The notes under the pieces are model-generated. The model was given only the letters and a program-made list of their open reading frames with translations, did no database searches and was not told where the DNA came from. Shown piece after piece: positions 1-55,334 of a stretch of 55,334 bases of DNA. Both the position numbers and the translations under genes were made by a program. Source of the stretch: a virus (taxonomy: Duplodnaviria > Heunggongvirae > Uroviricota > Caudoviricetes); the IMG/VR virus record IMGVR_UViG_2737471838_000004, positions 1 through 55,334 of that record. One strand, given 5' to 3'. How positions within the stretch are numbered: the first letter of the stretch is position 1; every line of letters starts with the position of its first letter.

Positions 1-1446
1 ATGAGTATGTCATCCATACCGTCGTCCTCCCAATCCGGGAAGCTCTATGGCTGGGTCGAAAGAATTGGTAACAAGGTTCCCCATCCTTTTTTGCTCTTTA
101 TCTATTTGATAATCGTACTCATGGTGACGACGGCAATTTTGTCAGCCTTTGGCGTCAGTGCGAAAAACCCGACCGATGGTACGCCGGTGGTGGTGAAAAA
201 CCTGCTCAGTGTGGAAGGATTACACTGGTTTTTACCCAATGTGATTAAAAACTTTAGCGGTTTTGCTCCACTTGGAGCGATCCTGGCGCTGGTTTTAGGT
301 GCCGGCCTAGCGGAGCGCGTCGGCTTACTGCCAGCGCTAATGGTTAAAATGGCATCGCATGTTAATGCCCGCTACGCCAGTTATATGGTGCTGTTTATTG
401 CTTTTTTCAGCCACATTTCTTCCGATGCGGCGTTAGTGATCATGCCACCGATGGGTGCGCTGATTTTTCTGGCGGTGGGCAGGCATCCAGTTGCAGGTTT
501 ACTGGCTGCCATTGCAGGCGTAGGTTGCGGCTTTACGGCTAATTTACTGATTGTCACAACCGACGTGTTGCTGTCGGGGATCAGCACGGAAGCGGCGGCT
601 GCGTTCAATCCGCAAATGCACGTCAGTGTAATTGATAACTGGTATTTTATGGCCAGCTCCGTAGTCGTACTGACGATTGTTGGCGGCCTGATAACCGACA
701 AAATCATCGAGCCACGATTAGGTCAATGGCAGGGAAACAGCGATGAGAAACTGCAGACATTGACCGAAAGTCAGCGTTTTGGTTTACGCATAGCAGGTGT
801 CGTATCGCTACTTTTTATTGCTGCGATCGCGCTGATGGTGATCCCGGAAAACGGGATATTGCGCGATCCGATTAATCACACCGTGATGCCATCACCCTTT
901 ATTAAAGGTATCGTGCCACTGATCATTCTTTTTTTCTTTGTTGTCTCGCTGGCTTATGGCATCGCTACCCGCACAATTCGACGTCAGGCGGATTTACCGC
1001 ATTTAATGATTGAACCGATGAAAGAGATGGCGGGATTTATCGTGATGGTTTTTCCCCTCGCCCAATTTGTCGCCATGTTTAACTGGAGCAACATGGGGAA
1101 ATTCATCGCCGTGGGGCTGACCGATATACTTGAAAGTTCAGGGCTTAGCGGCATCCCGGCGTTTGTCGGTCTGGCGTTGCTTTCCTCTTTCTTATGCATG
1201 TTTATTGCCAGCGGTTCCGCAATCTGGTCGATTCTGGCCCCCATTTTCGTACCAATGTTTATGCTACTTGGCTTTCACCCGGCATTTGCGCAAATCCTCT
1301 TTCGTATTGCCGACTCATCCGTATTGCCTTTAGCGCCGGTATCTCCTTTTGTTCCACTGTTTCTTGGATTCCTGCAACGCTACAAACCAGACGCAAAACT
1401 GGGTACTTACTATTCGTTAGTCTTGCCCTATCCGCTTATCTTTTGA
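1..1446 (+). CDS. abgT: AbgT-family p-aminobenzoyl-glutamate transporter (host gene; 481-aa ORF ending at the prophage edge)
   Basis: ORF track 1..1446; N-terminus MSMSSIPSSSQSGKLYGWVERIGNKVPHPF and a multi-TM hydrophobic profile typical of the AbgT/YdaH family; lies outside the phage module. Confidence 0.8.
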   Translation: MSMSSIPSSSQSGKLYGWVERIGNKVPHPFLLFIYLIIVLMVTTAILSAFGVSAKNPTDGTPVVVKNLLSVEGLHWFLPNVIKNFSGFAPLGAILALVLGAGLAERVGLLPALMVKMASHVNARYASYMVLFIAFFSHISSDAALVIMPPMGALIFLAVGRHPVAGLLAAIAGVGCGFTANLLIVTTDVLLSGISTEAAAAFNPQMHVSVIDNWYFMASSVVVLTIVGGLITDKIIEPRLGQWQGNSDEKLQTLTESQRFGLRIAGVVSLLFIAAIALMVIPENGILRDPINHTVMPSPFIKGIVPLIILFFFVVSLAYGIATRTIRRQADLPHLMIEPMKEMAGFIVMVFPLAQFVAMFNWSNMGKFIAVGLTDILESSGLSGIPAFVGLALLSSFLCMFIASGSAIWSILAPIFVPMFMLLGFHPAFAQILFRIADSSVLPLAPVSPFVPLFLGFLQRYKPDAKLGTYYSLVLPYPLIF

Positions 1447-1534
1447 ATGGGTAGCATGTAGAAAAACTAATTTGTATTCAACGTCTTATGCTTTGTTTTT
1501 GTTTTTGATTTACCAATTTGGTCACTATTTGGTA

Positions 1535-1564
1535 CACAAAAAGAAACGAGGCGTTAGCCTCGTT
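1535..1564 (-). terminator. rho-independent terminator downstream of the tail-fibre gene
   Basis: perfect 8-bp stem AACGAGGC/GCCTCGTT with GTTA loop, followed on the minus strand by TTTCTTTTT; sits between stf stop and abgT stop. Confidence 0.5.
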
Positions 1565-1595
1565 TCGCGCGGCGATGTTCTTCGCACATCACCTC

Positions 1596-4091
1596 TTATT
1601 CTTCGCTTTCGGTCAACTGCCGGACAAGCTCTTCAAGTTTTGTGATCCGTTCATCCATAACGGCAATGTTAGCTCGTAGGCTGGCATTCTCCTCTTCCAG
1701 TTCGGTGACGCGCTTGTCTGTTTCGCGTGCCACCTGGACAAGTAAACCAGTCACCGCAGCGTAGTCAACATTGAGGTAACGCGTTTCCTCGCGTAGCTCG
1801 TTGCCGTCAGTGGTTGGGCCTTGTAACGCTTCACCGTAATGAGTAAACGATCCAACAGCCTCCGGTAGCGCCTCCATAACCTCCTGAGCGATAACGCCAG
1901 CGTAAGGCAGGCCGTTTTCCTTAAGGGTATAGGTGTACCCGTTCATTTTGCGGATTGCTTCAGTTGCATCACCTATAACCTGAATGTTGTCTTTCAGGTC
2001 GCGATCAGATGATTGGTTTACTGCTACGCACGTAACGTTTCCAGACGCTTTAATGTTTGTCACATCAAGTCTGTCGTTTGCGAAACTATATGCAATTGCG
2101 TTACTAACGCTTCCGGCATTATCATAATCGCGCTTCTGAATAAACCAGTTGCCAGCATTAGCAGCGAGAGTATAAGTAGGTGTGTTTGCAGGGCGATCTG
2201 TTTCATCAAATCTTATTGCAGGGGTAACACTATTTATTTGTAAAGGTTTTTCAATCGTTGATTTAAGTATCGCACTGTCAACAAGCAAATTACCTTCTGA
2301 GGTAAGATTTATGTATCTAGTAGTGCTATTTGAACCACCGCATGTAAACCTTATTGTTAGTCGACCTTGCTCATTTGGGTAGGTCTGAACATACATATCA
2401 CCAGCAAGGCGCACAGTGTTATCACTTGCTAACAGTCTAGTATGTAGCATCCCGCTACTAGTGTAGTTGCTAGTAGAATCACTAGTTTTGTCGAGAAACA
2501 TACTATCAAGCTGTGGACTGTTACTTCTACCCAATCCTAGATTAGTCCTGGCATTATCAAGGCTTGTCGTACCAGTGCCGCCTTGCGCTACGCTTAATGG
2601 AACCCATCCAGATCCGTTATGGCAACCCCACAATCCAGATGTTGACACCTGAAGGCGTGGCGCATCTGATAAATATTTCGAATAAACGTAAGTGGTGGAT
2701 TCGCCTTCTTCAACTCTTTCTGTTAATGCTATTTTTTTCCATGCGCTCCAACCTTGCTCGCCATAAGACCTTCTATAAATAATTGCCATATTGTTAAACA
2801 AATAATAGGTCTGTATGCACCCCTCAGAATCTCCTGCGCCAGTTTTTTGCACCAACAATGACCCTGCGATCCGTATAGGGTAATTTAATTCAGGTTTTGC
2901 GTTTGCTGATGATACTTGATGATAAAAGCCTGATGCGCTTCCTTTTAAGTCATCAAGATTCTGGCTATCGCTAAGGGTAGTTTTTGCATCATGCATAACC
3001 ATTAGGTTTTTTCTGGCTTCTGCTGCGTTTCCAGCACCAGTGCCGCCATACATAACGCCTAACTTAATCGCCCCGCCGTTTGAATAAGCACCCCACCCAG
3101 TGTTATTAACGAAGATATAATTTTTCTTTTCTCCGTCCCACAACTGAGTTTCTTTTGCAGTGTTACTAACCTGAAGCAAGCGATCTACTTCATCTTTTCT
3201 TGCGTGTCGTAACCATTGCGGGCCTGTTGATTCACTCCATTTATAAGTGTAAGCACTGCCAGTTATCTTACCTATAAAAAGGCCAGCAAATTCTGGTACG
3301 CCGCCCAAAGTAGGGCAAATAAAGCCAGATAAATAGCGCTCACCTGAAGCAATAGAAGGCCACCCGGTAGCAGCACCTTCCATGATGCGCAGAAAGCCAA
3401 TATAACCTGATGGGTTTCCTGAAATATCTGGGCAATCTCGAGGATTTGTGGAAAGACCTATGTTGGATCCGGTAATGGCCTGAGCCTGGTTGCGATAGTT
3501 TAGCGCATCGGCTGCTGCTTTTGCCGCATTCGTTTCGCTGGTGGCTGCCGCTGTTTTGCTGTTGCTGGATGCTGTTTCGCTGGCTTTTGCTGCATCCTGT
3601 GACGCTTTTGCCGCTGTGGCTGAGTTTGCTGCCGCCGTCTTTGATGCAGCCGCCGCGTTTTTGTCTGATTCTGTTTTTTGAGCGTTGGCGGTTGATTTCG
3701 CCGTTTCTGTGCGAATGTCGGCAAGAAGCTGCTTCATCTGACCATCACCGCCGAACTCATTCCACCATTCAACGGCAGCGGCAATCTCTGTTTCCTTGCC
3801 CTGGTAGTAACGCAGCGTTTCGGCTACGTCCTGAGCAAGCCCATCAACTGAGATCGAGTCAGATAGCAGAATACTAAATTTTGTTCCCGCAGGGATTGCA
3901 GGGTTAGCCGCTGGCGTCACTGACAATTCAGTACCGCTTTTAATTTCTGTAATGGTAAAGATCTGCACCGGATTGCCGATTGCAATAAGCGTGCACCCTA
4001 CACGGATGAGAGAAAGAGGCGCGGAAAAGTTTGTTCCCGTGCCTGTAACTGTGTTGCCATTGATGGCAATTGTTCCAGTTGTGTAAATCAT
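1596..4091 (-). CDS. stf: side tail fibre protein with C-terminal intramolecular-chaperone (peptidase S74-like) domain
   Basis: 831-aa ORF; lambda Stf-like N-terminus, long Ala/Ser/Thr-rich repeat region (AAKAS/TAAA), C-terminal DLKDNIQ...GYTYTLKENG...AQEV block typical of self-cleaving tail-fibre chaperone domains, ending in a coiled coil. Confidence 0.8.
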   Translation of the reverse strand: MIYTTGTIAINGNTVTGTGTNFSAPLSLIRVGCTLIAIGNPVQIFTITEIKSGTELSVTPAANPAIPAGTKFSILLSDSISVDGLAQDVAETLRYYQGKETEIAAAVEWWNEFGGDGQMKQLLADIRTETAKSTANAQKTESDKNAAAASKTAAANSATAAKASQDAAKASETASSNSKTAAATSETNAAKAAADALNYRNQAQAITGSNIGLSTNPRDCPDISGNPSGYIGFLRIMEGAATGWPSIASGERYLSGFICPTLGGVPEFAGLFIGKITGSAYTYKWSESTGPQWLRHARKDEVDRLLQVSNTAKETQLWDGEKKNYIFVNNTGWGAYSNGGAIKLGVMYGGTGAGNAAEARKNLMVMHDAKTTLSDSQNLDDLKGSASGFYHQVSSANAKPELNYPIRIAGSLLVQKTGAGDSEGCIQTYYLFNNMAIIYRRSYGEQGWSAWKKIALTERVEEGESTTYVYSKYLSDAPRLQVSTSGLWGCHNGSGWVPLSVAQGGTGTTSLDNARTNLGLGRSNSPQLDSMFLDKTSDSTSNYTSSGMLHTRLLASDNTVRLAGDMYVQTYPNEQGRLTIRFTCGGSNSTTRYINLTSEGNLLVDSAILKSTIEKPLQINSVTPAIRFDETDRPANTPTYTLAANAGNWFIQKRDYDNAGSVSNAIAYSFANDRLDVTNIKASGNVTCVAVNQSSDRDLKDNIQVIGDATEAIRKMNGYTYTLKENGLPYAGVIAQEVMEALPEAVGSFTHYGEALQGPTTDGNELREETRYLNVDYAAVTGLLVQVARETDKRVTELEEENASLRANIAVMDERITKLEELVRQLTESEE

Positions 4092-4267
4092 CGCAATGAC
4101 TCCATTATGTTAATTAACGGAATAATTCTACCATTTTGTGATCTATGTTGCATTTTATGCTTACACAAAATGTTTTGTTGATTTATATCAATATACAAAA
4201 TGTGGTTTTGTCGGATATTTAAGCCACCGGATAAACCGGATGAACCAACAAGAATGAGGATTCAAAA

Positions 4268-4516
4268 ATGAAAAACATGTTCAAAGTGGTATTATTCGCT
4301 GCGGCTGTTGCTCTTACTGGTTGCGCTGTTGACAAAGATGCTGCATTGCACAACCTGCCAAATAGCGGAGTGATTCCGCAAGAAATTGTCTATGATGCTA
4401 ATGGTCATCTTGTCTATGACACTGAAAAACTTCCGTATACTGGACAATGGTGTCATGAACTCGATCACAACATGCGCCGCATCGGTAGCCCGTCGAATTG
4501 TGTAGCTAACTACTAA
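4268..4516 (+). CDS. small secreted lipoprotein (moron, opposite strand to tail genes)
   Basis: 82 aa; signal peptide MKNMFKVVLFAAAVALTGC with lipobox LTGC; AGGA RBS; own terminator; located between J and stf. Confidence 0.6.
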   Translation: MKNMFKVVLFAAAVALTGCAVDKDAALHNLPNSGVIPQEIVYDANGHLVYDTEKLPYTGQWCHELDHNMRRIGSPSNCVANY

Positions 4517-4520
4517 AAGA

Positions 4521-4550
4521 AAACCCCGCGCGAAGCGGGGTTATTTTTTA
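4521..4550. terminator. bidirectional rho-independent terminator (ends lipoprotein gene on + and J on -)
   Basis: stem CCCCGC/GCGGGG with GCGAA loop, T-tract TTATTTTTT on +, A-run upstream giving T-tract on -; J stop codon lies in the T-tract. Confidence 0.6.
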
Positions 4551-7500
4551 TGACCAAGAACCAGAACTCCTTGTAACAAGCGCAAGTCCAGCCCTTCTTT
4601 CTGTACCTGTACTGGTGTTGGTGTATTCTTCTGTTATTGTTATGGTTACTTTTTGCGCCGTGATCCCTGTGACGCAATGTGATACCGTAAATCCAAATTG
4701 AGGCGTAGATGCCGCCCTCACGACTGAATATGTTTTACTATTTCCATTAATGTTTATTGTCACTTTTATGGTTGTTGACTGAGAATACTGATAGTAAGTC
4801 AGGTGATAAGGAATCATCACAAAAACGGTTTTAGAAAGCGAACTCGAAGACGAATCTGTATAAGTTTTAGTAACAGAACGCGATGCACTGTCCGACTGGT
4901 TAGGGAATGATGCTTGAGGTATAAAGTTAGTTGACGCGACATCGCCTACAAAACTTGTAGCCTCTAGCGACCCTTTAAATTTACCGCTATTTGCATACAC
5001 CGCCCCCCTTACCGTTACGTTGTTAAGCTCCGCGCTACCGTTTTTATTAATCATCCAGCCAGCCGAACCGGCTTTATAGTTGGTTGACTGTATTTGCTGT
5101 GCAATTTTAGCTGTAGTGATTGCTGCATCTGCAATTTTAGCCGTTCCTATTGATGCGTTTTTAATAAACGCTTCGCGCACATACATTGCACCATTTGTAA
5201 CATAGAAAGGTGTCGTATATGTGCCGTTTGCCGCCGTCATTAGCACAAAACGGTCAACAAGGAAAATGCATTGTGATTGTGTGCTACTTCCCGATCCGGT
5301 CATACCTAACGAAATCCCGGACGCATACTTCATGCCGTTATTGTCAGTAGCGATCTTAATGCTCCACGTTGCCGACATATCTGTTTCAATACCGGCAATT
5401 GCGGTTTTGTTTTCCTCGATTGATACCGATTGCCCGTCGATTGAGGCCGTGATACTTTCGATCTGCGTGGCGGTTGATTCCTTGTAAGATGTAAACGCTT
5501 CGCCCCACTCCGTGATCGATGCTTCGTTTGCTTCCAGTGATGCGCTAATCTCCGCAAACTGTGTAGCGTTGGCCTTTTCGTGGGTAGCAAGTGCCGTTTG
5601 CATTTCGGTAATGGCTGCCGACACATCATCATCGATTTGGGCTTGCAATTGCTCCAGTTTCTGCGCGGTCGCCTCCTTCTCTGTAGCAATAACTGAATCA
5701 ATGCGCTCAATTTCTGCTTTCGTTTCCGCTTTCTGGCTCTTATATTGCGCCGTTAACGATGTGCGGGTTCTGGCGTTAGCTAATGAGTTATTCATAAGCG
5801 CAATGGCTGCGTTTTGCAGGCTGGCGCGGGTCTGCATTAGCTCGTTTTCCTGCTCCGTCAATTCTACGCTGATTTCGTTAATCTGGCTTTCGTGCTCCCC
5901 AATTCCGTCCTCATTGTTTTTTATACGTTCTTCCAGATCGGCGGTTGATTCCTTCAGGTCGGTAATAGTCTGGTTCATTTCTTCCACGTCACCCATTAAA
6001 CCTCCTGTTACTTCGTCCATGGAGTCCTTGATCATGTTCTGGAATTGTTCGCTTTCCATAACTTCATTCAGCACGGCATCCGTGATTTCTTCGAAGTTTT
6101 CGGAAGGTTTACCGCTGGCTTCGATAAAGTCAGATACACCGAAAGCGTTTTTTGTGCGCACGTAAACGTAATACGTGTGCCCCGTTGCCATCCCGCCGAA
6201 GGTCCATTGATACCCGCGCCCGGTGAATTGCGCTGATGTGGTTACTTTGGATGGATCTGTGATCTGATTTTCCCCTGAGTAGTAGAACTCGTATGCTGTA
6301 TCAGTGGTTAGGGTTGTTTTGCTGATCGGGTACACCGTTGCCTGAAAAACACCAGGCACCCAATTAACGCCGACGGGGGCCGCTGGCGCACCAATAACCA
6401 GATCCACAATACTTTCTGCGCCCTTCATGCCAGTGTCATTACGACCGCGAATACCAAGCGTGTAGCTGCCTGCGTCGAGGCCATAAAATTCATAGCGGTA
6501 ATTCGTGGTTTCATAACTTGCCACCACGCGACCGTCTGCATTATATACGCGGATTTCAAAGGTAAGACGATGCGTTGTTGTCTGTGTTTCCCATGTTGCG
6601 CGGCATTGAACCGTTTCAGAACCAGCGTTTAACACTTTCAGATTTTCAATGTTAGGTACGCGGAAGTGATTAAGCGTGTCGTTGTTGATTTCGAAGACTG
6701 CGCCTTCATCAACTACGGCCTGTTTGTTAGGGTCGTGCTGTGCGGCTTCGATAGTGTATACGCTGTTATTTTCTGTTTCCGCTACGCTGGTGATCCTACA
6801 TAAAACGGGTTTTGCTGCTTCAGTCGATACAGCAAAAACAGTGCCATTGCGAATCCATGCCGGGGCCGCAGCAAGGGTAATATTGTTTCCGTTAATTCCG
6901 GTGATCTGGTGTTTTTTAAATTTACCATCGTTATCAAGTAATCTGATGGTGTCACCAGCCGCGATATATTCAGAATCAACCTTATCGACCGTTATCACTT
7001 TGCCATTGTTCGCCACGATACGACCGCCCAAACGAGCACCAGCGCGGTTATTGTCGAGGATCTCGATAATATCCCCAGGGGTGAAGTGAATGGCGTCACG
7101 GGCCATTTTAAACGTAAATTTCGACGGCTCGCGTTTTGCTGTTTCGATCAGCCATTTACCAGCGCGGTAAGCCTGTCCGCGAGAAGTACAGCCGAACGCC
7201 TCCAGCGTGGTTTCGTTGTAGCCGTCGCGGGCGATCAGTTCATCGTCAGAGACATACTCTTTTGACTGTTCCCAACCGTTACCCGGATCAGTCCAGGATA
7301 CAATCACGGCGTTGTAGCACTCAGCGCGGGCAAGGCTCGAACGGGTGAATACACCATCTACGACATTTGCGTTCGTGATAGTTGCAATCGGATCTTGTGG
7401 CGCATCAATCATCACTGTAAGACGTTGCCCATCCCATAACGCAATACCACGGAACATGCCAGCTATATTATCAAGTAAGTCGCGGGCGCTCATTTGCTCT

Positions 7501-8504
7501 GTGATGTAAGCGTTAAGCGTCATGCGAGGCTCTTTCCCACCGTAGCCATCATCAACCAACTGATCGCAATATTGTGAAAGCGTGTATAAAGCGCCATCGT
7601 CAACATCAATATAACCAGCCTGTCGAGCAAGGCCGAAACGGTCGTTTTTGATCAGGTAGCGGAACAACCACGCGGGGTTATTGGTGTACGCCTTTTTAAA
7701 GCCACCCAGCCATAAACCGGAATAAGTGCGCTTTTCCGGGTCGTAGTTATCAGGAATATCAACAATCAGTCCGCGAAGGTGATAGGTGCGGGTGGGCGTG
7801 TCAGTGTACTGATCATGATCAATCACCACTCCAGCTACAGCGGTGTGAGGATAAGACAAATTATCGTCGATGATTTCGCTGTAACTGCTCCACCGTGTAT
7901 CATTGCTAAGTAGATCGCTGTTGCTGTCTGCCGTTACTCGGCGAACGCGAATATCAAACGGCTTTTCATCCGGCGCGTTGATAATGTGAGCTTCCAAGTA
8001 TTCACCGCTCTGTTTACCAGGCCCGATGGTAATATCCTTAACCAGCGTCCACGTAGATGATGATGATGGCTTAACATCAACCATTAACATAACTGACGTG
8101 TTGTATTGATTGCCCATATCATCTGACTGAACGAGAGCGTCAACGCCAACATTTAATCTGACGCGGGTCACGTTCGGATCTGATACCGTCCTGACCAGTG
8201 GGGTGTCATGCGTTACTTTTGCGTTGACAATAACGGTTGATTCAATGGCGTTGAAGCCGTTGATTGGTGATTGATCAGCCGTACCATTACGCCATGCCAC
8301 GCTAACACCAGGGACTGATGTGTTTCCGCTTGCGTCAGTGATGGGAGTGTCATTAAGCATCACGCTGTTTAATGGAGCGGTTTGATTGACGCAGCCAAAA
8401 ATTGGACCTTCACTTAGAATATCCAGAACCCGATAAAATTGTTTGTGATACAAATTATCATTAATCAAGGTAGGTGTTTTCGCCTTACCGCCACCACTAG
8501 ACAT
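4548..8504 (-). CDS. J: host specificity / central tail fibre protein J
   Basis: ORF 4548..8543; start moved to the internal ATG (MSSGGGKAKTP) preceded by GGAGG; lambda gpJ-like N-terminal and central regions plus a long coiled-coil segment and divergent C-terminal domain. Confidence 0.85.
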   Translation of the reverse strand: MSSGGGKAKTPTLINDNLYHKQFYRVLDILSEGPIFGCVNQTAPLNSVMLNDTPITDASGNTSVPGVSVAWRNGTADQSPINGFNAIESTVIVNAKVTHDTPLVRTVSDPNVTRVRLNVGVDALVQSDDMGNQYNTSVMLMVDVKPSSSSTWTLVKDITIGPGKQSGEYLEAHIINAPDEKPFDIRVRRVTADSNSDLLSNDTRWSSYSEIIDDNLSYPHTAVAGVVIDHDQYTDTPTRTYHLRGLIVDIPDNYDPEKRTYSGLWLGGFKKAYTNNPAWLFRYLIKNDRFGLARQAGYIDVDDGALYTLSQYCDQLVDDGYGGKEPRMTLNAYITEQMSARDLLDNIAGMFRGIALWDGQRLTVMIDAPQDPIATITNANVVDGVFTRSSLARAECYNAVIVSWTDPGNGWEQSKEYVSDDELIARDGYNETTLEAFGCTSRGQAYRAGKWLIETAKREPSKFTFKMARDAIHFTPGDIIEILDNNRAGARLGGRIVANNGKVITVDKVDSEYIAAGDTIRLLDNDGKFKKHQITGINGNNITLAAAPAWIRNGTVFAVSTEAAKPVLCRITSVAETENNSVYTIEAAQHDPNKQAVVDEGAVFEINNDTLNHFRVPNIENLKVLNAGSETVQCRATWETQTTTHRLTFEIRVYNADGRVVASYETTNYRYEFYGLDAGSYTLGIRGRNDTGMKGAESIVDLVIGAPAAPVGVNWVPGVFQATVYPISKTTLTTDTAYEFYYSGENQITDPSKVTTSAQFTGRGYQWTFGGMATGHTYYVYVRTKNAFGVSDFIEASGKPSENFEEITDAVLNEVMESEQFQNMIKDSMDEVTGGLMGDVEEMNQTITDLKESTADLEERIKNNEDGIGEHESQINEISVELTEQENELMQTRASLQNAAIALMNNSLANARTRTSLTAQYKSQKAETKAEIERIDSVIATEKEATAQKLEQLQAQIDDDVSAAITEMQTALATHEKANATQFAEISASLEANEASITEWGEAFTSYKESTATQIESITASIDGQSVSIEENKTAIAGIETDMSATWSIKIATDNNGMKYASGISLGMTGSGSSTQSQCIFLVDRFVLMTAANGTYTTPFYVTNGAMYVREAFIKNASIGTAKIADAAITTAKIAQQIQSTNYKAGSAGWMINKNGSAELNNVTVRGAVYANSGKFKGSLEATSFVGDVASTNFIPQASFPNQSDSASRSVTKTYTDSSSSSLSKTVFVMIPYHLTYYQYSQSTTIKVTININGNSKTYSVVRAASTPQFGFTVSHCVTGITAQKVTITITEEYTNTSTGTERRAGLALVTRSSGSWS

Positions 8505-9063
8505 ATAGACCTCCAGTTTCGTGTAATTTCGTGTAACCGGCACCAGCTTTGTTTAGCTCTTCAATCATAAACGACCGCCACGCAACGGCGGCGTTAATCG
8601 CCATCTCGAGACCGCCCCACGACATAACGCTAAATGATTTGCTAATTCTTTTAGCGTTATCAGTGGTAATGCGTGCTCTAATAGATCTACCTTCTGCGTG
8701 CCAACACACTCCAAAAGGCAAGCCGTTAAACCTTATTGAACGACCTACAGTCATGTTTCTGGCGTTGCCTTTTTTATCTGTTACGCGTATGTTGTTGAAT
8801 TTATTGTTAAGCCCATTACCATCAATGTGATCTATGATTTCACCGCGTTTTAATTTTCTGCCGCTGCATAATTCGAAAACAATCCGGTGTGCATAATAGC
8901 GGCGGCCCTTCCATGTAATTTTCCAATACTTATTGCCGCTTTTTGCTGCTACTATTTTCCCCGCTGCGTCGCCCGCCCGTGCCGTTCTGCTGTTAGCGGT
9001 GACCTTCCACCTTAAACATGAAGGCGAATCCTCATCATAAACAAACAATTCAGACCAGTTCAC
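8497..9063 (-). CDS. HNH homing-endonuclease-like protein (HNH + AP2-like domain) inserted between tail genes I and J
   Basis: 188 aa; YAHRIVFE...GEIIDHIDGNGLNN...NIR motif pattern of HNH_3/AP2 endonucleases; paralogous to three other ORFs in the window. Confidence 0.7.
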   Translation of the reverse strand: MNWSELFVYDEDSPSCLRWKVTANSRTARAGDAAGKIVAAKSGNKYWKITWKGRRYYAHRIVFELCSGRKLKRGEIIDHIDGNGLNNKFNNIRVTDKKGNARNMTVGRSIRFNGLPFGVCWHAEGRSIRARITTDNAKRISKSFSVMSWGGLEMAINAAVAWRSFMIEELNKAGAGYTKLHETGGLYV

Positions 9064-9076
9064 TTTAACCCTCCTG

Positions 9077-9607
9077 TTAACTTACAACGTCTAGGGCGTC
9101 TTTATTATTGGTTGTGTCAATACCCAAGGAACCAACATTCGAACCTATTTTCATTTCACCCAACAGGATCGGCACTGGTCTACCCTGGCCAACCTTGTTT
9201 TCAACGCTGGTGTATGTGTTGTTAGATATGGTGTTATCTTGTGCGCTTTCTGCTGATGTTTTTATCTTCATATTGCGTGACATGAAGATCGAGAACGCAA
9301 CGCTGACAACCGAAACACCGATCAAAATCCAGCCTACAACGCCAATCCCTGCAATACCGCCTTCCACCACTGGCGCAACAATGACGGTAGTTCCGTCCGG
9401 GTATTTACTGTTAACCGCTGCGGGCGCGGTCTTTTCGTTATAATCTTTTCCGGCAATCCTCAGGCGCAATGGGGTACTTAAAAACGCCTTTTTGAACTCA
9501 TGATTCTGCGCAACCAGTAAGTTAAGCCCTTGCGCTGGCGTATCAACGCTTAAACACACCTTGCCGTAATATCTTCGAAGATTGCCCGTAAATCTAAATT
9601 TGAGCAT
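9077..9607 (-). CDS. I: tail assembly protein I
   Basis: 176 aa; position after K; hydrophobic central segment and C-terminal LLGEMKIGSNV similar to lambda gpI (LYGEMRVGSRV). Confidence 0.7.
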   Translation of the reverse strand: MLKFRFTGNLRRYYGKVCLSVDTPAQGLNLLVAQNHEFKKAFLSTPLRLRIAGKDYNEKTAPAAVNSKYPDGTTVIVAPVVEGGIAGIGVVGWILIGVSVVSVAFSIFMSRNMKIKTSAESAQDNTISNNTYTSVENKVGQGRPVPILLGEMKIGSNVGSLGIDTTNNKDALDVVS

Positions 9608-10281
9608 TTGTCAGATCTCCATATTGAGTTGGTCTGTCGAACATACGCAGGCCGCATTTGCTCGCGGCGGCTTAATAGTCCGGCATTGTCATGATGCAAA
9701 ACAGTATTGTCTCCCAGGTAAATCATCGCGTGACATGGGTCAGCGCCTTTAAACGGCTGGCGGATAATCACATCACCTGGCTGAATGCTTTGCGCGTCAA
9801 CCTGATAAAACCCGTTTAGCGGCAAGTTTTTTAAATACAGGTTTTCCCCACGCAGCCACCACCCATCGTTGCGCTCAAAGTCCGGTAGATCCACGCCACA
9901 AAGGTGATAGGCGTCACGGAAAAGCGAGTAACAATCTGTTTTCCCGTGCTCAAATTTACGGCCCAACAGGTGAGCCACCGGGCGGAATTTTCTAACCATG
10001 CCACCGGAACACAAATACCACGGCAGGCCGGAAATAACCTGCTGTTGTCGATCCCGTGCTGACAATATCAACGAATTGTCAGTATGGGAGTGAAAAACGG
10101 CGGTTATAACGCCTAATTCGTCAGCTTTGATATAATCGTCAGGCGATATTTTAAAGCTGTTGTGCGGCGTTTCAGACACGTTTAAGCACGGGTAAAAATA
10201 ATCGTTATCTATCACCAACCCGCACACTTCCTCGCGCTGGTGGGCTGCCGCATAGCGAATCATTTTATCTTCAAGTGCCAT
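9550..10281 (-). CDS. K: tail assembly protein K (MPN/JAMM + NlpC/P60 domains)
   Basis: ORF 9550..10377 trimmed to the ATG abutting the L stop; JAMM motif HSHTD and NlpC/P60-like Cys (DCYSLF); conserved position between L and I. Confidence 0.75.
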   Translation of the reverse strand: MALEDKMIRYAAAHQREEVCGLVIDNDYFYPCLNVSETPHNSFKISPDDYIKADELGVITAVFHSHTDNSLILSARDRQQQVISGLPWYLCSGGMVRKFRPVAHLLGRKFEHGKTDCYSLFRDAYHLCGVDLPDFERNDGWWLRGENLYLKNLPLNGFYQVDAQSIQPGDVIIRQPFKGADPCHAMIYLGDNTVLHHDNAGLLSRREQMRPAYVRQTNSIWRSDKCSNLDLRAIFEDITARCV

Positions 10282-10283
10282 AA

Positions 10284-10988
10284 TTAACCGACCTTGCTTG
10301 ATCCGGGGAAACATGAAATTGGTAACGGATTGGGGCGCGGGAAACGCAAACGGCAACCGCTCAGGCGGTGGCTGCATTTATCCAGTTTTGGATCGCTGGT
10401 CGATTCGTCTTTATCTGTAGCTACAGGGCCGCCACTGTATCCGCAACCGTCGCCCCGGTATTGCCACTGGCAAACGTCAGCGAGGATTGTGCGCCCAGGG
10501 ATAACTGCCTTGTCGGCATCAATTGGCGTTGAAAGTTCATATTGCACCTGGTCGGCTGTTTCTTCGCTCATCGCCTCAACGACGTAAAAAGATACAGCCT
10601 CGATAGATGGATCTGCATCTGGATTGCCATTGGGGAAGTTGACAGCGTCCAGATATTTTACTTCCACCTGGCGGCGCGTAACCTTCATTCCTCGCAGGTC
10701 GTTGAAATCGTTGTTCATCCCGGTGATTAGCCCGCCAATGTTGGCTACTACCATTTGCGGGCGCGAGTAAACGCCTTCGTTTTTCATTTCGAAGCCAGTA
10801 GCCTCGATTGGGTAGCTGTTGTAAGCCAAGCCCTTCCAGATAACCGGGCCGTAATAGCCATTCGTGCCGGAATGGAAGCGGATAACCTCGCCACCCAGGG
10901 GCGTGAGGTCTAATTCAAACAAGTCAATTACCGCTCCGACCCCTGCATCGACGGAATCAATAATCATTTCTGTAGGTATGCTGCGCAT
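10284..10988 (-). CDS. L: minor tail protein L
   Basis: 234 aa; clear similarity to lambda gpL (FLDAVNF.NGN, RGD.CGYSG, DKCS..LSGC). Confidence 0.85.
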   Translation of the reverse strand: MRSIPTEMIIDSVDAGVGAVIDLFELDLTPLGGEVIRFHSGTNGYYGPVIWKGLAYNSYPIEATGFEMKNEGVYSRPQMVVANIGGLITGMNNDFNDLRGMKVTRRQVEVKYLDAVNFPNGNPDADPSIEAVSFYVVEAMSEETADQVQYELSTPIDADKAVIPGRTILADVCQWQYRGDGCGYSGGPVATDKDESTSDPKLDKCSHRLSGCRLRFPRPNPLPISCFPGSSKVG

Positions 10989-11041
10989 TTTATCACCTTG
11001 TCATTTTGTGATCGCCATCACGCTAAATCATACCAAAACGG

Positions 11042-11070
11042 TTGATAGCGCTTTTTACAATATGTATATT
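11042..11070 (+). promoter_or_regulatory. sigma70-like promoter of moron cassette B (TTGATA-17-TATATT), -10 overlapped by inverted repeat ACAATAT-gt-ATATTGT
   Basis: near-consensus -35/-10 with 17-bp spacer in the L/M intergenic region, upstream of plus-strand ORFs. Confidence 0.4.
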
Positions 11071-11116
11071 GTACTCAAAAGGAAGCATGGTTAACAAAAT
11101 GGCGCGGAGGTGTTAT

Positions 11117-11272
11117 ATGGCTGACAAGGTGTGGAGGTTGACGGTGTTCCTGGCTGATGGCAGGGAAATGACTGTAGCTCTGTATAAAGACGAAGGCGAG
11201 GCACTGACTGACGCGCTTTTACTTGCTGAAGATGACCGCGTTTTGGGGTACAGGATAGAACCTGTCAAATGA
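11117..11272 (+). CDS. hypothetical small protein (moron cassette B)
   Basis: ORF 11042..11272 trimmed to the ATG preceded by GGAGG (MADKVWRLTV...); alternative start at 11087. Confidence 0.4.
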   Translation: MADKVWRLTVFLADGREMTVALYKDEGEALTDALLLAEDDRVLGYRIEPVK

Positions 11273-11284
11273 GAGGTTAACAAA

Positions 11285-11638
11285 ATGCAAAAGTATCGTC
11301 TTGATGTCTGGATGGCTGGTAGTGATGATTGGGAAGGTTACGGCTTGCATGACAGTTACGAAATGGCGGTCGAGGAAGGAGAAAAACTCGTTCGATTCTT
11401 CGGTCGCGCAAGAGAATTCAAAATTACTCCAGTACAAATACCGGATAAGGTGGAAGATATGAACCCGAAAGATATTAACTTTAACGTCAATGTTGAATTT
11501 GCTGATTCTATGGATCAATCTTGCCCTGGCGAAATACACGCAAAAGGTTTCCCGGCTGACGATCCTGAAGCAAAACGTGAATACGAAAAAGCGGCAAAAG
11601 ATTTCTGTATCGACAATTTGTCTGCGTTCAATAAATAG
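11285..11638 (+). CDS. hypothetical protein (moron cassette B)
   Basis: 117-aa ORF, acidic, tightly spaced after previous ORF. Confidence 0.5.
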   Translation: MQKYRLDVWMAGSDDWEGYGLHDSYEMAVEEGEKLVRFFGRAREFKITPVQIPDKVEDMNPKDINFNVNVEFADSMDQSCPGEIHAKGFPADDPEAKREYEKAAKDFCIDNLSAFNK

Positions 11639-11647
11639 GGTGGGAGT

Positions 11648-11896
11648 ATGGCGCGGCGTAATCACGGGGATTATGTGTACACGTTGAAACAGGCCGCCCG
11701 CCTTATCGGTTATCATGAACACGAATTTATTGATTTGCTGATTGAGCGCGGGATACTGTACCAGGTCTGTTTAACACTGTACCCGAAAGCGAAATACCTA
11801 CAGGAAAAGTTATTCATCATCATGACGGATGAAAACCAGGTCAACCATTCATTCGTTACTGATAAGGGCGTTAATTATCTGCGTGATAACTTATAG
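11648..11896 (+). CDS. hypothetical protein, possible HTH (moron cassette B)
   Basis: 82-aa ORF; GGGAG RBS; segment YTLKQAARLIGYHEHEFIDLL resembles a helix-turn-helix. Confidence 0.45.
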   Translation: MARRNHGDYVYTLKQAARLIGYHEHEFIDLLIERGILYQVCLTLYPKAKYLQEKLFIIMTDENQVNHSFVTDKGVNYLRDNL

Positions 11897-12052
11897 GTGA
11901 CAGATTATGAAAAATAGAAGTTTTGGCGCTAATAATAATGGGACTGATAGTATTTGGCGTTCATGCTGCCGATTGGGACTGGGCGGCGATAGCCAATAAT
12001 ATGGCGCACGCACACCCAATGAGTTTGCTGTATATTAACTACTAAAAGAAAA

Positions 12053-12080
12053 CCCCGCACGAAGCGGGGTTGTTTTTATA
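12053..12080. terminator. bidirectional rho-independent terminator, near-identical to the one at 4521..4550
   Basis: stem CCCCGC/GCGGGG, loop ACGAA, T-tract; about 41 bp including the preceding AACTACTAA shared with the 4509..4550 site (2 mismatches). Confidence 0.6.
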
Positions 12081-12276
12081 CACCATCAACCAAAAATAAA
12101 ACCTCCTTGCCTTCCCTGGATCTGCATCCTACATACCCATCACCAACATCATGAAGATACCATGTATCGCCATTGTCAGCCTTTACAGTAAGGTCGTTGA
12201 TCTCGTAGTCGTCAAATAATGTAAAAGCGTCAGTTTTGTCCACTACACAAGTCCCGTACATAACAACCACCCCCAA
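12076..12276 (-). CDS. hypothetical small protein downstream of M
   Basis: 66-aa ORF immediately after M on the same strand. Confidence 0.35.
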   Translation of the reverse strand: MGVVVMYGTCVVDKTDAFTLFDDYEINDLTVKADNGDTWYLHDVGDGYVGCRSREGKEVLFLVDGV

Positions 12277-12630
12277 TTAGCCAACAACTTGCTCAAATGT
12301 TGCGTTTAGCGTGTATACAGGCCCGTCCTTTGTCATACTCCAGCTACGGCAAACAAAAAGCCTTTGCACGCCATCCATAGACGGCGACCAGTAAAAAGCC
12401 TCGACAGCGCCGCGCGCCCTCAAGAATGCTTCTGCCTGGATCGCCACGTTCCCACTATCACCGCATCCTGCGCTACTGCCTTTAAAAACCAGGGTGTAGC
12501 TATCAAGCAACGTGTTAATCCCTTTCGCCTGGCGCTGTTCATAACCATCACCAAGTTTAACGACCGACACATTTGGTTCCCTGGTCACGCTGTAGCTTCT
12601 TTGCGGCGTCCATCTGAAAACTTCCGGCAT
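12277..12630 (-). CDS. M: minor tail protein M
   Basis: 117 aa; lambda gpM-like motifs (FRW.P, GDGYEQR, FEQVV); GGGGGAA RBS. Confidence 0.8.
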   Translation of the reverse strand: MPEVFRWTPQRSYSVTREPNVSVVKLGDGYEQRQAKGINTLLDSYTLVFKGSSAGCGDSGNVAIQAEAFLRARGAVEAFYWSPSMDGVQRLFVCRSWSMTKDGPVYTLNATFEQVVG

Positions 12631-12729
12631 GATTCCCCCTATAAGTTACATATTGCATACATCTTTACGCGCTTCTACGCGAAAAATGATAACTTCGTCA
12701 CAAGAATTATACCCAGTTTACGAAATGGC

Positions 12730-12758
12730 TTCACACAGGACGCAACAAGATGTATACA
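12730..12758 (+). promoter_or_regulatory. candidate promoter of moron cassette C (TTCACA-17-TATACA) with upstream AAATGGC module
   Basis: 17-bp spacer; the 12-mer AAATGGCTTCAC is shared with the cassette D promoter at 15951..15962. Confidence 0.35.
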
Positions 12759-12799
12759 GAAAGCAAGAAGAGAAAGCAGTACCGACAAAGGGGGCCAAT

Positions 12800-12955
12800 A
12801 TGGAACGCTATGTAGTGGTAATGCTAAACAAAGCATTCGAACAGGTGGAAGTTGCGATTGTGAAGGGTTTTGATGATGCATTCAAATACGGTCAATTCAT
12901 GATGAATGCAAAAGAAGATGAATACCGTGATTTCTTCCTGAAAGTGGTCAACTGA
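12800..12955 (+). CDS. hypothetical small protein (moron cassette C)
   Basis: ORF 12629..12955 trimmed to the ATG with AAAGGGGG RBS (MERYVVVMLNK...). Confidence 0.4.
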   Translation: MERYVVVMLNKAFEQVEVAIVKGFDDAFKYGQFMMNAKEDEYRDFFLKVVN

Positions 12956-12975
12956 TTGATTGCGTGGGGTGAGTT

Positions 12976-13230
12976 ATGAAATTGGTGGCGATTGGCAAAA
13001 ACCTGAAAGCACAGAAAAACGCACAGGAACGGATCATCAAAAAAGGCAAGGCTTTATTAAATTCTTTCCTGAAAAAAGAGGCCAACCCCAAAAAATTACG
13101 CGATGGCTACGGCTATAAATTTGACATCAACCCCGATTGGCGGTTATTCAGCGAAGATTTAAAGATGTGGTTAATTATTGACCATCTGGAATACAACCGC
13201 CACTGTGGCGTAAAAGGGGCGCATAAATGA
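12976..13230 (+). CDS. hypothetical basic protein (moron cassette C)
   Basis: 84-aa Lys-rich ORF. Confidence 0.45.
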   Translation: MKLVAIGKNLKAQKNAQERIIKKGKALLNSFLKKEANPKKLRDGYGYKFDINPDWRLFSEDLKMWLIIDHLEYNRHCGVKGAHK

Positions 13231-13533
13231 GGTGAAATATGGATGACGATAAATTCACCTGGCGGGAGATCTGGAACATCTGGCAGGTGATGTTTGCTCG
13301 CAGCTACATAGCAAGAAACGGCAGGTTGTGATTTGCGGAGGAAAATAAAATGAAAAACCCGGCAAATAAAAGCAATGTAAAACGTATGGCATGGGTGCTA
13401 AAATATATGGATAGCAAAGGGGATACATATACATGTCCATTTTTCAGGTATACTGACGCGGTGTTTACAAGAAGTGTACACGGAGGGAAAATTGAGAGAG
13501 GATATACAAGATTTGAGAATAACTAAAAGATAA

Positions 13534-13560
13534 CCCCGGCATTGTACCGGGGTTTTGTTT
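13534..13560. terminator. bidirectional rho-independent terminator (cassette C / tape measure gene)
   Basis: stem CCCCGG/CCGGGG, loop CATTGTA, T-tract TTTTGTTTATTTG; preceded by TAAAAGATAA. Confidence 0.55.
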
Positions 13561-15907
13561 ATTTGCGGCGCGGTTGCAACATTCCTCCCGGTCGTTGCGA
13601 TTCCCTTGCCATCATTTTCATTGCTACGCGCTCCATCGTCTGCTCAAGTCTGCGGCTATCTTCGTCGCTAAATCCGTTTGTGGTCTGAACTGTGATTTGC
13701 ACAGGCATATTGATGCCGCCACCATTGAAGAGATCGCGGCCAGGAATTACCCTACCATTTTCGCCAGGAATCATATACTGACGCCCGTTGCTCGTCTGGA
13801 ATAGCTCAGGTATTCCGTGTTCCCCTACTCGATACAGGCTACCACCATTAACAGAACCACCATTATAACGCCCGCCACCAAAGATTGACGTTGCCAGCGA
13901 CATGATCGCAGAAAGCGCCGCAGCACCAGCCGCCGCCCAGCTACCACCAGTTGACGCAGCCGTAGCCGCCGCTGCCGGGGCCGCCGCCGCTGCAATCTGG
14001 CCTTGTGCCGCTACCGCGCCTGCCGTGGTACTTGCTTGCGTGGCCTTGCTTTGTGTTTCCATCATTAACTGATCTGCTATCCAGTTAGCGGCAATTTCTG
14101 ATAGTTTGTTGCCAACGGTGTTAAGTATGCTACTTCCCAGGTTGGCAAAAACCTCGCTTAATGATTGAGTACCGTTTAACAGTCCTGTAAGGGCATTGCC
14201 CATGCCACCTTTCAGGCCGCTGGCGCAAGCGCCGATCAGTCCGTTTGTTTCGCTTTGCGCCTGCCATTGCTCCCACTTCAGATCCCGGATCTGTTGTTCG
14301 TATTCCAATTGCGCCTGTCTCTGTTGCGCCTCTGTAGCGCCCAGGTCCAATAGCATTTGCTTTCTTACGGCCCATTCATTTTGCGCCTGTTTGATTGGGT
14401 CAATTTCGCCCTTAAGCTGGTCCATTGGGCTAACTATGTGGTCCCATTTGTCGCGTAGCTCATCAACAGGGATTTGCGCCAATTCGTCCTTCAGTTCCTT
14501 GCCTATACCTTTCTGCGCGGCCTTGTACTCAAGGAGGGTTATTTTTCCCTGGGCAAATGCGGCGTCAATGGCCTTGCCGTTCTCCAGTGCTTTACGCATA
14601 GCGGCGGCGTCTTTGTTGTACTGGTCAGAGACTTTTATACCTTCATCACCAAGCCGATCAGCTTCAGATTTCTTGTCTTTTTTGCCCTTTTTACCTTTTT
14701 TCGGTTTACCAACTGGCTGATCGAATCCCGTGATCTTACCATCGTCAGCCTCACCCTGTTTCTCCATGAACTCATCATAGGCGGCAGTTGCGTTTTTAAT
14801 GTCGTTTGCAAACGTCATGACCTTACCAACTGTAGGGCCAAATTTCTTCTCGTTGTTGCTATTTAGCTCTTCCTTGCGCTTGTCAATGATTTCCTTCATC
14901 CATTTGTAGCCATCCATTAGCGCCTTGATTGGCGTTACCATCCTGATAATCTCTTCCGCCACCTCGCCAGCCTTAACAGCAACATCATCAAACATGTCGA
15001 TAAATTCGCTGCCAGCCGTTTTTAGTGTATTGAAACATGTTGCGGCGAATTTTGCGCCTTTACCTAATCCCTCAACGCCACCAGTGATTAAGTCTATTGC
15101 CGACACAACGCCATCTGATATGCCGAAAAGATCGTCTAGCTGTTCGACAAGTCCCATAACCTCAACTTTAAGCTCGTTGAAGGCCATGCCGGATGTGCGC
15201 GGCAACTGTGCGAACTTCTCGTTTGTTTCCTGCGTGGCGGCCTGGATCGCGTTAAGCATCCTTTCAGCAGTGATCTTGCCGTCCAGCATTTCAGCGCGGA
15301 ACTGACCCATTGACAACCCCATCTGTCGGGCCATTTCCTGTATGATTGTTGGGGTGTTGTCACGGATTGAGTTAAATTCTTCAGCCTGCAACACGCCAGC
15401 ATCAATAGCCTGGCGGAACTGGCGCATGGAGTTTGATAGTTGTTCCGCAGACACGCCGCCCAGGTTGCCGAGTTTTTGCAGCGTGCTAACCAGGTTGAGG
15501 ACCTGGCCTTCCGTAGCGGATGTGTTTTTTAGCGATATAGCAAGACCTTGCCACAGATCGCCAGTATCCTTGAGGCTTTGGCCTGTTTCTTTTGATATTT
15601 CTTTCAGTCTATTGAAAACGCGTTCCGTGGCCTCCGCTTCACCTGTAAGCAGTTTGATTTTTACGCGAAGCATTTTTGCCTGCTCCGCCATGTCAATAAA
15701 CTGGCGAACCGCCTCCGCAGCAAGCAACAGATGAATGACCCTGGATAGTGCTTTGATTGAAGTCTTAAGCGTGTTCACCTGGCGGTCAGCGCGTTTTGCG
15801 CCACGCTCGATACTGTCAAAAGCCTGGTCCGCCTGTCGCTGAGCGACTAGAAGTTGACCAGTTTTTGCATCAACTTCGTAATAAATTGTACCTAAACTGG
15901 TGGACAT
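13559..15907 (-). CDS. tail length tape measure protein
   Basis: 782 aa; long alpha-helical protein with Gly/Ala-rich C-terminal part; positioned between tail chaperone and M. Confidence 0.85.
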   Translation of the reverse strand: MSTSLGTIYYEVDAKTGQLLVAQRQADQAFDSIERGAKRADRQVNTLKTSIKALSRVIHLLLAAEAVRQFIDMAEQAKMLRVKIKLLTGEAEATERVFNRLKEISKETGQSLKDTGDLWQGLAISLKNTSATEGQVLNLVSTLQKLGNLGGVSAEQLSNSMRQFRQAIDAGVLQAEEFNSIRDNTPTIIQEMARQMGLSMGQFRAEMLDGKITAERMLNAIQAATQETNEKFAQLPRTSGMAFNELKVEVMGLVEQLDDLFGISDGVVSAIDLITGGVEGLGKGAKFAATCFNTLKTAGSEFIDMFDDVAVKAGEVAEEIIRMVTPIKALMDGYKWMKEIIDKRKEELNSNNEKKFGPTVGKVMTFANDIKNATAAYDEFMEKQGEADDGKITGFDQPVGKPKKGKKGKKDKKSEADRLGDEGIKVSDQYNKDAAAMRKALENGKAIDAAFAQGKITLLEYKAAQKGIGKELKDELAQIPVDELRDKWDHIVSPMDQLKGEIDPIKQAQNEWAVRKQMLLDLGATEAQQRQAQLEYEQQIRDLKWEQWQAQSETNGLIGACASGLKGGMGNALTGLLNGTQSLSEVFANLGSSILNTVGNKLSEIAANWIADQLMMETQSKATQASTTAGAVAAQGQIAAAAAPAAAATAASTGGSWAAAGAAALSAIMSLATSIFGGGRYNGGSVNGGSLYRVGEHGIPELFQTSNGRQYMIPGENGRVIPGRDLFNGGGINMPVQITVQTTNGFSDEDSRRLEQTMERVAMKMMARESQRPGGMLQPRRK

Positions 15908-15940
15908 GATTTAACCTCGTAAAGTGTGATCCTGATCTCT

Positions 15941-15986
15941 ATTTTATACAAAATGGCTTCACTTCAACGAATACATTTTGTATAAA
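15941..15986 (+). promoter_or_regulatory. candidate promoter of moron cassette D (TTCACT-17-TATAAA) bracketed by a perfect 13-bp inverted repeat TTTATACAAAATG / CATTTTGTATAAA
   Basis: inverted repeat arms overlap the -35 upstream region and the -10; located just upstream of plus-strand small ORFs. Confidence 0.4.
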
Positions 15987-16280
15987 GAGGCTAAAGGAAA
16001 GGGATAGAGTAAAGGGATTTAGAAGACCGGATTAACCGGAGGAAGCAAAAGAGGATAAGAAAATGAAAAACTACTACCGACCCAACGAGCATGAGCACTA
16101 TGCCGACTTTATCGAAGAAATGCTGAAAGCACTTAAAAACAAGAAATAAGCTGGGCAGGCAAATGGACACAATCAAAACAGTTATAGATGTATATATTAC
16201 GGCATGGTTAGCATTTAATGTGATGGCTGTGCTAGTGCTGGCAATGACAACCGAAGATAAACGTAATTAGGGGGTGTATC

Positions 16281-16583
16281 ATGGAAATGGTAATTTGCTT
16301 CGTAGGATTCATCGCAACTATGGTTGTGGCTCAGAAAAAACATCTGAATATGCTATTGGCATTCTTTGGTGCGCTGATTTGCTGGCCTGCTGTATTGATT
16401 TACGCACTGTGTGTTAACAAAAAGATGTTTAAACACTACGTCGATGCATTGACTTTCGTTAACATGGAGTACCCAAACGCAACTGACGTACAGAAAACAC
16501 AGGTTGCAACTTACCTATACGATAACGTGTACGATATTCACGACCTGGATGAGGCAAGATGCAGATTTGCAGCATACAAATAA
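16281..16583 (+). CDS. small integral membrane protein (moron cassette D)
   Basis: 100 aa with two hydrophobic helices; preceded by two mini-ORFs (about 16063..16149 and 16164..16271) and followed by a terminator. Confidence 0.5.
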   Translation: MEMVICFVGFIATMVVAQKKHLNMLLAFFGALICWPAVLIYALCVNKKMFKHYVDALTFVNMEYPNATDVQKTQVATYLYDNVYDIHDLDEARCRFAAYK

Positions 16584-16591
16584 AGATAAAG

Positions 16592-16618
16592 GCCCGGTTA
16601 ATTCCGGGCTTTTTCTTG
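16592..16618. terminator. bidirectional rho-independent terminator (cassette D / tail chaperone gene)
   Basis: stem GCCCGG/CCGGGC, loop TTAATT, T-tract TTTTTCTTG; preceded by TAAAGATAAA. Confidence 0.55.
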
Positions 16619-17278
16619 CTCGCGTTTTTTCATCAATTCCAGCACCCTTTTAGCGGCCTCCATTTGCTCATCATAATCACGTTTATTTATCTGAACGTTT
16701 GGCTTACGTTTCTCGTTTCTTTCGTCTGGTGGCGTTTTAGCGCGTACAGCGGCCCTATATCCGGTCATTGTCATACCCCACGCCTCAGACTCAGACAACC
16801 CCAGGTGAGCAACGGCAGAATAAACATACTCAAGGATGTCGAATGTTGGCTTGTACTCACCCTCCTGGTTTGTGACCGTGTCTTCATCTGGTCCGTCACC
16901 AATTAAACCGTGATACATGCAGTGTTGCGCCAGTGTGATAACGTCGCTGGTGGGCATCAATCCAGGTTTTAGTCTTAACTTACCAGAAGGAGTAAAGCTG
17001 CATTCGCCCAATAACGGGCCTATTTCGTCCTCTGAGCAACATTTCAGGACGTGGATGGACGTTTGCACTAACTCACCATAACAACGCGCCAGAATGCGAT
17101 TGCGGAGGTCTGTATCCGTTGGCAAGCGTTGTGGGTATTTGCCACCATGCACCGTTGCGAAATATTCAACCAGTTCCCTGTCACTGCCGATCTTAGCCAT
17201 TGCAGCAAAGCAGGGATTGAATTCGTAACGTCTGCCATCAACCACAACCGCAAACTGTCCTGTTCGAACGTGAATCAT
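16598..17278 (-). CDS. putative tail assembly chaperone
   Basis: ORF 16598..17287; sits between major tail and tape measure genes, acidic with basic C-terminal tail; no obvious G/GT frameshift partner; start probably ATG at 17278 (GGGTGA RBS). Confidence 0.4.
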   Translation of the reverse strand: MIHVRTGQFAVVVDGRRYEFNPCFAAMAKIGSDRELVEYFATVHGGKYPQRLPTDTDLRNRILARCYGELVQTSIHVLKCCSEDEIGPLLGECSFTPSGKLRLKPGLMPTSDVITLAQHCMYHGLIGDGPDEDTVTNQEGEYKPTFDILEYVYSAVAHLGLSESEAWGMTMTGYRAAVRAKTPPDERNEKRKPNVQINKRDYDEQMEAAKRVLELMKKREQEKARN

Positions 17279-17286
17279 AGTTGTCA

Positions 17287-17315
17287 CCCTAAAAATAAAG
17301 GGGCCAAATGGCCCC
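17287..17315 (-). terminator. stem-loop terminator/attenuator after major tail gene
   Basis: GGGGCCATTTGGCCCC hairpin followed by TTTATTTTT on the minus strand. Confidence 0.45.
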
Positions 17316-17326
17316 GATGTTAATAT

Positions 17327-17809
17327 TTACTGTTGCACTGACGGAACGTCACCTACTGTGACCTTGCCAGCGCTTTCGCACTCAATTGACCATGTTGATA
17401 CATCGTCGTGCGGATCTTCTTCTTTAAAGGAGGTGCAAAGGAACGGGCCTTCTGTTACGTCGAGCGGAGAAACGAGTTTAAGCCAGACGTAAGGCTGCGC
17501 ACCAGTTGTTTCGCCAGGGTTAATAACGTGGCGTTTAAGTACTTTCTGGTTGTGGATTTCTTCGGTGCGGGATACGCCGTCACCTGAGAAGGCAACAGAT
17601 TTGTAAGTTACCAGTGATTCTTTGGTGTAGTCTGCTGATTTATCAGCGGTGGCGTCTGCGGTTTCCCATTCTACGGAAAGAGATTTGCCACGCATCATGC
17701 CTAACGCTTTATAAGCGCCTTCTTCAGGTTTCGCATTAGGGCAAGCGATAGCGTAAAATACGGCAACGTCGCGGCCTAAGAACGAACCTTTATCACAAGT
17801 CTGAGACAT
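17327..17809 (-). CDS. major tail (tube) protein
   Basis: 160 aa; position and composition typical of siphovirus major tail subunits; followed by an attenuator hairpin. Confidence 0.7.
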   Translation of the reverse strand: MSQTCDKGSFLGRDVAVFYAIACPNAKPEEGAYKALGMMRGKSLSVEWETADATADKSADYTKESLVTYKSVAFSGDGVSRTEEIHNQKVLKRHVINPGETTGAQPYVWLKLVSPLDVTEGPFLCTSFKEEDPHDDVSTWSIECESAGKVTVGDVPSVQQ

Positions 17810-17822
17810 GTTTAGTTACCTC

Positions 17823-18209
17823 TTATCTAGATATGATGGTTTGGAAAGCTACGGTGAAAATAAAGCGCCCTTCTCTCGTCTGCATTGCAGGAATAGCGCC
17901 AATTGGTTTCATGTGAGTAATTTTATCAGTTTTGTATTCGGTTATCATACTCTGGCGTATTGCGTCGGCGAGGTCTTCCACTTCACTGATATTTGCGTCA
18001 TTGCGTGCTGAAATTACCAGGATGCGGAAATAATCACGGGTTACTGCTTCTTCACCAGCCGCGCCACCGTTTTGCTGTATGACAATGTACCTGTCGTTAT
18101 TCGAATTGGATCGCTCATTCCAGAAACGGGCCTGCAAAATATAACCTTCGTCGTACCCGTGGGACTTAATCCAATCCCTTATTTCGTCATATACTTCGCT
18201 GCGTTTCAT
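17823..18209 (-). CDS. tail completion / head-tail joining protein
   Basis: 128 aa; conserved position in head-tail joining block. Confidence 0.5.
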   Translation of the reverse strand: MKRSEVYDEIRDWIKSHGYDEGYILQARFWNERSNSNNDRYIVIQQNGGAAGEEAVTRDYFRILVISARNDANISEVEDLADAIRQSMITEYKTDKITHMKPIGAIPAMQTREGRFIFTVAFQTIISR

Positions 18210-18679
18210 GATTGTTTCGTCCAGTACCCAAGTTTTATCGTGTTCCAGATTTCATTGAAATTGTCTGGTTCCTCGAACGCCTTGCGCAAAAATTCCGGTT
18301 CAGCGTTAGGATCCCAGTAATAACCTTTCCCAGTACCTCCGCCGAACTCAACTACCTGTTTCGGGCCGAAATCAGAAAGGTTGTTGGTTTTACCAAAATG
18401 CTCGCGAGGCTGCCCCATTAATGTCCCCGGCATGTCATGCACCCATTCAGCATAGCGGGCGGTATATCCAACCCTTAGGCAAAGGCCGTTGCCGTTTTTC
18501 TCGACAGTCTGGTACATGCTGTTAATCAAAAAACCCGTATCAACTGGCGTCATTCCAGATGCAAGGCCGGACGCAACGTTTCCAACAATCCACAGCACTT
18601 CATAAGTCTTTTTGTCTGCTATATTCCTGATTTCTTCCGTCATTTTCATACGGACGCGTCTGACGCCTTTCAGTGGCAT
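18206..18679 (-). CDS. HK97 gp10-like tail component
   Basis: 157 aa; overlapping start/stop with neighbours; composition typical of HK97 gp10 family. Confidence 0.55.
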   Translation of the reverse strand: MPLKGVRRVRMKMTEEIRNIADKKTYEVLWIVGNVASGLASGMTPVDTGFLINSMYQTVEKNGNGLCLRVGYTARYAEWVHDMPGTLMGQPREHFGKTNNLSDFGPKQVVEFGGGTGKGYYWDPNAEPEFLRKAFEEPDNFNEIWNTIKLGYWTKQS

Positions 18680-18681
18680 AA

Positions 18682-19071
18682 TTAACCTCCTGTGACGATC
18701 TTATAATCCGGCGTGTCGTTAAACATACTCATGTCCCATTCAACGATCCCGGTTATAAAATTGGCCCCAGCCGCCAGCGGGTCAGCAATAGCAGTGGTGT
18801 CGCCAGTAGCAATCATCCAACCCTTTTCCGGGCGCTGCACTGGCTGCATCTTGTGAAGCAGTTCGGTATATACGGTTATTGTGTTGCTAACCTCATTCCC
18901 GTTTGCGTCTGTTGCGGTTCCGTCAGTGCGTTCCCATGCACAATCAATAAGATATGGCGTTCCGTATACATCGGAGTTTGTCCAGTCGTCACGCGTCACG
19001 GGGTAAATGGTGGCCAACGCTTTGTAGCTGAATCTCGCGATCTTACTCATAGCCATAGCTCCATTTAACAA
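18682..19071 (-). CDS. head-tail adaptor / head closure protein
   Basis: 129 aa; conserved position. Confidence 0.5.
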   Translation of the reverse strand: MLNGAMAMSKIARFSYKALATIYPVTRDDWTNSDVYGTPYLIDCAWERTDGTATDANGNEVSNTITVYTELLHKMQPVQRPEKGWMIATGDTTAIADPLAAGANFITGIVEWDMSMFNDTPDYKIVTGG

Positions 19072-19258
19072 TTTTCGGATGGGTTTTCGCCACGCGCGGG
19101 CAGAGAATTACCCATTCGCCAGCGTCATTGAGATATGCCGCCACCTGCCGCCCGGTATCAGTCTGCACCCACACGCGGGTGAACAGCTTCGGTAATAGCG
19201 GCTTCGGTAATGTAAGGTCATTCCACATTGCTACATCCTCCCGCTCTTGCCTATCCAC
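19043..19258 (-). CDS. hypothetical small protein
   Basis: 71-aa ORF overlapping neighbours in head-tail block. Confidence 0.3.
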   Translation of the reverse strand: MDRQEREDVAMWNDLTLPKPLLPKLFTRVWVQTDTGRQVAAYLNDAGEWVILCPRVAKTHPKIVKWSYGYE

Positions 19259-19617
19259 AGCCCAGCGTGCGCGGTATTCTGTGGATCTGCCGGAACCAAT
19301 TCAGCGGTGCAGTGATGTTTATCGAGGGAGTAAAGCAACGAATAGGCTGCTTTCCATTTTTGGTTGAAATCGACATATCGGTATGACTGGCTTGCGCCGT
19401 TCGTACCAGTATGCGAGGAAACGTATTTGTTAGCCTGGGTAAGTCCTAACAGGCCAATCAGGTAAAGTTGAATTAATGTTGCAGTGGAGGCCGGATAGTT
19501 GGCATCAAGGCATTCGTTAACGCTGTTTGCCTGCTCCACCAGCAAGGATAAGATAACGTCTGGCAGGTCAATACCCTGGCTTTCAAGATATTCCCGCGCC
19601 TGTTCTGTAGTGACCAT
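19231..19617 (-). CDS. head-tail connector (gp6-like) protein
   Basis: ORF 19231..19632 trimmed to MVTTEQAREY with GGAGAAG RBS; first gene after the capsid terminator. Confidence 0.5.
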   Translation of the reverse strand: MVTTEQAREYLESQGIDLPDVILSLLVEQANSVNECLDANYPASTATLIQLYLIGLLGLTQANKYVSSHTGTNGASQSYRYVDFNQKWKAAYSLLYSLDKHHCTAELVPADPQNTAHAGLWIGKSGRM

Positions 19618-19639
19618 TTGTCTTCTCCACATACAAAAA

Positions 19640-19668
19640 AAATCCCCGGCATCGCGCCGGGGAGTTAC
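19640..19668 (-). terminator. rho-independent terminator after major capsid gene
   Basis: CCCCGGC GCGAT GCCGGGG hairpin followed by TTTTTTTT on the minus strand. Confidence 0.55.
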
Positions 19669-19681
19669 AGGAAATTTATAA

Positions 19682-20734
19682 TTAAGATTGTTTGCCGTAA
19701 ACGACTCCGGAACGGCCCAACATGTCGCAGGTGATTTGTAAACCTTCGGCAGACATGATTTTGAAATTGTAGTTATCGGTAGGCATGGTGCGAGGAACAG
19801 GCACTACGCCAGTAGTCATACCGATCAGCGGGGTGATGACATCACGGCGGCGCTGATAAGCAATGATTTCGTTGCCTTTCAGTGCAAAGCTCTGACGAAT
19901 TTCACCAACAGGTGCGAACGGCATAACAGTTTTGAGCACGCTACCAACAACAGCACCGTTAACGATGTGCGGGCGGGCCAGGTTAGCCATAATTTCAGGT
20001 GACACCCACATGACATCATATTTTGCAACGAAGTTATTGCGGGCCAGAACACCGAATTCACCAATGGTGAAGAAGTTGATCAGTGCGTCAAATTGCGCAG
20101 TGGTCAGGTCAGTGGTCAGGGTCAGTTGTTGGGTGTTTTTGTGGTTTTTAATGCCCATTGCTTTATGACCATCAACAACCATTGCGTCATTACCTTCAAG
20201 GTAGAATTTAACGCGGCGTTTGTTGAATTTTTTCAGTTTCAGGCGCTGACTGTCCAGGGCAAGGTCAATGCCCACAGTGTTTAAGCCATGAGCTAAACGC
20301 CAGTTGACACCGTAACCAGCGGTAAACATCGGGATCGGGTCGCCATCGCTGCCGTATTCTGTGTGATCAAAGCCGTGCGGTGCCTGGCCATCCATAGACA
20401 TCACGACCTCATCGCTAATGTCGCCGGATACGCTGTACATTTTCAGCGTTTTACCGATAGGCAGTACGGTTTGAACACCCATCAGGTCGTTGACGATTTC
20501 GATGCCGATTTCTTCGGTGTTCAGTTCGATGATCTGGTTATCAATTTCTTTCCAGAACTCTTGAGCGAAGCCACCAACAGCGTTGCAGGCCAACATTTCA
20601 GCGGTCATGTTTGCCTTATTTGCAGTAATCATGGCGTCATGTTGAGCGTTAAAGATATTACGTTGCGCCCACAGTTCATTCCAATGGCCCTGCATACGGG
20701 CGTTGGTAGCGAGGTTTTCTTTAGTAAAGTACAT
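19682..20734 (-). CDS. major capsid protein
   Basis: 350 aa; position after decoration/scaffold genes and followed by a strong terminator. Confidence 0.8.
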   Translation of the reverse strand: MYFTKENLATNARMQGHWNELWAQRNIFNAQHDAMITANKANMTAEMLACNAVGGFAQEFWKEIDNQIIELNTEEIGIEIVNDLMGVQTVLPIGKTLKMYSVSGDISDEVVMSMDGQAPHGFDHTEYGSDGDPIPMFTAGYGVNWRLAHGLNTVGIDLALDSQRLKLKKFNKRRVKFYLEGNDAMVVDGHKAMGIKNHKNTQQLTLTTDLTTAQFDALINFFTIGEFGVLARNNFVAKYDVMWVSPEIMANLARPHIVNGAVVGSVLKTVMPFAPVGEIRQSFALKGNEIIAYQRRRDVITPLIGMTTGVVPVPRTMPTDNYNFKIMSAEGLQITCDMLGRSGVVYGKQS

Positions 20735-20751
20735 GTTTTTCCCCTTTTAAA

Positions 20752-21123
20752 TTAAGCTACGCGAACGCGGATGAAGTCTTCAGCTTCCAGTTTCACGTCT
20801 TCCTGGCAGTACGCGACAGTAACTTCGTTTACCTGGATGGCCTGATCTTTGGTGTAAGTACCAAGTGCAACGCGCATTGCGAATTCGCGGCCTGTTTCAA
20901 AGTAGTCAGCAACAACGGTTTCATTCGTTGCGATGGCATCGGCGATGGTTTTGCCTTCATGGAAAGCAGGGTTAACGATATACAAGCGGCCTTCTGCTGT
21001 GGTCGCTTTAACAAATTTACCGCCTTCCAGTTTAACCAGTTCACCAGGTTTTAATTCAGCACCAGCGAGGCGGGTTTCAGTGATGGATTTACCATCAATA
21101 TTTACACGACGAAAACGAAACAT
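20752..21123 (-). CDS. head decoration protein
   Basis: 123 aa; gpD-like size and position directly upstream of capsid gene. Confidence 0.5.
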   Translation of the reverse strand: MFRFRRVNIDGKSITETRLAGAELKPGELVKLEGGKFVKATTAEGRLYIVNPAFHEGKTIADAIATNETVVADYFETGREFAMRVALGTYTKDQAIQVNEVTVAYCQEDVKLEAEDFIRVRVA

Positions 21124-21139
21124 TGTGATCCCCTTTTAA

Positions 21140-22474
21140 TTAGAAATAGGTGTTAAAGTCTGGTACTTCGCCTTTTTTACCTTCGCTTGCTGCGTTGGTA
21201 GCCATCGGCGCGGCTTTGCCCAGGGATTTAAACATTGCATCGAGCGCATCGCCGCTTAATGCGTTAGCAACAATTTCGCCGTGAACTTTTGCTACTGCGG
21301 CGCGTTTTTCTTCGACTTCTTTATCTGCTTTGGCGGCAATTTCTTTTTTAATTGCTTTCTGGTTGGTCTGCAATTCTTCTACGCTTGCCTGTACTGGTTT
21401 TAATGCCTCTGCTACTGCATTAGCGATATTGGCTGCTAAGCCTTCGTTAATTTCTTTTACCAGTTCGGCGCGTTCTTCAGGTGTTAAAGGCATGTCGGTT
21501 TCCTCTTTCTTATTGGCCTGGATTTTTTCTTTCAGGATGAATAAATCGGATAGGTGTTCAGCGAATTGAGTAAACCAGGATTTCGATTCCTCGTTAGTTT
21601 GCAGTTCGCCATCATTGAGAATTATTTTACCAGCCTGTTTTTTGTATGTGCAAACTTGAGCAATTTCACGTTGTTGTGCTTCATGATATACACCATCGAC
21701 CAGGATGCCACCATCATAAGCACAATAAACGTAGCTTACTTGTTCGTCATTGAAGTCATGAATATAAACGTAGTCGGCGTCTTTATGTTTTTCTTGGAGC
21801 GCTGCGTAAAGCATTTTCTCTGTGGCACGATAGCTACCCTCCATCATCGCTTTTTGTGTCAGTGGTCTGGCGGTTGCGGTATTAACCATCAGGCCAACCC
21901 CCTGTTCCGGTGATGCGGCGGGCGGCTCATGCAGTAAAATAGCGTCATGGTCGATCGACATAATTTTAACAACGCTGTCAGCACCCTGGGCTTTCATCTC
22001 TTCCGTAGCTGGCATACGTTGACGATATACGGCGACGGATGACCAGATCGGATCTTTGCTTTCGCCTTTTTCCAGTGCTTCAAGTCGGCTCAATAACTCG
22101 CGGCCCTGTTCTGAATGGCTGGCGGTTTCAACATCAACCCATTTTTCCACATAAACACGATTGCCGCGTAATTCAACATTTCTGTTCCATGCGCCGCAAA
22201 AACCAATATTCAGTCCTTCCGGGCTAAATGCGGAAACGAATTCACCGTTAACCGTAGGATGGCCCAGCGGTGCGAGCGTACCTTCCAGAGATTGATAATT
22301 AGCAATGATTTCAGCTTCCGGGTAATATTCCCGATTCATAACGATATTAAAGGGCAACGTATAAGACGGGACTACAATGTGTTCGCGCCCGTTATATGTT
22401 TCCCGGCGGATGGTATTAGCGGTTAATTTGGTATTAACCTGAATCAGTTCTTTATTCACGGTTTTTACTCCCAA
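21140..22474 (-). CDS. putative scaffolding / prohead maturation protein
   Basis: 444 aa; Ala/Lys/Glu-rich helical C-terminus; located between MuF-like and decoration genes. Confidence 0.45.
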   Translation of the reverse strand: MGVKTVNKELIQVNTKLTANTIRRETYNGREHIVVPSYTLPFNIVMNREYYPEAEIIANYQSLEGTLAPLGHPTVNGEFVSAFSPEGLNIGFCGAWNRNVELRGNRVYVEKWVDVETASHSEQGRELLSRLEALEKGESKDPIWSSVAVYRQRMPATEEMKAQGADSVVKIMSIDHDAILLHEPPAASPEQGVGLMVNTATARPLTQKAMMEGSYRATEKMLYAALQEKHKDADYVYIHDFNDEQVSYVYCAYDGGILVDGVYHEAQQREIAQVCTYKKQAGKIILNDGELQTNEESKSWFTQFAEHLSDLFILKEKIQANKKEETDMPLTPEERAELVKEINEGLAANIANAVAEALKPVQASVEELQTNQKAIKKEIAAKADKEVEEKRAAVAKVHGEIVANALSGDALDAMFKSLGKAAPMATNAASEGKKGEVPDFNTYF

Positions 22475-23361
22475 TCTTCGCCATATTTAGCGTGCGCAAC
22501 CTTATAGTTTTCTTGCGCCCGATCTAATATTCGTTTGTTTAATATATTACCGTATTCGTCAACTAATACGGTAATCGTGCTACATTTGCAGTTAATTGAA
22601 TTAGGGGATTTGCTCCACCATTCGCGCTGCTCTTCTATGGTGTATGTTTTCCCGTGCCGCTGTGCGTGTGACAGCCTGGTAGTCGGTGACAATGCCGAAA
22701 TGTGCATCTGCATAGTGCGCAAGTTAAGCTCTTCAGTAGCCGCTTCTGCCTCATCCATACGCGCTGTGCGCAACGCTGTGCATATTTCAGTACGGGCAAT
22801 ACGTTTGCACCTGTATAGCGGTAATTGCGTTTCCTGCTGCAATGTGCGCGCTATTTCGAGTGGGTTTAAGCCACGGGCCATGCCTTCGGTTAATCGGCGG
22901 GCCATATCCTTCTTGATCTGTGCCGTCAGCCCGCGCATCTCTTCAAATACACGGGTACGGACCAGGGCAAGGCGCGTGCGATAGGTCTGGCTGGTTAATA
23001 CCGCCGACACTTCAGGGTAAGCCCTGGAATATGTGACTGACTGGTTAGCAAGGTTGGCATATTCCTGTGAAGTGCCGCGCTGATATGCCACTTTCACGTA
23101 TTCCTGCCAGAACCAGAAGTTCTCCGGGTCTGTTAACTCGAATATTTCATCAATCATGTCGCTGGCGTCTTCCAGCAAGTCATGTAATTCGTCAATGTAG
23201 ATCTGAAAGGTGTATTTCTTATTAACAGCCAGGCTGTATTGCATTCTGTCCAGTATGGCAATATACGGATCCGCAACTTTCTTCAGGCAGGCTTTAAAAC
23301 GCTTGATAGCGCCCGAACGTAACTTCCCTGTCATGGTCGGGTCTTCGGTGTTAGATGGCAT
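22465..23361 (-). CDS. phage head morphogenesis protein (Mu F / SPP1 gp7-like)
   Basis: ORF 22465..23409; C-terminal region typical of MuF-like minor head proteins; directly downstream of portal. Confidence 0.65.
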   Translation of the reverse strand: MPSNTEDPTMTGKLRSGAIKRFKACLKKVADPYIAILDRMQYSLAVNKKYTFQIYIDELHDLLEDASDMIDEIFELTDPENFWFWQEYVKVAYQRGTSQEYANLANQSVTYSRAYPEVSAVLTSQTYRTRLALVRTRVFEEMRGLTAQIKKDMARRLTEGMARGLNPLEIARTLQQETQLPLYRCKRIARTEICTALRTARMDEAEAATEELNLRTMQMHISALSPTTRLSHAQRHGKTYTIEEQREWWSKSPNSINCKCSTITVLVDEYGNILNKRILDRAQENYKVAHAKYGEDWE

Positions 23362-24742
23362 TATCGCGGCTGGAGGTATTCGCCTGATTATCTTCTTCAC
23401 CTTCATCATCGTTTTCCTCTTCCGTTTCCACTACACTGGCAGGGCCATCGTATCCGGCAGCCTCGCGGATCTCGTCACCGCTAAATATTTCTTCACCAGT
23501 AGCCAAACAAGCCTGATTGATTTGTGCCATTTTGTGTGCCGCTTCCAGTAGTTCGGCTTTGGTCATGGCGTTCAGGTCGTCCCATATCACTGATACGTCA
23601 ATTGGCATACTGATAAGGCGGAGATCTGCCATCTTGCTGAATAGATCCTCAAGTTCACCGCCGATTTCCTCCCTGCGGGTCATACAGCGGCTGTTGAAGT
23701 AGCGGAGGTCTTCGGTTGATGCGCGTTCGCCCTGCTGGTTCCCAACCAGGATGCGAGTCGGAATATCAATACCAGCGGCGGCGGTTTGCAGGTTGACATC
23801 ATAGGTTGCTGACGGGTCAGATACGGCAGTCACCAGCGGGCTAACTGTGGCCCCTTGTAATGCCATCATCACGTCGTTACCCTTATTCATTTCATCCGCT
23901 GCCTCGTTGAATTTTTCTCGAAGCTCTGTGACGTCGCATCCGTATGTGGCTGCCAGTGACCGGAAGTCAATATCCTTGTCGAACGAGATAGCTAACTGGC
24001 GGGCAGCGTTTTTCAGGAATGATTCACCGCTACCCCCTTCCACTTTCTCAAGCGACACAAAGGCGTTATATGACGGCTCAAGGAAGGCTATTGCATCATC
24101 AGAATAGTCACCGAAGATGAATATGCGGTCAGGGTGGATCCTTCTTGCTATGGTCTTACTGTTAATGCGTTCCTTGTACTCCCACCACGTCGGCAGGCCA
24201 TAGTTTTCATTATCCGGGTTTTCTTCGAAGTCCTTCGGCGTCAGAGCACCAGCCCATGCCGGGGTAAATTTGGCAATGCCTACGCCTTTTGTCACAGGCT
24301 GGTCCCACGCCTTACCATCTCTGACATGAATCAACAGGCCAGCATAACGACCGATGAGGCGGCGGCGGTCACATTCGGCAATGACGCGCCAAAATCTGTT
24401 GTCGAACTGTTTCTTGATTTCTCTTTCCCAGGGTGTTTCCTTTTCGGCCTTCTCGTCTTCGGTTCCCTCGATTAGCGTTGGCATGGTTCTCCAGCAGGTA
24501 GTGACAATCTTTTCTACAGCACCATGAGCGATACCACCGCGACGATACAGCTTGTATAGATCGTCATAGGTTATTTCTTCTTTGAATCCGTATTCACTCC
24601 ACGCAGCATCACGTTTGGCATCTATCCCCATAGTGAATGGGTGTGCTGCGGCATAGCGGGCGTAGGCCGCCTGGCGTTGAGACAAGGCAGCATTAACCGC
24701 CAATTCTAAATTGGATGGCATAATGTTTACTCCTGAATACAT
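23351..24742 (-). CDS. portal protein
   Basis: 463 aa; acidic C-terminus, position after TerL; start may be ATG at 24721 (AGGAG RBS) rather than 24742. Confidence 0.75.
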   Translation of the reverse strand: MYSGVNIMPSNLELAVNAALSQRQAAYARYAAAHPFTMGIDAKRDAAWSEYGFKEEITYDDLYKLYRRGGIAHGAVEKIVTTCWRTMPTLIEGTEDEKAEKETPWEREIKKQFDNRFWRVIAECDRRRLIGRYAGLLIHVRDGKAWDQPVTKGVGIAKFTPAWAGALTPKDFEENPDNENYGLPTWWEYKERINSKTIARRIHPDRIFIFGDYSDDAIAFLEPSYNAFVSLEKVEGGSGESFLKNAARQLAISFDKDIDFRSLAATYGCDVTELREKFNEAADEMNKGNDVMMALQGATVSPLVTAVSDPSATYDVNLQTAAAGIDIPTRILVGNQQGERASTEDLRYFNSRCMTRREEIGGELEDLFSKMADLRLISMPIDVSVIWDDLNAMTKAELLEAAHKMAQINQACLATGEEIFSGDEIREAAGYDGPASVVETEEENDDEGEEDNQANTSSRDNAI

Positions 24743-24799
24743 GTTTACGCGTTGCTACGCGAAAAATAGAAAAACTTGTTGGTAGTTGTGAGGCAGATT

Positions 24800-26284
24800 T
24801 TAAAATCCGCGCAGGCGCTTCGGTAACATGAGGCCCATCGCCTGTGGCTGGCTCAGTTCGGTAATGCCCCATACCATTGCGTCCATACGGTCAGGGGATT
24901 TTTTGGCGGTAGCTGGCACGTATTCCATCATTTGATTTTCCAGCGTGTACAGTTCACCAGTGTGGGCCACCCTTCCTTGTGCATACAGTGCAGATATTGG
25001 TTCGGCGCGGGCGAATTTACCCTTGCTTGCGTGTACCTTAACAATGCGGCCTTTGAATCCTGCATTGCGTAGCGTGGCCTCTGCCATTTCACCGCCCTGG
25101 TTGGTTTCGATAACCATCGCGTCAGCCTCATGAATGTCGTATGCGCTCATTGCTGCTTGCGCCCAGGCATTAGGGGACATGCGGCCTGAGTAGTCACCAT
25201 CAACAGAATACTGAGCATTTTTACCGCCACCGTAAGCGGAACATGCAACGATCCCCGTTTCGTCCGATTCTTCCGATGATGTTGTAGCCGGGTCGATAGC
25301 TATTACCGTGCGGATCTTGTCCTGCGTTATCTGCATCCGGTGCGCTGCGGTTATCATGGCTTCAGTCCACAATGCACCCTCTTCGTCGAATTTACGCGGG
25401 CGCTGCATGTACTGGGCCTCAAATGACCGCCTGTGTGCTTTCAGTCCAGCTTCATGATCGTCATTATGTTTCCTGGGCCACAGCCAGCCATCAGGCAGGT
25501 TGTGAGCAATAGGGATGGCGAACTCGTTTTCAGGGTACAAATCCCAATAGTCAACGCTGTTGTCGATCTTCACTGGCAGGTTCAGGTGATACCACTTTTC
25601 CCCGCTCCCACCGCGTAACAGGTAGCCGGACAAATCATCGTAATGGATGCGCTGCATAATGACGATAACAGGCGTCGTTTGCACTGCCAGACGTGACGCA
25701 AGCGTGTCGTTATAGTTGGTGTTTACCTGCTTTCTCACTACGTCAGAATAAGCGTCAGCAGGTTTCAATGGGTCGTCGATGATTAACGCGCCGTTAAATC
25801 CTGGTTCCATATACCCGGCACGGAACCCAGTTACCTGGCCAAGCGATGAGGTCGCGTACACGCCGCCACCGTATTCTGTCCACCACATAGATTTACTGTT
25901 GGCATCATTGCGGATCTTCATGGGCCACATTGCCTGATATTCAGGCGTGCAGATCATGTTTCTTACAGTCGAGGAATTTAGTAATGCCAGGTTGTTGGAA
26001 TAGGAAACGTGAAGGAATCGTGTGCGGGGATTTATTGCGAGGGACCGCGCCATCATGTTGATAGTTGCGATCATGGTTTTGCCGTACCCTGGAGGGATGT
26101 TAATGATGAGTCGGGTTATCTCACCATTGACAACGCGTTGCAGTGCGTCGCGGATAGCTAAATGATGGCCTGAGATTAACATCTTCGTTCCGTTCGCTTG
26201 CTTGTAAAAGTAGCGATTGAAAAACAGGCCATCGTTTTCACATTTGGACTGAATTACTCGTTCTCTGATTGTCAGCATAATCAC
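24800..26284 (-). CDS. terminase large subunit
   Basis: 494 aa; Walker A-like PPGYGKT, ATPase and nuclease regions typical of TerL. Confidence 0.9.
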   Translation of the reverse strand: MIMLTIRERVIQSKCENDGLFFNRYFYKQANGTKMLISGHHLAIRDALQRVVNGEITRLIINIPPGYGKTMIATINMMARSLAINPRTRFLHVSYSNNLALLNSSTVRNMICTPEYQAMWPMKIRNDANSKSMWWTEYGGGVYATSSLGQVTGFRAGYMEPGFNGALIIDDPLKPADAYSDVVRKQVNTNYNDTLASRLAVQTTPVIVIMQRIHYDDLSGYLLRGGSGEKWYHLNLPVKIDNSVDYWDLYPENEFAIPIAHNLPDGWLWPRKHNDDHEAGLKAHRRSFEAQYMQRPRKFDEEGALWTEAMITAAHRMQITQDKIRTVIAIDPATTSSEESDETGIVACSAYGGGKNAQYSVDGDYSGRMSPNAWAQAAMSAYDIHEADAMVIETNQGGEMAEATLRNAGFKGRIVKVHASKGKFARAEPISALYAQGRVAHTGELYTLENQMMEYVPATAKKSPDRMDAMVWGITELSQPQAMGLMLPKRLRGF

Positions 26285-26766
26285 ACCTCGTCTTCTACTT
26301 CCTGGACGATGCGGGCGATCTCTTCTTTCGTGACTTCCACCTGGACGGGCGCTTCTTCCTTGTTGCCTACGATCTCCTGTGTGACGCGCTCGCCATACTT
26401 ACGCGGTTGCAGTTTTGCTAATAGCCATTTACGAGTTTCAATCATCAAATGGTGTCTGTTCAGTTCTTCCTTTTTGATGTTCTCTGGCGCGTCAGCAAGG
26501 TCGATGATCTCATCAGCTAACACCTCGAAGCCGATCTCCTTCGCGCGCATATACATGTCCGAAAACTCCGGCACATCTCTGAACCACTTGAGGATTGTTG
26601 AACGTGCAGGCATACCAGGCATCTTCGAAATCTTGTTAATACTTTCGCCGTCCGACACAAGCTCGCAGATCTCCAATGCCTTTTCTTCTGAATAGCCATG
26701 TGGACGGCCCACCTTTTTGGCTGCTGGCTTTTTATCGTCAGCATTTGCCTTTTTAGTGCGGGCCAT
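26281..26766 (-). CDS. terminase small subunit
   Basis: 161 aa; N-terminal basic region plus HTH (ICELVSDGESINKISK), overlaps TerL start. Confidence 0.8.
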   Translation of the reverse strand: MARTKKANADDKKPAAKKVGRPHGYSEEKALEICELVSDGESINKISKMPGMPARSTILKWFRDVPEFSDMYMRAKEIGFEVLADEIIDLADAPENIKKEELNRHHLMIETRKWLLAKLQPRKYGERVTQEIVGNKEEAPVQVEVTKEEIARIVQEVEDEV

Positions 26767-26776
26767 ATTTCACCTC

Positions 26777-26860
26777 TCAATATTTATTGATGATATATAC
26801 GCAAGCAACAAAACTTGCACAGTATGTTAATACTTCCAACCAGTCGAATAGCTCTTTCAT
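26777..26860 (-). CDS. mini-protein, single hydrophobic helix (27 aa, MKELFDWLEVLTYCASFVACVYIINKY)
   Basis: hand-translated; ATGA overlap with preceding mini-gene; directly upstream of terS. Confidence 0.35.
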   Translation of the reverse strand: MKELFDWLEVLTYCASFVACVYIINKY

Positions 26861-27000
26861 TGTTTACCCTTGAATCTCTGTTTTGATTCTCTGTAAATAA
26901 GCCCGGTAATCATTACGATCACGTATACGCATAACATTAACGCGATAATAAGCACGCCAGAGCAAACTAAGAACATTAACAGATCGATAAACTCAAACAT
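26857..27000 (-). CDS. mini-protein, single hydrophobic helix (47 aa, MFEFIDLLMFLVCSGVLIIALMLCVYVIVMITGLIYRESKQRFKGKQ)
   Basis: hand-translated; AAGAGG RBS. Confidence 0.4.
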   Translation of the reverse strand: MFEFIDLLMFLVCSGVLIIALMLCVYVIVMITGLIYRESKQRFKGKQ

Positions 27001-27010
27001 GATTGCCTCT

Positions 27011-27082
27011 TTACATAATCGTAAACGCCCAGGTAATAAGGACGATAGCTAAAACCATGTATATAAAATCTGACTCTCTCAT
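27011..27082 (-). CDS. mini-protein, single hydrophobic helix (23 aa, MRESDFIYMVLAIVLITWAFTIM)
   Basis: hand-translated; AAGGTGG RBS. Confidence 0.35.
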   Translation of the reverse strand: MRESDFIYMVLAIVLITWAFTIM

Positions 27083-27097
27083 ATTGTTCCACCTTGT

Positions 27098-27142
27098 TTA
27101 CGCGAAGAAAACAATAACAACTAACAGCGTGCATATAGCCAT
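27098..27142 (-). CDS. possible micro-ORF (14 aa, MAICTLLVVIVFFA)
   Basis: hand-translated; weak RBS; may be non-coding spacer. Confidence 0.15.
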   Translation of the reverse strand: MAICTLLVVIVFFA

Positions 27143-27158
27143 GATTAAGAAATCACCG

Positions 27159-27233
27159 TCAGACATTTATAATAAACCCCACAATAACAACCGCCGCGAT
27201 ACATACGAATAATACAGCTTCGATAGTTTCCAT
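27159..27233 (-). CDS. mini-protein, single hydrophobic helix (24 aa, METIEAVLFVCIAAVVIVGFIINV)
   Basis: hand-translated; AGGTGA RBS. Confidence 0.35.
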   Translation of the reverse strand: METIEAVLFVCIAAVVIVGFIINV

Positions 27234-27241
27234 ATATTCAC

Positions 27242-27310
27242 CTATTGAGTCAGCGCGGTCATGGTAAGAACAATCGCAACGATCAGGAAAAAGAAATCAA
27301 GCCATTTCAT
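27242..27310 (-). CDS. mini-protein, single hydrophobic helix (22 aa, MKWLDFFFLIVAIVLTMTALTQ)
   Basis: hand-translated; GGGAG RBS; ATGA overlap with upstream mini-gene. Confidence 0.35.
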   Translation of the reverse strand: MKWLDFFFLIVAIVLTMTALTQ

Positions 27311-27387
27311 TTTTTAAACTCCCGGTATACGTCCACGGCAATAACTACAACTACAGCCACCAGCAATAGCATTTCATATGCGTTCAT
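27307..27387 (-). CDS. mini-protein, single hydrophobic helix (26 aa, MNAYEMLLLVAVVVVIAVDVYREFKK)
   Basis: C-terminal part of ORF-track entry 27307..27492; AGGTGA RBS before internal ATG. Confidence 0.4.
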   Translation of the reverse strand: MNAYEMLLLVAVVVVIAVDVYREFKK

Positions 27388-27395
27388 GCTTTCAC

Positions 27396-27470
27396 CTATA
27401 CAACGTTCTTCCACCAGAAATAGATAATGACGGCGACCAACGACCACCAGATGAGATCGTAAATATTCAT
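27396..27470 (-). CDS. mini-protein, single hydrophobic helix (24 aa, MNIYDLIWWSLVAVIIYFWWKNVV)
   Basis: hand-translated; GAAGG RBS. Confidence 0.35.
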   Translation of the reverse strand: MNIYDLIWWSLVAVIIYFWWKNVV

Positions 27471-27481
27471 GGTGAATACCT

Positions 27482-27568
27482 TCAGCTTTCAATGAATATC
27501 ATGATCGCCAGCCATACAGCGACGCAGGCAGAAAGGATAATGAGCGGGTCAATCATATTGTCACCCAT
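27482..27568 (-). CDS. mini-protein, single hydrophobic helix (28 aa, MGDNMIDPLIILSACVAVWLAIMIFIES)
   Basis: hand-translated; abuts previous mini-gene. Confidence 0.35.
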   Translation of the reverse strand: MGDNMIDPLIILSACVAVWLAIMIFIES

Positions 27569-27664
27569 CTAATATTTGCTCTTTACGGTTATCAGCACGG
27601 CAATAACAAAGCCAACCAGAAATACAGATATACCCATCAATCCGGCAATGGTGCTCTCGTCCAT
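27569..27664 (-). CDS. mini-protein, single hydrophobic helix (31 aa, MDESTIAGLMGISVFLVGFVIAVLITVKSKY)
   Basis: hand-translated; GGGGGTGA RBS; start 2 nt after stop of the HExxH gene. Confidence 0.4.
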   Translation of the reverse strand: MDESTIAGLMGISVFLVGFVIAVLITVKSKY

Positions 27665-27666
27665 AA

Positions 27667-28209
27667 TCACCCCCGCTTAAAGCTCATAACACGCGGTACA
27701 AGCGCTTCTTTTGCTTTAGCCTTGCGTTTCCCTTTCTTCGCTGTTTTTTCTTCTTCCTTCGGCTGTTCTGCCTGTTCTAATGCCTGCTCAACGACTTCAG
27801 CCGCCTGCATTGCCGCTACCTGTGCTTCGTTTGATTCTGCCAGGATCGGGAAGAATGCATCAAAGATGCGGCCCACCATGTAAGCGTAAGTCTCATTCGC
27901 CGGATGAGATGGATCAGTGGTAGCCACGACGCCTACATCGCTTAAAACGTGAAATGTAGTGTGCGCCGCTTCATGGACCAGTGTTCCTAACTCATTGTCG
28001 AATACTGCGATCACGTAGAAGTTACCGCCTTTCTCGCCAGTGCAAGTAAGCGTCAATCCTCCTGCCAGTTCGAAATCAGGTTCGATCGGAATTCCTGCCT
28101 TTTCGCAAAATTCATAAAACATCTCGCGGGTCGGGCAAAAGAAAACGGTTGTATGCTCAAAGAGCGGTACTTTGAATTGAGGCAATTTAATGCCTTTAGC
28201 CTTAGCCAT
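27667..28209 (-). CDS. HExxH-motif protein (putative zinc metallopeptidase-like) with Lys-rich C-terminal tail
   Basis: 180-aa ORF with AGGAGA RBS; motif LVHEAAHTTFH; C-terminus KEEEKTAKKGKRKAKAKE. Confidence 0.5.
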   Translation of the reverse strand: MAKAKGIKLPQFKVPLFEHTTVFFCPTREMFYEFCEKAGIPIEPDFELAGGLTLTCTGEKGGNFYVIAVFDNELGTLVHEAAHTTFHVLSDVGVVATTDPSHPANETYAYMVGRIFDAFFPILAESNEAQVAAMQAAEVVEQALEQAEQPKEEEKTAKKGKRKAKAKEALVPRVMSFKRG

Positions 28210-28487
28210 CAGAATAATCTCCTATTCTGAAAAATATAACCCCCGCAAAACTCGACACCGCAGGGAGTGAAAACAGCTATAAAACACTGAAAACGGCGCT
28301 TCATCAGTACCGTTTCCAGAATTTTATAAAATTGGTGAATGGCGCTTTCTTCTACCCAGGTAGCGCCATACCTGTTAATGAGGTTGTTTACCCGGTATTA
28401 CGTGTTTTTGAATTTCCGCCGTCGCTCGCGGGAAGGATTGGCCCGGTTATGGCTGGCTGACAGAAACGGCGACACGTCAACGCGCTG

Positions 28488-28976
28488 TTATTCTTTGCGT
28501 AAGCACTGCGTTTTGATGTATCCCTGAAGCGCGGTTATCTTCGCATCCTTCTCTTTCAGTTGTTCTCTGAGGGATAGATAAGCCGATTCAGCGTCGGGAG
28601 TGAGTCTACAGGCGGCTCCATCAATGGCGCTGGCGGATCCGGTGGAGTCGGACACTCGCACAGGTGTTGCGTTGACGCGCAACCGGATAGAACCGTTATC
28701 AATGCCAGTGCGCAGATCGGCAATGTCAGATCTGATAGCTTTAATTTCATCGTGATACCTCTTATCAAGTTTTGACAGTTCGGCGTTTAGCTCCTTCATC
28801 TGCTGAATAGTGTTACTTGCTGTTTTCAGTGCGCCTTGCGTGGTCGTTAATTCTTCCTGTAACCTTGTCGCCTCACTCTGGTAATAGCATGTTACGGCGG
28901 TAAGGCTGGCAATGATGCAAACAACAGCGGCGATGATTAACGCCTTCACCTTGTCCACGTTTCCCCCCATTCGCAA
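28488..28976 (-). CDS. Rz: i-spanin (Rz-like)
   Basis: 162 aa; N-terminal TM helix, coiled-coil periplasmic domain; embedded +1-frame lipoprotein ORF. Confidence 0.8.
28556..28750 (-). CDS. Rz1: o-spanin (Rz1-like lipoprotein) embedded in Rz
   Basis: ORF 28556..28768 trimmed to MKLKLSDL; lipobox LSGC, Pro-rich ([14 protein letters not shown]); entirely within Rz in another frame. Confidence 0.7.
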   Translation of the reverse strand: MKLKLSDLTLPICALALITVLSGCASTQHLCECPTPPDPPAPLMEPPVDSLPTLNRLIYPSENN

Positions 28977-29437
28977 ACGGCATATTCAACCTCGCGGCGG
29001 TTTACCAGGCCTTGCCACTTCTTACCGCCAGCGTATACCCAGCGCTTAAGCTGTGCGCACGCCTCTGATTTCTTGCCGTCATTGAGCAGTTTTAATAAGG
29101 TTGATGTTTTGAAGTTGGTCGCGCCTACGTTATAGGCGAATGAATAAAGTGCAGCGCGGGTGAAATCTGATATTTCGACTTTGATATATGGGTCAATCGC
29201 TTTTGCGGTCTTGTGTAGATCTTTATTTAACAAAGCATCGCATTCTGATTGCGTGTAAGTCTTGCCAAGCATGATGTCTTTTCCGACGTGTCCATAACAT
29301 ATCGTGTAAACACCGATGACATCTCTGTATGGCTTATACTCAACGCCTTCAAGGTCTTTTATCATCACCCCCGCAATAGCGATCGCCCCACCAGCCGCCG
29401 CCGCAACAATCTTGTTTTTCAGCGATTGGCTAATCAT
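28946..29437 (-). CDS. SAR endolysin (T4-lysozyme-like glycoside hydrolase)
   Basis: ORF 28946..29518 trimmed to [25 protein letters not shown] (signal-anchor-release segment), then lysozyme-like region; follows holin by 1 nt. Confidence 0.8.
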
Positions 29438-29438
29438 G

Positions 29439-29639
29439 TTACTTATTCCCCATTCGTGCGTCGTGTTCCTCTTGCGCCCGCTTATTCTCCTGTGATTTGA
29501 AGTAATAATTAACGGCAAATGTGCCTATGGTTGATAAGATACCCACAAAGACGGCAATGTCATTGATGGTTATCGCGCCGAAAAAAGCAGTTACGGCCCC
29601 GGTCACATACGCACACGCCTCCCGTATTCTGTCGAACAT
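29439..29639 (-). CDS. holin
   Basis: 66 aa; two hydrophobic helices and charged C-terminus; GGAGG RBS; first gene of lysis cassette. Confidence 0.7.
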
Positions 29640-29655
29640 AGATTTACCTCCAACA

Positions 29656-29682
29656 AAGCAAAAACCCGGCGCGGGGCCGGGT
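29656..29682 (-). terminator. terminator hairpin immediately upstream of holin (tR'-like)
   Basis: CCCGGC CCCGC GCCGGG hairpin followed by TTTTTGCTTTG on the minus strand. Confidence 0.5.
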
Positions 29683-29710
29683 AGTTACAGTTTCGCATTG
29701 TTAGGTAATA

Positions 29711-29739
29711 TTTTAATCTGTTTGTTTTCGACCCACAAA
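29711..29739 (-). promoter_or_regulatory. candidate late promoter (PR'-like; TTGTGG-17-TAAAAT)
   Basis: good -35/-10 with 17-bp spacer about 25 nt upstream of the terminator and about 70 nt upstream of the holin start. Confidence 0.4.
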
Positions 29740-29806
29740 TACGGCTTTACTGCTTTCTGTATATCAGGCCATTATCAAGTAGCATTTGCATGTGCCAACG
29801 ATCCAT

Positions 29807-29923
29807 CATACTTGATTCCCAGCATAGTTTTTCTGGATCCTGAATCATCACCTTGTCACCCTTAACCAGATAAGCGATGTTAAATAACATGTGCAAATAG
29901 ATGCCGTCTTCGATCTCGTTCAT
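29807..29923 (-). CDS. hypothetical small protein (38 aa), tandem paralog of next ORF
   Basis: hand-translated MNEIEDGIYLHMLFNIAYLVKGDKVMIQDPEKLCWNQV; ATGA overlap with upstream ORF. Confidence 0.3.
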
Positions 29924-30102
29924 AGCTCGCCAACCTTAAATAGTATGCCTTTATCAACGCTTAGCTTAATATCTTCCCTTGTTGTTTTGAAGAATGGCTC
30001 TGCGTATTCCTCACCATCTACGCTGATTGTTACGGTATCGCCGTCAACCATGTAAAAAACGTTTTCCATCTGGTTTACACCATAGATTCCGTCTTCAATC
30101 AT
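29920..30102 (-). CDS. hypothetical small protein
   Basis: 60-aa ORF (MIEDGIYGVNQ...) in tightly packed minus-strand array. Confidence 0.4.
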   Translation of the reverse strand: MIEDGIYGVNQMENVFYMVDGDTVTISVDGEEYAEPFFKTTREDIKLSVDKGILFKVGEL

Positions 30103-30299
30103 TTCTTGCGCTCCTTAATGGCTCGTTTGATCTGCGCCACCGTTGCAGCGAAGAAAGCGATGAAAACCAATACAGGCCAGAAAGGTATCTCAAATCCGCA
30201 ACGGTCGGCCTCGCTAACCTTAATAAAACATGACATCAGGATCGCGCCAGCGATATAAAGCAAAACAATCACAGCAATAAGGCATTCAATCATCTTCAC
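30099..30299 (-). CDS. small membrane protein
   Basis: 66 aa, two hydrophobic helices, basic C-terminus. Confidence 0.45.
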   Translation of the reverse strand: MKMIECLIAVIVLLYIAGAILMSCFIKVSEADRCGFEIPFWPVLVFIAFFAATVAQIKRAIKERKK

Positions 30300-30418
30300 C
30301 CCCCAAGATCGTGATAAATATCGTTAGGGTCTTCTCCATGTTCCTCGCAAAAACGATCAAATAGCGCCCAATTTTCAGAAAGAAACATGATTAATAAATT
30401 TTTATACCACTCTTCCAT

Positions 30419-30673
30419 TTAATCATCCTCATCGTCTTCATGTTCAGCAAGGAACTCATCAACCACGCGATAAGTTACTGGCGGGATGTATTCGAAATCA
30501 TCAGAATCGAGATCAAGCGTCCGGCGGTCGCCGTCATCATCCAGCGTATTCATCCCTAATTCACCGAAAGGGCCGTACCCCATACGGCCCAAGTATTCGC
30601 AACCAATCGTAAACCCAGGATATTCGCCTTTACACCTGATTTTGTATAGCTTACTTGATGCGCTCAATATCAA
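30419..30673 (-). CDS. hypothetical acidic protein
   Basis: 84-aa ORF, acidic C-terminus EHEDDEDD. Confidence 0.4.
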   Translation of the reverse strand: MILSASSKLYKIRCKGEYPGFTIGCEYLGRMGYGPFGELGMNTLDDDGDRRTLDLDSDDFEYIPPVTYRVVDEFLAEHEDDEDD

Positions 30674-30974
30674 TTCCCCCTGTCACACCTTCAGTCATTT
30701 TGTATTCAGCCACCAGTTCAGATCCAATCAATTCCACATCAACATCAGGGCAAGGATTAAGCACCACAGATGCAAAAACAAAATGCTTAACGTGATTTGT
30801 ATCATCAAGGTGTTTCACGTCAAAAGGCGGTTCAGGTACGTGAAAGCATTTAACGTGCGCATCGTCTTCAGTAGCTACACGGAAACATGCGCCAGGTTGC
30901 CCGGCGTACTGTCCCAATCTTTCTTCGTTCGGTAAAGTACCACGAAAAACTTTAACACTGGCAAATTTAGACAT
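30651..30974 (-). CDS. hypothetical protein
   Basis: 107-aa ORF in array. Confidence 0.4.
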   Translation of the reverse strand: MSKFASVKVFRGTLPNEERLGQYAGQPGACFRVATEDDAHVKCFHVPEPPFDVKHLDDTNHVKHFVFASVVLNPCPDVDVELIGSELVAEYKMTEGVTGGIDIERIK

Positions 30975-30997
30975 TTGTTATTCTCCTTCGTAAGAAA

Positions 30998-31297
30998 TTA
31001 AAATTCAGCACCAGGTAAGCTACGCGCTTTATTCACCGCATCGTGTTTTAACGATAAACCAGCGCGATAATTCATAATACCCATATTGCCAACAGGTATT
31101 TCATTATTTTCTGCCTTTATTCTGAACAACTGGTTTTTAGTGAAGATCCTGTCACCATCAGTGATGTATAACCAGTCTCCACGCTTACCAACAACGACAT
31201 GAGATCGGCCTAAACTGTCTTTAAATTCATAATTGCAGAAAACATCATCGTTAGGCACTTCAACAAAACAGCACGCTATGAACTTATCGCTTTTCAT
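30998..31297 (-). CDS. hypothetical protein
   Basis: 99-aa ORF in array. Confidence 0.4.
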   Translation of the reverse strand: MKSDKFIACCFVEVPNDDVFCNYEFKDSLGRSHVVVGKRGDWLYITDGDRIFTKNQLFRIKAENNEIPVGNMGIMNYRAGLSLKHDAVNKARSLPGAEF

Positions 31298-31593
31298 GAT
31301 TCAACCCTTCTGGTTTGATGGGCCATCCGGCCAGTGTTTTATTTTTCTTCGTCTCATTTAAATCCTAAACACTCAGCGTATTCGTCAATGCTTAATGCTT
31401 CTTCACCTGGTGCCAGCAATTCAAAGTAGCGGGCGTATAGTTCAAAAACCCATGCTGGATATTTAGCGTTAGCGTTCATTTTCTTGTCTCCCCTTCCGTC
31501 TTCTTTGACTTATATATAACAAAACGGCACTGCCGAAACAATGCCATTCTGTATACTTTGCGAGGTAGATCACATTTATTGATGCGAACAACA

Positions 31594-31809
31594 TTACCAC
31601 TTAACAAAACGCGCGATCGGTTCCTCGCCGAACTGGCTGGCAACGTGTCCACGCGCGTAACAATCCCAATAGCGCCAAGCGTCGCCGTGATCGTCTTTAA
31701 TGTATTGCGTGTTAAGTTCATCACCAGTAAGGTGACCTACTGTATATATTCCGCCGACCTCAAAGCATGATGTTTTTGATTCAGTGCATCTGACATACAT
31801 GATATTCAT
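31594..31809 (-). CDS. hypothetical protein
   Basis: 71-aa ORF in array. Confidence 0.35.
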   Translation of the reverse strand: MNIMYVRCTESKTSCFEVGGIYTVGHLTGDELNTQYIKDDHGDAWRYWDCYARGHVASQFGEEPIARFVKW

Positions 31810-31822
31810 TCCCTATTTGGAT

Positions 31823-32029
31823 TTATAAATAGCGCAACTGGCACACCATTACCGCCAGCGCCATCAACGAATCCGCTACCATCAAGATCGCTATAAAAAA
31901 CCACGGATCGCCGTCTTCATCATAAATGTACTGAATATCGTTAGTTCTGCTTATTAGCGTTTCTATGTCGTAAATCTCATCAACTACAAAAAGATCAGGG
32001 AAACGAGACTTTATACATTTTACAAACAT
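31823..32029 (-). CDS. hypothetical protein
   Basis: 68-aa ORF in array. Confidence 0.35.
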   Translation of the reverse strand: MFVKCIKSRFPDLFVVDEIYDIETLISRTNDIQYIYDEDGDPWFFIAILMVADSLMALAVMVCQLRYL

Positions 32030-32280
32030 CAGAAAACCCCTTTATAATCGACCGTGTATTTTGCTATCAGCTTCCATTCACAATAGCTTTCCATGTCGCG
32101 CGGTTGCCATCCTTTCATGCCTGCCGCACTTCGCGCAGCGTGACGGCGACAATTGTCGTTAAGGTCTACAACACACCACGGCTGAAGCACAAACATGTAA
32201 TTGGCCTCGTTGACCAGGATCGCCATCTGCTTTCCTGTTGCCTTATCTTTCGCCCGGAAATAGCTTACCCTTATTTTCAT
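32029..32280 (-). CDS. hypothetical protein
   Basis: 83-aa ORF in array. Confidence 0.4.
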   Translation of the reverse strand: MKIRVSYFRAKDKATGKQMAILVNEANYMFVLQPWCVVDLNDNCRRHAARSAAGMKGWQPRDMESYCEWKLIAKYTVDYKGVF

Positions 32281-32491
32281 TTTGATATACCTCGATCAAC
32301 ATTTCTTCCTCAAGGTTGGCAGGACGTTTACGGAATACCCCGGCAAAAACCAGATCGTCGAGTAGGTCTTCACGCTTAAATAACCACTCTTTCATTATCA
32401 CCCCGTCGTCACTGCGATATACGACGCCGTTTTTCAGAAAATAAAAAGTGTTGATGTCTGTCTGGAGGTATAGATCTTCGTAAACGTCCAT
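32243..32491 (-). CDS. hypothetical protein
   Basis: ORF 32243..32617 trimmed to MDVYEDLY start. Confidence 0.35.
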   Translation of the reverse strand: MDVYEDLYLQTDINTFYFLKNGVVYRSDDGVIMKEWLFKREDLLDDLVFAGVFRKRPANLEEEMLIEVYQNENKGKLFPGER

Positions 32492-32495
32492 AATG

Positions 32496-32723
32496 TTAAC
32501 TCTCGACCACTTCCAGCCCGCGCCCCTTGTCGCCAACGAAGTCGCCCAAGCTGAACGTATACGACCACGCCGGATTAATGTAGTGATCATCAGCGCCAGC
32601 GGCAATGAGGTCAGCACCGTTAATCATGCAAGTGACATTATCACTATGAACGACGTCAACCACCTTACCAACAACCTGTTTCAATGACGGATAACCGTGA
32701 TCGTGCAAGAATTTTACTTTCAT
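32496..32723 (-). CDS. hypothetical protein
   Basis: 75-aa ORF in array. Confidence 0.4.
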   Translation of the reverse strand: MKVKFLHDHGYPSLKQVVGKVVDVVHSDNVTCMINGADLIAAGADDHYINPAWSYTFSLGDFVGDKGRGLEVVES

Positions 32724-32725
32724 CT

Positions 32726-33004
32726 TTACCCCTTATAAGTAACAGCATCAGAAAGCAACAATACCGCCAACATCTCACCGTCATGTAACGGATCTGGAAT
32801 ACCAAAAAATATATCGCTTTTACTGTCAGGTACTACTACGCGCATATTGCCTTGTTTATCTTCATGTACGAACCACGGCTTTTCGTGTGGCTCAAACATG
32901 CCGAAAAGCAATTTAAGATCTATTTCTTCTCCCTTCGTGAATAACGATACATCCGTTGTTGCGATAACTAACGCTTTCTGATCTGCTGCTTTCTTTGCTT
33001 TCAT
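32726..33004 (-). CDS. hypothetical protein
   Basis: 92-aa ORF in array. Confidence 0.4.
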   Translation of the reverse strand: MKAKKAADQKALVIATTDVSLFTKGEEIDLKLLFGMFEPHEKPWFVHEDKQGNMRVVVPDSKSDIFFGIPDPLHDGEMLAVLLLSDAVTYKG

Positions 33005-33234
33005 TCCTCTGCCTCCCAGCGGTCAATGCTGATTAGAAAATCGCGGATAGCGTGGCGCTCGTCGCGCGTTGGTTTCCGCTTCCGGTAAATTTTGAAATCG
33101 AACCATTCTTTTTCTTGTTCGAAGTCCAGATCGTAAGCAAGCGCCTCAATATATCCGCAGTCGTGATACTGGTACGCCACGCCAGCACGAACAAAAAAGC
33201 GGGTTTTATCCCGCTTGTGCTCATAGATACGCAT
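33001..33234 (-). CDS. hypothetical protein
   Basis: 77-aa ORF, overlapping stop/start with neighbours. Confidence 0.4.
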   Translation of the reverse strand: MRIYEHKRDKTRFFVRAGVAYQYHDCGYIEALAYDLDFEQEKEWFDFKIYRKRKPTRDERHAIRDFLISIDRWEAEE

Positions 33235-33244
33235 ATTTCCCCCG

Positions 33245-33475
33245 CTATGCAGTTGTGTAGCTGTCTACCAGCTTTTCATCCTTCATTCTGGCAAGCTGTG
33301 CGATGTTCATCGTGTAGCCGCCATCAGAGAAAAGCCACTCCGCAGCCTTGCGACGAAAAGCGATATCATCATGGTTACGCGTCCATGTAGCGATCACCAC
33401 GCGCTTTCCGTCAGTGGCGAACATAGATAATTCGTTATCAACTACGTCGATAGCCTGCCAGATTTTTAGCTCCAT
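33245..33475 (-). CDS. hypothetical protein
   Basis: 76-aa ORF in array. Confidence 0.4.
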   Translation of the reverse strand: MELKIWQAIDVVDNELSMFATDGKRVVIATWTRNHDDIAFRRKAAEWLFSDGGYTMNIAQLARMKDEKLVDSYTTA

Positions 33476-33831
33476 GATTTATCCCCGTAAATTTTGAATA
33501 ATTCCCGTGCTTCCTGATCTTCGAATAACTTCATATGCAGATCATGCAGTCGGCGCATTGTGCGGAAGCGTGGTCTAAACTCCTGGTTTCTTTTAATGAA
33601 CTTACCACCAATTGAATAAATATGACCGTATGAATACCATCTATTCCCTACCCAAATTAGATAAATTTCACCCTCATAATTAAATTTGATTGTAAGCTCG
33701 TCAACATCCATTATTAATCCTTTGTCGAGGATGTCGTTTAGCATATCATCCCATTCTTTGAGAAACTGCTGTTGATACATGCCAAAAATTGTATTTGCAG
33801 CATGGCAAAGATAATCAATGATTATTTGCAT
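33466..33831 (-). CDS. hypothetical protein
   Basis: 121-aa ORF in array. Confidence 0.4.
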   Translation of the reverse strand: MQIIIDYLCHAANTIFGMYQQQFLKEWDDMLNDILDKGLIMDVDELTIKFNYEGEIYLIWVGNRWYSYGHIYSIGGKFIKRNQEFRPRFRTMRRLHDLHMKLFEDQEARELFKIYGDKSWS

Positions 33832-33835
33832 ATTA

Positions 33836-34048
33836 TCACCACATCATATAGTAAACGTTATCATCAGCTAATAAGTCGGCGTCATCCTGCGTCATGTGTC
33901 TGGCCTCAAGGAAAAAATCCTCATCATGCCACTCACTAACAAGCATTCGCGCCCATTTACGGCGCTGGCGTTTATTGTGTCGCAGATCATCAAAAGCCTT
34001 TAATGCTTTGTCGTATGCCCTTACAAGGCGCTTGCGGTTACTTTTCAT
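33836..34048 (-). CDS. hypothetical protein
   Basis: 70-aa ORF in array. Confidence 0.4.
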   Translation of the reverse strand: MKSNRKRLVRAYDKALKAFDDLRHNKRQRRKWARMLVSEWHDEDFFLEARHMTQDDADLLADDNVYYMMW

Positions 34049-34319
34049 CGCTATGATCCTGTAAACAGTCGTTATAGCCTTCGATGTATCCGGTTAATCC
34101 GGTATTACTTACTGACCAATCAGCAGAACGGCGTTTGATGGCCTTATCCATAGTCATTTCGTCGCCTGGTCCGCCCGACTCAATGTATTTTCTTAAATCC
34201 CTTGCTATCCACGCCCTCAATTGTTGTGTATCACGGCACAACCTCGCTGATAATGTCAGGTCATTAACCAGCTTTGCAAATAGATGTTCTTTTAATTTAG
34301 GCTTCATCATCGTCACCAC
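34038..34319 (-). CDS. hypothetical protein
   Basis: 93-aa ORF in array. Confidence 0.4.
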   Translation of the reverse strand: MVTMMKPKLKEHLFAKLVNDLTLSARLCRDTQQLRAWIARDLRKYIESGGPGDEMTMDKAIKRRSADWSVSNTGLTGYIEGYNDCLQDHSDEK

Positions 34320-34500
34320 GCTTGTAAATTTTGACAGGCTTAATAGGGATGGCAGGCAATTCGCCTTCGTTTAACGCGCTTGCCATGCCCAATATTAAAC
34401 GCGCTTCCGCACCAGTTACTTTCTTACACCATGCACCGCCTGTTTTATCTTCGAACAAGATAACGGCAAATTGATCGTTTATTTCCAGCTTATCCATCAC
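34297..34500 (-). CDS. hypothetical protein
   Basis: 67-aa ORF, ATGA overlap with the Q-like gene stop. Confidence 0.4.
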   Translation of the reverse strand: MMDKLEINDQFAVILFEDKTGGAWCKKVTGAEARLILGMASALNEGELPAIPIKPVKIYKRGDDDEA

Positions 34501-35219
34501 TCACCCCGCGTCACTCGTTTAATTTCGTTATCCGCCCGCGCCTCTTCTTTGAACAATTCAGCAATGGCGTCTTCATAGAAAGCGCGGTATTTCTTCCACC
34601 ACGTTGATCGGCTTACCGGGAAAACAAGCTGATTAACCTCCTGCCGGACAAGATCTACAGGGAAACGCGAGTACCCGCGCCCGCCGCAGTGCTGGCACGT
34701 TTTGAAAACTGGCATTTCCGCCGCTTCACTGGCTGCTTTATCCGGTACTTCGCCACGTCCCTTGCATTGTTTACAATGATTGCGAACTGTCCCATGCCCC
34801 TTGCATTTTTTGCAAAGGTGTTTTTCCCCGTATTCGTCAAACGTAAATTTATATCCGCCGCACTCCATACAAGTTTTTTCCGTCGCGGCACTCTGGCAAT
34901 AATCACGAAACGCGAAAACGGCAACAAGAATAATGAGATCATTGCGTTGTGCCTCGTCCAGTTCCATAACGTATTTATAGTCTTTTGCCATAGCTCTTAA
35001 ACGCTCTGTAAGCAAAACTACGGCCTTATGTTTTTCGGCTTGTGATAGTTCCATCTTCCCTAAAAAAGCGCTATAACCAAGCTCTACGCGCGATTGCGCC
35101 ATACCCGCAGCGGTTAGCGCATCCGTTGTATTAAGCACATCCGGGGACGTGCCCCGGCTTTCGTCTGATAATCGCGGTGATTTGGGAAAGTGGAATTTTA
35201 GAATTGATTCTAAATTCAT
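34497..35219 (-). CDS. Q: putative late-gene antiterminator Q (zinc-finger type)
   Basis: 240 aa; Cys cluster CMECGG...CKKCKGHG...CKQCKGRG...CQHCGGRG; located downstream of rusA/ninG as in lambdoid phages. Confidence 0.5.
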   Translation of the reverse strand: MNLESILKFHFPKSPRLSDESRGTSPDVLNTTDALTAAGMAQSRVELGYSAFLGKMELSQAEKHKAVVLLTERLRAMAKDYKYVMELDEAQRNDLIILVAVFAFRDYCQSAATEKTCMECGGYKFTFDEYGEKHLCKKCKGHGTVRNHCKQCKGRGEVPDKAASEAAEMPVFKTCQHCGGRGYSRFPVDLVRQEVNQLVFPVSRSTWWKKYRAFYEDAIAELFKEEARADNEIKRVTRGE

Positions 35220-35401
35220 TATTTGCCCCCGTAACGCGCTGCCAGTCGTTTACGATCAGAAATAGCTTGGACTAACTTTCTCTCAAGCTCTTTCAGTGCT
35301 AGCAATTCGCGCATGTGAAAAGCCTGGATTTGTCGTACCGTTTCTAAATCATGCTCATCACGCTGAATATCAATTTGCAGATCTTTAATTTCGTTTTTCA
35401 T
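35219..35401 (-). CDS. hypothetical small coiled-coil protein
   Basis: ORF 35219..35434 trimmed to MKNEIKDLQ. Confidence 0.3.
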   Translation of the reverse strand: MKNEIKDLQIDIQRDEHDLETVRQIQAFHMRELLALKELERKLVQAISDRKRLAARYGGK

Positions 35402-35804
35402 TGTCACCCCACATATTAGTCGCGTATTCGTCAATATCCGGTAGTAGGTCGCCGCGTTCGCGGATCTTAATAAACAATCGCCCGCCTTTTACCTTCCGGC
35501 AGCGAACAATTTTTATAGAATCGATTTGTCCGTCATCAGTCCAGAATCCGGCGTATGTAAGGCTATCAAAAAGGCATTTAGGGATATTATCCAGATCTCT
35601 GGTTCGGTTATCCGGCGGCGCGGCATGAATGGTAATTGCCAGTCGGCAAGATAGGTTAATATTTAAATTTAATAGCTCGATGATGTTTCTTACCTGTTCC
35701 CGGTATTCTTTCCCCACTTTACTGATATAATGAAAACCTCGTGAATGCCGGTAATACCTATTATTCGATGGCGGGTAAGGCAGGCTAAAAGAATATTCAT
35801 TCAT
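35385..35804 (-). CDS. rusA: Holliday junction resolvase RusA
   Basis: 139 aa; motifs PPSNNRYY, RDLDN, GFW.DD typical of RusA. Confidence 0.85.
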   Translation of the reverse strand: MNEYSFSLPYPPSNNRYYRHSRGFHYISKVGKEYREQVRNIIELLNLNINLSCRLAITIHAAPPDNRTRDLDNIPKCLFDSLTYAGFWTDDGQIDSIKIVRCRKVKGGRLFIKIRERGDLLPDIDEYATNMWGDNEKRN

Positions 35805-36289
35805 GGAGGATTTCTCATTTCATATTTGTGAAAACCGTATTTTATTTCAGCGTCACGTCTAGCGCGTATTGCGTCTTCTATATCTTTAAACCTCCCTAAA
35901 TAGATTGTTTTGCCGTTTACATGTATAAAAGCGTCATAAGCGTTTTTATGGAAGTAGACCCCGGTTATTCCTAGTTTATTATTTTTCTGCACGTTCCTAT
36001 TTTGTTGGTTTTGCTGTGGAGTAACAAGAAACAGGTTTTCTATATTATTATTTAGTCGGTTTCTATCAAAATGATCTATTTGATACCCTTCCGGGATCGG
36101 GCCGTTGTGCATCTCCCAAATAATATGATGTGCCAAATACATGTTTTGTTTGTATTTTATTAATCTGTAAGACGTTGTGCTACTCACACAACCAGCAAGA
36201 TCACCGACACAAATTTTTCCGTGTTTTGGTTTTATTTTCCAGTAAAGATCGCCATTTCTATATTCAAATATATCACCCCAATTATGCAC
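35801..36289 (-). CDS. HNH homing-endonuclease-like protein (HNH + AP2-like)
   Basis: 162 aa; IWEMHNGPIPEGYQIDHFDRNRLNN...NLFLVT; paralog of 49570..50073 and 52979..53437. Confidence 0.75.
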   Translation of the reverse strand: MHNWGDIFEYRNGDLYWKIKPKHGKICVGDLAGCVSSTTSYRLIKYKQNMYLAHHIIWEMHNGPIPEGYQIDHFDRNRLNNNIENLFLVTPQQNQQNRNVQKNNKLGITGVYFHKNAYDAFIHVNGKTIYLGRFKDIEDAIRARRDAEIKYGFHKYEMRNPP

Positions 36290-36890
36290 ACTTACCTCTC
36301 CTTAAATCATCTAATTTTTTTTGATAGTATTGAATAAGCTCTTTACACTCCTGAATGGTCCATTTATGAGTCTCGTTATTATTTTCTAATGCCTCCACCC
36401 GTTTTAAGCCAATGCGCTTAATCAAATTAATTCTGTATAGTTTGATATTCCCGTCTAATACCTGATTGCAGTGCTTACATTGACGATGAATATTGTCCTC
36501 ATTAAAACGAAGATGCCCGGCGGCGGCTACACTTCTCATATGCCCCGCGTCCCAACCGCATTGATCGCCGTAGTAAGTGCCACACGAAATACAGGGTAAA
36601 TTTGCGTCGCGCTCTCTTATATACGCATTACATACCGCCTGGCACTGTTTCAACCAATAACTACGCGGATTTAACTGTTTCCGCTTACGGTTGCGTTCTT
36701 CCCGCTGGCTATCACGGCGTTTCTTCCGTTCCATCGCCTTCATAGCCTTCTCACGGTCGCGGCATAACTGGTCAAACTTCAGTTCTTCCAGACATTCATC
36801 GCTGCACCACGTTTGATTGTGATATTTAGGCTCAAAAAAAACGCCGCAGCATTTGCAACGGCGTCGTATGGGTTTTTTAGGGTTTTGCAT
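36282..36890 (-). CDS. ninG: NinG (Rap) recombination-associated protein
   Basis: ORF 36282..37019 trimmed to MQNPKKPIRRRCKCCG with GGGGTGG RBS; Cys-rich N-terminus and LPCISCG...DAGH...RFNE..NIH.QC..CN motifs of the NinG family. Confidence 0.75.
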   Translation of the reverse strand: MQNPKKPIRRRCKCCGVFFEPKYHNQTWCSDECLEELKFDQLCRDREKAMKAMERKKRRDSQREERNRKRKQLNPRSYWLKQCQAVCNAYIRERDANLPCISCGTYYGDQCGWDAGHMRSVAAAGHLRFNEDNIHRQCKHCNQVLDGNIKLYRINLIKRIGLKRVEALENNNETHKWTIQECKELIQYYQKKLDDLRRGKCA

Positions 36891-36904
36891 AAAAACCACC
36901 CCGA

Positions 36905-37081
36905 TTATTTTTGATTCTCTGTTTCGTTCAGCCTTTCGGCGTGTCCGGCCCTTAGCCAATGATCTAAACATTCGTTGCACTCGTTGCAGTCTCCTTTCTT
37001 CGTGCTGCATACATTGCACATTGCACGCATGACGCTTTCTCGTTCATAGTCGTCATGCCATTGGTAATTATCAAAAGGCAT
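36905..37081 (-). CDS. small Cys-rich (zinc-ribbon-like) protein
   Basis: hand-translated 58 aa MPFDNYQWHDDYERESVMRAMCNVCSTKKGDCNECNECLDHW...; AAGGAGA RBS. Confidence 0.4.
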   Translation of the reverse strand: MPFDNYQWHDDYERESVMRAMCNVCSTKKGDCNECNECLDHWLRAGHAERLNETENQK

Positions 37082-37240
37082 AATGCTCTCTCCTTTTCAG
37101 GTGATTTCTACGCATTTCAGCGCTGCCGGATTTTTAAAGAGCATTTCGTTTGCTTGAAGTATACAAAATGGATACACCATAACAAGACAAAAAGCGCCAT
37201 TATGTGATCCGCATCACGCAATGACGCCATTTTGTAAATT

Positions 37241-38023
37241 TCAGTCCGGTAAAACGCGGTTAAGCGTAGTACGATTGATGGCACGGTCGTTAGCAAGGAA
37301 TACAGCACGGGCAAAGCCACGCGGCGTTAGTGAGCGGATCATCTTTGTTCGTTTCGTCCTGCCTCCGGTTTTCGCCCACCCAGGGTTATCACCAGAGTTA
37401 AGATCTACAGGTCTAAAAAGCGGCTGTTTAAATCCGTTACCGCACCATATGCAAGTTTTCTTTGTATATGCGTCGCGCGGCGGGTAAACATCCGGGAAAG
37501 CAGGATGTTTGTCATCTTCCGGCAGGTAGCCACCGTAAGCGCAAGGATTGAAGATAAAATCAGGCTTACGCCATAACGTTGACAGTGCGCCCACCGGATT
37601 TTCCACCATCCACGGCACGTTGTACATATTTGCCAGTTTTTCCACCAGTTTTGCGCTATTCGCCGCCTTCACCTGGAAGCCTGGATCTTTTTTTCGCTTG
37701 TCAGCGAACCAGCGAGCGCCAGACACGGCGAGATCGTCGCATGGCGGAAAACCCATGATAATATCAGGCTCCGGGTAAACTGATAATTCAGGCGAGAACA
37801 TCACCAGGAAATGGCTATCAATCCATACGTTAACGTATTCAATATTTGGATGAATTATTTTAACGCCTTCATAATCGCCGTGATTTGCGCCGTCATAGTT
37901 GAAGCAATAGCACTTATATCCCGCTTCAGCCCAATCTTTAACTGCGTACCCGCTGCCGTCGTACAGCGACCACACAACCCAACTTCTTAGCCAGTTATTT
38001 AACCAGTGTTTAGCCTTTCTCAT
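37241..38023 (-). CDS. divergent DNA cytosine-C5 methyltransferase-like protein
   Basis: 260 aa; motif I-like LYDGSGYA, motif IV-like GFPPCDDLAVSG (PCD rather than PCQ), motif VI-like MVENPVG. Confidence 0.5.
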   Translation of the reverse strand: MRKAKHWLNNWLRSWVVWSLYDGSGYAVKDWAEAGYKCYCFNYDGANHGDYEGVKIIHPNIEYVNVWIDSHFLVMFSPELSVYPEPDIIMGFPPCDDLAVSGARWFADKRKKDPGFQVKAANSAKLVEKLANMYNVPWMVENPVGALSTLWRKPDFIFNPCAYGGYLPEDDKHPAFPDVYPPRDAYTKKTCIWCGNGFKQPLFRPVDLNSGDNPGWAKTGGRTKRTKMIRSLTPRGFARAVFLANDRAINRTTLNRVLPD

Positions 38024-38565
38024 TTTATGCCCTCAAACGTGAAATAGCGGCGCATGATGATAGTGATCACCGTTACCGCTGCCATTTTTGAGATGAATTG
38101 CATTGCTGATATTTCAGGCATAAACGCCATGAATGATAGCGTAGGAAAAATCAACGCATCGCCAATGGCTGACGCTATATTTGCAGGCCAGCGCTTAGAA
38201 TCGAAATCACCAGGCAAAACCCGGTAAACGCCGCCAGAAATAAGCGCACCGGAAACAACCGCAACGAATGACGCTATCGCCACCATTCCGGCGTCGTAAT
38301 TTATCAGCACAGTAATTGCGCCAGCGGCGGCGCATGTAGTAGCTGACCATTTCAGGCCGCCGTCATATAACAGAAAGTCACGGATCATCATATTGACATA
38401 CACAGCGGCTACCGTGGTGATCGGAATTACCCACGGGCCACAGTGGTTAACAATAAGGTTGATGATCACGAAAACGGCGACATAAACGCAGGCTAATAAC
38501 CTGTTAATTGTCACCCTTTCCATTTTTATGATACCCCGCCGCGCGTAATAGCGATTCGTTGTCAA
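38020..38565 (-). CDS. multi-pass integral membrane protein
   Basis: 181-aa ORF with 4-5 predicted hydrophobic helices; start may be the internal MERVTINR. Confidence 0.5.
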   Translation of the reverse strand: MTTNRYYARRGIIKMERVTINRLLACVYVAVFVIINLIVNHCGPWVIPITTVAAVYVNMMIRDFLLYDGGLKWSATTCAAAGAITVLINYDAGMVAIASFVAVVSGALISGGVYRVLPGDFDSKRWPANIASAIGDALIFPTLSFMAFMPEISAMQFISKMAAVTVITIIMRRYFTFEGIK

Positions 38566-39016
38566 ACTTCACATCAAGCCGATTAGTAATCTTACCACCG
38601 TTAAACATCACAGGTGGGATTGTCCCCAGTACAATAGATGGTTCTGGTCCAGCAGGATCAGCAAAAGTTTTCTTCAATCCACCGATAGGGAGATCAAAAA
38701 CGCCCTGTTTCTTTCTTTGTTCTTCCTCCCGCTCCGTTAATATTTGCTCCGCTTTTAGCGCGTTATAAGCAATAAGGTCTATAAGAGTATCGAGCGGGTC
38801 GCTACCATTGCTTAAAACGGCCTCTAATCGCGCCTCCTTGAGACAAATTAGCAGATCCCATACATCAAGCGGGGTTAAATTTGTCCCCTTCTTAGCGTTG
38901 TAAATATTTGCTATTTTTGGCGCTGATTTTTCTTCTTTTCGATCGTATCCGTTTTGTTCCCCTCTTGCCTCAATAGTTTCAGCCGCAAGTCTTAGCAATT
39001 CAGCCGCTTTACTCAT
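38504..39016 (-). CDS. hypothetical protein
   Basis: ORF 38504..39034 trimmed to MSKAAELL; function unknown. Confidence 0.45.
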   Translation of the reverse strand: MSKAAELLRLAAETIEARGEQNGYDRKEEKSAPKIANIYNAKKGTNLTPLDVWDLLICLKEARLEAVLSNGSDPLDTLIDLIAYNALKAEQILTEREEEQRKKQGVFDLPIGGLKKTFADPAGPEPSIVLGTIPPVMFNGGKITNRLDVKFDNESLLRAAGYHKNGKGDN

Positions 39017-39548
39017 TTTCTGCACCTCTTGCATATAGCTCTTTACGTGTTATCTGCGTGAAAATACATTCATGTCTGCATCGTGGATGCCAGATCAAGA
39101 ACAAACTCCCTTTATTGTTTCCGCTTGCTGGTTTACCCGTCGCAGCATTGATAAACGCCAGCCGCCCTCGCGTAATTAATCGGCATTCGTTTGCCGTCTC
39201 CACGCCGTTCATAAACCAGTTAACAGAGATGTCGGCGGGCAACAACATTACACAGCCAATATGATTTCGGTGATGTTCCGTTGCTGCCTTATCAACGAAT
39301 GGCCCCGGATTAGAATATGGTGGATTAAGCCAGACATACTCACCAGGCATTGCCACCGCTCCCCACGGATAATGCAACGTGTCCATTTCTTCTGTTATAT
39401 ATCGCGGGATTAATGCGTTTGCCTTGTTTGCCGCCACGTCAGCGACGAATTCGAATTCACGATCCATTCCTCTAAAAACTGGTTTTGGCGTTTGCCATAA
39501 GTCCTTTATTTCTTTTGGCGTATGGCTTCCGCCGTAATCATTTTTCAT
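39009..39548 (-). CDS. dam: DNA N6-adenine methyltransferase (phage Dam-like)
   Basis: 179 aa; catalytic NPPY motif in WLNPPYSNPGPFV. Confidence 0.8.
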   Translation of the reverse strand: MKNDYGGSHTPKEIKDLWQTPKPVFRGMDREFEFVADVAANKANALIPRYITEEMDTLHYPWGAVAMPGEYVWLNPPYSNPGPFVDKAATEHHRNHIGCVMLLPADISVNWFMNGVETANECRLITRGRLAFINAATGKPASGNNKGSLFLIWHPRCRHECIFTQITRKELYARGAENE

Positions 39549-39557
39549 TACGCCCCC

Positions 39558-39791
39558 TTAGAAATAATCCTGATCAGTCCCCCAGCGGTTATTTAGATAC
39601 CCCACCAACCACACAAAACGCTCAATGCTAATTAGCGGGGCGACCTTGCGATAATGCTTGTCGAGTATCAGCCGCGTGGCTTTATCGCTGTATCCGTTCT
39701 TTTCTACCTCCGCTTTGCAGGCAGAAAGCGCCGCGCGTGCGGCAGTTTTTACGGCGTTGAATTGCGGCTCTGACAGGTTGAATAAAGCCAT
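39558..39791 (-). CDS. hypothetical protein
   Basis: 77-aa ORF in early-left operon. Confidence 0.4.
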   Translation of the reverse strand: MALFNLSEPQFNAVKTAARAALSACKAEVEKNGYSDKATRLILDKHYRKVAPLISIERFVWLVGYLNNRWGTDQDYF

Positions 39792-39793
39792 AA

Positions 39794-40045
39794 TTAAAAA
39801 GGATCATCCCAATCTGGCGCGGCAGTCCAGCAAAACCCGATAAATGCACTAACCGTTAATAAAGCGCGCCCTGCGGCAAGGATCTCGCCTATTTCGTTAA
39901 ATTCAGGCAGTGACCACGTAATAAACATTGCCCCCAGCATAATAACAACGATAACAGCCATGAACGCCAGGAAAACAAAAAGCGTAGCTAAAAGCCACGC
40001 TCCCAACCAGTTTAAAAAGCTCTTAACCATTTTAAACGTCCTCAA
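39794..40045 (-). CDS. small membrane protein
   Basis: 83 aa with two hydrophobic helices. Confidence 0.4.
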   Translation of the reverse strand: MRTFKMVKSFLNWLGAWLLATLFVFLAFMAVIVVIMLGAMFITWSLPEFNEIGEILAAGRALLTVSAFIGFCWTAAPDWDDPF

Positions 40046-40235
40046 TCACCCCGTCTTTTACACGCTCTTTAATATCCCAAACGTGAGGCTTGCATATTTC
40101 CTGATAATAGTGATCTGGCCTGCTGCCAAAATACCATTTGCCATCCATATAAAAATAAACGCCAGAAAAATTTCCTGGCGCTGCCTTTGTTGCTGATTCT
40201 GGAATTTTCCATTCTTTATAGTGTTTAAACTTCAT
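40032..40235 (-). CDS. hypothetical protein
   Basis: 67-aa ORF. Confidence 0.35.
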   Translation of the reverse strand: MKFKHYKEWKIPESATKAAPGNFSGVYFYMDGKWYFGSRPDHYYQEICKPHVWDIKERVKDGVIEDV

Positions 40236-40419
40236 GAGCTTTTAAATAACCTCTTCTGAATGCTTTGATGTAAAGTCCTAGCCTTCTTATATGCTGAACG
40301 CCATCAATGATGCGCACTAAATAAATCGCCCCGTTTGCGTCAGATACAAAACGACAACCAAAACCAATGCCGACTAACTTCAGGTTTTCAGGTATTCTAT
40401 AATCAGTTTCCTGTTCCAT
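40225..40419 (-). CDS. hypothetical protein
   Basis: 64-aa ORF. Confidence 0.35.
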   Translation of the reverse strand: MEQETDYRIPENLKLVGIGFGCRFVSDANGAIYLVRIIDGVQHIRRLGLYIKAFRRGYLKAHEV

Positions 40420-40517
40420 GCCTCACCTCATATGGTATTCAATAAACCACCTGATAAACAGGCATAAGGCAATAAAACCCCAGCAAATGCACATAAATAA
40501 CAATGTGTCGTCCATAG

Positions 40518-40736
40518 TTAAGCCTCAATTAATCCGTAGTCGAATTTACCCAAATATCTTTCAAGGCTAACGACTTCAATACCATCTACACATCTCTTCC
40601 ACACAGACACCTGGCTTTCATTTTCCCTGAAGTGCATATTAGAAAGCACTTCATCGGCTGGATAGCTTTTCCCGGCGACGTAGGCATCATGACCTACGCC
40701 ACCTTCTACGCAATAAAGCATGAATTCGCGTTCCAT
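40518..40736 (-). CDS. hypothetical protein
   Basis: 72-aa ORF. Confidence 0.4.
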   Translation of the reverse strand: MEREFMLYCVEGGVGHDAYVAGKSYPADEVLSNMHFRENESQVSVWKRCVDGIEVVSLERYLGKFDYGLIEA

Positions 40737-40835
40737 TTTGGCTTCCTCCGCACCGTAAACCTTTTGATTTCGGCTTACAAAACGGATATGCGATCACAAT
40801 ACAAAATGTATATTTATGTGATCTGAATCACTCGG

Positions 40836-41456
40836 TTAATGCAGTACACGTTTTCCCTGTTCAGGCATCGGCTGTGCGTTTTTCCGTGCATCATTAAGCA
40901 CAGCGATAGCCGCCTGTACACCGAAATCATTTGCGCGCATATCATTGCCAACCATTTCACCGTAAAACAGCGGCATAAACGCTTTTACTTCTTCTTCTTT
41001 ATGGCCTTCCTCAATGCATTTCTGTAACATCTTAACTTCAAAGATGTTTTTCATCAGTCCGCGCATAGAATGCAGTGAAACACTACCAAGCTGATCCTTG
41101 TTCAACGGGAAAATAACAGCACTTCCGAACGCGAGCGGATCAACCTCTTCCGGCACTGGTACGCGTCCGAATTCTTCCTCCATGCGCTTCACAAAAGTAA
41201 GAGAGAATACATAACGCGCTACCGATGTTTTTTCTTCCATACTTAAAGACACGTAATCGCGGATTGACGCACCCATCACAATATCAACAACCTGTAGCGC
41301 CAGATTTAAATCAGCGTCATACGCGCCAGCTTCCATATCTTTCAATACTTCGTGATAATCCTTCGTTTCCACTTCATGAAAACTTGCGTCTTCAGTGTAG
41401 CGAGTGATTAACATGCCATCGCTGCCGAGTGAATAAGCTGTTTTGATGTCGTTCAT
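40836..41456 (-). CDS. hypothetical protein
   Basis: 206-aa ORF. Confidence 0.5.
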   Translation of the reverse strand: MNDIKTAYSLGSDGMLITRYTEDASFHEVETKDYHEVLKDMEAGAYDADLNLALQVVDIVMGASIRDYVSLSMEEKTSVARYVFSLTFVKRMEEEFGRVPVPEEVDPLAFGSAVIFPLNKDQLGSVSLHSMRGLMKNIFEVKMLQKCIEEGHKEEEVKAFMPLFYGEMVGNDMRANDFGVQAAIAVLNDARKNAQPMPEQGKRVLH

Positions 41457-41469
41457 GATGTTTAGCCTT

Positions 41470-41802
41470 TTATAGTGGGTGATGCCATTTCATTTCAGTT
41501 TCTGGATTAAACGGGTTTCCTTCTCTTGAAAGGAATAAATCACGCTCCCGTTTCAGTTCTTCCGGACTTATTTCTATTTCATCAATCTGACCGAACGATC
41601 CTGGCATCATTCGTTTTAAATCAGATAGCGGACGCATAAGGCCGCAACCGCGTAACAGCATATCGACCGCGAATTGCCGCCGCCCGCCAGCGTCATTGAA
41701 GCGCCGCGCCCAGGACACAACCACGATCCGGCGTTCGAACTCAATAAATAGTGATAGCTTGTTTGATTCTGCATCATATGCTTTATGGAATTTAATTTTC
41801 AT
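41470..41802 (-). CDS. hypothetical protein
   Basis: 110-aa ORF. Confidence 0.45.
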   Translation of the reverse strand: MKIKFHKAYDAESNKLSLFIEFERRIVVVSWARRFNDAGGRRQFAVDMLLRGCGLMRPLSDLKRMMPGSFGQIDEIEISPEELKRERDLFLSREGNPFNPETEMKWHHPL

Positions 41803-41983
41803 TTAACACCTCGACGTATTGCTCAAGATGCCATTGACCCACCTCGTCGTAATCTTCATCGAATATTGTTACTTGACCGCCTGGCCCGAAATAAAAGGCA
41901 GTAGCAATAAATTCATACCCGAACCACGCGCGGAGTTTTTCACCACCGTTCAGGTGTTTAACCTTCACTAATTTTATAGCCAT
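41792..41983 (-). CDS. hypothetical protein
   Basis: 63-aa ORF. Confidence 0.35.
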   Translation of the reverse strand: MAIKLVKVKHLNGGEKLRAWFGYEFIATAFYFGPGGQVTIFDEDYDEVGQWHLEQYVEVLNEN

Positions 41984-42246
41984 ACGCCGAACATCCCATT
42001 CAGACCAGCGAACAACCGCCGCCAGTGGTTTTCAACATAAGCCCGGAACGGCTTAACGCGAACATTGCGGGCCTTCAGTTCAATCTTGTCGAAGAAACGC
42101 GGCTCTATAATTGTTCCATCCAGATATTTAACCAGGATCGGGCGCTCAAGATCGTTATATGTCTTGTTCAGCACGACCAGCCCAGGGTCACTACGATATG
42201 CTGGCAAAACAACGAGATCACCAGCTTTTGCATTCCACGGAGTCAT
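41974..42246 (-). CDS. hypothetical protein
   Basis: 90-aa ORF. Confidence 0.4.
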   Translation of the reverse strand: MTPWNAKAGDLVVLPAYRSDPGLVVLNKTYNDLERPILVKYLDGTIIEPRFFDKIELKARNVRVKPFRAYVENHWRRLFAGLNGMFGVWL

Positions 42247-42483
42247 AACATCACCCCTTTACCAATAAGGCCAATCACCGCAGCCAGTGCGCCACAAAAG
42301 ACAACCGTAAACAGGAAGCAAATAACGCAAAACGCGACCGTTACAATATCATTACTGACTTTCATAATTAGCCTCACATATTAGTAATCAGTTTTATGAT
42401 CGCCACCGTAATATAAAGCGATACGCTGAGATACAGCACCGCCACCGCTACCGCCGCAAGCAATGCGGCAATTTTTGCAAGAT

Positions 42484-42735
42484 TCATTTCCCGCCCTCCG
42501 CAATGAATTTATCAAGCCATTTGTTATTCGCCAGTCGTTCGGCATCTTCGCCAAATGATTTACGTTCGCTTAATTCCTGTAGAGTAGGGAAAGGCCATTT
42601 GTCGTGCCACCCTGCCGACGCTTCGAACTCATAGTTTCCGCCGCCGAACTCGATAAACACATCGCTATCATCAATGTTTTCCTGGTTTCTCTGAAAACAT
42701 CTGCCGTTATTTTCGCTTAATGTTGTGGCTGTCAT
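42484..42735 (-). CDS. hypothetical protein
   Basis: ORF 42484..42963 trimmed to MTATTLSENN to avoid overlap with upstream gene. Confidence 0.35.
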   Translation of the reverse strand: MTATTLSENNGRCFQRNQENIDDSDVFIEFGGGNYEFEASAGWHDKWPFPTLQELSERKSFGEDAERLANNKWLDKFIAEGGK

Positions 42736-42748
42736 GATTAACACCTCA

Positions 42749-43054
42749 TTAATCGTTAATAACCTGGCCCATACGACCGCGATATTTGCGCATACGTGGA
42801 TCGACATATTCAGGCCAGTGCATATCCGGTTTTCTTTGCAGTGGGTAAAAACTTGCTTGCCAGTTGTCGAACCATATTTGCTTTGCGTACAGGTCACTAA
42901 ATCTTTTTGCCATCCGTTCCGCTGCCGTGCCGCATAAAAAAAGCCCATGATCGATTTGATCACGGGCTTCTTTTAATACTTGCTCTTTTGTTCGCGGAAT
43001 CGGTGGCGCATTAAGATAATGCGTAGATTCTGCTTTTGCCATACTGTAAACCAA
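42749..43054 (-). CDS. hypothetical protein
   Basis: 101-aa ORF directly downstream of ssb; start uncertain. Confidence 0.4.
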   Translation of the reverse strand: MVYSMAKAESTHYLNAPPIPRTKEQVLKEARDQIDHGLFLCGTAAERMAKRFSDLYAKQIWFDNWQASFYPLQRKPDMHWPEYVDPRMRKYRGRMGQVIND

Positions 43055-43478
43055 TAGGACTGAATGGAATATCGTCGTCGAAGTCCATCGGCGGCGGATT
43101 ATTCCCGTTATTATTCTGCTGCTGCGGCGGCGCTTTCTGCTGCTGGCCTTGCTGCTGGCCTTGTTGGTTGACGTTCATGAATTCGAACTCATTAACCGCC
43201 ACTTCGACCGCCGTCCCCTTCGTGCCATCGTTCCGGTCAAACTGCCGAACATCCAGGCGACCGCTTACCACTATCTTTCCACCCTTGCGGATATGCGGCG
43301 CTAATTTTTCCGCACGCTCACCAAATACCAGACAAGTGATCCACATTACCCGCTTATTATCGCCGTAGCCATTCGTTACAGCTAACGGAAAACTACCAAT
43401 AGCTTTCCCGTTTTGCGTGTAGCGCACTTCCATATCATTACCGATATTCCCGCCCAGCGTGATTGAATTTAAACTCAT
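43011..43478 (-). CDS. ssb: single-stranded DNA-binding protein
   Basis: 155 aa; OB-fold region, Gln/Gly-rich linker and acidic C-terminal tail DFDDDIPF. Confidence 0.85.
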   Translation of the reverse strand: MSLNSITLGGNIGNDMEVRYTQNGKAIGSFPLAVTNGYGDNKRVMWITCLVFGERAEKLAPHIRKGGKIVVSGRLDVRQFDRNDGTKGTAVEVAVNEFEFMNVNQQGQQQGQQQKAPPQQQNNNGNNPPPMDFDDDIPFSPIGLQYGKSRIYALS

Positions 43479-44113
43479 TAATTGATCTCCCCGTTAAGCT
43501 CTTTTAAGCGAATGTCATAAACGTCTTTCGCTTTCTGTTGTTGTTCTGAATCCTTAGGCAATAGCTTCCAGCACTTGCCGAAGATCTCGCGTAACTTGTT
43601 AGCGTCAGGCGCTTTTGCTGCTGCATCACAGAAACGTGCTAATACTTCATCAGGATTTGGCGGCGCTTTCTGCTGCTGTTGTTTTGGCGGGTTTTTCTGC
43701 TGTCGCGGCTGTTGATTTGTCTGTTTCGCGTAAGCATCAGTATCAGGATCTTTTGCGTCATCAATGCAGAATAAGCCGTTCAAAGCATATTTTCGCGCGT
43801 AACTTGATGTCGCTCCTGTTAGCTGGCTTGCATCCATACCCTTCTTGCTTTCTTCCTCCCTGGCGTAAGCAGTTACCGCTATTACGTCTTCACCGTCGCT
43901 TAATGTTGCAGTTGCTTTCACATAATAGCGATTGCCGATCAGGACAATTTCATCACTTACAGTCAGCGTGATATTTTGAAGCAGTGGTTTAACCGCCTCT
44001 AGAATATCCTCCGCCGACCTGTAATTATACCCGCCAAAATTATTACGCTGATTTTTCGGCGCGTTCAGCGTTTGCTGAATCGTCCACAGCTTTTTGTGTA
44101 ACTCTGTTTTCAC
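43478..44113 (-). CDS. erf: Erf-family single-strand annealing protein
   Basis: 211 aa; N-terminal region with YNYRSAEDI typical of ERF recombinases; GTG start with AAGGAGA RBS; adjacent to ssb. Confidence 0.65.
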   Translation of the reverse strand: MKTELHKKLWTIQQTLNAPKNQRNNFGGYNYRSAEDILEAVKPLLQNITLTVSDEIVLIGNRYYVKATATLSDGEDVIAVTAYAREEESKKGMDASQLTGATSSYARKYALNGLFCIDDAKDPDTDAYAKQTNQQPRQQKNPPKQQQQKAPPNPDEVLARFCDAAAKAPDANKLREIFGKCWKLLPKDSEQQQKAKDVYDIRLKELNGEIN

Positions 44114-44262
44114 TATTTAATCTCCTTCGCTGTTAACACTACGTATAAGGCTTTATTCGCGGCGCTCCACATTTCGGCATCGTGAAGCATTTCCGCTACA
44201 GCCAGTTTGAATTGAAGCGCCTCGATAACCATAATGTCACCTCCTGCTGTTTACATTTTGTA

Positions 44263-44553
44263 TTAATGGTAGCGGACTTTATCCAGGGGTTTTTCCCCTA
44301 GTTGGCGTGGTTGCGTTGCGTGGTAGTAGTTGCCGCTTTCATTCTCCGTATACCATTTTACTGATCCTTTGCGACGTTCTTTAATGCTATTTGATTTGCA
44401 TCTTTCCTCGTTTGCAAAGCGAATAGCTTTATCCACATTGTCTGTTTTATTAATTGCAGGTGATGATTTTCTTTCGTTTTCTCTTTTTATTCTTCTGCGT
44501 TCCCTGGCATTCATTTTGCTATCACATTTGCCATACATAATTGTAACGGTCAT
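44263..44553 (-). CDS. N: N-like transcription antiterminator (arginine-rich motif)
   Basis: 96 aa; N-terminus MTVTIMYGK...NARERRRIKRENERK resembles the P22 N-type arginine-rich boxB-binding motif; AAGGAGA RBS; first gene downstream of pL-like promoter and nutL-like site. Confidence 0.55.
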   Translation of the reverse strand: MTVTIMYGKCDSKMNARERRRIKRENERKSSPAINKTDNVDKAIRFANEERCKSNSIKERRKGSVKWYTENESGNYYHATQPRQLGEKPLDKVRYH

Positions 44554-44608
44554 AATCTGATCTCCTTATATCCTTGATGATACTTAATAAAAATCATCTT
44601 CGTTAATT

Positions 44609-44646
44609 GCCGCACTTCCAGCGGCTGACCAGATTGTTAAAGAGCG
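44609..44646 (-). promoter_or_regulatory. nutL-like site: boxA (CGCTCTTTAACAA) + 8-nt spacer + boxB-like hairpin (GCCGC TGGAAGT GCGGC)
   Basis: read on minus strand in the leader between pL-like promoter and N; boxA matches the CGCTCTTTAACAA consensus. Confidence 0.45.
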
Positions 44647-44903
44647 GCTTAACATCTTTCAACTAATCCCGCAATCATCGCCGTTTCCGGTGTGACCCTG
44701 CTCACTCCAAGCAAGCTGACTCGTCGCCTTGCGTGCGGTTTCGTGGGGGATGTGACGCTTTAGACACCCCATGCGCCTTGTTATCAGTGCCGCTTTCGGT
44801 CCCCCAGCGGGGAGTTACTCCACGGTTGACAAGGTGTTAAGCCTGATTTTTTAAAGTGCCTGGAAGGTGCTTTTTTGTTTCCTGCCTCCTTCCTTTGATT
44901 CGC

Positions 44904-44932
44904 AATATACGCCCTGTGATATGTCGAGTCAA
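44904..44932 (-). promoter_or_regulatory. pL-like early-left promoter (TTGACT-17-TATATT)
   Basis: near-consensus sigma70 promoter downstream of the cI terminator, reading toward N; preceded by TATACAAAATGG. Confidence 0.5.
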
Positions 44933-45024
44933 TCCATTTTGTATACTTTTTTTAAAATATCTTCTATCTCATTGATTTTTAAATGATAAAAACCGTTTTT
45001 GGTTTACGTTTTGGTGCTTTCCGG

Positions 45025-45050
45025 GCAAAGAAAAGCCGCCATCCGGCGGC
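45025..45050 (-). terminator. rho-independent terminator after repressor gene
   Basis: GCCGCCGGATGGCGGC hairpin followed by TTTTCTTTG on the minus strand. Confidence 0.55.
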
Positions 45051-45056
45051 TAATGT

Positions 45057-45704
45057 TTATGGCAGGTTCACGATCTTCGCATCCACTACCACGCCTATGA
45101 TTTTAGATTCTGGATTCATAGGGATTGGCGGATACAGAGGATTGAGAGAACGTAAAAGCCTTTGACCTCCATCAATAACAAGCTGTTTAAACGTAGGCGT
45201 TTGCCCTTCCTCCAGTTGGGCTATAACCAGTTTTCCGTCAATAGCTGGCGCGTGCGGATCGACAAGTATCATCGTCCCCGCTGGTATACTCAATCCTTGC
45301 GGCGCGTTCATTGATTCGCCTTTAGCTACCAGCCAATAACTATCATCTGAACAAATAACGCTAGTCGTAACGTGTGGTAATGTTGATCGCCTTGTGTCTT
45401 CCATATTGTTTACTGCGTCCTTCCAGTCAACAACCGGGTAACTGCCTAAATCACGCGGCGGCGCACCCGGCAACGTGTTAGAAACAGAATCATCAATGAC
45501 CATTCCGTCATGAGTAACAGTGAATTGCCGACGACCAAGCGCCCGCATAATCCGCGCAATGTCTTCAAGATTTGGCTCACGGCGACCATTCAGCCAGTGT
45601 GATAAGCCGCCTTTCGTGATCCCCATGAGATCCGCCAATGAATCCTGGCTCATGCCTTGCGCACGCATAAGCTGCTTTGCTAAGTCATACCATTTTGTTT
45701 TCAT
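45057..45704 (-). CDS. cI: CI-like immunity repressor (HTH + S24 LexA-like autopeptidase domain)
   Basis: 215 aa; N-terminal HTH (QDSLADLMGITKGGLSHWLNGRR), C-terminal S24 motifs GESM and FKQL. Confidence 0.85.
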   Translation of the reverse strand: MKTKWYDLAKQLMRAQGMSQDSLADLMGITKGGLSHWLNGRREPNLEDIARIMRALGRRQFTVTHDGMVIDDSVSNTLPGAPPRDLGSYPVVDWKDAVNNMEDTRRSTLPHVTTSVICSDDSYWLVAKGESMNAPQGLSIPAGTMILVDPHAPAIDGKLVIAQLEEGQTPTFKQLVIDGGQRLLRSLNPLYPPIPMNPESKIIGVVVDAKIVNLP

Positions 45705-45870
45705 GTCGCTACCCTATAACCTCAAAAAGTTTGACGCAAGTCACAAAACGTATTTTTCAAGCCTTGATCTTAAAGCTCCATTCTGTAAACTTTCAGACAA
45801 GGTAAGACCATACTTGCAAGGATGCAAGAAAAAAGATAATGGAAAGCACAAAAAGGCACATACCTTAAAA

Positions 45871-45902
45871 GCTCTTTAAAAACCAGGTGTCGCTGCGAAG
45901 CG
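45871..45902 (+). promoter_or_regulatory. nutR-like site: boxA-like (GCTCTTTAAAAA) + 8-nt spacer + small GNRA-type hairpin
   Basis: in the cI/right-operon intergenic region upstream of the first plus-strand gene; weaker match than nutL. Confidence 0.3.
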
Positions 45903-46009
45903 AAAAACAAATATCACGCAACGGCGGGATCTGTTGAGCGGTCAGTCACTGCTATCTAATGCTAATGGGATACCCGCCCGCGCGTTCACTCTAATCATAG
46001 GAGAAAAAT

Positions 46010-46255
46010 ATGTATTACGTGCGCAAGGCTTTTGATATTCGCCTGAATAACAATGATCCGGCGCAAAAACTCATCTTAATTGCACTGGCAACAAAGGCCG
46101 GATGCAACGGTAAAAGCGAAGTAACGCCGGAAGAGATCGCTGAAATGTGCGAAATTTCGTTACGAGATACTATCTCTGCACTTCATCAACTGAAAAGAAG
46201 CGGCCTGATCAGCCAGCTGCCAGGTTTCTTCTGTGTTTATCAGTTGATGTTCTAG
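46010..46255 (+). CDS. small HTH protein, first gene of rightward operon (possible Cro-like / initiator-N-domain paralog)
   Basis: 81 aa; AGGAG RBS; resembles N-terminal HTH domain of the following O-like protein. Confidence 0.45.
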   Translation: MYYVRKAFDIRLNNNDPAQKLILIALATKAGCNGKSEVTPEEIAEMCEISLRDTISALHQLKRSGLISQLPGFFCVYQLMF

Positions 46256-46276
46256 TTTATCAGGAGGCCAATATTT

Positions 46277-47305
46277 ATGAGTATGCGGCTAATGGTCGAG
46301 GTATTCCATACTGAGGTCGGGAACCCAATGCACAAACTAGTGCTGTTGAAGTTAGCTGATAACGCTAATGATAACGGCGAGTGTTACCCTTCTTACCATC
46401 ACATAGCAAAGGAATGCGAGATCAGTAAGAGTACAGCAATGAGGGCTGTCGACGCACTTTGTGAAAAAGGTCTATTGATTAAACAACCAAGATACTTAAT
46501 CGGAGGAAAGGAGCAAACGAGTAACTTCTATGTGATAGTTCTGCCATCATTGCAGGGTAGTGTCACAGTGACACCGGGGGTAGTGTCAGAGAGACACCAG
46601 GGTAGTGTCACAGTGACACCGGGGGTAGTGTCAGAGAGACACCAGGGTAGTGTCACAGTGACACCGGGGGTAGTGTCAGAGAGACACCCTAATCAGTCAT
46701 ATATAACCAGTAAAGAGAACATTAAGAACAATACACTTCGTGTATTGGAAAAAGACGAGTCTATCAGCGAAGAAGATCGGGTGGCTGATTTGGCAGCGTC
46801 GCGCGTACTCGATCACTATAACAACAAGTTTAATAGCAAGCATAAGGAGAAAAAATACTTTGTTAACCTACTGAAGAAGACAAAAACACGAGGCGCATAT
46901 ACTGAAGAAGATTTGATCATGGTTATCGACTGGATAGCGGAAACATGGTCGTTTAAACCGGAACCGATAAAGATCGCCAGGGTAAGCCGCTTTGATGAAT
47001 ACCGGGCAAAGGCTGAACAATGGCGAAGAGTTACAGCTACTGTAAACGCTGCCGATGTGGTGGAAGAGTTTAACATCACGTTTGATGGACTGTTGCCACC
47101 TGCCGAACTTGATCGTGATCTTGAACGCAAGATCTATGCGTTCACTGACTACCTGAAAGACAAAAGCATTAACGGCTTTATCGCCTACTTTGAAGCGTTC
47201 AAAAACACGGCTTCAGATTTTTACTTCGGCAATGGCTTCACTGCGACACTTGATTTCCTGCTTAAACCAAAAACGCTACGTGATACACGCGCTGGCGCTC
47301 TTTGA
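46277..47305 (+). CDS. replication initiation protein (lambda O-like) containing internal iteron array
   Basis: 342 aa; N-terminal HTH domain, linker encoded by 3 x 45-bp direct repeats (QGSVTVTPGVVSERH x3), C-terminal domain. Confidence 0.7.
   Translation: MSMRLMVEVFHTEVGNPMHKLVLLKLADNANDNGECYPSYHHIAKECEISKSTAMRAVDALCEKGLLIKQPRYLIGGKEQTSNFYVIVLPSLQGSVTVTPGVVSERHQGSVTVTPGVVSERHQGSVTVTPGVVSERHPNQSYITSKENIKNNTLRVLEKDESISEEDRVADLAASRVLDHYNNKFNSKHKEKKYFVNLLKKTKTRGAYTEEDLIMVIDWIAETWSFKPEPIKIARVSRFDEYRAKAEQWRRVTATVNAADVVEEFNITFDGLLPPAELDRDLERKIYAFTDYLKDKSINGFIAYFEAFKNTASDFYFGNGFTATLDFLLKPKTLRDTRAGAL
46553..46687 (+). repeat. origin iterons: 3 tandem 45-bp repeats, each two about 22-bp sub-iterons with internal dyad GTGTCAC..GTGACAC / GTGTC..GACAC
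   Basis: perfect tandem copies of CAGGGTAGTGTCACAGTGACACCGGGGGTAGTGTCAGAGAGACAC inside the O-like gene, followed by an AT-rich stretch. Confidence 0.8.
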
Positions 47306-47438
47306 CCAACCACGATACACAAAAACCCAAAATAACCAACCAAGCAAGCTCACCAGCGAGCTAAATTGCATTGGGTGCTACACTTGCATACCTTTAGATG
47401 TTTATCTCGTTAGAGAGCGTTTTAGAGAGGATTTTAAA

Positions 47439-47540
47439 ATGGACGGTAAACACATTTTCGCCCTGGCTTTTGCCATCGCTGCTGCAATCGCTGTTAACGT
47501 AGCGTTGTTCGGCGGTTTGTTCCTTCTTGTCAATCCATAA
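47439..47540 (+). CDS. possible small membrane peptide (33 aa)
   Basis: hand-identified MDGKHIFALAFAIAAAIAVNVALFGGLFLLVNP with GAGAGG RBS. Confidence 0.3.
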   Translation: MDGKHIFALAFAIAAAIAVNVALFGGLFLLVNP

Positions 47541-47672
47541 CCTTCATACCAGTCTGTAAGTCAAAAATTAGCCACCTGAAAGCGCCTCTGACGCAATAAG
47601 ACACTGCAACCTGTGCAATCGGGTTACGCGGTGGGATTTTTGCGTTGTAGCGCGTTTTACGGAGAAATTACA

Positions 47673-48416
47673 ATGTCTGAGTTGATGAGTTTTAATTTTG
47701 ATAACAATAAAATCACTGCTGTAATTTATGACGGTAAACCTGCTTTCGTTGCAATGGATGTGGCGCGGGCGTTAGGGTACGCAACTCCGCAAAAAGCAAT
47801 TAGTGACCACTGTAAGTCATTGATAAAAATAAAATGTTCTGAAATGGAACATTTGGGATTCACTCCAATCCCGCAAGGAGTAACGCTAATCCATGAATCA
47901 GATGTTTACCGTCTGGTGATGCGTTCAAAAATAGAATCGGCTGAGCGCTTCCAGGATTGGGTGTGTGAGGAGGTTCTCCCTGCTTTGCGTGAAAATGGAC
48001 ATTACGGTTTTAAACCAGCTTTGCCGGATTTCACTGACCCAGTCGCTGCGGCTCGCGCATGGGCGGATGAGGTGGAGAAAAAACGATTAGCACAGAAAGA
48101 AGTTGATCGTCTGGCGCTGGAAAACAAGGAATTAGCGCCAAAAGCGGCTGTCTGTGATGCGATTGTAAAAAATAAACAGCATCGCAATGCTACACAGGTT
48201 GCCAAGCCTTTGGGTATGACTGCTACGCAACTCAACAAAAAACTTGAACAGGTTGACGTGTACGATACTCGAATTAAGCGCGGCGGGCGTATGTTCAAAC
48301 AGTGGTTCGTAGATGAAGGCTATGGAGTGGTAAAATGTTCGGCTGATGGTTACGTCCAATCACTATTTACTGCTAAGGGCCAGATTTGGGTATCTGAACT
48401 TTTTGCTTGTAAGTAG
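47673..48416 (+). CDS. Bro-N domain antirepressor-like protein
   Basis: ORF 47613..48416 trimmed to MSELMSFNF with GGAGAAA RBS; N-terminal Bro-N-like region (FNFDNNKITAV...AMDVARALGY). Confidence 0.65.
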   Translation: MSELMSFNFDNNKITAVIYDGKPAFVAMDVARALGYATPQKAISDHCKSLIKIKCSEMEHLGFTPIPQGVTLIHESDVYRLVMRSKIESAERFQDWVCEEVLPALRENGHYGFKPALPDFTDPVAAARAWADEVEKKRLAQKEVDRLALENKELAPKAAVCDAIVKNKQHRNATQVAKPLGMTATQLNKKLEQVDVYDTRIKRGGRMFKQWFVDEGYGVVKCSADGYVQSLFTAKGQIWVSELFACK

Positions 48417-48449
48417 GTATACATTTTGTTAACTGGAGGAATTAACATT

Positions 48450-49580
48450 ATGTCGCAAAGAAAAATCAGCGATGAACAATTGATCGCTGAATACAACAAC
48501 GGTTTAACGTACAAACAGATCGCTGAAAAGTACGGCATGTCTAAACGCAATGTCGAACGCCTGGGCGCAAAACTGGCAAAACGCGGTTTAATATCAACAC
48601 GCCGCGCGCCTGGTTTTAGCGTTACTGGCGAGTCAGTGCTTGTTGACAATAACGGGAATACAGTCATGCGCTGGATTAAAACAGCCCGTGACCGCGACGA
48701 AATGGAAATGCTAATGGAAGCTGCACGCGACGCTTTCACGGATGAAATACCACGCGCGGAGGCCGTGCCAGTTCCGGAAATTGATTTTCAAAAAAGCCTG
48801 GCTCTTTATCCGGTATTTGATCTGCATATCGGGGCGCTTGCTCATAAAGCTGAATGCGGCGAGAGCTACGACACTGGGATCGCTGAGCGCGTGTTGAATG
48901 ACTTCTTTGACTACGCCGTTGGCGCTGCGCCGATGTCTGAAAAAGCTGTATTGCTTCTCGGTGGCGATCTGCTTCACTCTGACGGTATGGTCCCGGTGAC
49001 GCCAACAAGCGGGCACATTCTTGATCAAGATAGTCGCTACGCAAAACTTGTTTATGTGGCGATCCGGTCTGTCCGTCGTGCGGTAGGGAAGATGTTGCTA
49101 AATCATAAGGATGTGGAAATCCAGGTGTTATCAGGGAATCATGACCAGTCTGGTATGATTTGGCTACGTGCGGCGCTGGCGGCTTTTTACGAAGATGAAC
49201 CGCGCGTGACGGTTGATGTGTCCCCTGCCATCGTCCACCACACACAGTACGGAAAAACGTTCCTTGCTTACCACCACGGGCACACTATCAAAAAGCCTGA
49301 AAATTTATTGTCTGCTTGCGTCTCTGACTGGCGGGAAGACTTTGGCAAGTCAAAATATGTTTACGTACATGTGGGCCATTTGCACCATAAATCAGTGACA
49401 GAATCATCTATAGGCATAGTTGAACATCATGGCACGTTAGCGGGAAAAGACGCTTATTCAACTAATGGAGGATGGAGATCGCAACGTTGCGCTGCGGTTA
49501 TCATTTACAGTCCTGACTATGGCGAAATTGGTCGCTTTGTATATAGGCCTGAAATGGTGGAGTGTCATAATGTGGGATGA
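48450..49580 (+). CDS. HTH-domain protein fused to calcineurin-like metallophosphoesterase domain
   Basis: ORF 48426..49580 trimmed to MSQRKISDE (GGAGG RBS); N-terminal HTH (LTYKQIAEKYGMSKRNVERL); phosphoesterase motifs DLHIG, GGDLLHSD, GNHD, GHLHH. Confidence 0.55.
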   Translation: MSQRKISDEQLIAEYNNGLTYKQIAEKYGMSKRNVERLGAKLAKRGLISTRRAPGFSVTGESVLVDNNGNTVMRWIKTARDRDEMEMLMEAARDAFTDEIPRAEAVPVPEIDFQKSLALYPVFDLHIGALAHKAECGESYDTGIAERVLNDFFDYAVGAAPMSEKAVLLLGGDLLHSDGMVPVTPTSGHILDQDSRYAKLVYVAIRSVRRAVGKMLLNHKDVEIQVLSGNHDQSGMIWLRAALAAFYEDEPRVTVDVSPAIVHHTQYGKTFLAYHHGHTIKKPENLLSACVSDWREDFGKSKYVYVHVGHLHHKSVTESSIGIVEHHGTLAGKDAYSTNGGWRSQRCAAVIIYSPDYGEIGRFVYRPEMVECHNVG

Positions 49581-50073
49581 TTTATTTACCTATAGTGACG
49601 GCGTTCTATATTGGTCTTGTAATCGTGCAAACAACAAAATAAAAGCAGGTAGCGTGGCTGGATGTAAACATTATCGCGGATATTGGACTGTACGCGTTAA
49701 TGGTATTTGTTGCACATGGCGTCACCGCATTATCTGGGAAATGTTTAACGGCCCTATTCCTGATGGAATGGAAATAGATCACATAAATCATGTACCTGGT
49801 GATGATAGAATCGAAAACTTAAGGATGGTGACAAGGAAGGAGAATAACAGAAACAAAACAATGCCATCAAGTAACACTAGCGGATGCGTTGGCGTTACGT
49901 GGAACAAGAAAACCAATAAATGGCGTGCGCAAATAGGTATAAGGGGGTCTGATGGGAAAAAGAAAACAATATACGTTTATTACGGTGACTCATTTGATGA
50001 TGCCGTAAAAGCAAGAAAAGAAGCTGAAAGAATGTATAACTTTCATAGCAATCACGGCATTTCTTTACCATGA
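49570..50073 (+). CDS. HNH homing-endonuclease-like protein (HNH + AP2-like)
   Basis: ORF 49465..50073 trimmed to MWDDLFTYSDGVLYW; IIWEMFNGPIPDGMEIDHINH...NLRMVT. Confidence 0.75.
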   Translation: MWDDLFTYSDGVLYWSCNRANNKIKAGSVAGCKHYRGYWTVRVNGICCTWRHRIIWEMFNGPIPDGMEIDHINHVPGDDRIENLRMVTRKENNRNKTMPSSNTSGCVGVTWNKKTNKWRAQIGIRGSDGKKKTIYVYYGDSFDDAVKARKEAERMYNFHSNHGISLP

Positions 50074-50107
50074 ATATTCCATTTTGTAAACCGGAGGCAA
50101 TAACATA

Positions 50108-51523
50108 ATGGTAACTGAGCAAATAAACTCGCTACGGCAGGAACGTGAGGCGTCAGTTATCGGCGGGCTACTGTTAGGTGGCCTTACTCCTAACGCGCAA
50201 GATGTTCTCGCCACACTTGATCCTGAAGTGTTCACGATCCCGCTTTATAAACGTGCGTTTGAAGTTATCCGGGCACAAGCCAGAAACAGGAATCTCATCG
50301 ATGCATTGCTGGTCGGTGATGAGATTGGTAATGAAAATTTCGTACCGCTGATGCAAACGGCGCGATCGTGCCCTTCTGCTGCCAACCTGAAGGGATACGC
50401 ACAGTTACTACGTGAAGAGCACCAGCGGCGGCAGATGTTGGAACTTATCGACGATATACGCTACAAGCTGGAGACGGGGACGCTAGAGGTCGTCAAAGAG
50501 ACGATGAAAGATTTTGATTCCCGGTATTCAAAATTAAAGGTAACGAAAGACAAGATTATCCCCGTTCTGTTGCGCGATGCGGTCCAGGAGTACACAGAAG
50601 TTTTAAGTAAGCGCATGGAATGCGGTGTCAATTCTGACAACATCAAAACAGGGATAGAACCACTCGACGAAATGTTAGGCGGCATTAACGCTACTGATTT
50701 AGTGCTTCTCGCCGGACGCCCTGGGTCTGGTAAATCTGCGTTGGCGCTGACAATTGCACGCGCTGCTGCTGAACGCCCTTACCCTGGAAGCAAGGATCAG
50801 CGGGTTGGCGTTTTGTTCTTCACGCTTGAAATGTCACTCGATCAGATGACTGAACGCGCTATCGCTGGCGCTGGCAATTTATCAACTGACTGCCTGCGCA
50901 ATCCGGTAAAACTTGATGATGAGGGGTGGGCGCATGTAGGCCAGGGGATGAGCGCACTTGCTAACCTTGAGGTGTGGATCGTTGACGCATCGCAGTTAAC
51001 GGTTGAGGAAATACGCGCAACAACGGAACGCATGAAGCAGGATCACCCGAACTTGGGTATGGTAATGATTGATTATATCGGTTTAATGCAGCTTGCTAAG
51101 GCAGAACGTCACGATCTCGCCGTGGGGCAATTATCGTGGTCGTTAAAGATGATGGCGAAAGAATTGCGTGTACCAGTGTTGGCGCTGGCGCAACTGTCAC
51201 GCCGCGTTGAGGAACGACCGAACAAGCGCCCTAACAATTCTGATCTTCGTGATTCTGGCAACCTTGAGCAAGATGCCGACAGGATCATCATGGTTTACCG
51301 CGATGGGTATTACGACGAGCAGTCTGTTGCCCGCGAATACATGGAAATCATTGTGTCAAAAAACCGTCATGGTAAGTCTGGAACTGTTTACCAGCGGTTT
51401 GATGACAACGGTAATATCTTGCCATGCGACCAGGCGCGCGCAGCCGCAGCGTGTATTCAGTCAATGAATCATCGCACAAGCCGTTTTAACCAACGAAACA
51501 ATCAGAATAACACATCTTTTTAA
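50108..51523 (+). CDS. dnaB: replicative DNA helicase (DnaB-like)
   Basis: 471 aa; DnaB N-terminal domain, Walker A GRPGSGKSA, RecA-like C-terminal domain. Confidence 0.85.
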   Translation: MVTEQINSLRQEREASVIGGLLLGGLTPNAQDVLATLDPEVFTIPLYKRAFEVIRAQARNRNLIDALLVGDEIGNENFVPLMQTARSCPSAANLKGYAQLLREEHQRRQMLELIDDIRYKLETGTLEVVKETMKDFDSRYSKLKVTKDKIIPVLLRDAVQEYTEVLSKRMECGVNSDNIKTGIEPLDEMLGGINATDLVLLAGRPGSGKSALALTIARAAAERPYPGSKDQRVGVLFFTLEMSLDQMTERAIAGAGNLSTDCLRNPVKLDDEGWAHVGQGMSALANLEVWIVDASQLTVEEIRATTERMKQDHPNLGMVMIDYIGLMQLAKAERHDLAVGQLSWSLKMMAKELRVPVLALAQLSRRVEERPNKRPNNSDLRDSGNLEQDADRIIMVYRDGYYDEQSVAREYMEIIVSKNRHGKSGTVYQRFDDNGNILPCDQARAAAACIQSMNHRTSRFNQRNNQNNTSF

Positions 51524-51602
51524 TCAATATGAGCAAACGGCTTACCGGAAAGTTTACCGCTTTCTGGTGGCTGTTATCGCGTTTTAAATGAGGCTAAAAA
51601 CA

Positions 51603-52160
51603 ATGAGCGCTGAACTTGAAACAAAAGTTATCAATATCCTTGAACTTGATGGCATCGCAACAATGCACCAGTTACGCAATAAAACGGGGTTATTGGCTGG
51701 ATATGACAAAAACGGGTTACTTCCTGAGGCAATTAAACACTTAATAAAAAACGGTATCGTCGAGCGCGTATATACATGTTTTGGACGCCGCCGCCGTCTG
51801 CTGGGCTATCGTATTAAACAGTTATATGCTGAACGTCGTGAGAGTGTTGCGTCGTTATTTAGTGACTACAGCGTTAAAAAGCGTATGCGCGACATTAGCG
51901 CTGAAACGGGAATACCGTGGAATTATCTATCTCGTACTCTGCGTTTAATGGTTATTGATGAAACGCTTTGCGTTGACCCTAACCGACACGGGGTAAATTT
52001 TTACTCATTGTTTAAACCTGGGCGCTTCGGTCACGCTAATGATTTGGCGTTTGACTTTGACAGCCGCCTGAACGAATACCGGAAAAATAACGGCCTGCTA
52101 CCGGATAAACCAGTATTTGAGATTGAAAAACTTAACGGTGAAACGGGGTTGGAATTATGA
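51603..52160 (+). CDS. hypothetical protein
   Basis: ORF 51588..52160 trimmed to MSAELETKV. Confidence 0.45.
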   Translation: MSAELETKVINILELDGIATMHQLRNKTGLLAGYDKNGLLPEAIKHLIKNGIVERVYTCFGRRRRLLGYRIKQLYAERRESVASLFSDYSVKKRMRDISAETGIPWNYLSRTLRLMVIDETLCVDPNRHGVNFYSLFKPGRFGHANDLAFDFDSRLNEYRKNNGLLPDKPVFEIEKLNGETGLEL

Positions 52161-52363
52161 GACGTGTAATTTTTTATTCAGTTGAAACATTCATTGACGA
52201 ATCTCACTTTAAATTTCCATGCAATTCTTGCGGCGCGATGGTTTATACACCTCCACTAATGCGCAAGTACAGGCACGTAAAATTTAACCGGGCTTTTGTG
52301 CCGATTCGTTACGCTTTGCAGGCGTTGCGCGGTGAATTACGGAACACAATGCGGATTGTGTAA
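52157..52363 (+). CDS. hypothetical small protein
   Basis: 68-aa ORF overlapping stop of previous gene. Confidence 0.4.
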   Translation: MRRVIFYSVETFIDESHFKFPCNSCGAMVYTPPLMRKYRHVKFNRAFVPIRYALQALRGELRNTMRIV

Positions 52364-52372
52364 GGTGAGATC

Positions 52373-52570
52373 ATGAATAAAGAGTTAGATTTAACAGTTG
52401 AAGACTTGAGCACGATTGCGGAATACATGCGAGGTGACGATCCTGATAAGCCTGTTGTTGTTGATATGAGGTACTTAAAAAGCGCTTTTATGACAAGCTC
52501 GCGCCTAATTTCTTTGCGGGCGATCATGTATGCGCGGGCGCAGTGGAAAAATAGTAACGGTGTATCATGA
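52373..52570 (+). CDS. hypothetical small protein
   Basis: 65-aa ORF. Confidence 0.4.
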   Translation: MNKELDLTVEDLSTIAEYMRGDDPDKPVVVDMRYLKSAFMTSSRLISLRAIMYARAQWKNSNGVS

Positions 52571-52986
52571 GGCAAATTAGATTTGAGATAGTAAACGACG
52601 CCGTGAAAGAAAATGCTGTCAGGCAGATAAGAGAGATCCAGCCTGATAGCAAAAGCCCGCTGATAATTACCATCCAGGAGAAAACCCGCTCGCTAAGTCA
52701 AAATGCGAGACTGCACGCCATGCTATCTGATATAGCAAGGCAAGCTGAGTATTTAGGCAAAAAAAGAACCATTGATTTTTGGAAGGGTTTATTTGTTTCT
52801 GGATGGATGATTGCTACTGGGTATAAAGCTGAAATAATTCCAGGGCTTGAAGGTGAGTTTATCAATATAAGGGTAAGCACTACAACTTTAAGCAAACGAG
52901 ATTTAAACGAATTAATGGAATATATCGAAGCATGGTGCGTCGCCAATGGTGTAAGATTATCAACGTGGAGAGTATATAATGGTTGA
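52567..52986 (+). CDS. ninB: NinB (Orf) recombination mediator
   Basis: 139 aa; NinB-family signature (ITIQEKTRSLSQNARLHAMLSDIARQ). Confidence 0.8.
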   Translation: MRQIRFEIVNDAVKENAVRQIREIQPDSKSPLIITIQEKTRSLSQNARLHAMLSDIARQAEYLGKKRTIDFWKGLFVSGWMIATGYKAEIIPGLEGEFINIRVSTTTLSKRDLNELMEYIEAWCVANGVRLSTWRVYNG

Positions 52987-53437
52987 TTGGCATTATTACT
53001 TTGAATATAGGGAAGGATTTTTGTATTGGAAGGTGAATCCTTCATGCAAAATAAAGGCTGGAGCATTGGCTGGAAGTTTCAGCCATCGCGGATACATGAA
53101 GGTAAGCATAAATAAAAGGCGTTATTATGTTCATCGGATTGTTTGGGAAATGCACAACGGCCCAATCCCTGTTGGGTATGAGGTGGATCATATAGATAGG
53201 AATCCATCCAATAATTTAATTCAGAATTTACGCCTTGTTACTCATAGGGTTAATATGAGGAACCAACCTCCTAAGACTAATAGCGGATGCATGGGTGTAT
53301 CATGGTATAAAGCATATAATAAATGGCAGGTTAGAATTAAAGTTGATGGTGTTACTTTATTTATAGGGTATTTTGAAAAATTAAGTGACGCAATAAATGC
53401 GAGAAAGGAAGCTGAATCTAAGTATTGGGGGCAATAA
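52979..53437 (+). CDS. HNH homing-endonuclease-like protein (HNH + AP2-like)
   Basis: 152 aa; YVHRIVWEMHNGPIPVGYEVDHIDRNPSNN...NLRLVT. Confidence 0.75.
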   Translation: MVDWHYYFEYREGFLYWKVNPSCKIKAGALAGSFSHRGYMKVSINKRRYYVHRIVWEMHNGPIPVGYEVDHIDRNPSNNLIQNLRLVTHRVNMRNQPPKTNSGCMGVSWYKAYNKWQVRIKVDGVTLFIGYFEKLSDAINARKEAESKYWGQ

Positions 53438-53613
53438 TGGTTAGTTACTACATGGCTAAACCTACTGGAATTTTGTATAAGATTGATGGCGAATACGTTT
53501 ACTATTTTCACAACCAGGCGCGCGAGTGGCGATTGTGTCACGCGCACTTTCAACACGAAATAGAAAACCATCCTGAATACTTTATCAAAGTTGACAATGT
53601 AACGGTGGCGTAA
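53437..53613 (+). CDS. hypothetical small protein
   Basis: ORF 53425..53613 trimmed to ATG overlapping HNH stop (TAATG). Confidence 0.35.
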   Translation: MVSYYMAKPTGILYKIDGEYVYYFHNQAREWRLCHAHFQHEIENHPEYFIKVDNVTVA

Positions 53614-53614
53614 C

Positions 53615-54265
53615 ATGGCAATTAAAACACCTCATGCGATAGGCAAAATGATCCACAGATTCCGCGCTGATATTCCGTCTTTCGAAGTGGCAACGTTTTT
53701 AAGTTATTACGATTTTGGTATGGAGTATTACGCAGGATCTAAGGTTGGCGGCGAATCTTATACATTGATGGCTAATACGTGGCGCTTTATACGTTTCTCT
53801 GAAAAGGATGATGACGGTATGAATAAAGAAAGTGAAGTTATTGATGAATTAATCGAAGATGAACGCTGCGACTGCGAAACGCAACCAGAAAAAACGGAAT
53901 GGAAGCAAGGAGAAAAGCCGCCATGCGGCGTGTGGTTGGAGTGTTATTATCCTGATGGTTATCTAGTTGGGATTGTAATGTTTAAATTTGTCGGTGATAA
54001 ATTCGGCGTGTACACTGAAAAAGGCAGTAAACAGCAAGAACATACCATTGATTGGGGTTTTTGTAATTATTTTTTATACGTTGATCCTAAAGAAAAAGCA
54101 CTTGCTGAAATCGCGTTTGCGCTGGCTACTAAGGTGATTGGTGAAGACGCGGCAAAAGAGATTGACTTTAACCATGACAATGATTTTTCGTGCGATTATC
54201 GCAATATGGCGCAAGCTATTATTGATGGATGTATCGGACACGTTGAATACACGGGGAAAAGATAA
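53615..54265 (+). CDS. hypothetical protein
   Basis: 216-aa ORF. Confidence 0.45.
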   Translation: MAIKTPHAIGKMIHRFRADIPSFEVATFLSYYDFGMEYYAGSKVGGESYTLMANTWRFIRFSEKDDDGMNKESEVIDELIEDERCDCETQPEKTEWKQGEKPPCGVWLECYYPDGYLVGIVMFKFVGDKFGVYTEKGSKQQEHTIDWGFCNYFLYVDPKEKALAEIAFALATKVIGEDAAKEIDFNHDNDFSCDYRNMAQAIIDGCIGHVEYTGKR

Positions 54266-54483
54266 TGGATAAGATCGGCACAATACTTATTAATCGCGAG
54301 CAAGTGCAAAAAATGTTAGGCGGGCTTAGTAAGTCCGCCTTTTTTAAGCTCGTTAAAAAATGGAAAGATGCGGGAACTCCTTTCCCTGAACCTGTTAAGG
54401 GGATGCCAGCATTAAAGCGCGGCGGATCTCTTTACCGTTATCAGGATGTTATTTCATTTTGTAAATCAATGGGCTTCATGTAG
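54265..54483 (+). CDS. putative excisionase / AlpA-like HTH regulator
   Basis: 72 aa; small HTH protein convergent with and overlapping the integrase 3' end. Confidence 0.45.
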   Translation: MDKIGTILINREQVQKMLGGLSKSAFFKLVKKWKDAGTPFPEPVKGMPALKRGGSLYRYQDVISFCKSMGFM

Positions 54484-55334
54484 TAATCAGCCAGTTTATT
54501 CATCGCCTCTATTTGCTCCTTCACGTAATCATACTGATCATATATAGCCATCATTCCCGCCAGTTTATGACCTAAAACCTTTTCTGCTACGTGCGGCGCA
54601 ATGCCAAGCGCTGAAAGGTTTGTCCTTACAGTGCGGCGCAAGTCGTGACACGACCACGGCTCGCCGCCCATCCTTAGCATCAAATCCCTTGCGGCTGTTT
54701 TCGGCACGCTCCTGTCTACCGCTTCATCCCTTCCAGAAAGCACGGGAACGAAGATAAAATTAAAGCCGTGCAAATCCATAGCTTCACGCAATAAATCAAC
54801 GCTAACGTCGGATAAACCGCGCTTAAACTCATTTCTGTTCTTACTCAATGCACCCGGCACGGTCCACACGCAGTTATCAAGATCGAAATGTTCGCGCCTT
54901 GCGTTTGTTAGTTCGCTTGTTCTGCATCCGGTGAATATAATCAGCTTCATCAATATCTGATTTAGCCGCGCCATTTTTGAACTGTCTATAATGCTGATTA
55001 GATGGTGAATCTCTTGTATTGATAAGACGCGTTTCCTTTGCGCCGGGTTTTTGCCTACGTCTTTCACGCGTAGCAATGATATGTCGTCACGCTCCACGCG
55101 GCGGCGGCGCATGGCATATTTTATAACCGCCTTCATCCTGTTTAAGACTATCCCGGCCTGAACGGGCGCGCCACCATTAGCTACCTTTCTAAAAATTCCC
55201 TCCCACATCATAGCGTCCATATCATCGACTATATAGCCACCGTATGGTTTTATGACGTGCTTATCTAGCATGGCCTCAACCTGCTTATAATTGACCATGT
55301 TCCTTGCCTGCGGCGATTCCATGTACTCACTCAC
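54441..55334 (-). CDS. int: tyrosine integrase (C-terminal 297 aa; N-terminus beyond window end)
   Basis: catalytic region HDLRRT...LGHK...Y at C-terminus; ORF runs off the right edge. Confidence 0.85.
   Translation of the reverse strand: MSEYMESPQARNMVNYKQVEAMLDKHVIKPYGGYIVDDMDAMMWEGIFRKVANGGAPVQAGIVLNRMKAVIKYAMRRRRVERDDISLLRVKDVGKNPAQRKRVLSIQEIHHLISIIDSSKMARLNQILMKLIIFTGCRTSELTNARREHFDLDNCVWTVPGALSKNRNEFKRGLSDVSVDLLREAMDLHGFNFIFVPVLSGRDEAVDRSVPKTAARDLMLRMGGEPWSCHDLRRTVRTNLSALGIAPHVAEKVLGHKLAGMMAIYDQYDYVKEQIEAMNKLADYYMKPIDLQNEITS

Follow-up and report, generated by a model that had tools for sequence, protein, structure and literature searches.

Small accessory genes inserted between the structural genes of phages have been described as morons, which have their own promoter and factor-independent terminator and are often antisense to their neighbors. 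They have a lower GC content and a variable presence, and carry cargo of benefit to the lysogen, such as exclusion proteins (PMC3594210; the Juhala/Hendrix concept). Exclusion activity has been reported for the mEpimmI lipoprotein Lpp010, in a paper that does not discuss sharing of sequence blocks between cassette control regions (PMC11893012). In T4-type phages, the PeSLs are compact composites of a promoter and a stem-loop, of which hyperplastic regions contain ~50 copies on the same strand. Mini-circles have been detected, and indel junctions coincide with these elements; the repeated unit, which includes a stop codon, a Shine-Dalgarno sequence and a start codon, was proposed to provide the homology for modular shuffling (PMC2839356, PMC4122927).

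The window, i.e., the whole 55,334-nucleotide stretch of DNA that was analysed (IMG/VR record IMGVR_UViG_2737471838_000004), has 85–94% nucleotide identity to mEp013, mEp010, mEp044, mEp515, mEp554, mEp021 and MagusPhagus, which identifies it at the sequence level as a phage or prophage of the mEpimmI (mEp021-like) coliphage group. The initial annotation described two moron cassettes on the strand opposite to the tail genes, with near-identical boundaries that pointed to a defined insertion or recombination mechanism. Both cassettes do lie on the plus strand among the minus-strand stf, J, L and M genes. However, the tail module contains four such plus-strand, low-GC slots (A–D), not two, with a GC content of 0.399, 0.436, 0.413 and 0.399, respectively, compared to 0.46–0.51 for the flanking tail genes. 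In our best explanation, to which we assign a probability of about 0.62, these are mEpimmI moron slots with a left motif that reflects a common regulator, homologous terminators, and cargo that is replaced by ordinary recombination. The phage genes referred to below are:

1596..4091, minus strand: stf-like side tail fibre gene (ORF with a Peptidase_S74 chaperone domain; annotated as tail fibre in relatives), start codon pointing toward cassette A
4548..8543, minus strand: J-like central tail fibre/host-specificity gene, true start probably ~8500
10284..10988, minus strand: minor tail protein L gene (ORF; annotated as L in relatives), start codon pointing toward cassette B
12076-12276, minus strand: 66-aa ORF adjoining M, its stop codon abutting the right block of slot B
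12277-12630, minus strand: M gene
39009-39548: phage Dam methylase gene
43478-44113: Erf gene
45057-45704: CI-like repressor gene

We considered the possibility that J was split by a frameshift near 8500, but the upstream ORF is an HNH endonuclease gene, not the N-terminus of J. An Rfam scan of positions 3500–17000 revealed no RNA family; the best score, for RsmY, was 17.9 bits (E = 0.98) against a gathering score of 57 bits.

Cassette A, between J and stf, comprises the following features:

4092..4267, plus strand: left control region, the intergenic stretch from which stf and the lipoprotein gene diverge
4132..4143, plus strand: 12-mer CATTTTGTGATC, copy A
4137..4152, plus strand: CRP-like 16-mer TGTGATCTATGTTGCA, a weak candidate (8/10 core positions; alone not beyond chance)
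4226..4276, plus strand: 5'UTR, Shine-Dalgarno sequence and first three codons (MKN) of the lipoprotein gene
4268..4516, plus strand: type-C superinfection-exclusion lipoprotein gene, 82 aa (phrog_12984 lipoprotein, E = 3e-27)
4507..4548: copy A of the shared right block, directly adjoining the stop codon of J (4548)
4522-4542: right-block hairpin

The 82-aa protein has a lipobox (L-T-G-C, residues 16–19) and is 90–96% identical to the proteins from mEp010, mEp013, mEp044, mEp554 and MagusPhagus (92.7% to mEp010). By this identity, the cargo of cassette A is the already described type-C exclusion lipoprotein, a type whose exclusion activity is known for Lpp010 only. Its signal peptide and lipobox, its identity to these proteins and the adjoining receptor-binding tail gene are the marks expected of a receptor-blocking exclusion lipoprotein. 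The Cor/Llp-type lipoproteins, which are also encoded next to receptor-binding tail genes, are its broader kin. Here, the lipoprotein gene sits between J and the side tail fibre gene, and the order gene–terminator–J is also found in Seuratvirus CAjan and Dhillonvirus EP23. The lipoprotein loci of CAjan and EP23 likewise have a Tyr-stop, an A-tract and a GC hairpin followed by the J stop codon. However, the 5'UTR, signal peptide, last residues and hairpin all differ from those in mEpimmI, and TGTGATC is absent. Lipoprotein homologues from other genera end in (I/A)(D/P)Y and also have different hairpins.

Cassette B, between L and M, is larger:

11002..11013, plus strand: 12-mer CATTTTGTGATC, copy B
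11007..11022, plus strand: CRP-like palindrome TGTGATCGCCATCACG (9/10 core positions)
11042..11070, plus strand: predicted sigma-70 promoter (TTGATA, 17-nt spacer, TATATT)
11117..12045, plus strand: cargo, four ORFs
11117-11272, plus strand: 51-aa ORF
11285-11638, plus strand: 117-aa ORF
11648-11896, plus strand: 82-aa KilAC-domain ORF
11907-12045, plus strand: 45-aa signal-peptide-like ORF, frameshifted, ending in Asn-Tyr-stop
12036..12077: copy B of the shared right block, abutting the stop codon of the 66-aa minus-strand ORF
12051-12071: right-block hairpin

The +1 frameshift in the last ORF (11907–12045) lies in an A-run and is found in the window only, compared to all relatives. The two remaining cassettes are located on either side of the tape-measure gene:

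12631..13558, plus strand: cassette C, between M and the tape-measure gene
12719-12776, plus strand: promoter region of cassette C, homologous to that of slot D
12800-12955, 12976-13230 (ParE-like), 13239-13331 and 13350-13526, plus strand: cassette C ORFs
13522-13554: cassette C terminator, with a flank ACTAAAAGATAACCCCG related to the A/B block
15908..16615, plus strand: cassette D, between the tape-measure gene and the next tail gene
15925-15931, plus strand: TGTGATC of cassette D (the 16-mer extends to 15940)
15958-15986, plus strand: predicted cassette D promoter, TTCACT-17-TATAAA
16063-16149, 16163-16270 and 16281-16583, plus strand: small ORFs of cassette D
~16590-16615: cassette D's own terminator

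The slots were compared between 7 phages, ~11 viral contigs and 7 prophages. In this sample, every slot retained its own left control region while the cargo varied, and the terminators of slots B–D were retained across relatives. Slot A contained either the type-C lipoprotein, a type-A lipoprotein plus a 311-aa gene, Cor, an 81-aa protein, or no cargo at all; the cargo of slots B, C and D was likewise variable. In the prophages of E. coli 127 and MLI107, slot A is empty, leaving ~112 nt between J and the tail fibre gene that contain the left region and a hairpin without an ORF. The homologous left region of cassette-less slot A (prophages L147 and L152) does not contain TGTGATC. No empty slot B was seen among the genomes examined. 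The modularity claimed earlier is thus borne out, with cargo differing between conserved slot boundaries, and the comparison supports slots A–D as modular accessory cassettes (morons) that occupy fixed positions and would be independently transcribed. Slot A lies between genes that are adjacent in some relatives, factor-independent terminators are predicted 3' of the cargo in A and B, and the base composition of all four cassettes is unlike that of the neighboring genes. In such a cassette, the cargo would be preceded on the left by its own promoter region and followed on the right by an intrinsic terminator acting in both directions. Cargo could then be transcribed from the prophage at a time when the late genes are silent, and the terminators would keep antisense transcription out of the tail genes.

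The initial annotation had both cassettes beginning with the same 12-mer. The 12-mer is indeed present in both, although in A it is found at 4132–4143 rather than 4131–4142, and it exceeds chance. Four matches with at most one mismatch occur in the window against 0.48 expected, and an exact 12-mer common to the two left regions (4092–4267 and 10989–11116) arose in only 10 of 3000 dinucleotide-preserving shuffles, or in 7/500 with mononucleotide shuffles and local alignment. However, the 12-mer does not mark the edge of the cassette: its distance to the neighboring start codon is 41 nt in A (stf) and 14 nt in B (L). Most cassette-bearing relatives retain the region in slot A as CCATTTTGTGATC. 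In slot B, the 5' letters vary (CAATTT, TAATTT, GATTTT, CATTCT), and GTGATC, which follows a T-rich run, is the only invariant part. Across 19 distinct slot B relatives, GTGATC and (T/C)CAC were fixed, while the 4-nt spacer between them occurred in 10 variants. As read from this pattern, the invariant core TGTGATC is half of a CRP-like palindrome. TGTGATC is found in one orientation in the left regions of three of the four cassettes (A, B and D) and 14 times in the window (6.4 ± 2.6 expected), and TGTGA-N6-TCAC occurs 4 times (0.41 expected). The sites in A and D have two core mismatches each (8/10) and weak second halves (TTGCA or TTACA in slot A of relatives), and sites of this quality are not enriched in the window (27 vs 23.8 expected). 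CRP sites were scored by consensus matching only, and promoters, starts and terminators are consensus predictions.

CRP-dependent promoters in E. coli have the CRP site near −61.5 (class I) or near −41.5 (class II), according to the Busby and Ebright model. The promoter of cassette B is the best sigma-70 match within 3900–13700 (10/12 positions); the relatives all have TATATT, with either TTGATA or TTGATC as the −35 hexamer. Slot A in the window has no convincing sigma-70 match, its best −10 candidate being damaged (ATGTTTTG instead of ATGTATTT). Relative to starts inferred from −10 matches, which for slot A were the TATTTG/TATATT of relatives, the CRP-like sites are centered at about −62.5 (B), −60.5 (D) and −40.5 (A). 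The spacing between site and promoter differs by 1–2 nt between slots and between relatives. We suggest that the 12-mer is not a cassette junction, and that TGTGATC would be the strong half of a CRP-type operator (TGTGA-N6-TCACA) upstream of the promoters. The cassettes would then have the same left motif because they have the same regulator, which we infer to be, most likely, host cAMP-CRP.

The GATC within TGTGATC, together with the Dam methylase encoded by the phage, leaves room for another factor or for methylation to act at this site. The motif would then be regulatory, and a phage-encoded factor or a Dam switch tied to the prophage or lytic state would take the place of CRP. In addition to the GATC within the invariant core, this alternative can draw on related ACA(A/T)(A/T)(A/T)TGTAT elements at all four cassette promoters, which are also found near the two other strong TGTGATC palindromes, at 37203 and 40817. 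Nevertheless, we consider it improbable: the full palindrome TGTGAT-N4-ATCAC is close to the extended CRP consensus, no candidate phage protein was identified, and some relatives have lost GATC or TGTGA from slot A yet kept the cassette. With regard to the CI-like repressor as a candidate binder of these motifs, the left motif was not seen in the small part examined of the region upstream of its gene. As a separate observation, ACAAAATG, considered as a candidate operator in its own right, is enriched in the window (20 copies vs 4.65 expected); many of these copies are start-codon contexts or part of ACA(A/T)3TGTAT at −10 regions, and the pair at 30696 and 30778 is probably within coding sequence.

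At the right end, a block of about 41 bp with two mismatches had been noted at 4509..4550 and 12039..12080, said to include the last two codons and a bidirectional terminator. We place it at 4507–4548 and 12036–12077, 42 nt in length with two mismatches. It consists of AAC TAC TAA (Asn-Tyr-stop), an A-tract, the hairpin AACCCCGC[G/A]CGAAGCGGGGTT and a T-run. The longest exact run is 23 nt, compared to a maximum of 13 nt in 3000 shuffles; as with the 12-mer, the similarity exceeds chance. The hairpin is predicted to form an intrinsic terminator on both strands (4522–4550 and 12051–12079), with folding energies of −18 to −22 kcal/mol (z = −3.2 to −5.1), and on these predictions the right block is a bidirectional terminator. 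We considered whether it is simply a widespread generic terminator. This is true of the 21-nt hairpin core, which occurs in >120 contigs from many bacterial phyla, but not of the 42-nt block, which is restricted to this phage group. In a search of 2.9 million viral contigs, the extended block (with the prefix AGAAAA) was found at 12 loci, all in this group and always 3' of the same two genes. In this search, the extended block never followed other cargo. Other slot A cargoes have other terminators or none, and in slot B the hairpin stem is kept in all relatives, with the loop in either orientation. Homology of the last genes themselves was rejected as the source of the common 3' end: the lipoprotein and the 45-aa peptide are nothing alike upstream of AACTAC.

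The right block is one of several homologies between the cassettes. A and B share the stop codon and terminator, and between A and D the homology covers the 5'UTR, the ribosome-binding site and the first codons. Here, 4226..4276 matches 16026–16071, with a local alignment score of 46 compared to a maximum of 28 in 500 shuffles. C and D are homologous in the promoter region (significant by shuffles), and C has the terminator flank in common with A and B. This patchwork points to resident regulatory parts having undergone duplication or ectopic gene conversion in the past. The sequence identity between the A and B ends is real homology, best read as the result of such duplication or conversion of control elements, perhaps aided by the Erf-type annealing protein of the phage. 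Because the hairpins in CAjan and EP23 differ and TGTGATC is absent there, the exact A/B identity would have originated inside the mEpimmI group. Only genomes with the type-C lipoprotein had a B end of the exact TAA-AAG form (3/7 vs 0/3), a difference that is not significant. Given such small counts, the idea that the A and B ends evolve in concert within a genome was set aside.

The defined insertion or recombination mechanism that had been tied to the 12-mer and the block was not supported. The left region of slot A is conserved from the stf start to ~4175–4203 across type-C, type-A, Cor and 81-aa cargo, and the points at which the cargo changes (~4175, ~4190 and ~4203) are staggered, 30–70 nt beyond the 12-mer. 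No terminal inverted repeats, target-site duplications or attC-like cores were seen at the cassette ends, and integron- or transposon-like cassettes were rejected on these grounds. The staggered breakpoints, the binding of the block to one pair of genes, the lack of repeats or attC sites, the operator-like left motif and the generic hairpin core together argue against a site-specific mechanism. Cargo would instead be changed between phages by ordinary homologous or illegitimate recombination in the conserved slot flanks, at variable positions.

The most familiar version of the earlier model is PeSL-like, with the promoter-side motif and the terminator serving as preferred crossover points of short homology by which cassettes would be shuffled in and out of, and between, slots. 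On the right side, homology between relatives ends abruptly at the terminators of slots A–D, in slot A at the terminator and J stop codon, which a recombination-site model would also predict. Slot boundaries are conserved around variable cargo, blocks of 12–51 nt are common to the control regions of different cassettes, and the type-C lipoprotein cassette looks like a composite whose 5' end resembles D and whose 3' end resembles B. An Erf annealing protein is encoded by the phage as well, and there is precedent in T4-type phages (PMC2839356, PMC4122927). We nevertheless regard such shuffling as unlikely. There are 2–3 related copies per genome compared to ~50 for PeSLs, with the promoter and stem-loop at opposite ends of the cassette rather than in a composite element. 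The left breakpoints fall beyond the motif, the extended block is never beside other cargo, and none of the 20-plus genomes examined showed cargo that had moved from one slot to another. The A and B copies are direct repeats separated by 7.5 kb, and crossing over between them would remove J, I, K and L. Moreover, the abrupt change at the J stop codon can also be attributed to the fast-diverging receptor-binding end of J, where the C-terminal 300 aa remain homologous (45–87% identical) between phages that have the type-C lipoprotein.

Coincidence combined with convergence, in which the 12-mer is a chance match in AT-rich DNA and GC hairpins with A- and T-tracts arose independently, is very improbable and already largely refuted for the terminator block: although the hairpin core is widespread, 12-mer matches appear in about 0.3–1.4% of shuffles and the exact 12-mer is not kept in slot B relatives, the right-block identity extends 15 nt upstream of the hairpin into non-structural sequence and two codons, its 23-nt exact run exceeds the shuffled maximum, all 12 loci with the AGAAAA-prefixed pattern belong to this phage group, and relatives retain TGTGATC in three slots with operator-like conservation.

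The shared ends thus look like a regulator-binding site and a two-way terminator, not a cut-and-paste site, and the feature is largely an ordinary one; the cassettes reveal no new recombination system. What emerges is the accessory-gene layout of a recently described, gut-prevalent coliphage group, whose tail module has four fixed antisense slots, apparently under one common regulator and insulated by two-way terminators. If the control is by CRP, prophage exclusion and toxin-like genes would be tied to the nutritional state of the host. The patchwork homology offers a small but tangible illustration of the way in which phages that domesticate new genes may reuse regulatory parts already resident. 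A more far-reaching interpretation, which we consider doubtful, is that mEpimmI phages keep "expression shells", i.e., interchangeable sets of operator and promoter, 5'UTR and start, and stop and two-way terminator, into which new ORFs are fitted by Erf-mediated recombination at short homologies. If so, the type-C lipoprotein cassette, with its slot A promoter, D-like 5' end and B-like 3' end, would be an example caught in the act, and the system would be a temperate-siphovirus counterpart of the T4-type PeSL with the addition of a shared host-CRP input.

Compared to integron cassettes, in which attC has the form RYYYAAC ... GTTRRRY, the hairpins here are followed by GTTATTT or GTTGTTT and there is no inverse core. 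The cassettes are like PeSLs in having conserved promoter and stem-loop terminator sequences around small variable genes. Unlike in the compact PeSLs, however, the promoter-side motif and the terminator are 0.4 kb (A) and 1.0 kb (B) apart, with the cargo between them. The copy number is also different, with two extended terminator blocks, one diverged flank in slot C, and TGTGATC in three left regions; in addition, the mEpimmI breakpoints are staggered, with no sign of ongoing exchange. Slot B resembles CRP-dependent promoters in its TGTGA-N6-TCACA-type 16-bp palindrome with an unconstrained spacer, and slots B and D would resemble class I promoters in the predicted position of the site, ~60–62 nt before the inferred start. 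The A and D sites differ in their weak second halves. The definition of a moron does not include four slots in one tail module, or control regions that share sequence blocks. In gene size, antisense placement, low GC content, patchy presence and exclusion-type cargo, the cassettes are like the morons of temperate phages.

The window is 85–94% identical to the mEp021-like phages mEp010, mEp013, mEp021, mEp044, mEp515, mEp554 and MagusPhagus, which make up the mEpimmI group (PMC11893012). Its minus-strand tail genes (a tail fibre gene whose product has a Peptidase_S74 domain, J, I, K, L, M and the tape-measure gene) are interspersed with plus-strand cassettes. The initial annotation recognized two of these, A and B, both of which are present; the tail module holds four in total:

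4092–4547, plus strand: slot A, with stf (the side tail fibre gene) on one side and J on the other
10989–12075, plus strand: slot B, flanked by L and a 66-aa ORF adjoining M
12631–13558, plus strand: slot C, between M and the tape-measure gene
15908–16597, plus strand: slot D, between the tape-measure gene and the next tail gene

The GC content is 0.40–0.44 in all four cassettes, compared to 0.46–0.51 in their neighbours. The cassettes are morons in fixed slots, and their shared ends are transcription signals, partly paralogous, as judged from predicted promoters and terminators. An HNH_3 homing-endonuclease ORF of 188 aa (8497–9063, minus strand) sits on the tail-gene strand between the tail assembly gene I and J; it is missing from most relatives, but in mEp515 its place is taken by an ORF of equal length (567 nt) with a hypothetical annotation.

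The slot A cargo is an 82-aa lipoprotein with 90–96% identity to the mEpimmI type-C exclusion lipoprotein (Lpp). Exclusion of LamB-dependent phages was demonstrated for the type-C Lpp of mEp010 (PMC11893012); the main cargo has been described before. Slot B encodes three small proteins, among them a KilAC-domain protein, and a 45-aa signal-peptide-like ORF; the slot C products include a ParE-like domain protein, and slot D encodes small hydrophobic proteins. The 45-aa ORF is the last gene of cassette B (11907–12045, plus strand) and reads MKIEVLALIIMGLIVFGVHAADWDW...LLYINY in relatives. In the window it has a +1 frameshift within an A-run (ATGAAAAATAG vs ATGAAAATAG), and either it is a pseudogene, the run contains a homopolymer sequencing error, or a downstream start is used.

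We compared the slots among 7 phages, about 11 viral contigs and 7 E. coli prophages. In all of these genomes each slot retains its own left control region, and slots B–D their own terminators, while the cargo differs, in agreement with the initial view of the cassettes as modular and exchangeable. Slot A occurs in five states: the type-C lipoprotein, a type-A lipoprotein with a 311-aa gene (mEp021 and mEp515), Cor, an 81-aa protein, or nothing. In the empty slots, found in the prophages of E. coli 127 and MLI107, a homologous left region without TGTGATC is directly followed by a hairpin with an identical stem (CCCCGC/GCGGGG). Slot A cargoes besides the type-C lipoprotein have different terminators or none. 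Next to this slot, identity across the last 300 residues of J (window 4548–5450 and the relatives' loci L003–L026) is only 45–87% in phages with a >90% identical lipoprotein cassette, and it is precisely at the J stop codon and the terminator that nucleotide homology falls off.

Cassettes A and B share a repeat near each end. The left one, the 12-mer CATTTTGTGATC, lies at 11002–11013, as originally placed, and at 4132–4143, one base to the right of the 4131–4142 first assigned. The right one extends over 42 nt and aligns without gaps, at 2 mismatches (4507–4548 and 12036–12077). Both exceed chance: an exact 12-mer common to both divergent intergenic regions appeared in 10 of 3000 dinucleotide-preserving shuffles, and the longest exact run in the right block is 23 nt, against a maximum of 13 in 3000 such shuffles.

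In an alignment of 19 distinct slot B sequences, GTGATC and (T/C)CAC are fixed, while the 4-base spacer between them takes ten forms; in the predicted promoter downstream, all have the −10 hexamer TATATT, with TTGATA or TTGATC as the −35 hexamer. Such conservation is the pattern expected of a palindromic site for a dimeric protein. Of the 10 core positions of the slot B site, 9 agree with the CRP consensus TGTGA-N6-TCACA, and TGTGA-N6-TCAC occurs four times in the window (0.41 expected). Slots A and D likewise have TGTGATC in their left control regions, oriented as in slot B and kept in relatives; the second half-site is weak in both, and no overall enrichment of sites of such quality was seen. 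Measured from starts inferred from the predicted −10 hexamers, the site centre lies near −62 in B, near −60 in D and near −40 in A, positions typical of class I and class II CRP promoters (near −61.5 and near −41.5, respectively). Since the first letters of the 12-mer vary in slot B of relatives, the sharing of all 12 nt is in part accidental, around a probably functional core of 7–9 nt. Early-region intergenic DNA contains two more strong CRP-like palindromes: TGTGATCCGCATCACG at 37203–37218, upstream of a NinG-like gene (36282–37019), and TGTGATCTGAATCACT at 40817–40832. Both have ACAAAATG-type elements on their flanks. The phage also encodes a Dam-family adenine methyltransferase (PF05869; 39009–39548, minus strand), and the conserved TGTGATC motif contains GATC.

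The right block consists of AAC TAC TAA, AAGAAA, the hairpin AACCCCGC[G/A]CGAAGCGGGGTT and a T-run. The A and B hairpins are predicted to fold well as RNA in either orientation and score as intrinsic terminators on both strands, bearing out the description of an Asn-Tyr-stop followed by a bidirectional terminator. The 21-nt hairpin core alone is present in >120 contigs from many bacterial phyla and is therefore a generic terminator design. With its AGAAAA prefix, it was found at only 12 loci in 2.9 million viral contigs, all mEpimmI-like, so that the alternative of a generic terminator, raised at the outset, applies to the core and not to the prefixed form. At these loci, the gene ahead of the prefixed block is always that of the type-C lipoprotein or that of the 45-aa peptide. 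The slot B stem is unchanged in all relatives; the last gene ahead of it is one of several, and its loop is found in both orientations or replaced by another. A flipped hairpin, with loop CCCCGCGCGAAGCGGGG vs CCCCGCTTCGCGCGGGG and otherwise collinear flanks, is seen at loci L011, L012, L004, L148, L150, L152 and L153 of relatives.

In Seuratvirus CAjan and Dhillonvirus EP23, the homologues of the lipoprotein have the C terminus ...CVIDY-stop, and downstream come an A-tract, a GC hairpin of another sequence and the J stop codon; their left sides lack TGTGATC. The general layout is thus native to the lipoprotein module, while the exact A/B identity, Asn-Tyr codons included, originated in mEpimmI genomes. 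The simplest account would be duplication or gene conversion between the two terminators, in either direction.

Further homologies connect the control regions. The lipoprotein 5'UTR, Shine-Dalgarno sequence and first three codons (MKN; 4226–4276) have homologous counterparts in the first gene of slot D (16026–16071), with a score of 46 vs a null maximum of 28; the match includes a tandem CCGGATAAA/CCGGATGAA element. The promoter regions of slots C and D (12719–12776 and 15947–16001) are likewise homologous, with the pattern ACAAAATGGCTTCAC, about 17 nt, TGTATA(A/C)A, and the flank of the slot C terminator, ACTAAAAGATAACCCCG, is related in diverged form to that of A and B. All four cassettes thus take part in a patchwork of homologies among their control regions. 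Elsewhere, a 34-nt repeat (TGCATACATCTTTACGCGCTTCTACGCGAAAAAT, 88% identical) has one copy in the slot C left region (12654–12687) and another upstream of the capsid gene, where it separates two minus-strand ORFs (24734–24767), and three perfect, iteron-like 45-nt tandem repeats (46553–46688) lie within an HTH_36 replication-type gene (46277–47305).

New morons might be assembled with the help of an Erf protein, which the phage encodes, using resident control elements as short stretches of homology; we give this reading a low probability. It is a weaker version of the initial proposal of a defined insertion or recombination mechanism, which found no support: the slot A divergence points of the type-A (about 4175), Cor (about 4190) and 81-aa (about 4203) cargoes are staggered, 30–70 nt to the right of the 12-mer, and inspection of the cassette ends by eye revealed no attC-like cores, terminal inverted repeats or target duplications. 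On the right, homology between relatives does stop at the terminators of slots A–D, as a recombination site would also predict. A crossover between the A and B copies would remove essential tail genes. What is modestly interesting, and readily testable, is the CRP-like wiring together with the control-region patchwork. The closest mechanistic precedent for the exchange idea is the PeSL (promoter-early stem-loop) system of T4-type phages (PMC2839356, PMC4122927), whose copy number and composite-element structure, however, are not matched by the mEpimmI cassettes.

Follow-up and report, generated by a model that had tools for sequence, protein, structure and literature searches.

A dispersed intergenic motif as the probable operator core of the CI-type repressor in a prophage of the mEp021 group

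The recurrent intergenic word (T/C)ACAAAATG is probably the core of an approximately 15-bp operator for Rep, the lambda-CI-type repressor of the prophage, and this operator is dispersed beyond the immunity region. The window, i.e. the whole 55,334-nt stretch of viral DNA analysed here, is an E. coli prophage of the mEp021 (mEpimmI) group. The grounds for this reading are enrichment, intergenic placement, conservation, spacing, promoter-hexamer geometry and co-occurrence with the repressor family, and from these we infer Rep binding, the sign of regulation at each site and the reality of the predicted promoters. The motif is interpreted as a repressor site because it is common to the pL and cI/pR regions and because homologues of Rep have arrays linked to their recognition helix. 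Since the operator recurs at a dozen or more intergenic places beyond the early promoter regions, Rep probably controls more than the immunity region. Phages of the mEp021 type, which all have the same immunity repressor, reportedly match lambdoid phages in frequency in human faecal samples. The paper on the group left its operators undefined and suggested only that they must differ from those of lambda (PMC11893012). What is new here for the mEp021 group is a concrete candidate operator sequence together with about 20 mapped candidate sites, testable with the existing pRep021 construct.

The motif was scored as YACAAAATG on both strands of the window, which revealed 15 exact copies.

Between 1 and 16 kb: 4132-4140 (minus), 4164-4172 (plus), 4194-4202 (plus), 11002-11010 (minus), 15947-15955 (plus), 15974-15982 (minus)
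Between 23 and 55 kb: 23528 (minus), 30696 (minus), 37162-37170 (plus), 37228-37236 (minus), 40800-40808 (plus), 44254-44262 (minus), 44935-44943 (minus), 50080-50088 (minus), 54455 (minus)

Dinucleotide shuffling gave an expectation of 1.96 copies, with none of 100 shuffles reaching 15, and an order-3 Markov model gave 1.28, bearing out the enrichment asserted in a preceding sequence-only reading of this DNA. The motif complement CATTTTGT was the top over-represented 8-mer of the whole window. All eight copies listed in that reading exist, with coordinates off by 1-3 nt, but intergenic copies at 37162, 37228, 40800 and 50080 had been missed. Its statement that the motif always occurs in non-coding DNA holds for 12 of the 15 copies; the three in coding sequence, at 23528, 30696 and 54455, are about as many as chance would give. 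Copies with 1 or 2 mismatches at 12719, 31545, 40776, 45742, 45779, 48422 and 53469 were assigned to the same set, and for four of these (12719, 45742, 45779 and 53469) 12-30 relatives have a perfect copy at the homologous position. About 20 candidate sites (12 exact), nearly all intergenic, were mapped. A literature search with the motif sequence string returned only primer noise, and a genome-contig scan using the repressor as query gave no match.

The motif fits a 15-bp frame, TATAC-AAAAT-G(T/G)A(T/A)(T/A), in which the core would consist of a consensus half-site, an A-tract spacer and the first G of a weaker half. The C at +2 and the G at +8 never vary and the right half leans towards G(T/G)A(T/A)(T/A), while information in the sequence logo is confined to about -2 to +12 and the flanks of different copies are unrelated. 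With its weakly conserved right half the site is strongly asymmetric, which is unusual for a symmetric CI dimer and counts against the operator reading; the asymmetry also gives no account of the invariant AAAAT spacer in the dispersed copies. Genome-wide, TATAC-N5-GTATA with a free spacer was found at 26 sites (up to 2 mismatches) compared to 21.9 expected, without excess beyond the A-tract copies. Since free-spacer palindromes are not enriched, the dispersed copies need the AAAAT core. The generalised palindrome ACAWWWTGT was rejected, as it was enriched only via ACAAAATGT, and a 434-type frame ACAA-N6-TTGT fitted, by eye, the 4164 copy only. A signal acting at the RNA level was dismissed, as copies are found both sense and antisense to the local mRNA.

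The immunity region comprises the repressor gene and four putative operators.

45057-45704, minus strand: CI-like immunity repressor gene Rep, 215 aa, HTH_3 and Peptidase_S24 (Pfam), proposed motif binder
44931-44945, minus strand: putative operator OL2, TATAC-AAAAT-GGATT, motif at 44935-44943, ending 2 nt before the pL -35, centre at about -41
44906-44920, minus strand: putative operator OL1, ATCAC-AGGGC-GTATA, overlapping the pL -10 (GTATATT), 25 bp centre-to-centre from OL2
44904-44932, minus strand: predicted pL-like early promoter TTGACT-17-TATATT, 10/12 match
45740-45754, plus strand: putative operator ORa, GTCAC-AAAAC-GTATT, in the cI/pR intergenic region, CACAAAACG here and CACAAAATG in 12 relatives
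45775-45789, minus strand: putative operator ORb, TTTAC-AGAAT-GGAGC, TACAGAATG here and TACAAAATG in 25 relatives, 35 bp from ORa

Rep matched the lambda CI structure 3BDN over both domains (E=2e-19) and is 93-100% identical across the mEp021 group. In a scan of 30.5-50.4 kb the predicted pL ranked second among promoter-like matches and first among those on the operon strand, and it is followed downstream by a boxA-like CTTTAAAAA at 44848-44856. When the pL region was compared to the cI/pR intergenic region of the window, the best 17-mer match (15/17) was centred on the motif and included OL2, and no other word of at least 9 nt was shared. The OL2 motif is invariant in 33 unique relatives. At OL1 the YAC and GTATA positions are kept and the rest of the spacer varies among relatives, the sister phage L170 having ATCAC-AAGGC-GTATA at this position; the -35/-10 spacer of pL varies among relatives of the same immunity, whereas the motif and the YAC...GTATA of OL1 do not. 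Putative operators are present at both the intergenic region between repressor gene and lytic operon and the other early promoter, and they meet predicted promoter cores: OL1 overlaps a -10, OL2 abuts a -35, and ORb overlaps the -10 of a rightward promoter (TTGATC-16-TAAACT). The two copies at OR in the window are both imperfect, and a search by eye for a third operator 25-30 bp from ORa or ORb found none. As Rep is a full-length homologue of lambda CI, cooperative dimers are plausible. OL1 and OL2, which bracket the -35 and cover the -10, would allow a cooperative dimer pair to shut pL in the manner of OL1/OL2 in lambda, and ORa and ORb would provide two further operators between the repressor gene and the rightward operon. 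Presumably, a Cro-type lytic partner also recognises the motif.

Comparison with relatives further links the motif to this repressor family. The motif position is conserved across more than 40 related phages, one of the checks proposed along with the initial observation, and motif columns are 2.7x less variable than other intergenic columns across relatives (p=4e-7), although conservation has limited power because group relatives are only about 10% diverged. Motif density is 3.2-3.8 per 10 kb in mEp021-group loci, compared to 0.16 in phages sharing tail gene L only. This site type also occurs at the OR and OL of repressor homologues (56, 52, 51, 47 and 36% identity) whose recognition helix is identical or related: their cro/repressor and post-repressor control regions contain T(A/G)TAC-N5-GTA sites in groups of two or three, with spacings of 33-34 and 25-27 bp. 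In this comparison, which covered a handful of hand-picked loci read by eye after a mismatch scan, the site type co-varied with the recognition helix: L170 has an identical helix and the same motif, L173, L174, L176 and L167 have related helices and TATAC-N5-GTAT arrays, and the Shewanella homologue (L177) has a variant helix and TGTAC-N5-GTACA. None of these sites was present in the control locus L178, which encodes a P22-C2-type helix with a homologous C-terminal domain.

Outside the immunity region the candidate sites are distributed as follows.

4128-4142, minus strand: A1, ATCAC-AAAAT-GGTAG, between the tail-fibre gene (1596-4091, minus strand) and the lipoprotein moron (4268-4516, plus strand)
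4162-4176, plus strand: A2, TACAC-AAAAT-GTTTT, 34 bp from A1
4192-4206, plus strand: A3, TATAC-AAAAT-GTGGT, 30 bp from A2, TACGAAATG in most relatives
10998-11012, minus strand: B1, ATCAC-AAAAT-GACAA, 14 nt upstream of the tail gene L start codon
11054-11068, no strand assigned: B3, TTTAC-AATAT-GTATA, near-palindromic variant within the predicted moron promoter TTGATA-17-TATATT
12717-12731, plus strand: C1, TTTAC-GAAAT-GGCTT, perfect TACAAAATG in 30 relatives
12742-12756, plus strand: C2, GCAAC-AAGAT-GTATA, over the -10 of the predicted moron promoter TTCACA-17-TATACA, 25 bp from C1
15945-15959, plus strand: D1, TATAC-AAAAT-GGCTT, at -41 of the predicted moron promoter TTCACT-17-TATAAA
15970-15984, minus strand: D2, TATAC-AAAAT-GTATT, mirror of D1 with TTCGTT-17-TATAAA towards the tape-measure gene, 25 bp from D1
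31541-31555, minus strand: E1 (tentative), TATAC-AGAAT-GGCAT, 2 nt before ATTGTT-17-TTATAT, upstream of the gene starting at 31478
37160-37174, plus strand: F1, TATAC-AAAAT-GGATA, whose complement CCATTTTGTATACT supplies the -10 of a predicted internal promoter
37158-37185, minus strand: this predicted internal early promoter, TTGTTA-16-TATACT, 10-17 nt upstream of the nutR2 boxA (37134-37141), conserved in relatives
37194-37208, minus strand: F2, ATCAC-ATAAT-GGCGC, variant within a terminator hairpin, 34 bp from F1 and 30 bp from F3
37224-37238, minus strand: F3, TTTAC-AAAAT-GGCGT, motif at 37228-37236
40774-40812, plus strand: G1, CTTAC-AAAAC-GGATA, and G2, AATAC-AAAAT-GTATA, 24 bp apart between two early-left genes
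44250-44264, minus strand: H, AATAC-AAAAT-GTAAA, between the N-like gene and the next small gene, in 42 of 42 related loci
48418-48432, minus strand: I, TTAAC-AAAAT-GTATA (AACAAAATG), directly upstream of the Shine-Dalgarno sequence of a right-operon gene
50076-50090, minus strand: J, TTTAC-AAAAT-GGAAT, between the HNH endonuclease and DnaB-type helicase genes
53465-53479, minus strand: K, TATAC-AAAAT-TCCAG, TACAAAATT here and perfect in 13 relatives, intergenic after the NinB-like gene

The predicted promoter around B3 (11042-11070) was the top-scoring moron promoter, and the left half of B1 forms one arm of a GTGAT-N4-ATCAC palindrome. C1 ends 2 nt before the -35 of its predicted promoter, and D1 also covers the -10 of the opposing promoter; D1 and D2 are nearly invariant in relatives, in which the spacer between them drifts. 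The F2 hairpin is followed by a T-run and has conserved arms and a variable centre, and for E1 no homologous region was found among the loci of relatives compared. The position of nutR2 is the published one (PMC11893012). No promoter was predicted near H, I, J, K or B1. In unidirectional gaps four sites are oriented with transcription (H, F2, F3 and E1) and six against it (G1, G2, F1, I, J and K).

Within clusters the sites are spaced 25 bp (OL, C and D), 24 bp (G), 34/30 bp (A and F) or 35 bp (OR), i.e. about 2-3 helical turns as anticipated for cooperative dimers and similar to the homologue arrays. Promoter-like hexamers occur at two fixed positions relative to the site, placing the operator centre near -41 or near -16. 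The motif lies at exactly -46..-38, 2 nt before the -35, at pL, 12719, 15947 and 15974 as well as at pL of L170. The equal spacing previously noticed at pL and at cassette D was found again, with TACAAAATG-ga-TTGACT-17-TATATT at pL and TACAAAATG-gc-TTCACT-17-TATAAA at 15947. This geometry accounts for 4 of 27 recurrent contexts; the rest have the opposite orientation, lie over a -10 or are without promoter-like sequence in either geometry. All four divergent junctions between tail genes and reverse-oriented morons have copies, as the designation of the motif as a mark of moron boundaries had implied, but copies also occur within both early operons. Candidate operators at these four junctions would form pairs (24-25 bp) or triplets (34 + 30 bp), and arrays would also stand at the predicted internal early promoter directly upstream of the third nut site. 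Bound there, Rep would silence a whole set of promoters throughout the prophage, or might activate them where the geometry allows, and single copies within both early operons may anchor DNA loops or act as roadblocks. Lysogens would be expected to express the lipoprotein moron next to cluster A, which is a poor fit with simple repression.

Both regulator types named in the sequence-only reading were considered; a site for a phage regulator is supported, and one for a host regulator is retained as a rival, which we consider very unlikely. The motif would then be bound by a host factor, for instance together with CRP, and the TGTGAT-N4-ATCACA palindromes beside many copies would make prophage promoters responsive to host physiology. 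Of the seven best CRP-like sites in the window, five are no more than about 50 bp from a motif copy, all seven intergenic TGTGATC heptamers adjoin one, and the palindrome arms are conserved in relatives with variable centres. However, TGTGATC is not enriched overall (14 compared to 9.2 expected), the TGTGAT link is partly the GTGAT/GTGAC variant operator half-site itself (A1, B1, OL1 and ORa), and motif density falls 20-fold in other coliphages with the same tail gene and presumably similar hosts. Moreover, the motif is not known to match a host-factor consensus: sigma-32, IHF, DnaA, Fis, TyrR, OmpR and GadE consensus sequences gave no convincing match in an informal comparison. A CRP site (TGTGA-N6-TCACA dyad) was rejected, since the 9-mer is no CRP dyad; CRP-like dyads neighbour or partly overlap some copies.

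It also appears very improbable that the motif is a passive hitch-hiker, a promoter/gene-start cassette or recombination linker copied by module exchange and without binding function outside pL and OR. Copies do occur at mosaic junctions, such as the HNH insertion at 50080 where one flank is common to relatives and the other is not, and H, I and J share a longer gene-start context, TGTAAAC..GGAGG..AACATTATG. Nevertheless, the flanks of different copies are unrelated outside the short logo, the motif is kept within a locus while adjacent bases drift, and regular spacings of 25 and 34/30 bp are unexpected from passive copies.

An UP-element-like module, put forward along with the initial observation, is not favoured and highly improbable. 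According to this explanation the A-tract at -43..-40 would be a proximal UP subsite for the RNA polymerase alpha C-terminal domain that boosts early and moron promoters and has spread with the promoter cassette. Like a proximal subsite, the A-tract lies within the -46..-38 position at four or five promoters, the motif matches 7 of 9 positions of the consensus AAAAAARNR, and an A-rich run directly precedes it at pL. Unlike such a subsite, the copies do not form an A/T-rich block in fixed orientation upstream of a -35, as they occur in either orientation, over -10 hexamers, by Shine-Dalgarno sequences, within operons and without a predicted promoter close by. The conserved T, A, C and G positions are left unexplained, T, C and G being no UP-element feature, and the site type tracks one repressor family into otherwise different prophages, as triple arrays between cro and the repressor gene.

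If the motif is the Rep operator, Rep may tentatively be viewed as a prophage-wide regulator, with full arrays of two or three operators, spaced exactly as those of the immunity region, at every tail/moron junction and at a third early promoter with its own nut site. It would then set accessory gene expression, block stray late transcription and gate three N-dependent early units compared to two in lambda. If bound, the array at the internal promoter would suggest that nutR2, the third nut site, is part of a third early promoter under repressor control, and prophage-wide control would explain the need for this site in the mEp021 group. Binding of the dispersed arrays would also tie the superinfection-exclusion lipoprotein and other morons to the immunity switch.

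Among known systems, the stoperators of mycobacteriophage L5 and cluster A number more than 20; these short, asymmetric sites for the repressor occur at the early promoter and genome-wide in short gaps between genes, are oriented with transcription and are bound by a monomer with two DNA-binding domains (PMC9283540). The prophage resembles them in its many asymmetric sites in short intergenic gaps (about 20, 12 exact), but orientation is mixed here (four with and six against transcription) and Rep, with HTH_3 and Peptidase_S24, is a lambda CI homologue and not a two-domain binder. OL1-3 and OR1-3 of lambda are alike in that their repressor is homologous to Rep over the full length, in the gene layout of repressor, terminator and leftward early promoter with N-like gene and nut site, in sites that overlap the early promoter -35 and -10 with neighbours 24-25 bp apart, and in the combination of a well-conserved and a weak half in each site. 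They differ in operator sequence and in number, two OL and two recognisable OR sites being present here instead of three, and the prophage has a conserved A-tract spacer and a dozen or more additional copies beyond the immunity region, as far as 40 kb from it; dispersed operator arrays are unusual for a CI-type repressor. The C1 operator of phage P1 is likewise asymmetric and dispersed at many genome sites, where it controls several separate promoters in single and paired overlapping forms. It is 17 bp long and of different composition, C1 is unrelated to CI/LexA-type repressors, and P1, whose prophage is a plasmid, has a different regulatory circuit. Should Rep bind the dispersed arrays, the CI paradigm of operators at OL and OR only would extend towards the dispersed-operator logic of P1 and mycobacteriophage L5.

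The motif YACAAAATG occurs 15 times on the two strands of the 55,334-bp window, against 1.96 copies expected from dinucleotide shuffles, none of which (0/100) reached 15, and 1.28 under an order-3 Markov model. CATTTTGT, the complement core of the motif, is the window's most over-represented 8-mer. This bears out the enrichment asserted in the sequence-only reading, whose eight listed sites were all recovered with coordinates within 1-3 nt. Its count of at least eight stands, with the intergenic copies at 37162, 37228, 40800 and 50080 having been overlooked, and its description of the copies as always non-coding fails for 23528, 30696 and 54455, which lie in coding sequence in about the number expected by chance. 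The motif set also takes in copies with 1-2 mismatches at 12719, 31545, 40776, 45742, 45779, 48422 and 53469; at 12719, 45742, 45779 and 53469 the homologous position carries a perfect motif in 12-30 relatives.

The prophage adjoins abgT in E. coli and shares about 89% identity with the mEp021 (mEpimmI) phages, whose entire group receives immunity from a single repressor, Rep021 (PMC11893012). The operators were left undefined in that study, which remarked only that they must differ from those of lambda and gave the group three nut sites as against two. Past the leftward promoter, the minus strand carries in order a nut-like box, an N-like gene, recombination genes, a Q-like gene, lysis genes and head and tail genes, and plus-strand morons break up the tail region at four places. 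Three of these moron cassettes end in near-identical bidirectional terminators (4522-4542, 12051-12071, 13532-13554) of the form AACCCCGC...GCGGGGTT, with T-runs on both strands.

Genes, predicted promoters and putative operator sites of the prophage
45057-45704, minus: CI-like repressor gene (Rep), terminator next
44932-44904, minus: predicted leftward early promoter pL, TTGACT-17-TATATT, after the repressor terminator
44931-44945, minus: OL2, abutting the pL -35
44906-44920, minus: OL1, ATCAC-AGGGC-GTATA, covering the pL -10
45740-45754 (plus) and 45775-45789 (minus): ORa and ORb, 35 bp apart, ORb over the predicted rightward -10
rightward from 46010, plus: replication operon
4128-4206, both strands: cluster A, between the tail-fibre gene and the lipoprotein moron
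12717-12756, plus: cluster C, at predicted moron promoter TTCACA-17-TATACA
15945-15984, both strands: cluster D, one copy per divergent promoter
37160-37238, both strands: cluster F (F3, F2, F1)
early-left operon: pair G, 24 bp apart
44250, 48418, 50076, 53465: single copies

Among 85 loci of the group the motif reaches 3.2-3.8 copies per 10 kb, compared with 0.16 in 37 loci of phages having only tail gene L in common (~72% identity). The copies occupy conserved positions in related prophages; for instance, 42 of 42 loci carry the 44254 site, and 43 carry the pL site. Over eight alignments of intergenic DNA, the mean minor-allele fraction was 0.036 in motif columns and 0.094 in other columns (Mann-Whitney p=4e-7, indicative only because the aligned sequences are related). 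The copies at 15947 and 15974 hardly vary, whereas the 18 nt separating them drift, and at pL the motif is constant and the -35/-10 spacer variable. Since relatives within the group are close, conservation has limited power for the motif.

Information in the motif flanks is confined to about -2 to +12, which gives a 15-bp frame, TATAC-AAAAT-G(T/G)A(T/A)(T/A). When the pL region is compared with the cI/pR intergenic region, the best-matching pair of 17-mers is centred on the motif (TCCATTTTGTATACTTT and TCCATTCTGTAAACTTT, 15/17), and these two regions of the window have no other common word of at least 9 nt. Rep comprises HTH_3 and Peptidase_S24 domains, with lambda CI homology spanning both. 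For mEp021 (L001, MH706966.1), the Rep021 CDS is deposited with a start at 11218 (198 aa); an ORF from 11167 encodes MKTKWYDLAK..., an N-terminus that directly precedes the HTH and is retained even in homologues only 36% identical. The deposited CDS probably lacks its first 17 codons.

We gathered repressor homologues and read the sites in their control regions. A sister phage of the same layout (L170), with a 56%-identical repressor (P0008) and identical recognition helix (GITKGGLSHWLNGRREP), carries an exact motif directly ahead of the -35 of the promoter after the repressor terminator, ATCAC-AAGGC-GTATA over its -10, and exact and near copies in the cro/repressor interval. With a 52%-identical repressor (P0009, L173), three TATAC-N5-GTAT sites each occupy OR (spacings 33 and 26 bp) and OL (34 and 25 bp), including TATACATTTTGTATT, the complement of AATACAAAATGTATA; P0013/L174, P0020/L176 and the 36%-identical L167/L169 have the same site type. 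A Shewanella homologue with a variant helix (P0035, L177) has three TGTAC-N5-GTA sites. The control P0055/L178, with a homologous C-terminal domain and a P22-C2-type helix, has P22-type operators and no such sites in its control regions. This comparison indicates that in this repressor family the site type tracks the DNA-binding helix, even in prophages that are otherwise unlike, and we regard it as the decisive evidence on motif identity. Its location, its overlap with promoters, its spacing and the way it co-varies with the recognition helix all fit the motif being an operator for a lambda-CI-type repressor, which is its most likely identity. As for two-fold symmetry, conservation is poor in the right half-site and a palindrome with free spacer is not enriched in the window; nor does the operator reading explain why the dispersed copies have AAAAT as their spacer.

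Helix tracking is expected of a repressor operator and unexpected for a host-factor site or an UP element. A host factor is suggested by CRP-like dyads (TGTGAT-N4-ATCACA and weaker) that adjoin or overlap the putative operators at 4137-4152, 11007-11022, 15925-15940, 31559-31574, 37203-37218 and 40817-40832, their arms kept and centres varying in relatives; however, the variant half-site GTGAT/GTGAC accounts for part of this association, though not for the second arm, and the motif is specific to this phage group. An UP element fits in position and A-richness at four or five promoters only. Passive spread with cassettes accounts for neither the conservation peculiar to the motif nor its regular spacing.

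OL1 and OL2 are centred 25 bp apart, and this two-site module recurs at the predicted moron promoters C and D, the latter comprising two interdigitated divergent promoters towards a moron and the tape-measure gene. In the 27 recurrent contexts, pairs of promoter-like hexamers are concentrated at two offsets: the -35 begins 2 nt past the motif (4/27 contexts, 0.18 expected per offset), or the -10 begins within the motif complement. As the right half-site GTATA also forms the start of the -10 hexamer, the complement CATTTTGTATA can frequently be read as a -10. In this window, OR yielded only two sites. The Cro-position protein (46010-46255, 81 aa) has weak winged-helix matches only (HTH_36, HTH_Crp_2, Rrf2) and is not an HTH_3 Cro, which L170 has there (75 aa). 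Within the replication-protein gene (46277-47305), six tandem GGGTAGTGTCA(C/G)AG(T/A)GACACC copies (46555-46690, period ~22-23 bp) resemble the origin iterons of lambda O.

Clusters A and F each hold three sites with spacings of 34 and 30 bp. The lipoprotein next to A belongs to a class mediating superinfection exclusion (PMC11893012). The leader of its 82-aa gene (4226-4270) and that of a short ORF of ~28 codons (16027-16066) are paralogous: CCGGAT(A/T)AACCGG, a purine-rich stretch and ATGAAAAAC. Along the direction of transcription, F comprises F3, a terminator hairpin with the variant site F2, CCATTTTGTATACT, in which F1 is fused to the -10 of predicted promoter TTGTTA-16-TATACT, and, 10-17 nt beyond, a boxA that is the published nutR2. 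From this layout we propose that nutR2 is part of a third repressor-controlled early promoter.

Shine-Dalgarno sequences lie just downstream of the single copies 44250, 48418 and 50076. An extended context common to three gene starts (44233-44262, minus; 48422-48452 and 50080-50110, plus), consisting of an operator copy, TGT(A/T)AAC, GGAGG and (A/T)(A/G)ACAT(T/A)ATG, with the operator A-tract flipped between them, looks like a reused gene-start cassette; the relative L011 has the forward form at 5926, upstream of the 48450-gene homologue. ORF 49465-50073 occupies the position of the mEp021 HNH endonuclease gene, directly ahead of the helicase gene, and stops 7 nt short of copy J (motif at 50080). 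Relatives have the helicase-side flank in common and differ on the other side, and a mosaic junction therefore adjoins J.

We infer Rep occupancy and its regulatory effects from sequence. Rep dimers would bind these sites, cooperatively where paired. Such binding would block access to the -10 and -35 at pL, C, D, F and ORb and so silence these promoters in the lysogen. A site centred near -41 is placed as lambda OR2 is with respect to pRM, so that activation is possible where the -10 has no second site, with the lipoprotein moron the obvious candidate. Single sites may act as roadblocks or looping partners.

The putative operator was previously undefined, and unusually it is scattered, in complete arrays, well beyond the immunity region. 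Mycobacteriophage L5 stoperators are partly alike in mode of action, but we reject the motif as a stoperator because its orientation is mixed and Rep is not of the monomeric two-domain L5 type (PMC9283540). The dispersed operators of P1 C1 likewise resemble the motif in part in their mode of action.

Follow-up and report, generated by a model that had tools for sequence, protein, structure and literature searches.

The lipoprotein gene and its surroundings

An 82-codon open reading frame at 4268..4516 of the + strand encodes MKNMFKVVLFAAAVALTGCAVDKDAALHNLPNSGVIPQEIVYDANGHLVYDTEKLPYTGQWCHELDHNMRRIGSPSNCVANY, an 82-aa lipoprotein precursor that is the orthologue of the type-C Lpp (Lpp010) of the mEpimmI phages. 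The precursor reads MKNMFKVVLFAAAVALTGC followed by AVDK..., with the lipobox LTG-C19, of which the four residues L16-T17-G18-C19 (nt 4313-4324) come directly after MKNMFKVVLFAAAVA and fit the pattern [LVI][ASTVI][GAS]C. The signal peptide (4268-4321, + strand) has lysines at positions 2 and 6 (K2 and K6) in its n-region and the stretch VVLFAAAVA as its h-region, and the mature 63-aa lipoprotein is encoded by 4322-4513 (+ strand). Two conserved cysteines are found in the mature part, Cys62 (4451-4453, + strand) and Cys78 (4499-4501, + strand); in an alignment of 25 family members C19 and C78 are invariant and C62 is near-invariant. The protein matches PHROG 12984 ('lipoprotein') with E=3.1e-27, residues 7-82 being aligned to profile positions 5-77 of 77, and the dN/dS values between six mEpimmI alleles of the gene are 0.03-0.14. 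Because of the PHROG match, the invariant C19, and the dN/dS in this range, 4268..4516 is a real gene and no chance ORF. A Shine-Dalgarno sequence, GAGGA (4256-4260, + strand), is located 7 nt before the ATG and is invariant in six mEpimmI phages. The AlphaFold2 model of the lipoprotein, calculated from the 25-sequence alignment, is poor (mean pLDDT of 61.5, pTM of 0.33); it lends no structural support to a function, and fold matches to such a model would carry no meaning.

The window (the whole stretch of 55,334 nucleotides analyzed here) is, judged from its sequence, an integrated prophage of the mEpimmI group, since host abgT is found at the left, a phage integrase at the right, and the DNA is 85-93% identical to mEpimmI phages. 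This group consists of Nus-dependent, non-lambdoid temperate coliphages (Negrete-Mendez et al. 2025, PMC11893012). The abgT gene (AbgT transporter, 1..1446, + strand; Pfam ABG_transport, E=3e-197) borders directly on the end of the prophage, and phage homology begins at ~1468-1497. The integrase gene (54441..55334, − strand) is incomplete at the window edge, so the other attachment site is outside the window. The region 1468-25000 shows 85-93% identity to mEp554, mEp044, mEp010, and MagusPhagus, and 89% to mEp021, mEp515, and mEp013. The gene order, stf, lpp, and J, is that of the mEpimmI phages, with lpp on the opposite strand within the structural cluster.

The side tail fibre gene (stf, 1596..4091, − strand) encodes 831 aa with PHROG tail-fibre matches and a C-terminal Peptidase_S74 intramolecular chaperone domain. 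On the other side of the lipoprotein gene is the J-like tail tip or central tail fibre gene (4548..8543, − strand), which matches Pfam Phage_Tail_Tip, FNIII-A_GpJ, Ig_J, and Phage-tail_3 as well as phrog_31, and which shows 78% identity to J of mEp010 over the N-terminal ~1000 aa, from residue 14 onwards. The mechanically called J ORF starts with GTG at 8543, while the MSSGGGK start of the relatives corresponds to ATG at 8504, which from the sequence is likely the true start. J has ~1318 aa here versus 1478-1828 aa in the relatives, owing to a different central repeat region. An HNH endonuclease ORF (8497..9063, − strand; 188 aa; Pfam HNH_3 at E=1e-10, phrog_99 at E=7.5e-34) separates J from tail assembly gene I (9077..9607), two genes that are only 13-14 nt apart in mEp010 and MagusPhagus. 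The ORF resembles a homing-endonuclease insertion that is particular to this prophage.

The original prediction had described an 82-aa protein with a classical lipoprotein signal peptide and an LTGC lipobox, preceded by its own ribosome-binding site, and placed beside the tail genes against their orientation. The signal peptide and the length are seen in the translated ORF, the ribosome-binding site is the GAGGA 7 nt 5' of the ATG, and both J and the side tail fibre gene are on the − strand.

The lipoprotein gene and J converge on a bidirectional intrinsic terminator (4522..4549, both strands), a hairpin AACCCCGC-GCGAA-GCGGGGTT with T-runs on both strands. The hairpin itself (4522-4542) has a stem of 8 bp, 6 of them G-C pairs, followed by ATTTTTT. 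This T-run overlaps the J stop codon (4548-4550), and the convergent stop codons of the two genes are 31 nt apart. The same hairpin is annotated as a terminator in the mEp records. A terminator of its own had been proposed for the lipoprotein gene; the hairpin does stand 3' of the gene, but it is common to the convergent J and not private to the lipoprotein, because on the minus strand it reads as the J terminator. Two Rfam matches in the region, taken as candidates for a non-coding RNA, were rejected, as their scores fall far short of the gathering thresholds and stem from the terminator hairpin.

The 176-nt intergenic region between stf and lpp (4092-4267) is 97% conserved in six mEpimmI phages. 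With a lenient scan, a candidate sigma-70 promoter of the lipoprotein gene was found at 4192..4219 (+ strand; TATACA-16-GATATT, 8/12 matches), which is weak and of low confidence; a stricter promoter scan gave no + strand site upstream of the gene. A strong sigma-70 promoter (TTGACT-16-TATATT, 10/12 matches) precedes the Seuratvirus homologues. Two inverted repeats are present in the same region, ACAAAA-TG-TTTTGT (4165-4178) and ACAAAA-TGTGG-TTTTGT (4195-4211). The former overlaps a minus-strand promoter-like sequence, TCAACA-18-TAAAAT (4181..4152), located 5' of the side tail fibre gene, and the latter fills the spacer of the weak + strand candidate promoter. From their sequence and position, the two repeats may be operator sites. 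The small upstream ORFs of the mEp records (38-42 aa, called by phanotate) were considered spurious; the corresponding frames are 23-39 aa here and show no RBS.

The opposite-strand placement had been taken to point to expression from the prophage. This is a weak argument, as strictly virulent Seuratvirus and Dhillonvirus phages share the convergent layout. In mEp021 the counter-oriented unit also encodes gp80, annotated as a virion structural protein, and from this annotation it follows that the unit oriented against J would be expressed in the lytic growth of that phage.

Family distribution and the J tip

The lipoprotein was found by tblastn in 44 phage records, which belong to the mEpimmI group, to the virulent Seuratvirus, Nonagvirus, and Dhillonvirus, and to some Salmonella, Cronobacter, and Enterobacter phages. 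Outside mEpimmI the homologues show 54-62% overall identity and a strongly conserved C-terminal block, DTEKLPxTGQWCHExDHxxRRIGSPSNCV. In the phage records inspected, the gene is located 30-40 nt past the J end, on the other strand; the Salmonella homologue P0012 is likewise convergent with the J gene, with a 31-nt gap. In E. coli, the gene is present in ~12 of the 5426 complete genomes. The family is small and isolated, with 27 clusters at 90% identity, and an exhaustive profile search of 1.84 billion representative proteins gave three true family representatives and no remote relatives. A 4467-aa repeat protein returned by the profile search is an artefact of nine 3-bit matches.

Two homologues are found in other surroundings. 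P0025 (positions 3293-3511 of locus L011 and 2212-2430 of L012) has 72 aa, is 59% identical, and shows no canonical lipobox (…IALCCTAFANT…); its gene is placed amid small same-strand genes and not beside J. This protein may represent a variant that is soluble in the periplasm and belongs to a different phage context. The gene of P0004 (5001-5252 of L013, from a metagenome), whose product is 81% identical, is convergent with genes for 154 aa and 1566 aa, neither with recorded Pfam hits, and does not directly follow a recognisable J.

The C-terminal 120 aa of J (4551..4910, − strand) are the presumed receptor-binding tip. In full alignments of the last 250 aa, the J tip of the window is 41-52% identical to those of the four tested LamB-dependent mEp phages, while shorter alignments of the first ~160 of these residues reach 64-66%. 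The last ~90 aa are a different variant from that of the tested mEp phages, and they are 95% identical to MagusPhagus. This window-type tip is 38-47% identical to the Seuratvirus and Dhillonvirus tips, namely 43-44% to those of Bas21, Bas23, Bas24, Seurat, and CAjan, and 38-41% to those of Dhillonvirus, e.g. EP23. Bas22 has a tip of the mEp010 type.

The lipoprotein gene and the tip are closely linked. Each of the 32 phage records whose J tip is of the window type is among the 44 that encode the lipoprotein, and the gene is always located ~40 nt beyond the J end, on the other strand. The same tip is present in 4 of the 5426 complete E. coli genomes (70-94% identity), and the lipoprotein gene adjoins it in 4/4. 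Within the BASEL collection the lipoprotein gene is carried only by Bas21, Bas22, Bas23, and Bas24, and LamB is the terminal receptor of exactly these four small siphoviruses (BASEL S5 Table). It is reasonable to infer, from tip sequences, that the prophage studied here uses LamB, since both tip types are tied to this receptor (43-44% identity to Bas21, Bas23, and Bas24 in the case of the window-type tip).

The two partners change at different rates. The lipoprotein gene is conserved at 93-97% (nucleotide level), whereas the adjacent J tip diverges far faster. In the N1286 prophage of E. coli the identity is 96.7% over 4100-4556 (the intergenic region and the lipoprotein gene) and 71% over the J tip, and the sharp drop marks a mosaic boundary at the common terminator, 4522-4550.

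The orthologue Lpp010 and related systems

The lipoprotein is 93% identical, over 82/82 residues, to Lpp010, which is gp116 of mEp010 and was described as a 'type-C' lipoprotein by Negrete-Mendez et al. (Front Microbiol 2025, PMC11893012). Its identity to the type-C alleles of mEp010, mEp013, mEp044, and mEp554 is 90-93%, and to that of MagusPhagus 96%. Six substitutions separate it from Lpp010: M4V in the signal peptide, and D24E, E39D, I40V, A44G, and N45S. The latter five, all of them in the mature part, are conservative exchanges, and the last 37 residues (46-82) are identical. The two genes also agree in their lipobox, common terminator, and phage group, and in their position, with J on one side, the side tail fibre gene on the other, and both of these on the opposite strand. 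Unlike in mEp010, the neighboring J tip is another variant (41-46% identity over the last 250 aa), the one shared with MagusPhagus.

When expressed from a plasmid with the IPTG-inducible Ptac promoter, Lpp010 excludes mEp010, mEp044, mEp554, and, unexpectedly, lambda, all of them LamB-dependent, as scored by plating; mEp013, also LamB-dependent, escapes (PMC11893012). The OmpA-dependent mEp021 and mEp515 are not listed among the phages excluded by Lpp010, and these two are excluded by a type-A lipoprotein (PMC11893012). The gene, the family, and the exclusion phenotype are therefore already known, having been published in 2025 and predicted in 2021-2022. The prediction concerned putative exclusion lipoproteins downstream of gpJ in LamB-dependent phages (Maffei et al. 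2021, PMC8594841; van den Berg et al. 2022, PMC9586334), and according to the latter paper, phages that target LamB, for instance Bas23, 'likely do have SE lipoproteins' at this place. A literature search for LamB-directed exclusion lipoproteins gave none beyond the work cited here.

The homologues to which the 2021-2022 prediction applies belong to Seuratvirus, Nonagvirus, and Dhillonvirus (Bas21-Bas24, CAjan, Seurat, 9g, EP23). They share PHROG 12984 and the convergent position ~30-40 nt after J with the lipoprotein of the window, and are 56-58% identical to it overall and 69-77% over the C-terminal 52-53 residues. They differ in that they come from virulent phages, have a shorter and different N-terminal mature part, and are assigned their function by prediction.

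No Pfam family was matched at E<=0.1, NCBIfam and PADLOC gave nothing useful (the NCBIfam matches covered the signal peptide only), and a profile search of PDB chains gave nothing relevant at E<=10, with chance matches only.

The Cor proteins of T1, phi80, N15, HK022, and the lambdoid mEp phages are small outer-membrane lipoproteins that are encoded in the tail/host-range region and directed against FhuA. The lipoprotein of the window resembles them as a lipoprotein encoded in the tail/host-range region of a siphophage and excluding phages that use the same receptor (shown for the orthologue). Homology to Cor was rejected, as at E<=0.1 neither a PHROG annotated as Cor nor any Pfam family was matched. 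The original prediction of a Cor-type receptor-blocking or superinfection-exclusion factor is thus borne out as regards function, given that the 93% identical Lpp010 excludes LamB-dependent phages; by sequence the protein belongs to neither the Cor nor the Llp family, and the receptor concerned is LamB rather than FhuA.

In the case of T5 Llp, the similarity is in the small size (~60 aa in the mature form) and in the position of the gene beside that of the receptor-binding protein. Llp has an internal disulfide and its own promoter, and blocks FhuA from the periplasmic side; its complex with FhuA has been solved (PMC9586334). Unlike LamB, which has no plug, the target of Llp is a TonB-dependent transporter, FhuA, and Llp acts via the plug and folds extracellular loops of FhuA inward. 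No homology to Llp can be claimed, as hhalign aligns the signal peptide only (20 columns, residues 1-23, probability 67%).

The type-A Lpp (gp81 of mEp021 and mEp515) is similar in its locus between J and the tail fibre gene, its counter-orientation, and its receptor-matched exclusion. There is no homology, since BLASTP gives no alignment at E<=100. In mEp021 (1627-2780 of L015) this unrelated 72-aa lipoprotein is followed by gp80 on the same strand (co-transcribed). Lambda Bor or Lom, or an Rz1-type spanin, was also considered and rejected: there is no Pfam match, and the locus is between J and the side tail fibre gene, not in the lysis region.

Proposed receptor blocking and its alternatives

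The reading that we regard as quite probable is that the gene product is an outer-membrane lipoprotein for superinfection exclusion, a type-C Lpp matched to the receptor, which makes LamB unusable. The 82-aa precursor would be exported by the Sec pathway, lipidated at Cys19, and cleaved by signal peptidase II. The residue at position +2 is Ala, not Asp. Alanine at this position is no Lol-avoidance signal, and the Lol system would sort the protein to the inner leaflet of the outer membrane. In the mature 63-aa protein Cys62 and Cys78 probably form a disulfide in the periplasm, by analogy, because the two cysteines of T5 Llp do so (PMC9586334). The lipoprotein would then associate with the LamB maltoporin and render it unusable as the terminal receptor for J-type tips, so that LamB-dependent siphophages, namely lambda and most mEpimmI relatives, would be unable to infect. 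The gene and the receptor-binding end of J would travel as one convergent module around their common terminator. Within this scheme, it is the outer-membrane location, the disulfide, the direct binding of LamB, the block at the adsorption step, and the expression from this prophage that we infer.

An action on LamB is indicated by the exclusion spectrum of Lpp010, which tracks the receptor, the OmpA-dependent siblings not being listed as excluded. For this orthologue it can be argued that receptor use, not phage lineage, sets the specificity, because lambda is excluded despite a J tip only 19-27% identical to the mEp tips. The growth of the LamB-dependent mEp013 on Lpp010 cells argues that LamB is not removed but stays in the membrane, modified or masked. 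LamB has no plug and no known allostery, and the Llp mechanism is not simply transferable to it (PMC9586334).

The same observations bear on the alternatives. Exclusion could act after adsorption, with LamB binding intact and the insertion of the tail tube or the periplasmic passage of DNA blocked. A precedent is Ltp of Streptococcus phage TP-J34, a lipoprotein that excludes after adsorption via the tape measure protein. A post-adsorption step is compatible with the published phenotype, which was scored by plating only (PMC11893012), with a receptor that offers neither plug nor known allostery to a periplasmic ligand (PMC9586334), and with mEp013, which uses LamB yet escapes, so that a determinant on the phage side matters. 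We nevertheless consider it unlikely, since the spectrum tracks the receptor across unrelated phages, lambda being excluded, while the OmpA-dependent mEp021 and mEp515 share tail genes with the excluded phages and yet are not listed as such. The strict linkage of the gene to the receptor-binding end of J in four lineages, whose other tail genes differ, also speaks against it.

An indirect effect, in which over-production of a lipoprotein from the plasmid causes envelope stress and less LamB, would be an artefact of expression. It draws on the IPTG-inducible Ptac plasmid used for Lpp010 (PMC11893012) and on the natural upstream region, which here has only a weak promoter-like site. This explanation appears very improbable: there is functional LamB, given that mEp013 plates on the Lpp010 cells; the type-A lipoprotein in the same vector gives a different, OmpA-matched spectrum; and the dN/dS of 0.03-0.14, together with the linkage to LamB-type J tips across lineages, points to a specific function. 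As for a host-directed role, such as lysogenic conversion (serum resistance or adhesion, like lambda Bor) or an outer-membrane spanin, with exclusion as an incidental effect, a small prophage lipoprotein on the strand opposite the late genes is what might be expected. It is nonetheless the least probable of the explanations considered, as there is no Pfam, NCBIfam, or PADLOC family match, and so none to Bor, Lom, or a spanin; the gene is neither in nor near a lysis cassette, nor embedded in an Rz-like gene; and strictly virulent phages, for which there is no lysogen to convert, carry the same gene.

With LamB blocking as the preferred reading, it is uncertain whether the lipoprotein excludes the virions of its own prophage, because mEp013 evades Lpp010 and the J tip here differs from those of the excluded phages. 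That exclusion is one-sided, i.e. competitors are kept out and the phage's own virions are not, and that LamB is also blocked by a mechanism unlike that of Llp, is a combination which we think rather doubtful. If the exclusion is one-sided, the lipoprotein would shut out lambda-like and mEp010-like competitors, and the locus would reflect an ongoing race of escape and exclusion, a reading based on the conserved lipoprotein, the diverging J tip, and the evasion of Lpp010 by mEp013. If the mechanism is not that of Llp, e.g. plugging of the channel from the periplasm or exposure at the surface, the protein would be a structurally new receptor blocker.

In practical terms, the annotation of the gene as a LamB-matched superinfection-exclusion lipoprotein of the Lpp010 type can be given with confidence. 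Among exclusion lipoproteins, its family is the first with a demonstrated effect on LamB-dependent phages, including lambda, and lysogens that carry it should resist LamB-dependent phages used in therapy or in the laboratory.

Follow-up and report, generated by a model that had tools for sequence, protein, structure and literature searches.

A probable free-standing HNH-AP2 homing endonuclease gene at the I-J tail gene junction of an Escherichia coli prophage

A 188-residue reading frame, found between the genes for tail assembly protein I and host-specificity protein J of an E. coli prophage, is probably a free-standing, site-specific homing endonuclease gene located at the I-J junction of lambda-type tail modules, to judge from its own sequence and from comparison with its relatives. 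Its product combines an I-HmuI-like HNH core (His-Asn-Asn) with an AP2-like domain. The stretch of DNA analysed in full, 55,334 nucleotides in length and hereafter called the window, is a prophage of the mEp021 group (mEpimmI) integrated at abgT. The novelty is modest, since phages often carry free-standing HNH homing endonuclease genes and an orthologue had already been labelled. What the locus offers is a clean natural experiment, in which isolated, plaque-forming coliphages either have or lack the gene, with borders defined to the nucleotide. A linked tract in J, a candidate motif and a second colonised lineage make homing, and its effect on tail-gene mosaicism, testable by simple crosses in temperate phages. 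The features discussed below are as follows, all on the minus strand.

9077..9607, minus: tail assembly protein I, the upstream flank (176 aa; PHROG_32, E=1e-28; same label in relatives)
9070..9075, minus: Shine-Dalgarno AGGAGG of the endonuclease gene, 6 nt before the GTG (sequence, junction alignment)
8497..9063, minus: free-standing HNH-AP2 gene, probably a homing endonuclease gene (GTG to TAG, 188 aa)
8758..8898, minus: HNH_3 catalytic core, aa 56-102 (Pfam match; motif AHR...IDHIDGNGLNN...NIR...GNARN)
8578..8754, minus: AP2-like DNA-binding domain, aa ~104-162 (family profile, model, PF00847 matches of homologues)
8510..8514, minus: replacement J Shine-Dalgarno GGAGG, inside the last endonuclease codons (…ETGGLYV, stop)
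4548..8504, minus: central tail fibre/host-specificity protein J, the downstream flank (1318 aa; PHROG_31; annotations of relatives)
8305..8504, minus: J 5' end co-segregating with the endonuclease gene, a co-conversion-like tract (class-exclusive sites)
8482..8494, minus: 13-mer position, J codons 4-8 (GCGGCGGCAAAGC in non-carriers, GTGGCGGTAAGGC in the window)

Gene arrangement and protein domains

The endonuclease gene runs from a GTG at 9061..9063, only 13 nt beyond the I stop codon, to a TAG at 8497..8499, which together with the J start codon produces an 8-nt overlap (ATGTCTAG). The J start is the ATG at 8502..8504 (MSSGGGKAK...), which is common to all relatives; the open reading frame listing gives a longer J, from a GTG at 8543. 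The J product matches PHROG_31, 'central tail fiber J', with 1099 bits. The endonuclease gene lies outside any intron or intein and has start and stop codons of its own, and the I and J genes on either side of it are full-length. The original prediction of a same-strand, 188-aa reading frame between I and J that overlaps J by 8 nt is correct, the strand being minus.

In relatives that lack the gene, the AGGAG that precedes the endonuclease GTG in the window serves J instead, as seen in the junction alignment. The C-terminal extension that contains the replacement J signal is particular to the mEpimmI-type subclade, where the endonuclease gene overlaps J. When 8200..9700 was scanned for sigma-70-like promoters, the coding strand gave none and the total count was below the shuffled expectation, on which basis we reject an autonomous transcription unit for the window copy. 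Copies of the ES18 type have hairpins on both sides of the gene. In the window, the gene would be co-transcribed with the late tail operon, without a promoter of its own, and would be translated from the ribosome-binding site that J uses in relatives without the gene. The 3' end of the endonuclease gene would in turn provide J with a replacement ribosome-binding site and with a start codon that it overlaps, so that tail gene expression is presumably preserved.

Membership of the HNH fold, as originally predicted, is borne out by a match to Pfam HNH_3 (PF13392) over the full model, 1-46, at E=1e-10 and 41.5 bits (curated cutoff, 24.8 bits), and by a match to PHROG_99, 'HNH endonuclease', at E=7.5e-34. 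Residues H59, D78, H79, N91, N100 and N103 are invariant across 22 aligned homologues, the 188-aa protein included, and align with the I-HmuI motif DHKDGNKDNN...NLR...N. When the family profile was compared with PDB sequences, I-HmuI (1U3E) was matched at E=8.3e-10 over residues 49-107. I-HmuI is also the best PDB match by Foldseek (probability 1.00), although the two chains arrange their domains differently, which keeps the whole-chain TM-score down at 0.32; the motif and the profile match are thus the main grounds for assigning the protein to the fold. The AF2 model (mean pLDDT 89.3) contains a beta-beta-alpha-metal fold, with strands at 76-79 and 92-95 followed by a helix at 97-101. An NCBIfam search with the protein returned no match and PADLOC gave only a weak match to its 'homing endonuclease' model (E=1.4e-6), so that neither resource shows any sign of a known defence system for this protein. 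The gene is under strong purifying selection, as evidenced by a dN/dS of 0.068 against the mEp021 copy at a dS of 0.59. Intact catalytic residues under such selection indicate that nuclease function is maintained.

Evidence for the AP2 domain comes chiefly from the family. Pfam AP2 (PF00847) has no match on the 188-aa protein alone at E<=0.1, the AP2 domain of the window copy being too diverged for this model on its own. The family profile nevertheless matches solved AP2 domains at E-values from 5.5e-5 to 3.5e-3, the best being Toxoplasma AP2 domains at residues 104-162, and precomputed PF00847 matches exist on many homologues, often flagged 'faint'. In the AF2 model, strands at 119-122, 127-133 and 139-145 precede a long helix at 152-172, as expected of an antiparallel sheet of three strands packed against a single helix. 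Family profile, homologue matches and predicted structure together back the 'AP2-type' label that Pfam alone misses. The same prophage carries three more HNH_3 genes, variably present among relatives; a paralogue at 49465..50073 of the window matches the Pfam HNH_3 and AP2 models directly.

The junction in relatives with and without the gene

Within the mEpimmI lineage, the gene occurs in three carriers (the window, mEp021 and mEp515) and is missing from seven non-carriers, namely mEp010, mEp554, mEp044, mEp013, MagusPhagus and the E. coli prophages N1286 and WCHEC025970. In all of the latter, the I stop is followed after 13-15 nt by the J ATG. Carriers have 570 nt in place of 12 nt, and the flanks common to both classes are ...GTTAACAGGAG before the exchanged segment and TAG(C/T)GG... 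after it. An insertion with borders defined against insert-free relatives had been anticipated, and these seven genomes confirm it; since they run I straight into J, the reading frame is not a conserved tail component, and it does have the appearance of a free-standing homing endonuclease gene. A search of 5426 complete E. coli genomes, to which the source genome of the window does not belong, returned 17 flank matches and 0 matches to the gene; the insert is therefore absent from this set, which gives no estimate of prevalence.

The orthologue in Enterobacteria phage mEp021 is mEp021_78 (AXN54197.1), also of 188 aa, already labelled 'putative HNH endonuclease' in GenBank. Like the window copy, mEp021_78 and the unnamed mEp515_105 lie between I and J, start with GTG and overlap J by 8 nt, and both score identically against the window (91.5% amino acid identity). 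They belong to a group whose published description (PMC11893012) does not mention this gene or protein in its text. The mEp021 and window genes differ by ~12% at the nucleotide level, and the two genomes differ in integration site (ydaM in mEp021, abgT in the window). Between window and mEp021, the dS of the gene lies between those of I (0.30) and J (0.8-0.9), which gives no evidence of recent transfer between the two, the event that a gene younger than its flanks would have indicated. A divergence so similar to that of the flanks fits long vertical residence.

Sequence differences that follow the gene are concentrated at the start of J. When 6 carriers are set against 7 non-carriers, J nt 1-200 contains 86 variable sites, of which 6 are class-exclusive; J nt 201-1400 has 1 such site out of 437, and the 1400 nt upstream have none out of 429 (Fisher p=3e-6 for the enrichment in J nt 1-200). 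The carrier loci represent few independent lineages (~6 distinct sequences), so that such sites could in part stem from a recombinant block inherited from a common ancestor. No gene-linked differences were seen in I. Synonymous divergence between mEp021 and mEp010 is likewise uneven, with dS at 1.75 in J nt 1-150, 0.38-0.45 deeper in J and 0.11 in I. The tract at the J 5' end is consistent with co-conversion, without proving it. It includes the 13-mer GCGGCGGCAAAGC, which is present in 7/7 mEpimmI-type and 2/4 ES18-type non-carriers, the exceptions being Oslo and SPN3UB, and absent from all 14 carrier loci (the same ~6 distinct sequences), where it is synonymously recoded. To illustrate, GTGGCGGTAAGGC of the window departs from it by three third-position changes, GGC to GGT at J nt 12 and 18 and AAA to AAG at J nt 21. 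In mEp013 only the 13-mer is kept, and not the 14-mer version. We regard GCGGCGGCAAAGC as a candidate for part of the recognition site, purely as a hypothesis.

The same junction is occupied beyond the mEpimmI phages. Homologues with 49-84% identity whose context was read all lie at the I-J junction (7/7), in prophages of E. coli, Salmonella, Cronobacter, Pseudocitrobacter and Atlantibacter and in metagenomes. Those at <=43% identity lie elsewhere (3/3), in unrelated contexts beside ribonucleotide reductase genes. Presence and absence at I-J recur in ES18-like, Salmonella-type prophages, in that ES18, 29485 and Oslo lack the gene but share 86-94% identity with the Salmonella locus in the flanking sequence. 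The homologues of this second lineage are only 49-56% identical and have different borders, with hairpins and spacers of their own. Such homologues at one junction are hard to explain without site-specific insertion. It is possible, at odds only slightly short of even, that a distinct HNH-AP2 clade specialises in the I-J junction or first J codons of temperate siphophages and has reached two or more of their lineages (mEpimmI-type, ES18-type) in several genera of Enterobacteriaceae, retargeting itself by swaps of the AP2 segment (window copy versus P0002/L014) and dragging along a short piece of J. If so, the carriers mEp021 and mEp515 and the non-carriers mEp010, mEp044, mEp554, mEp013 and ES18 would constitute a ready genetic system for homing in temperate phages and prophages.

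Probable homing and the competing explanations

From these comparisons we infer cleavage activity, a target site and homing itself. A carrier phage or induced prophage would meet a related genome without the gene in one cell, and the enzyme would nick or cut the genome without the gene, either in the first J codons or the I-J junction or close by. Repair off the carrier genome would then copy the gene and, along with it, some 150-200 bp from the 5' end of J. Protection of carrier genomes is proposed to come from the interruption of their site and the synonymous recoding of their first J codons.

The principal alternative is that the gene was acquired at I-J only once and has since been inherited vertically as a beneficial or tolerated passenger, with its presence and absence due to ordinary recombination of tail blocks or to deletion. 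Several observations suit such a history. Between window and mEp021 the gene and its flanks have diverged to a similar extent (dS 0.59 vs 0.30-0.9), mEpimmI genomes are highly mosaic by sliding-window identity, and the gene is tightly fitted into the translation of the operon through its re-used Shine-Dalgarno and J overlap. It accounts poorly, however, for a junction that holds 49-56% identical homologues with different borders next to near relatives that lack them, for strong purifying selection with catalytic residues intact, and for a linked tract that is short and found on one side only. We consider a passenger unlikely, though it deserves more weight than the explanations that follow. 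One of these came with the original prediction, which suggested endonuclease-driven exchange of the receptor-binding module. For the C-terminal part of J this would mean that the gene and host-range alleles travel together. The proposal is attractive, given that phage homing endonuclease genes are known to lie at the limits of genetically exchanged regions (Barth et al. 2023, PMC10448857) and that the gene abuts J, which in this group is very variable in length and at its C-terminus. It is nevertheless unsupported and needs correction, as the co-segregating sequence amounts to roughly the first 200 nt of a 3.96-kb J, class-exclusive polymorphism ending within ~200 nt of the J start. The C-terminal 419 aa of the window J are closest, among the matches listed, to MagusPhagus (75.7%), which lacks the gene; mEp013, also without it, matches this C-terminus in part, and no carrier is among the matches listed. 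Moreover, mEp021 and mEp515 have equivalent gene copies and the same J 5' sequence but annotated J genes of 5184 and 4182 nt, and J lengths and C-termini are equally diverse among phages without the gene. Exchange of the receptor module is accordingly improbable.

Marker exclusion is a known activity of such enzymes, T4 SegG and MobE acting in this way against T2. Were the window gene an inter-phage weapon of this sort, it would chiefly degrade or incapacitate related co-infecting or resident genomes that lack it, to the gain of the whole phage genome. The molecular features are those expected of homing as well, late-operon expression would coincide with the replication of competing genomes, and the PADLOC match is weak and to the 'homing endonuclease' model only. 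By sequence, this function is indistinguishable from homing; no partner or immunity gene is present, and exclusion is better viewed as a consequence of homing than as a true alternative to it. Taken as a rival, it is very improbable. Least credible of all is a terminase-assisting HNH protein of the HK97 gp74 type. Packaging does depend on an HNH protein in many cos-type siphophages, but such genes adjoin terminase or portal genes, whereas the large reading frames of the putative head and packaging region of the window, at ~23.3-26.8 kb, are separated from the endonuclease gene by ~15-18 kb. Viable, plaque-forming relatives such as mEp010, mEp044, mEp554 and mEp013 do without the gene, and its product has an AP2-like, presumably sequence-specific DNA-binding domain of a kind typical of homing enzymes. 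On position and on dispensability in sister phages, we reject a packaging HNH protein and a virion component alike. Homing is the preferred explanation.

Comparison with known systems

I-HmuI (1U3E), an HNH homing and nicking endonuclease of Bacillus phage SPO1, belongs to the same HNH_3 His-Asn-Asn catalytic family and likewise has a beta-rich N-terminal region ahead of its core. Its gene lies in a group I intron and the enzyme ends in a helix-turn-helix DNA-binding domain, whereas the window protein is free-standing and ends in an AP2-like domain. In genomic setting, the gene resembles MobE, SegF and SegG of T4 in lying between essential genes, in being present or absent among close relatives, in its apparent association with co-conversion or exclusion of flanking markers, and in occurring with several such genes per genome. 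The same likenesses extend to the HNH genes of ICP1 (PMC10448857). The T4 and ICP1 genes are found in virulent phages, whereas the siphophage or prophage that carries the window gene is temperate and lambda-like. The window gene forms part of its late tail operon and, unlike the T4 and ICP1 genes, is translationally interlocked with both of its neighbours. As for the domain pairing, Magnani and colleagues are reported to have described in 2004 homing enzymes of phages and cyanobacteria in which AP2 is joined to HNH. The window protein has the two-domain layout of these HNH-AP2 endonucleases, HNH_3 followed by an AP2-like domain, the latter too diverged for a match to Pfam AP2 alone.

The endonuclease gene and its product

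The original prediction of an HNH endonuclease gene between the tail genes I and J gave correct coordinates and a correct description of the ORF, which lies on the minus strand according to both the ORF listing and the raw sequence.

Features of the I-J junction (all minus strand)
9077..9607: upstream gene, tail assembly protein I (PHROG_32 'tail assembly protein', E=1e-28)
9077..9079: TAA stop of tail gene I (raw sequence)
9070..9075: AGGAGG, Shine-Dalgarno of the endonuclease gene (raw sequence)
9061..9063: GTG start codon of the endonuclease gene (raw sequence)
8497..9063: endonuclease ORF, 188 aa, GTG start (ORF listing)
8502..8504: ATG of the downstream gene J (PHROG_31 'central tail fiber J', 1099 bits)
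8497..8499: TAG stop of the endonuclease gene (raw sequence)

I is preceded by K (NlpC/P60 and JAB domains) and by L (Phage_tail_L, E=5e-72). All relatives start J at the position of the 8502..8504 ATG (MSSGGGKAK…), while the automatic ORF call runs to a GTG at 8543; given the endonuclease stop at 8497..8499, the two genes therefore overlap by 8 nt (ATGTCTAG). A promoter scan found no promoter-like sites on the coding strand at this locus, and we therefore assign the endonuclease gene to the late tail operon.

Domain searches uphold the HNH assignment, with residues 56-102 matching Pfam HNH_3 (E=1e-10, 41.5 bits against a cutoff of 24.8 bits) and the protein matching PHROG_99 'HNH endonuclease' (E=7.5e-34). 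An NCBIfam search returned no match, and PADLOC gave a weak 'homing endonuclease' match and nothing else. In a 22-sequence alignment of the family, H59, D78, H79, N91, N100 and N103 are invariant; the profile built from it matches the solved homing enzyme I-HmuI (1U3E) over residues 49-107 (E=8.3e-10) and AP2 domains of Toxoplasma proteins over residues 104-162 (E=5.5e-5). Pfam AP2 does not match the window endonuclease searched alone, and it does match many of its homologues. In the AlphaFold model, predicted with confidence (pLDDT 89.3), the nuclease core is followed by three strands and a long helix, in an AP2-like layout. The model's top PDB structural match is I-HmuI (probability 1.00), at a TM of 0.32 that is low because the domain layout differs. 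Comparison with mEp021 gives dN/dS = 0.068 at dS 0.59, showing that purifying selection on the gene is strong.

The gene encoding homologue P0002 (locus L014, 3001..3564) is mosaic relative to the window copy. Nucleotides 1-300 and 481-567 are 92-98% identical, and nucleotides 301-480, covering the linker and the AP2-like DNA-binding segment, only 52-63%; from this alignment, it looks as though the DNA-binding module was swapped between related endonucleases.

Occupied and empty junctions

Within the mEpimmI lineage, mEp021 and mEp515 also have the gene, at 91.5% amino acid identity to the window copy. It is absent from five phages (mEp010, mEp554, mEp044, mEp013 and MagusPhagus) and from prophages of E. 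coli strains N1286 and WCHEC025970, and so is not a tail component conserved in all relatives; none of the 5426 complete E. coli genomes searched has it. Alignment with these insert-free relatives maps the insertion borders. In coding orientation, the non-carrier junction reads …GTAAGTTAACAGGAG-AAAAGCCATGAG-TAGCGGCGGCGGC… and that of the window …GTAAGTTAACAGGAG-[GGTTAAAGTG…CTATATGTC]-TAGTGGTGGCGGT…, such that 570 nt stand in place of 12 nt. The Shine-Dalgarno of J in non-carriers is that of the endonuclease gene in the window, and the final endonuclease codons (…ETGGLYV*) supply J with a replacement GGAGG and with its overlapping ATG.

A search of 5.8 billion proteins returned 27 homologues. 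Genomic context was read for 10, seven of which occupy the I-J junction at identities of 49-84%.

Homologues with genomic context read
P0002: 84%, gut metagenomes, I-J junction
P0003: 74%, E. coli, I-J junction
P0004: 61%, I-J junction
P0005: 56%, Atlantibacter, I-J junction
P0006: 53%, Pseudocitrobacter, I-J junction
P0007: 56%, Salmonella, I-J junction
P0008: 49%, Cronobacter, I-J junction
P0011, P0012 and P0014: 43%, 41% and 36%, phage contigs, near ribonucleotide reductase genes, not I-J

Copies of the Salmonella type form separate cassettes: one hairpin lies upstream of the gene, a second, terminator-like one stands ahead of J, and the flanks are 86-94% identical to ES18, 29485 and Oslo, phages in which the gene is missing. 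What argues most strongly for site-specific mobility is that two lineages, each with empty-site relatives, have had the one junction occupied independently and with borders that differ.

The ES18-like copies of Salmonella, Cronobacter and Pseudocitrobacter are flanked by hairpins (L011 ~4903..5000 and 5556..5599, likewise L017 and L022). The upstream hairpin is perfect (CCGGAGAGATG…CATCTCTCCGG); just before J, a GC hairpin and T-run resemble a terminator placed within the late tail operon, and this element may regulate endonuclease expression.

The 5' end of J and the receptor-binding module

Sites were called class-exclusive when carriers (6 genomes) and non-carriers (7 genomes) share no allele. 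Class-exclusive and variable sites number 0 and 429 in the 1400 nt upstream (L, K, I), 6 and 86 in J nt 1-200, and 1 and 437 in J nt 201-1400, an excess in J nt 1-200 with p=3e-6 (Fisher's exact test). For the pair mEp021 and mEp010, dS rises from 0.11 in I to 1.75 in J nt 1-150, then drops to 0.38-0.45 in later parts of J. The gene thus travels with a short, more foreign 5' piece of J, on one side only, a pattern that would be expected of asymmetric co-conversion. The 13-mer GCGGCGGCAAAGC occupies J nt 11-23 in 7/7 mEpimmI-type non-carriers, and all carriers depart from it by one or more synonymous changes, with T or G (two different derived alleles) at J nt 18. It is present in two of four ES18-type non-carriers and absent from Oslo and SPN3UB. 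We regard this 13-mer as a candidate for part of the endonuclease target, not as a finding.

Endonuclease-driven exchange of the receptor-binding module, which had also been suggested, was not borne out, as we see no link between the gene and the receptor-binding end of J. The gene-linked tract stops within ~200 nt of a 3957-nt gene. Among the matches listed for the C-terminal 419 aa of the window J, none is a carrier: the closest is MagusPhagus (75.7%), followed by a partial match to mEp013, and both of these phages lack the gene. Moreover, mEp021 and mEp515 have equivalent endonuclease copies and the same J 5' end, but their annotated J genes measure 5184 and 4182 nt. J length is as variable among non-carriers. 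Per bin, mEp021 (L001) and mEp515 (L004) have the same identity to the window from K through I and the endonuclease gene to ~2.5 kb into J, yet their annotated J genes differ in length by 1 kb; this puts a recombination breakpoint far into J, with no relation to the endonuclease gene.

Prophage setting and known systems

The window is an integrated prophage, with abgT at its left end and a tyrosine integrase at its right. Among sequenced phages, it is closest to the mEp021 / mEpimmI group (~90% identity over 7500..11000).

Further features of the prophage
1..1446, plus: abgT, 99% identical to E. coli abgT
1596..4091, minus: second tail-fibre gene, 831 aa, C-terminal Peptidase_S74 intramolecular chaperone domain
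11042..11272, 11285..11638 and 11648..11896, plus: small ORFs (~11040..11900) on the opposite strand within the tail operon
35801..36289 (minus), 49465..50073 (plus) and 52979..53437 (plus): three further HNH_3 genes (Pfam E ~1e-22 each)
54441..55334, minus: tyrosine integrase, truncated by the window's right end

abgT is one of the reported integration sites of the mEpimmI group (PMC11893012), and the arrangement fits the abgT / type II integrase class of its prophages (PMC11893012). The second tail-fibre gene, downstream of J and adjoining abgT, differs in length among relatives. The small-gene cluster separates L from the Phage_min_tail gene (12277..12630), and one member is a putative antirepressor in the mEp021 annotation; identity to relatives is 71-79% at 11220..11515 versus at least 90% in the flanks. 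The three further HNH_3 genes share 30-34% identity with the I-J copy. One adjoins NinG, another comes after NinB, and one, which also matches Pfam AP2, has a replication-initiator-like ORF on one side and DnaB on the other. Megablast coverage suggests that the NinG-adjacent gene is absent from 7/7 sequenced relatives and that the other two are variably present.

The HNH-AP2 endonuclease gene is real, intact and selectively maintained, and its behaviour at the I-J junction is like that of a site-specific, free-standing homing endonuclease gene; for it we infer cleavage, a target site and homing. The main value of the system lies in its cultured carrier and non-carrier phages, which make homing easy to test. 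The published description of the mEpimmI group makes no mention of an HNH or homing gene (PMC11893012). Homing endonuclease genes at exchange boundaries are an established general concept (Barth et al. 2023, PMC10448857), and the window gene belongs to a well-known kind, its orthologue mEp021_78 being already labelled 'putative HNH endonuclease' in the GenBank record of mEp021.
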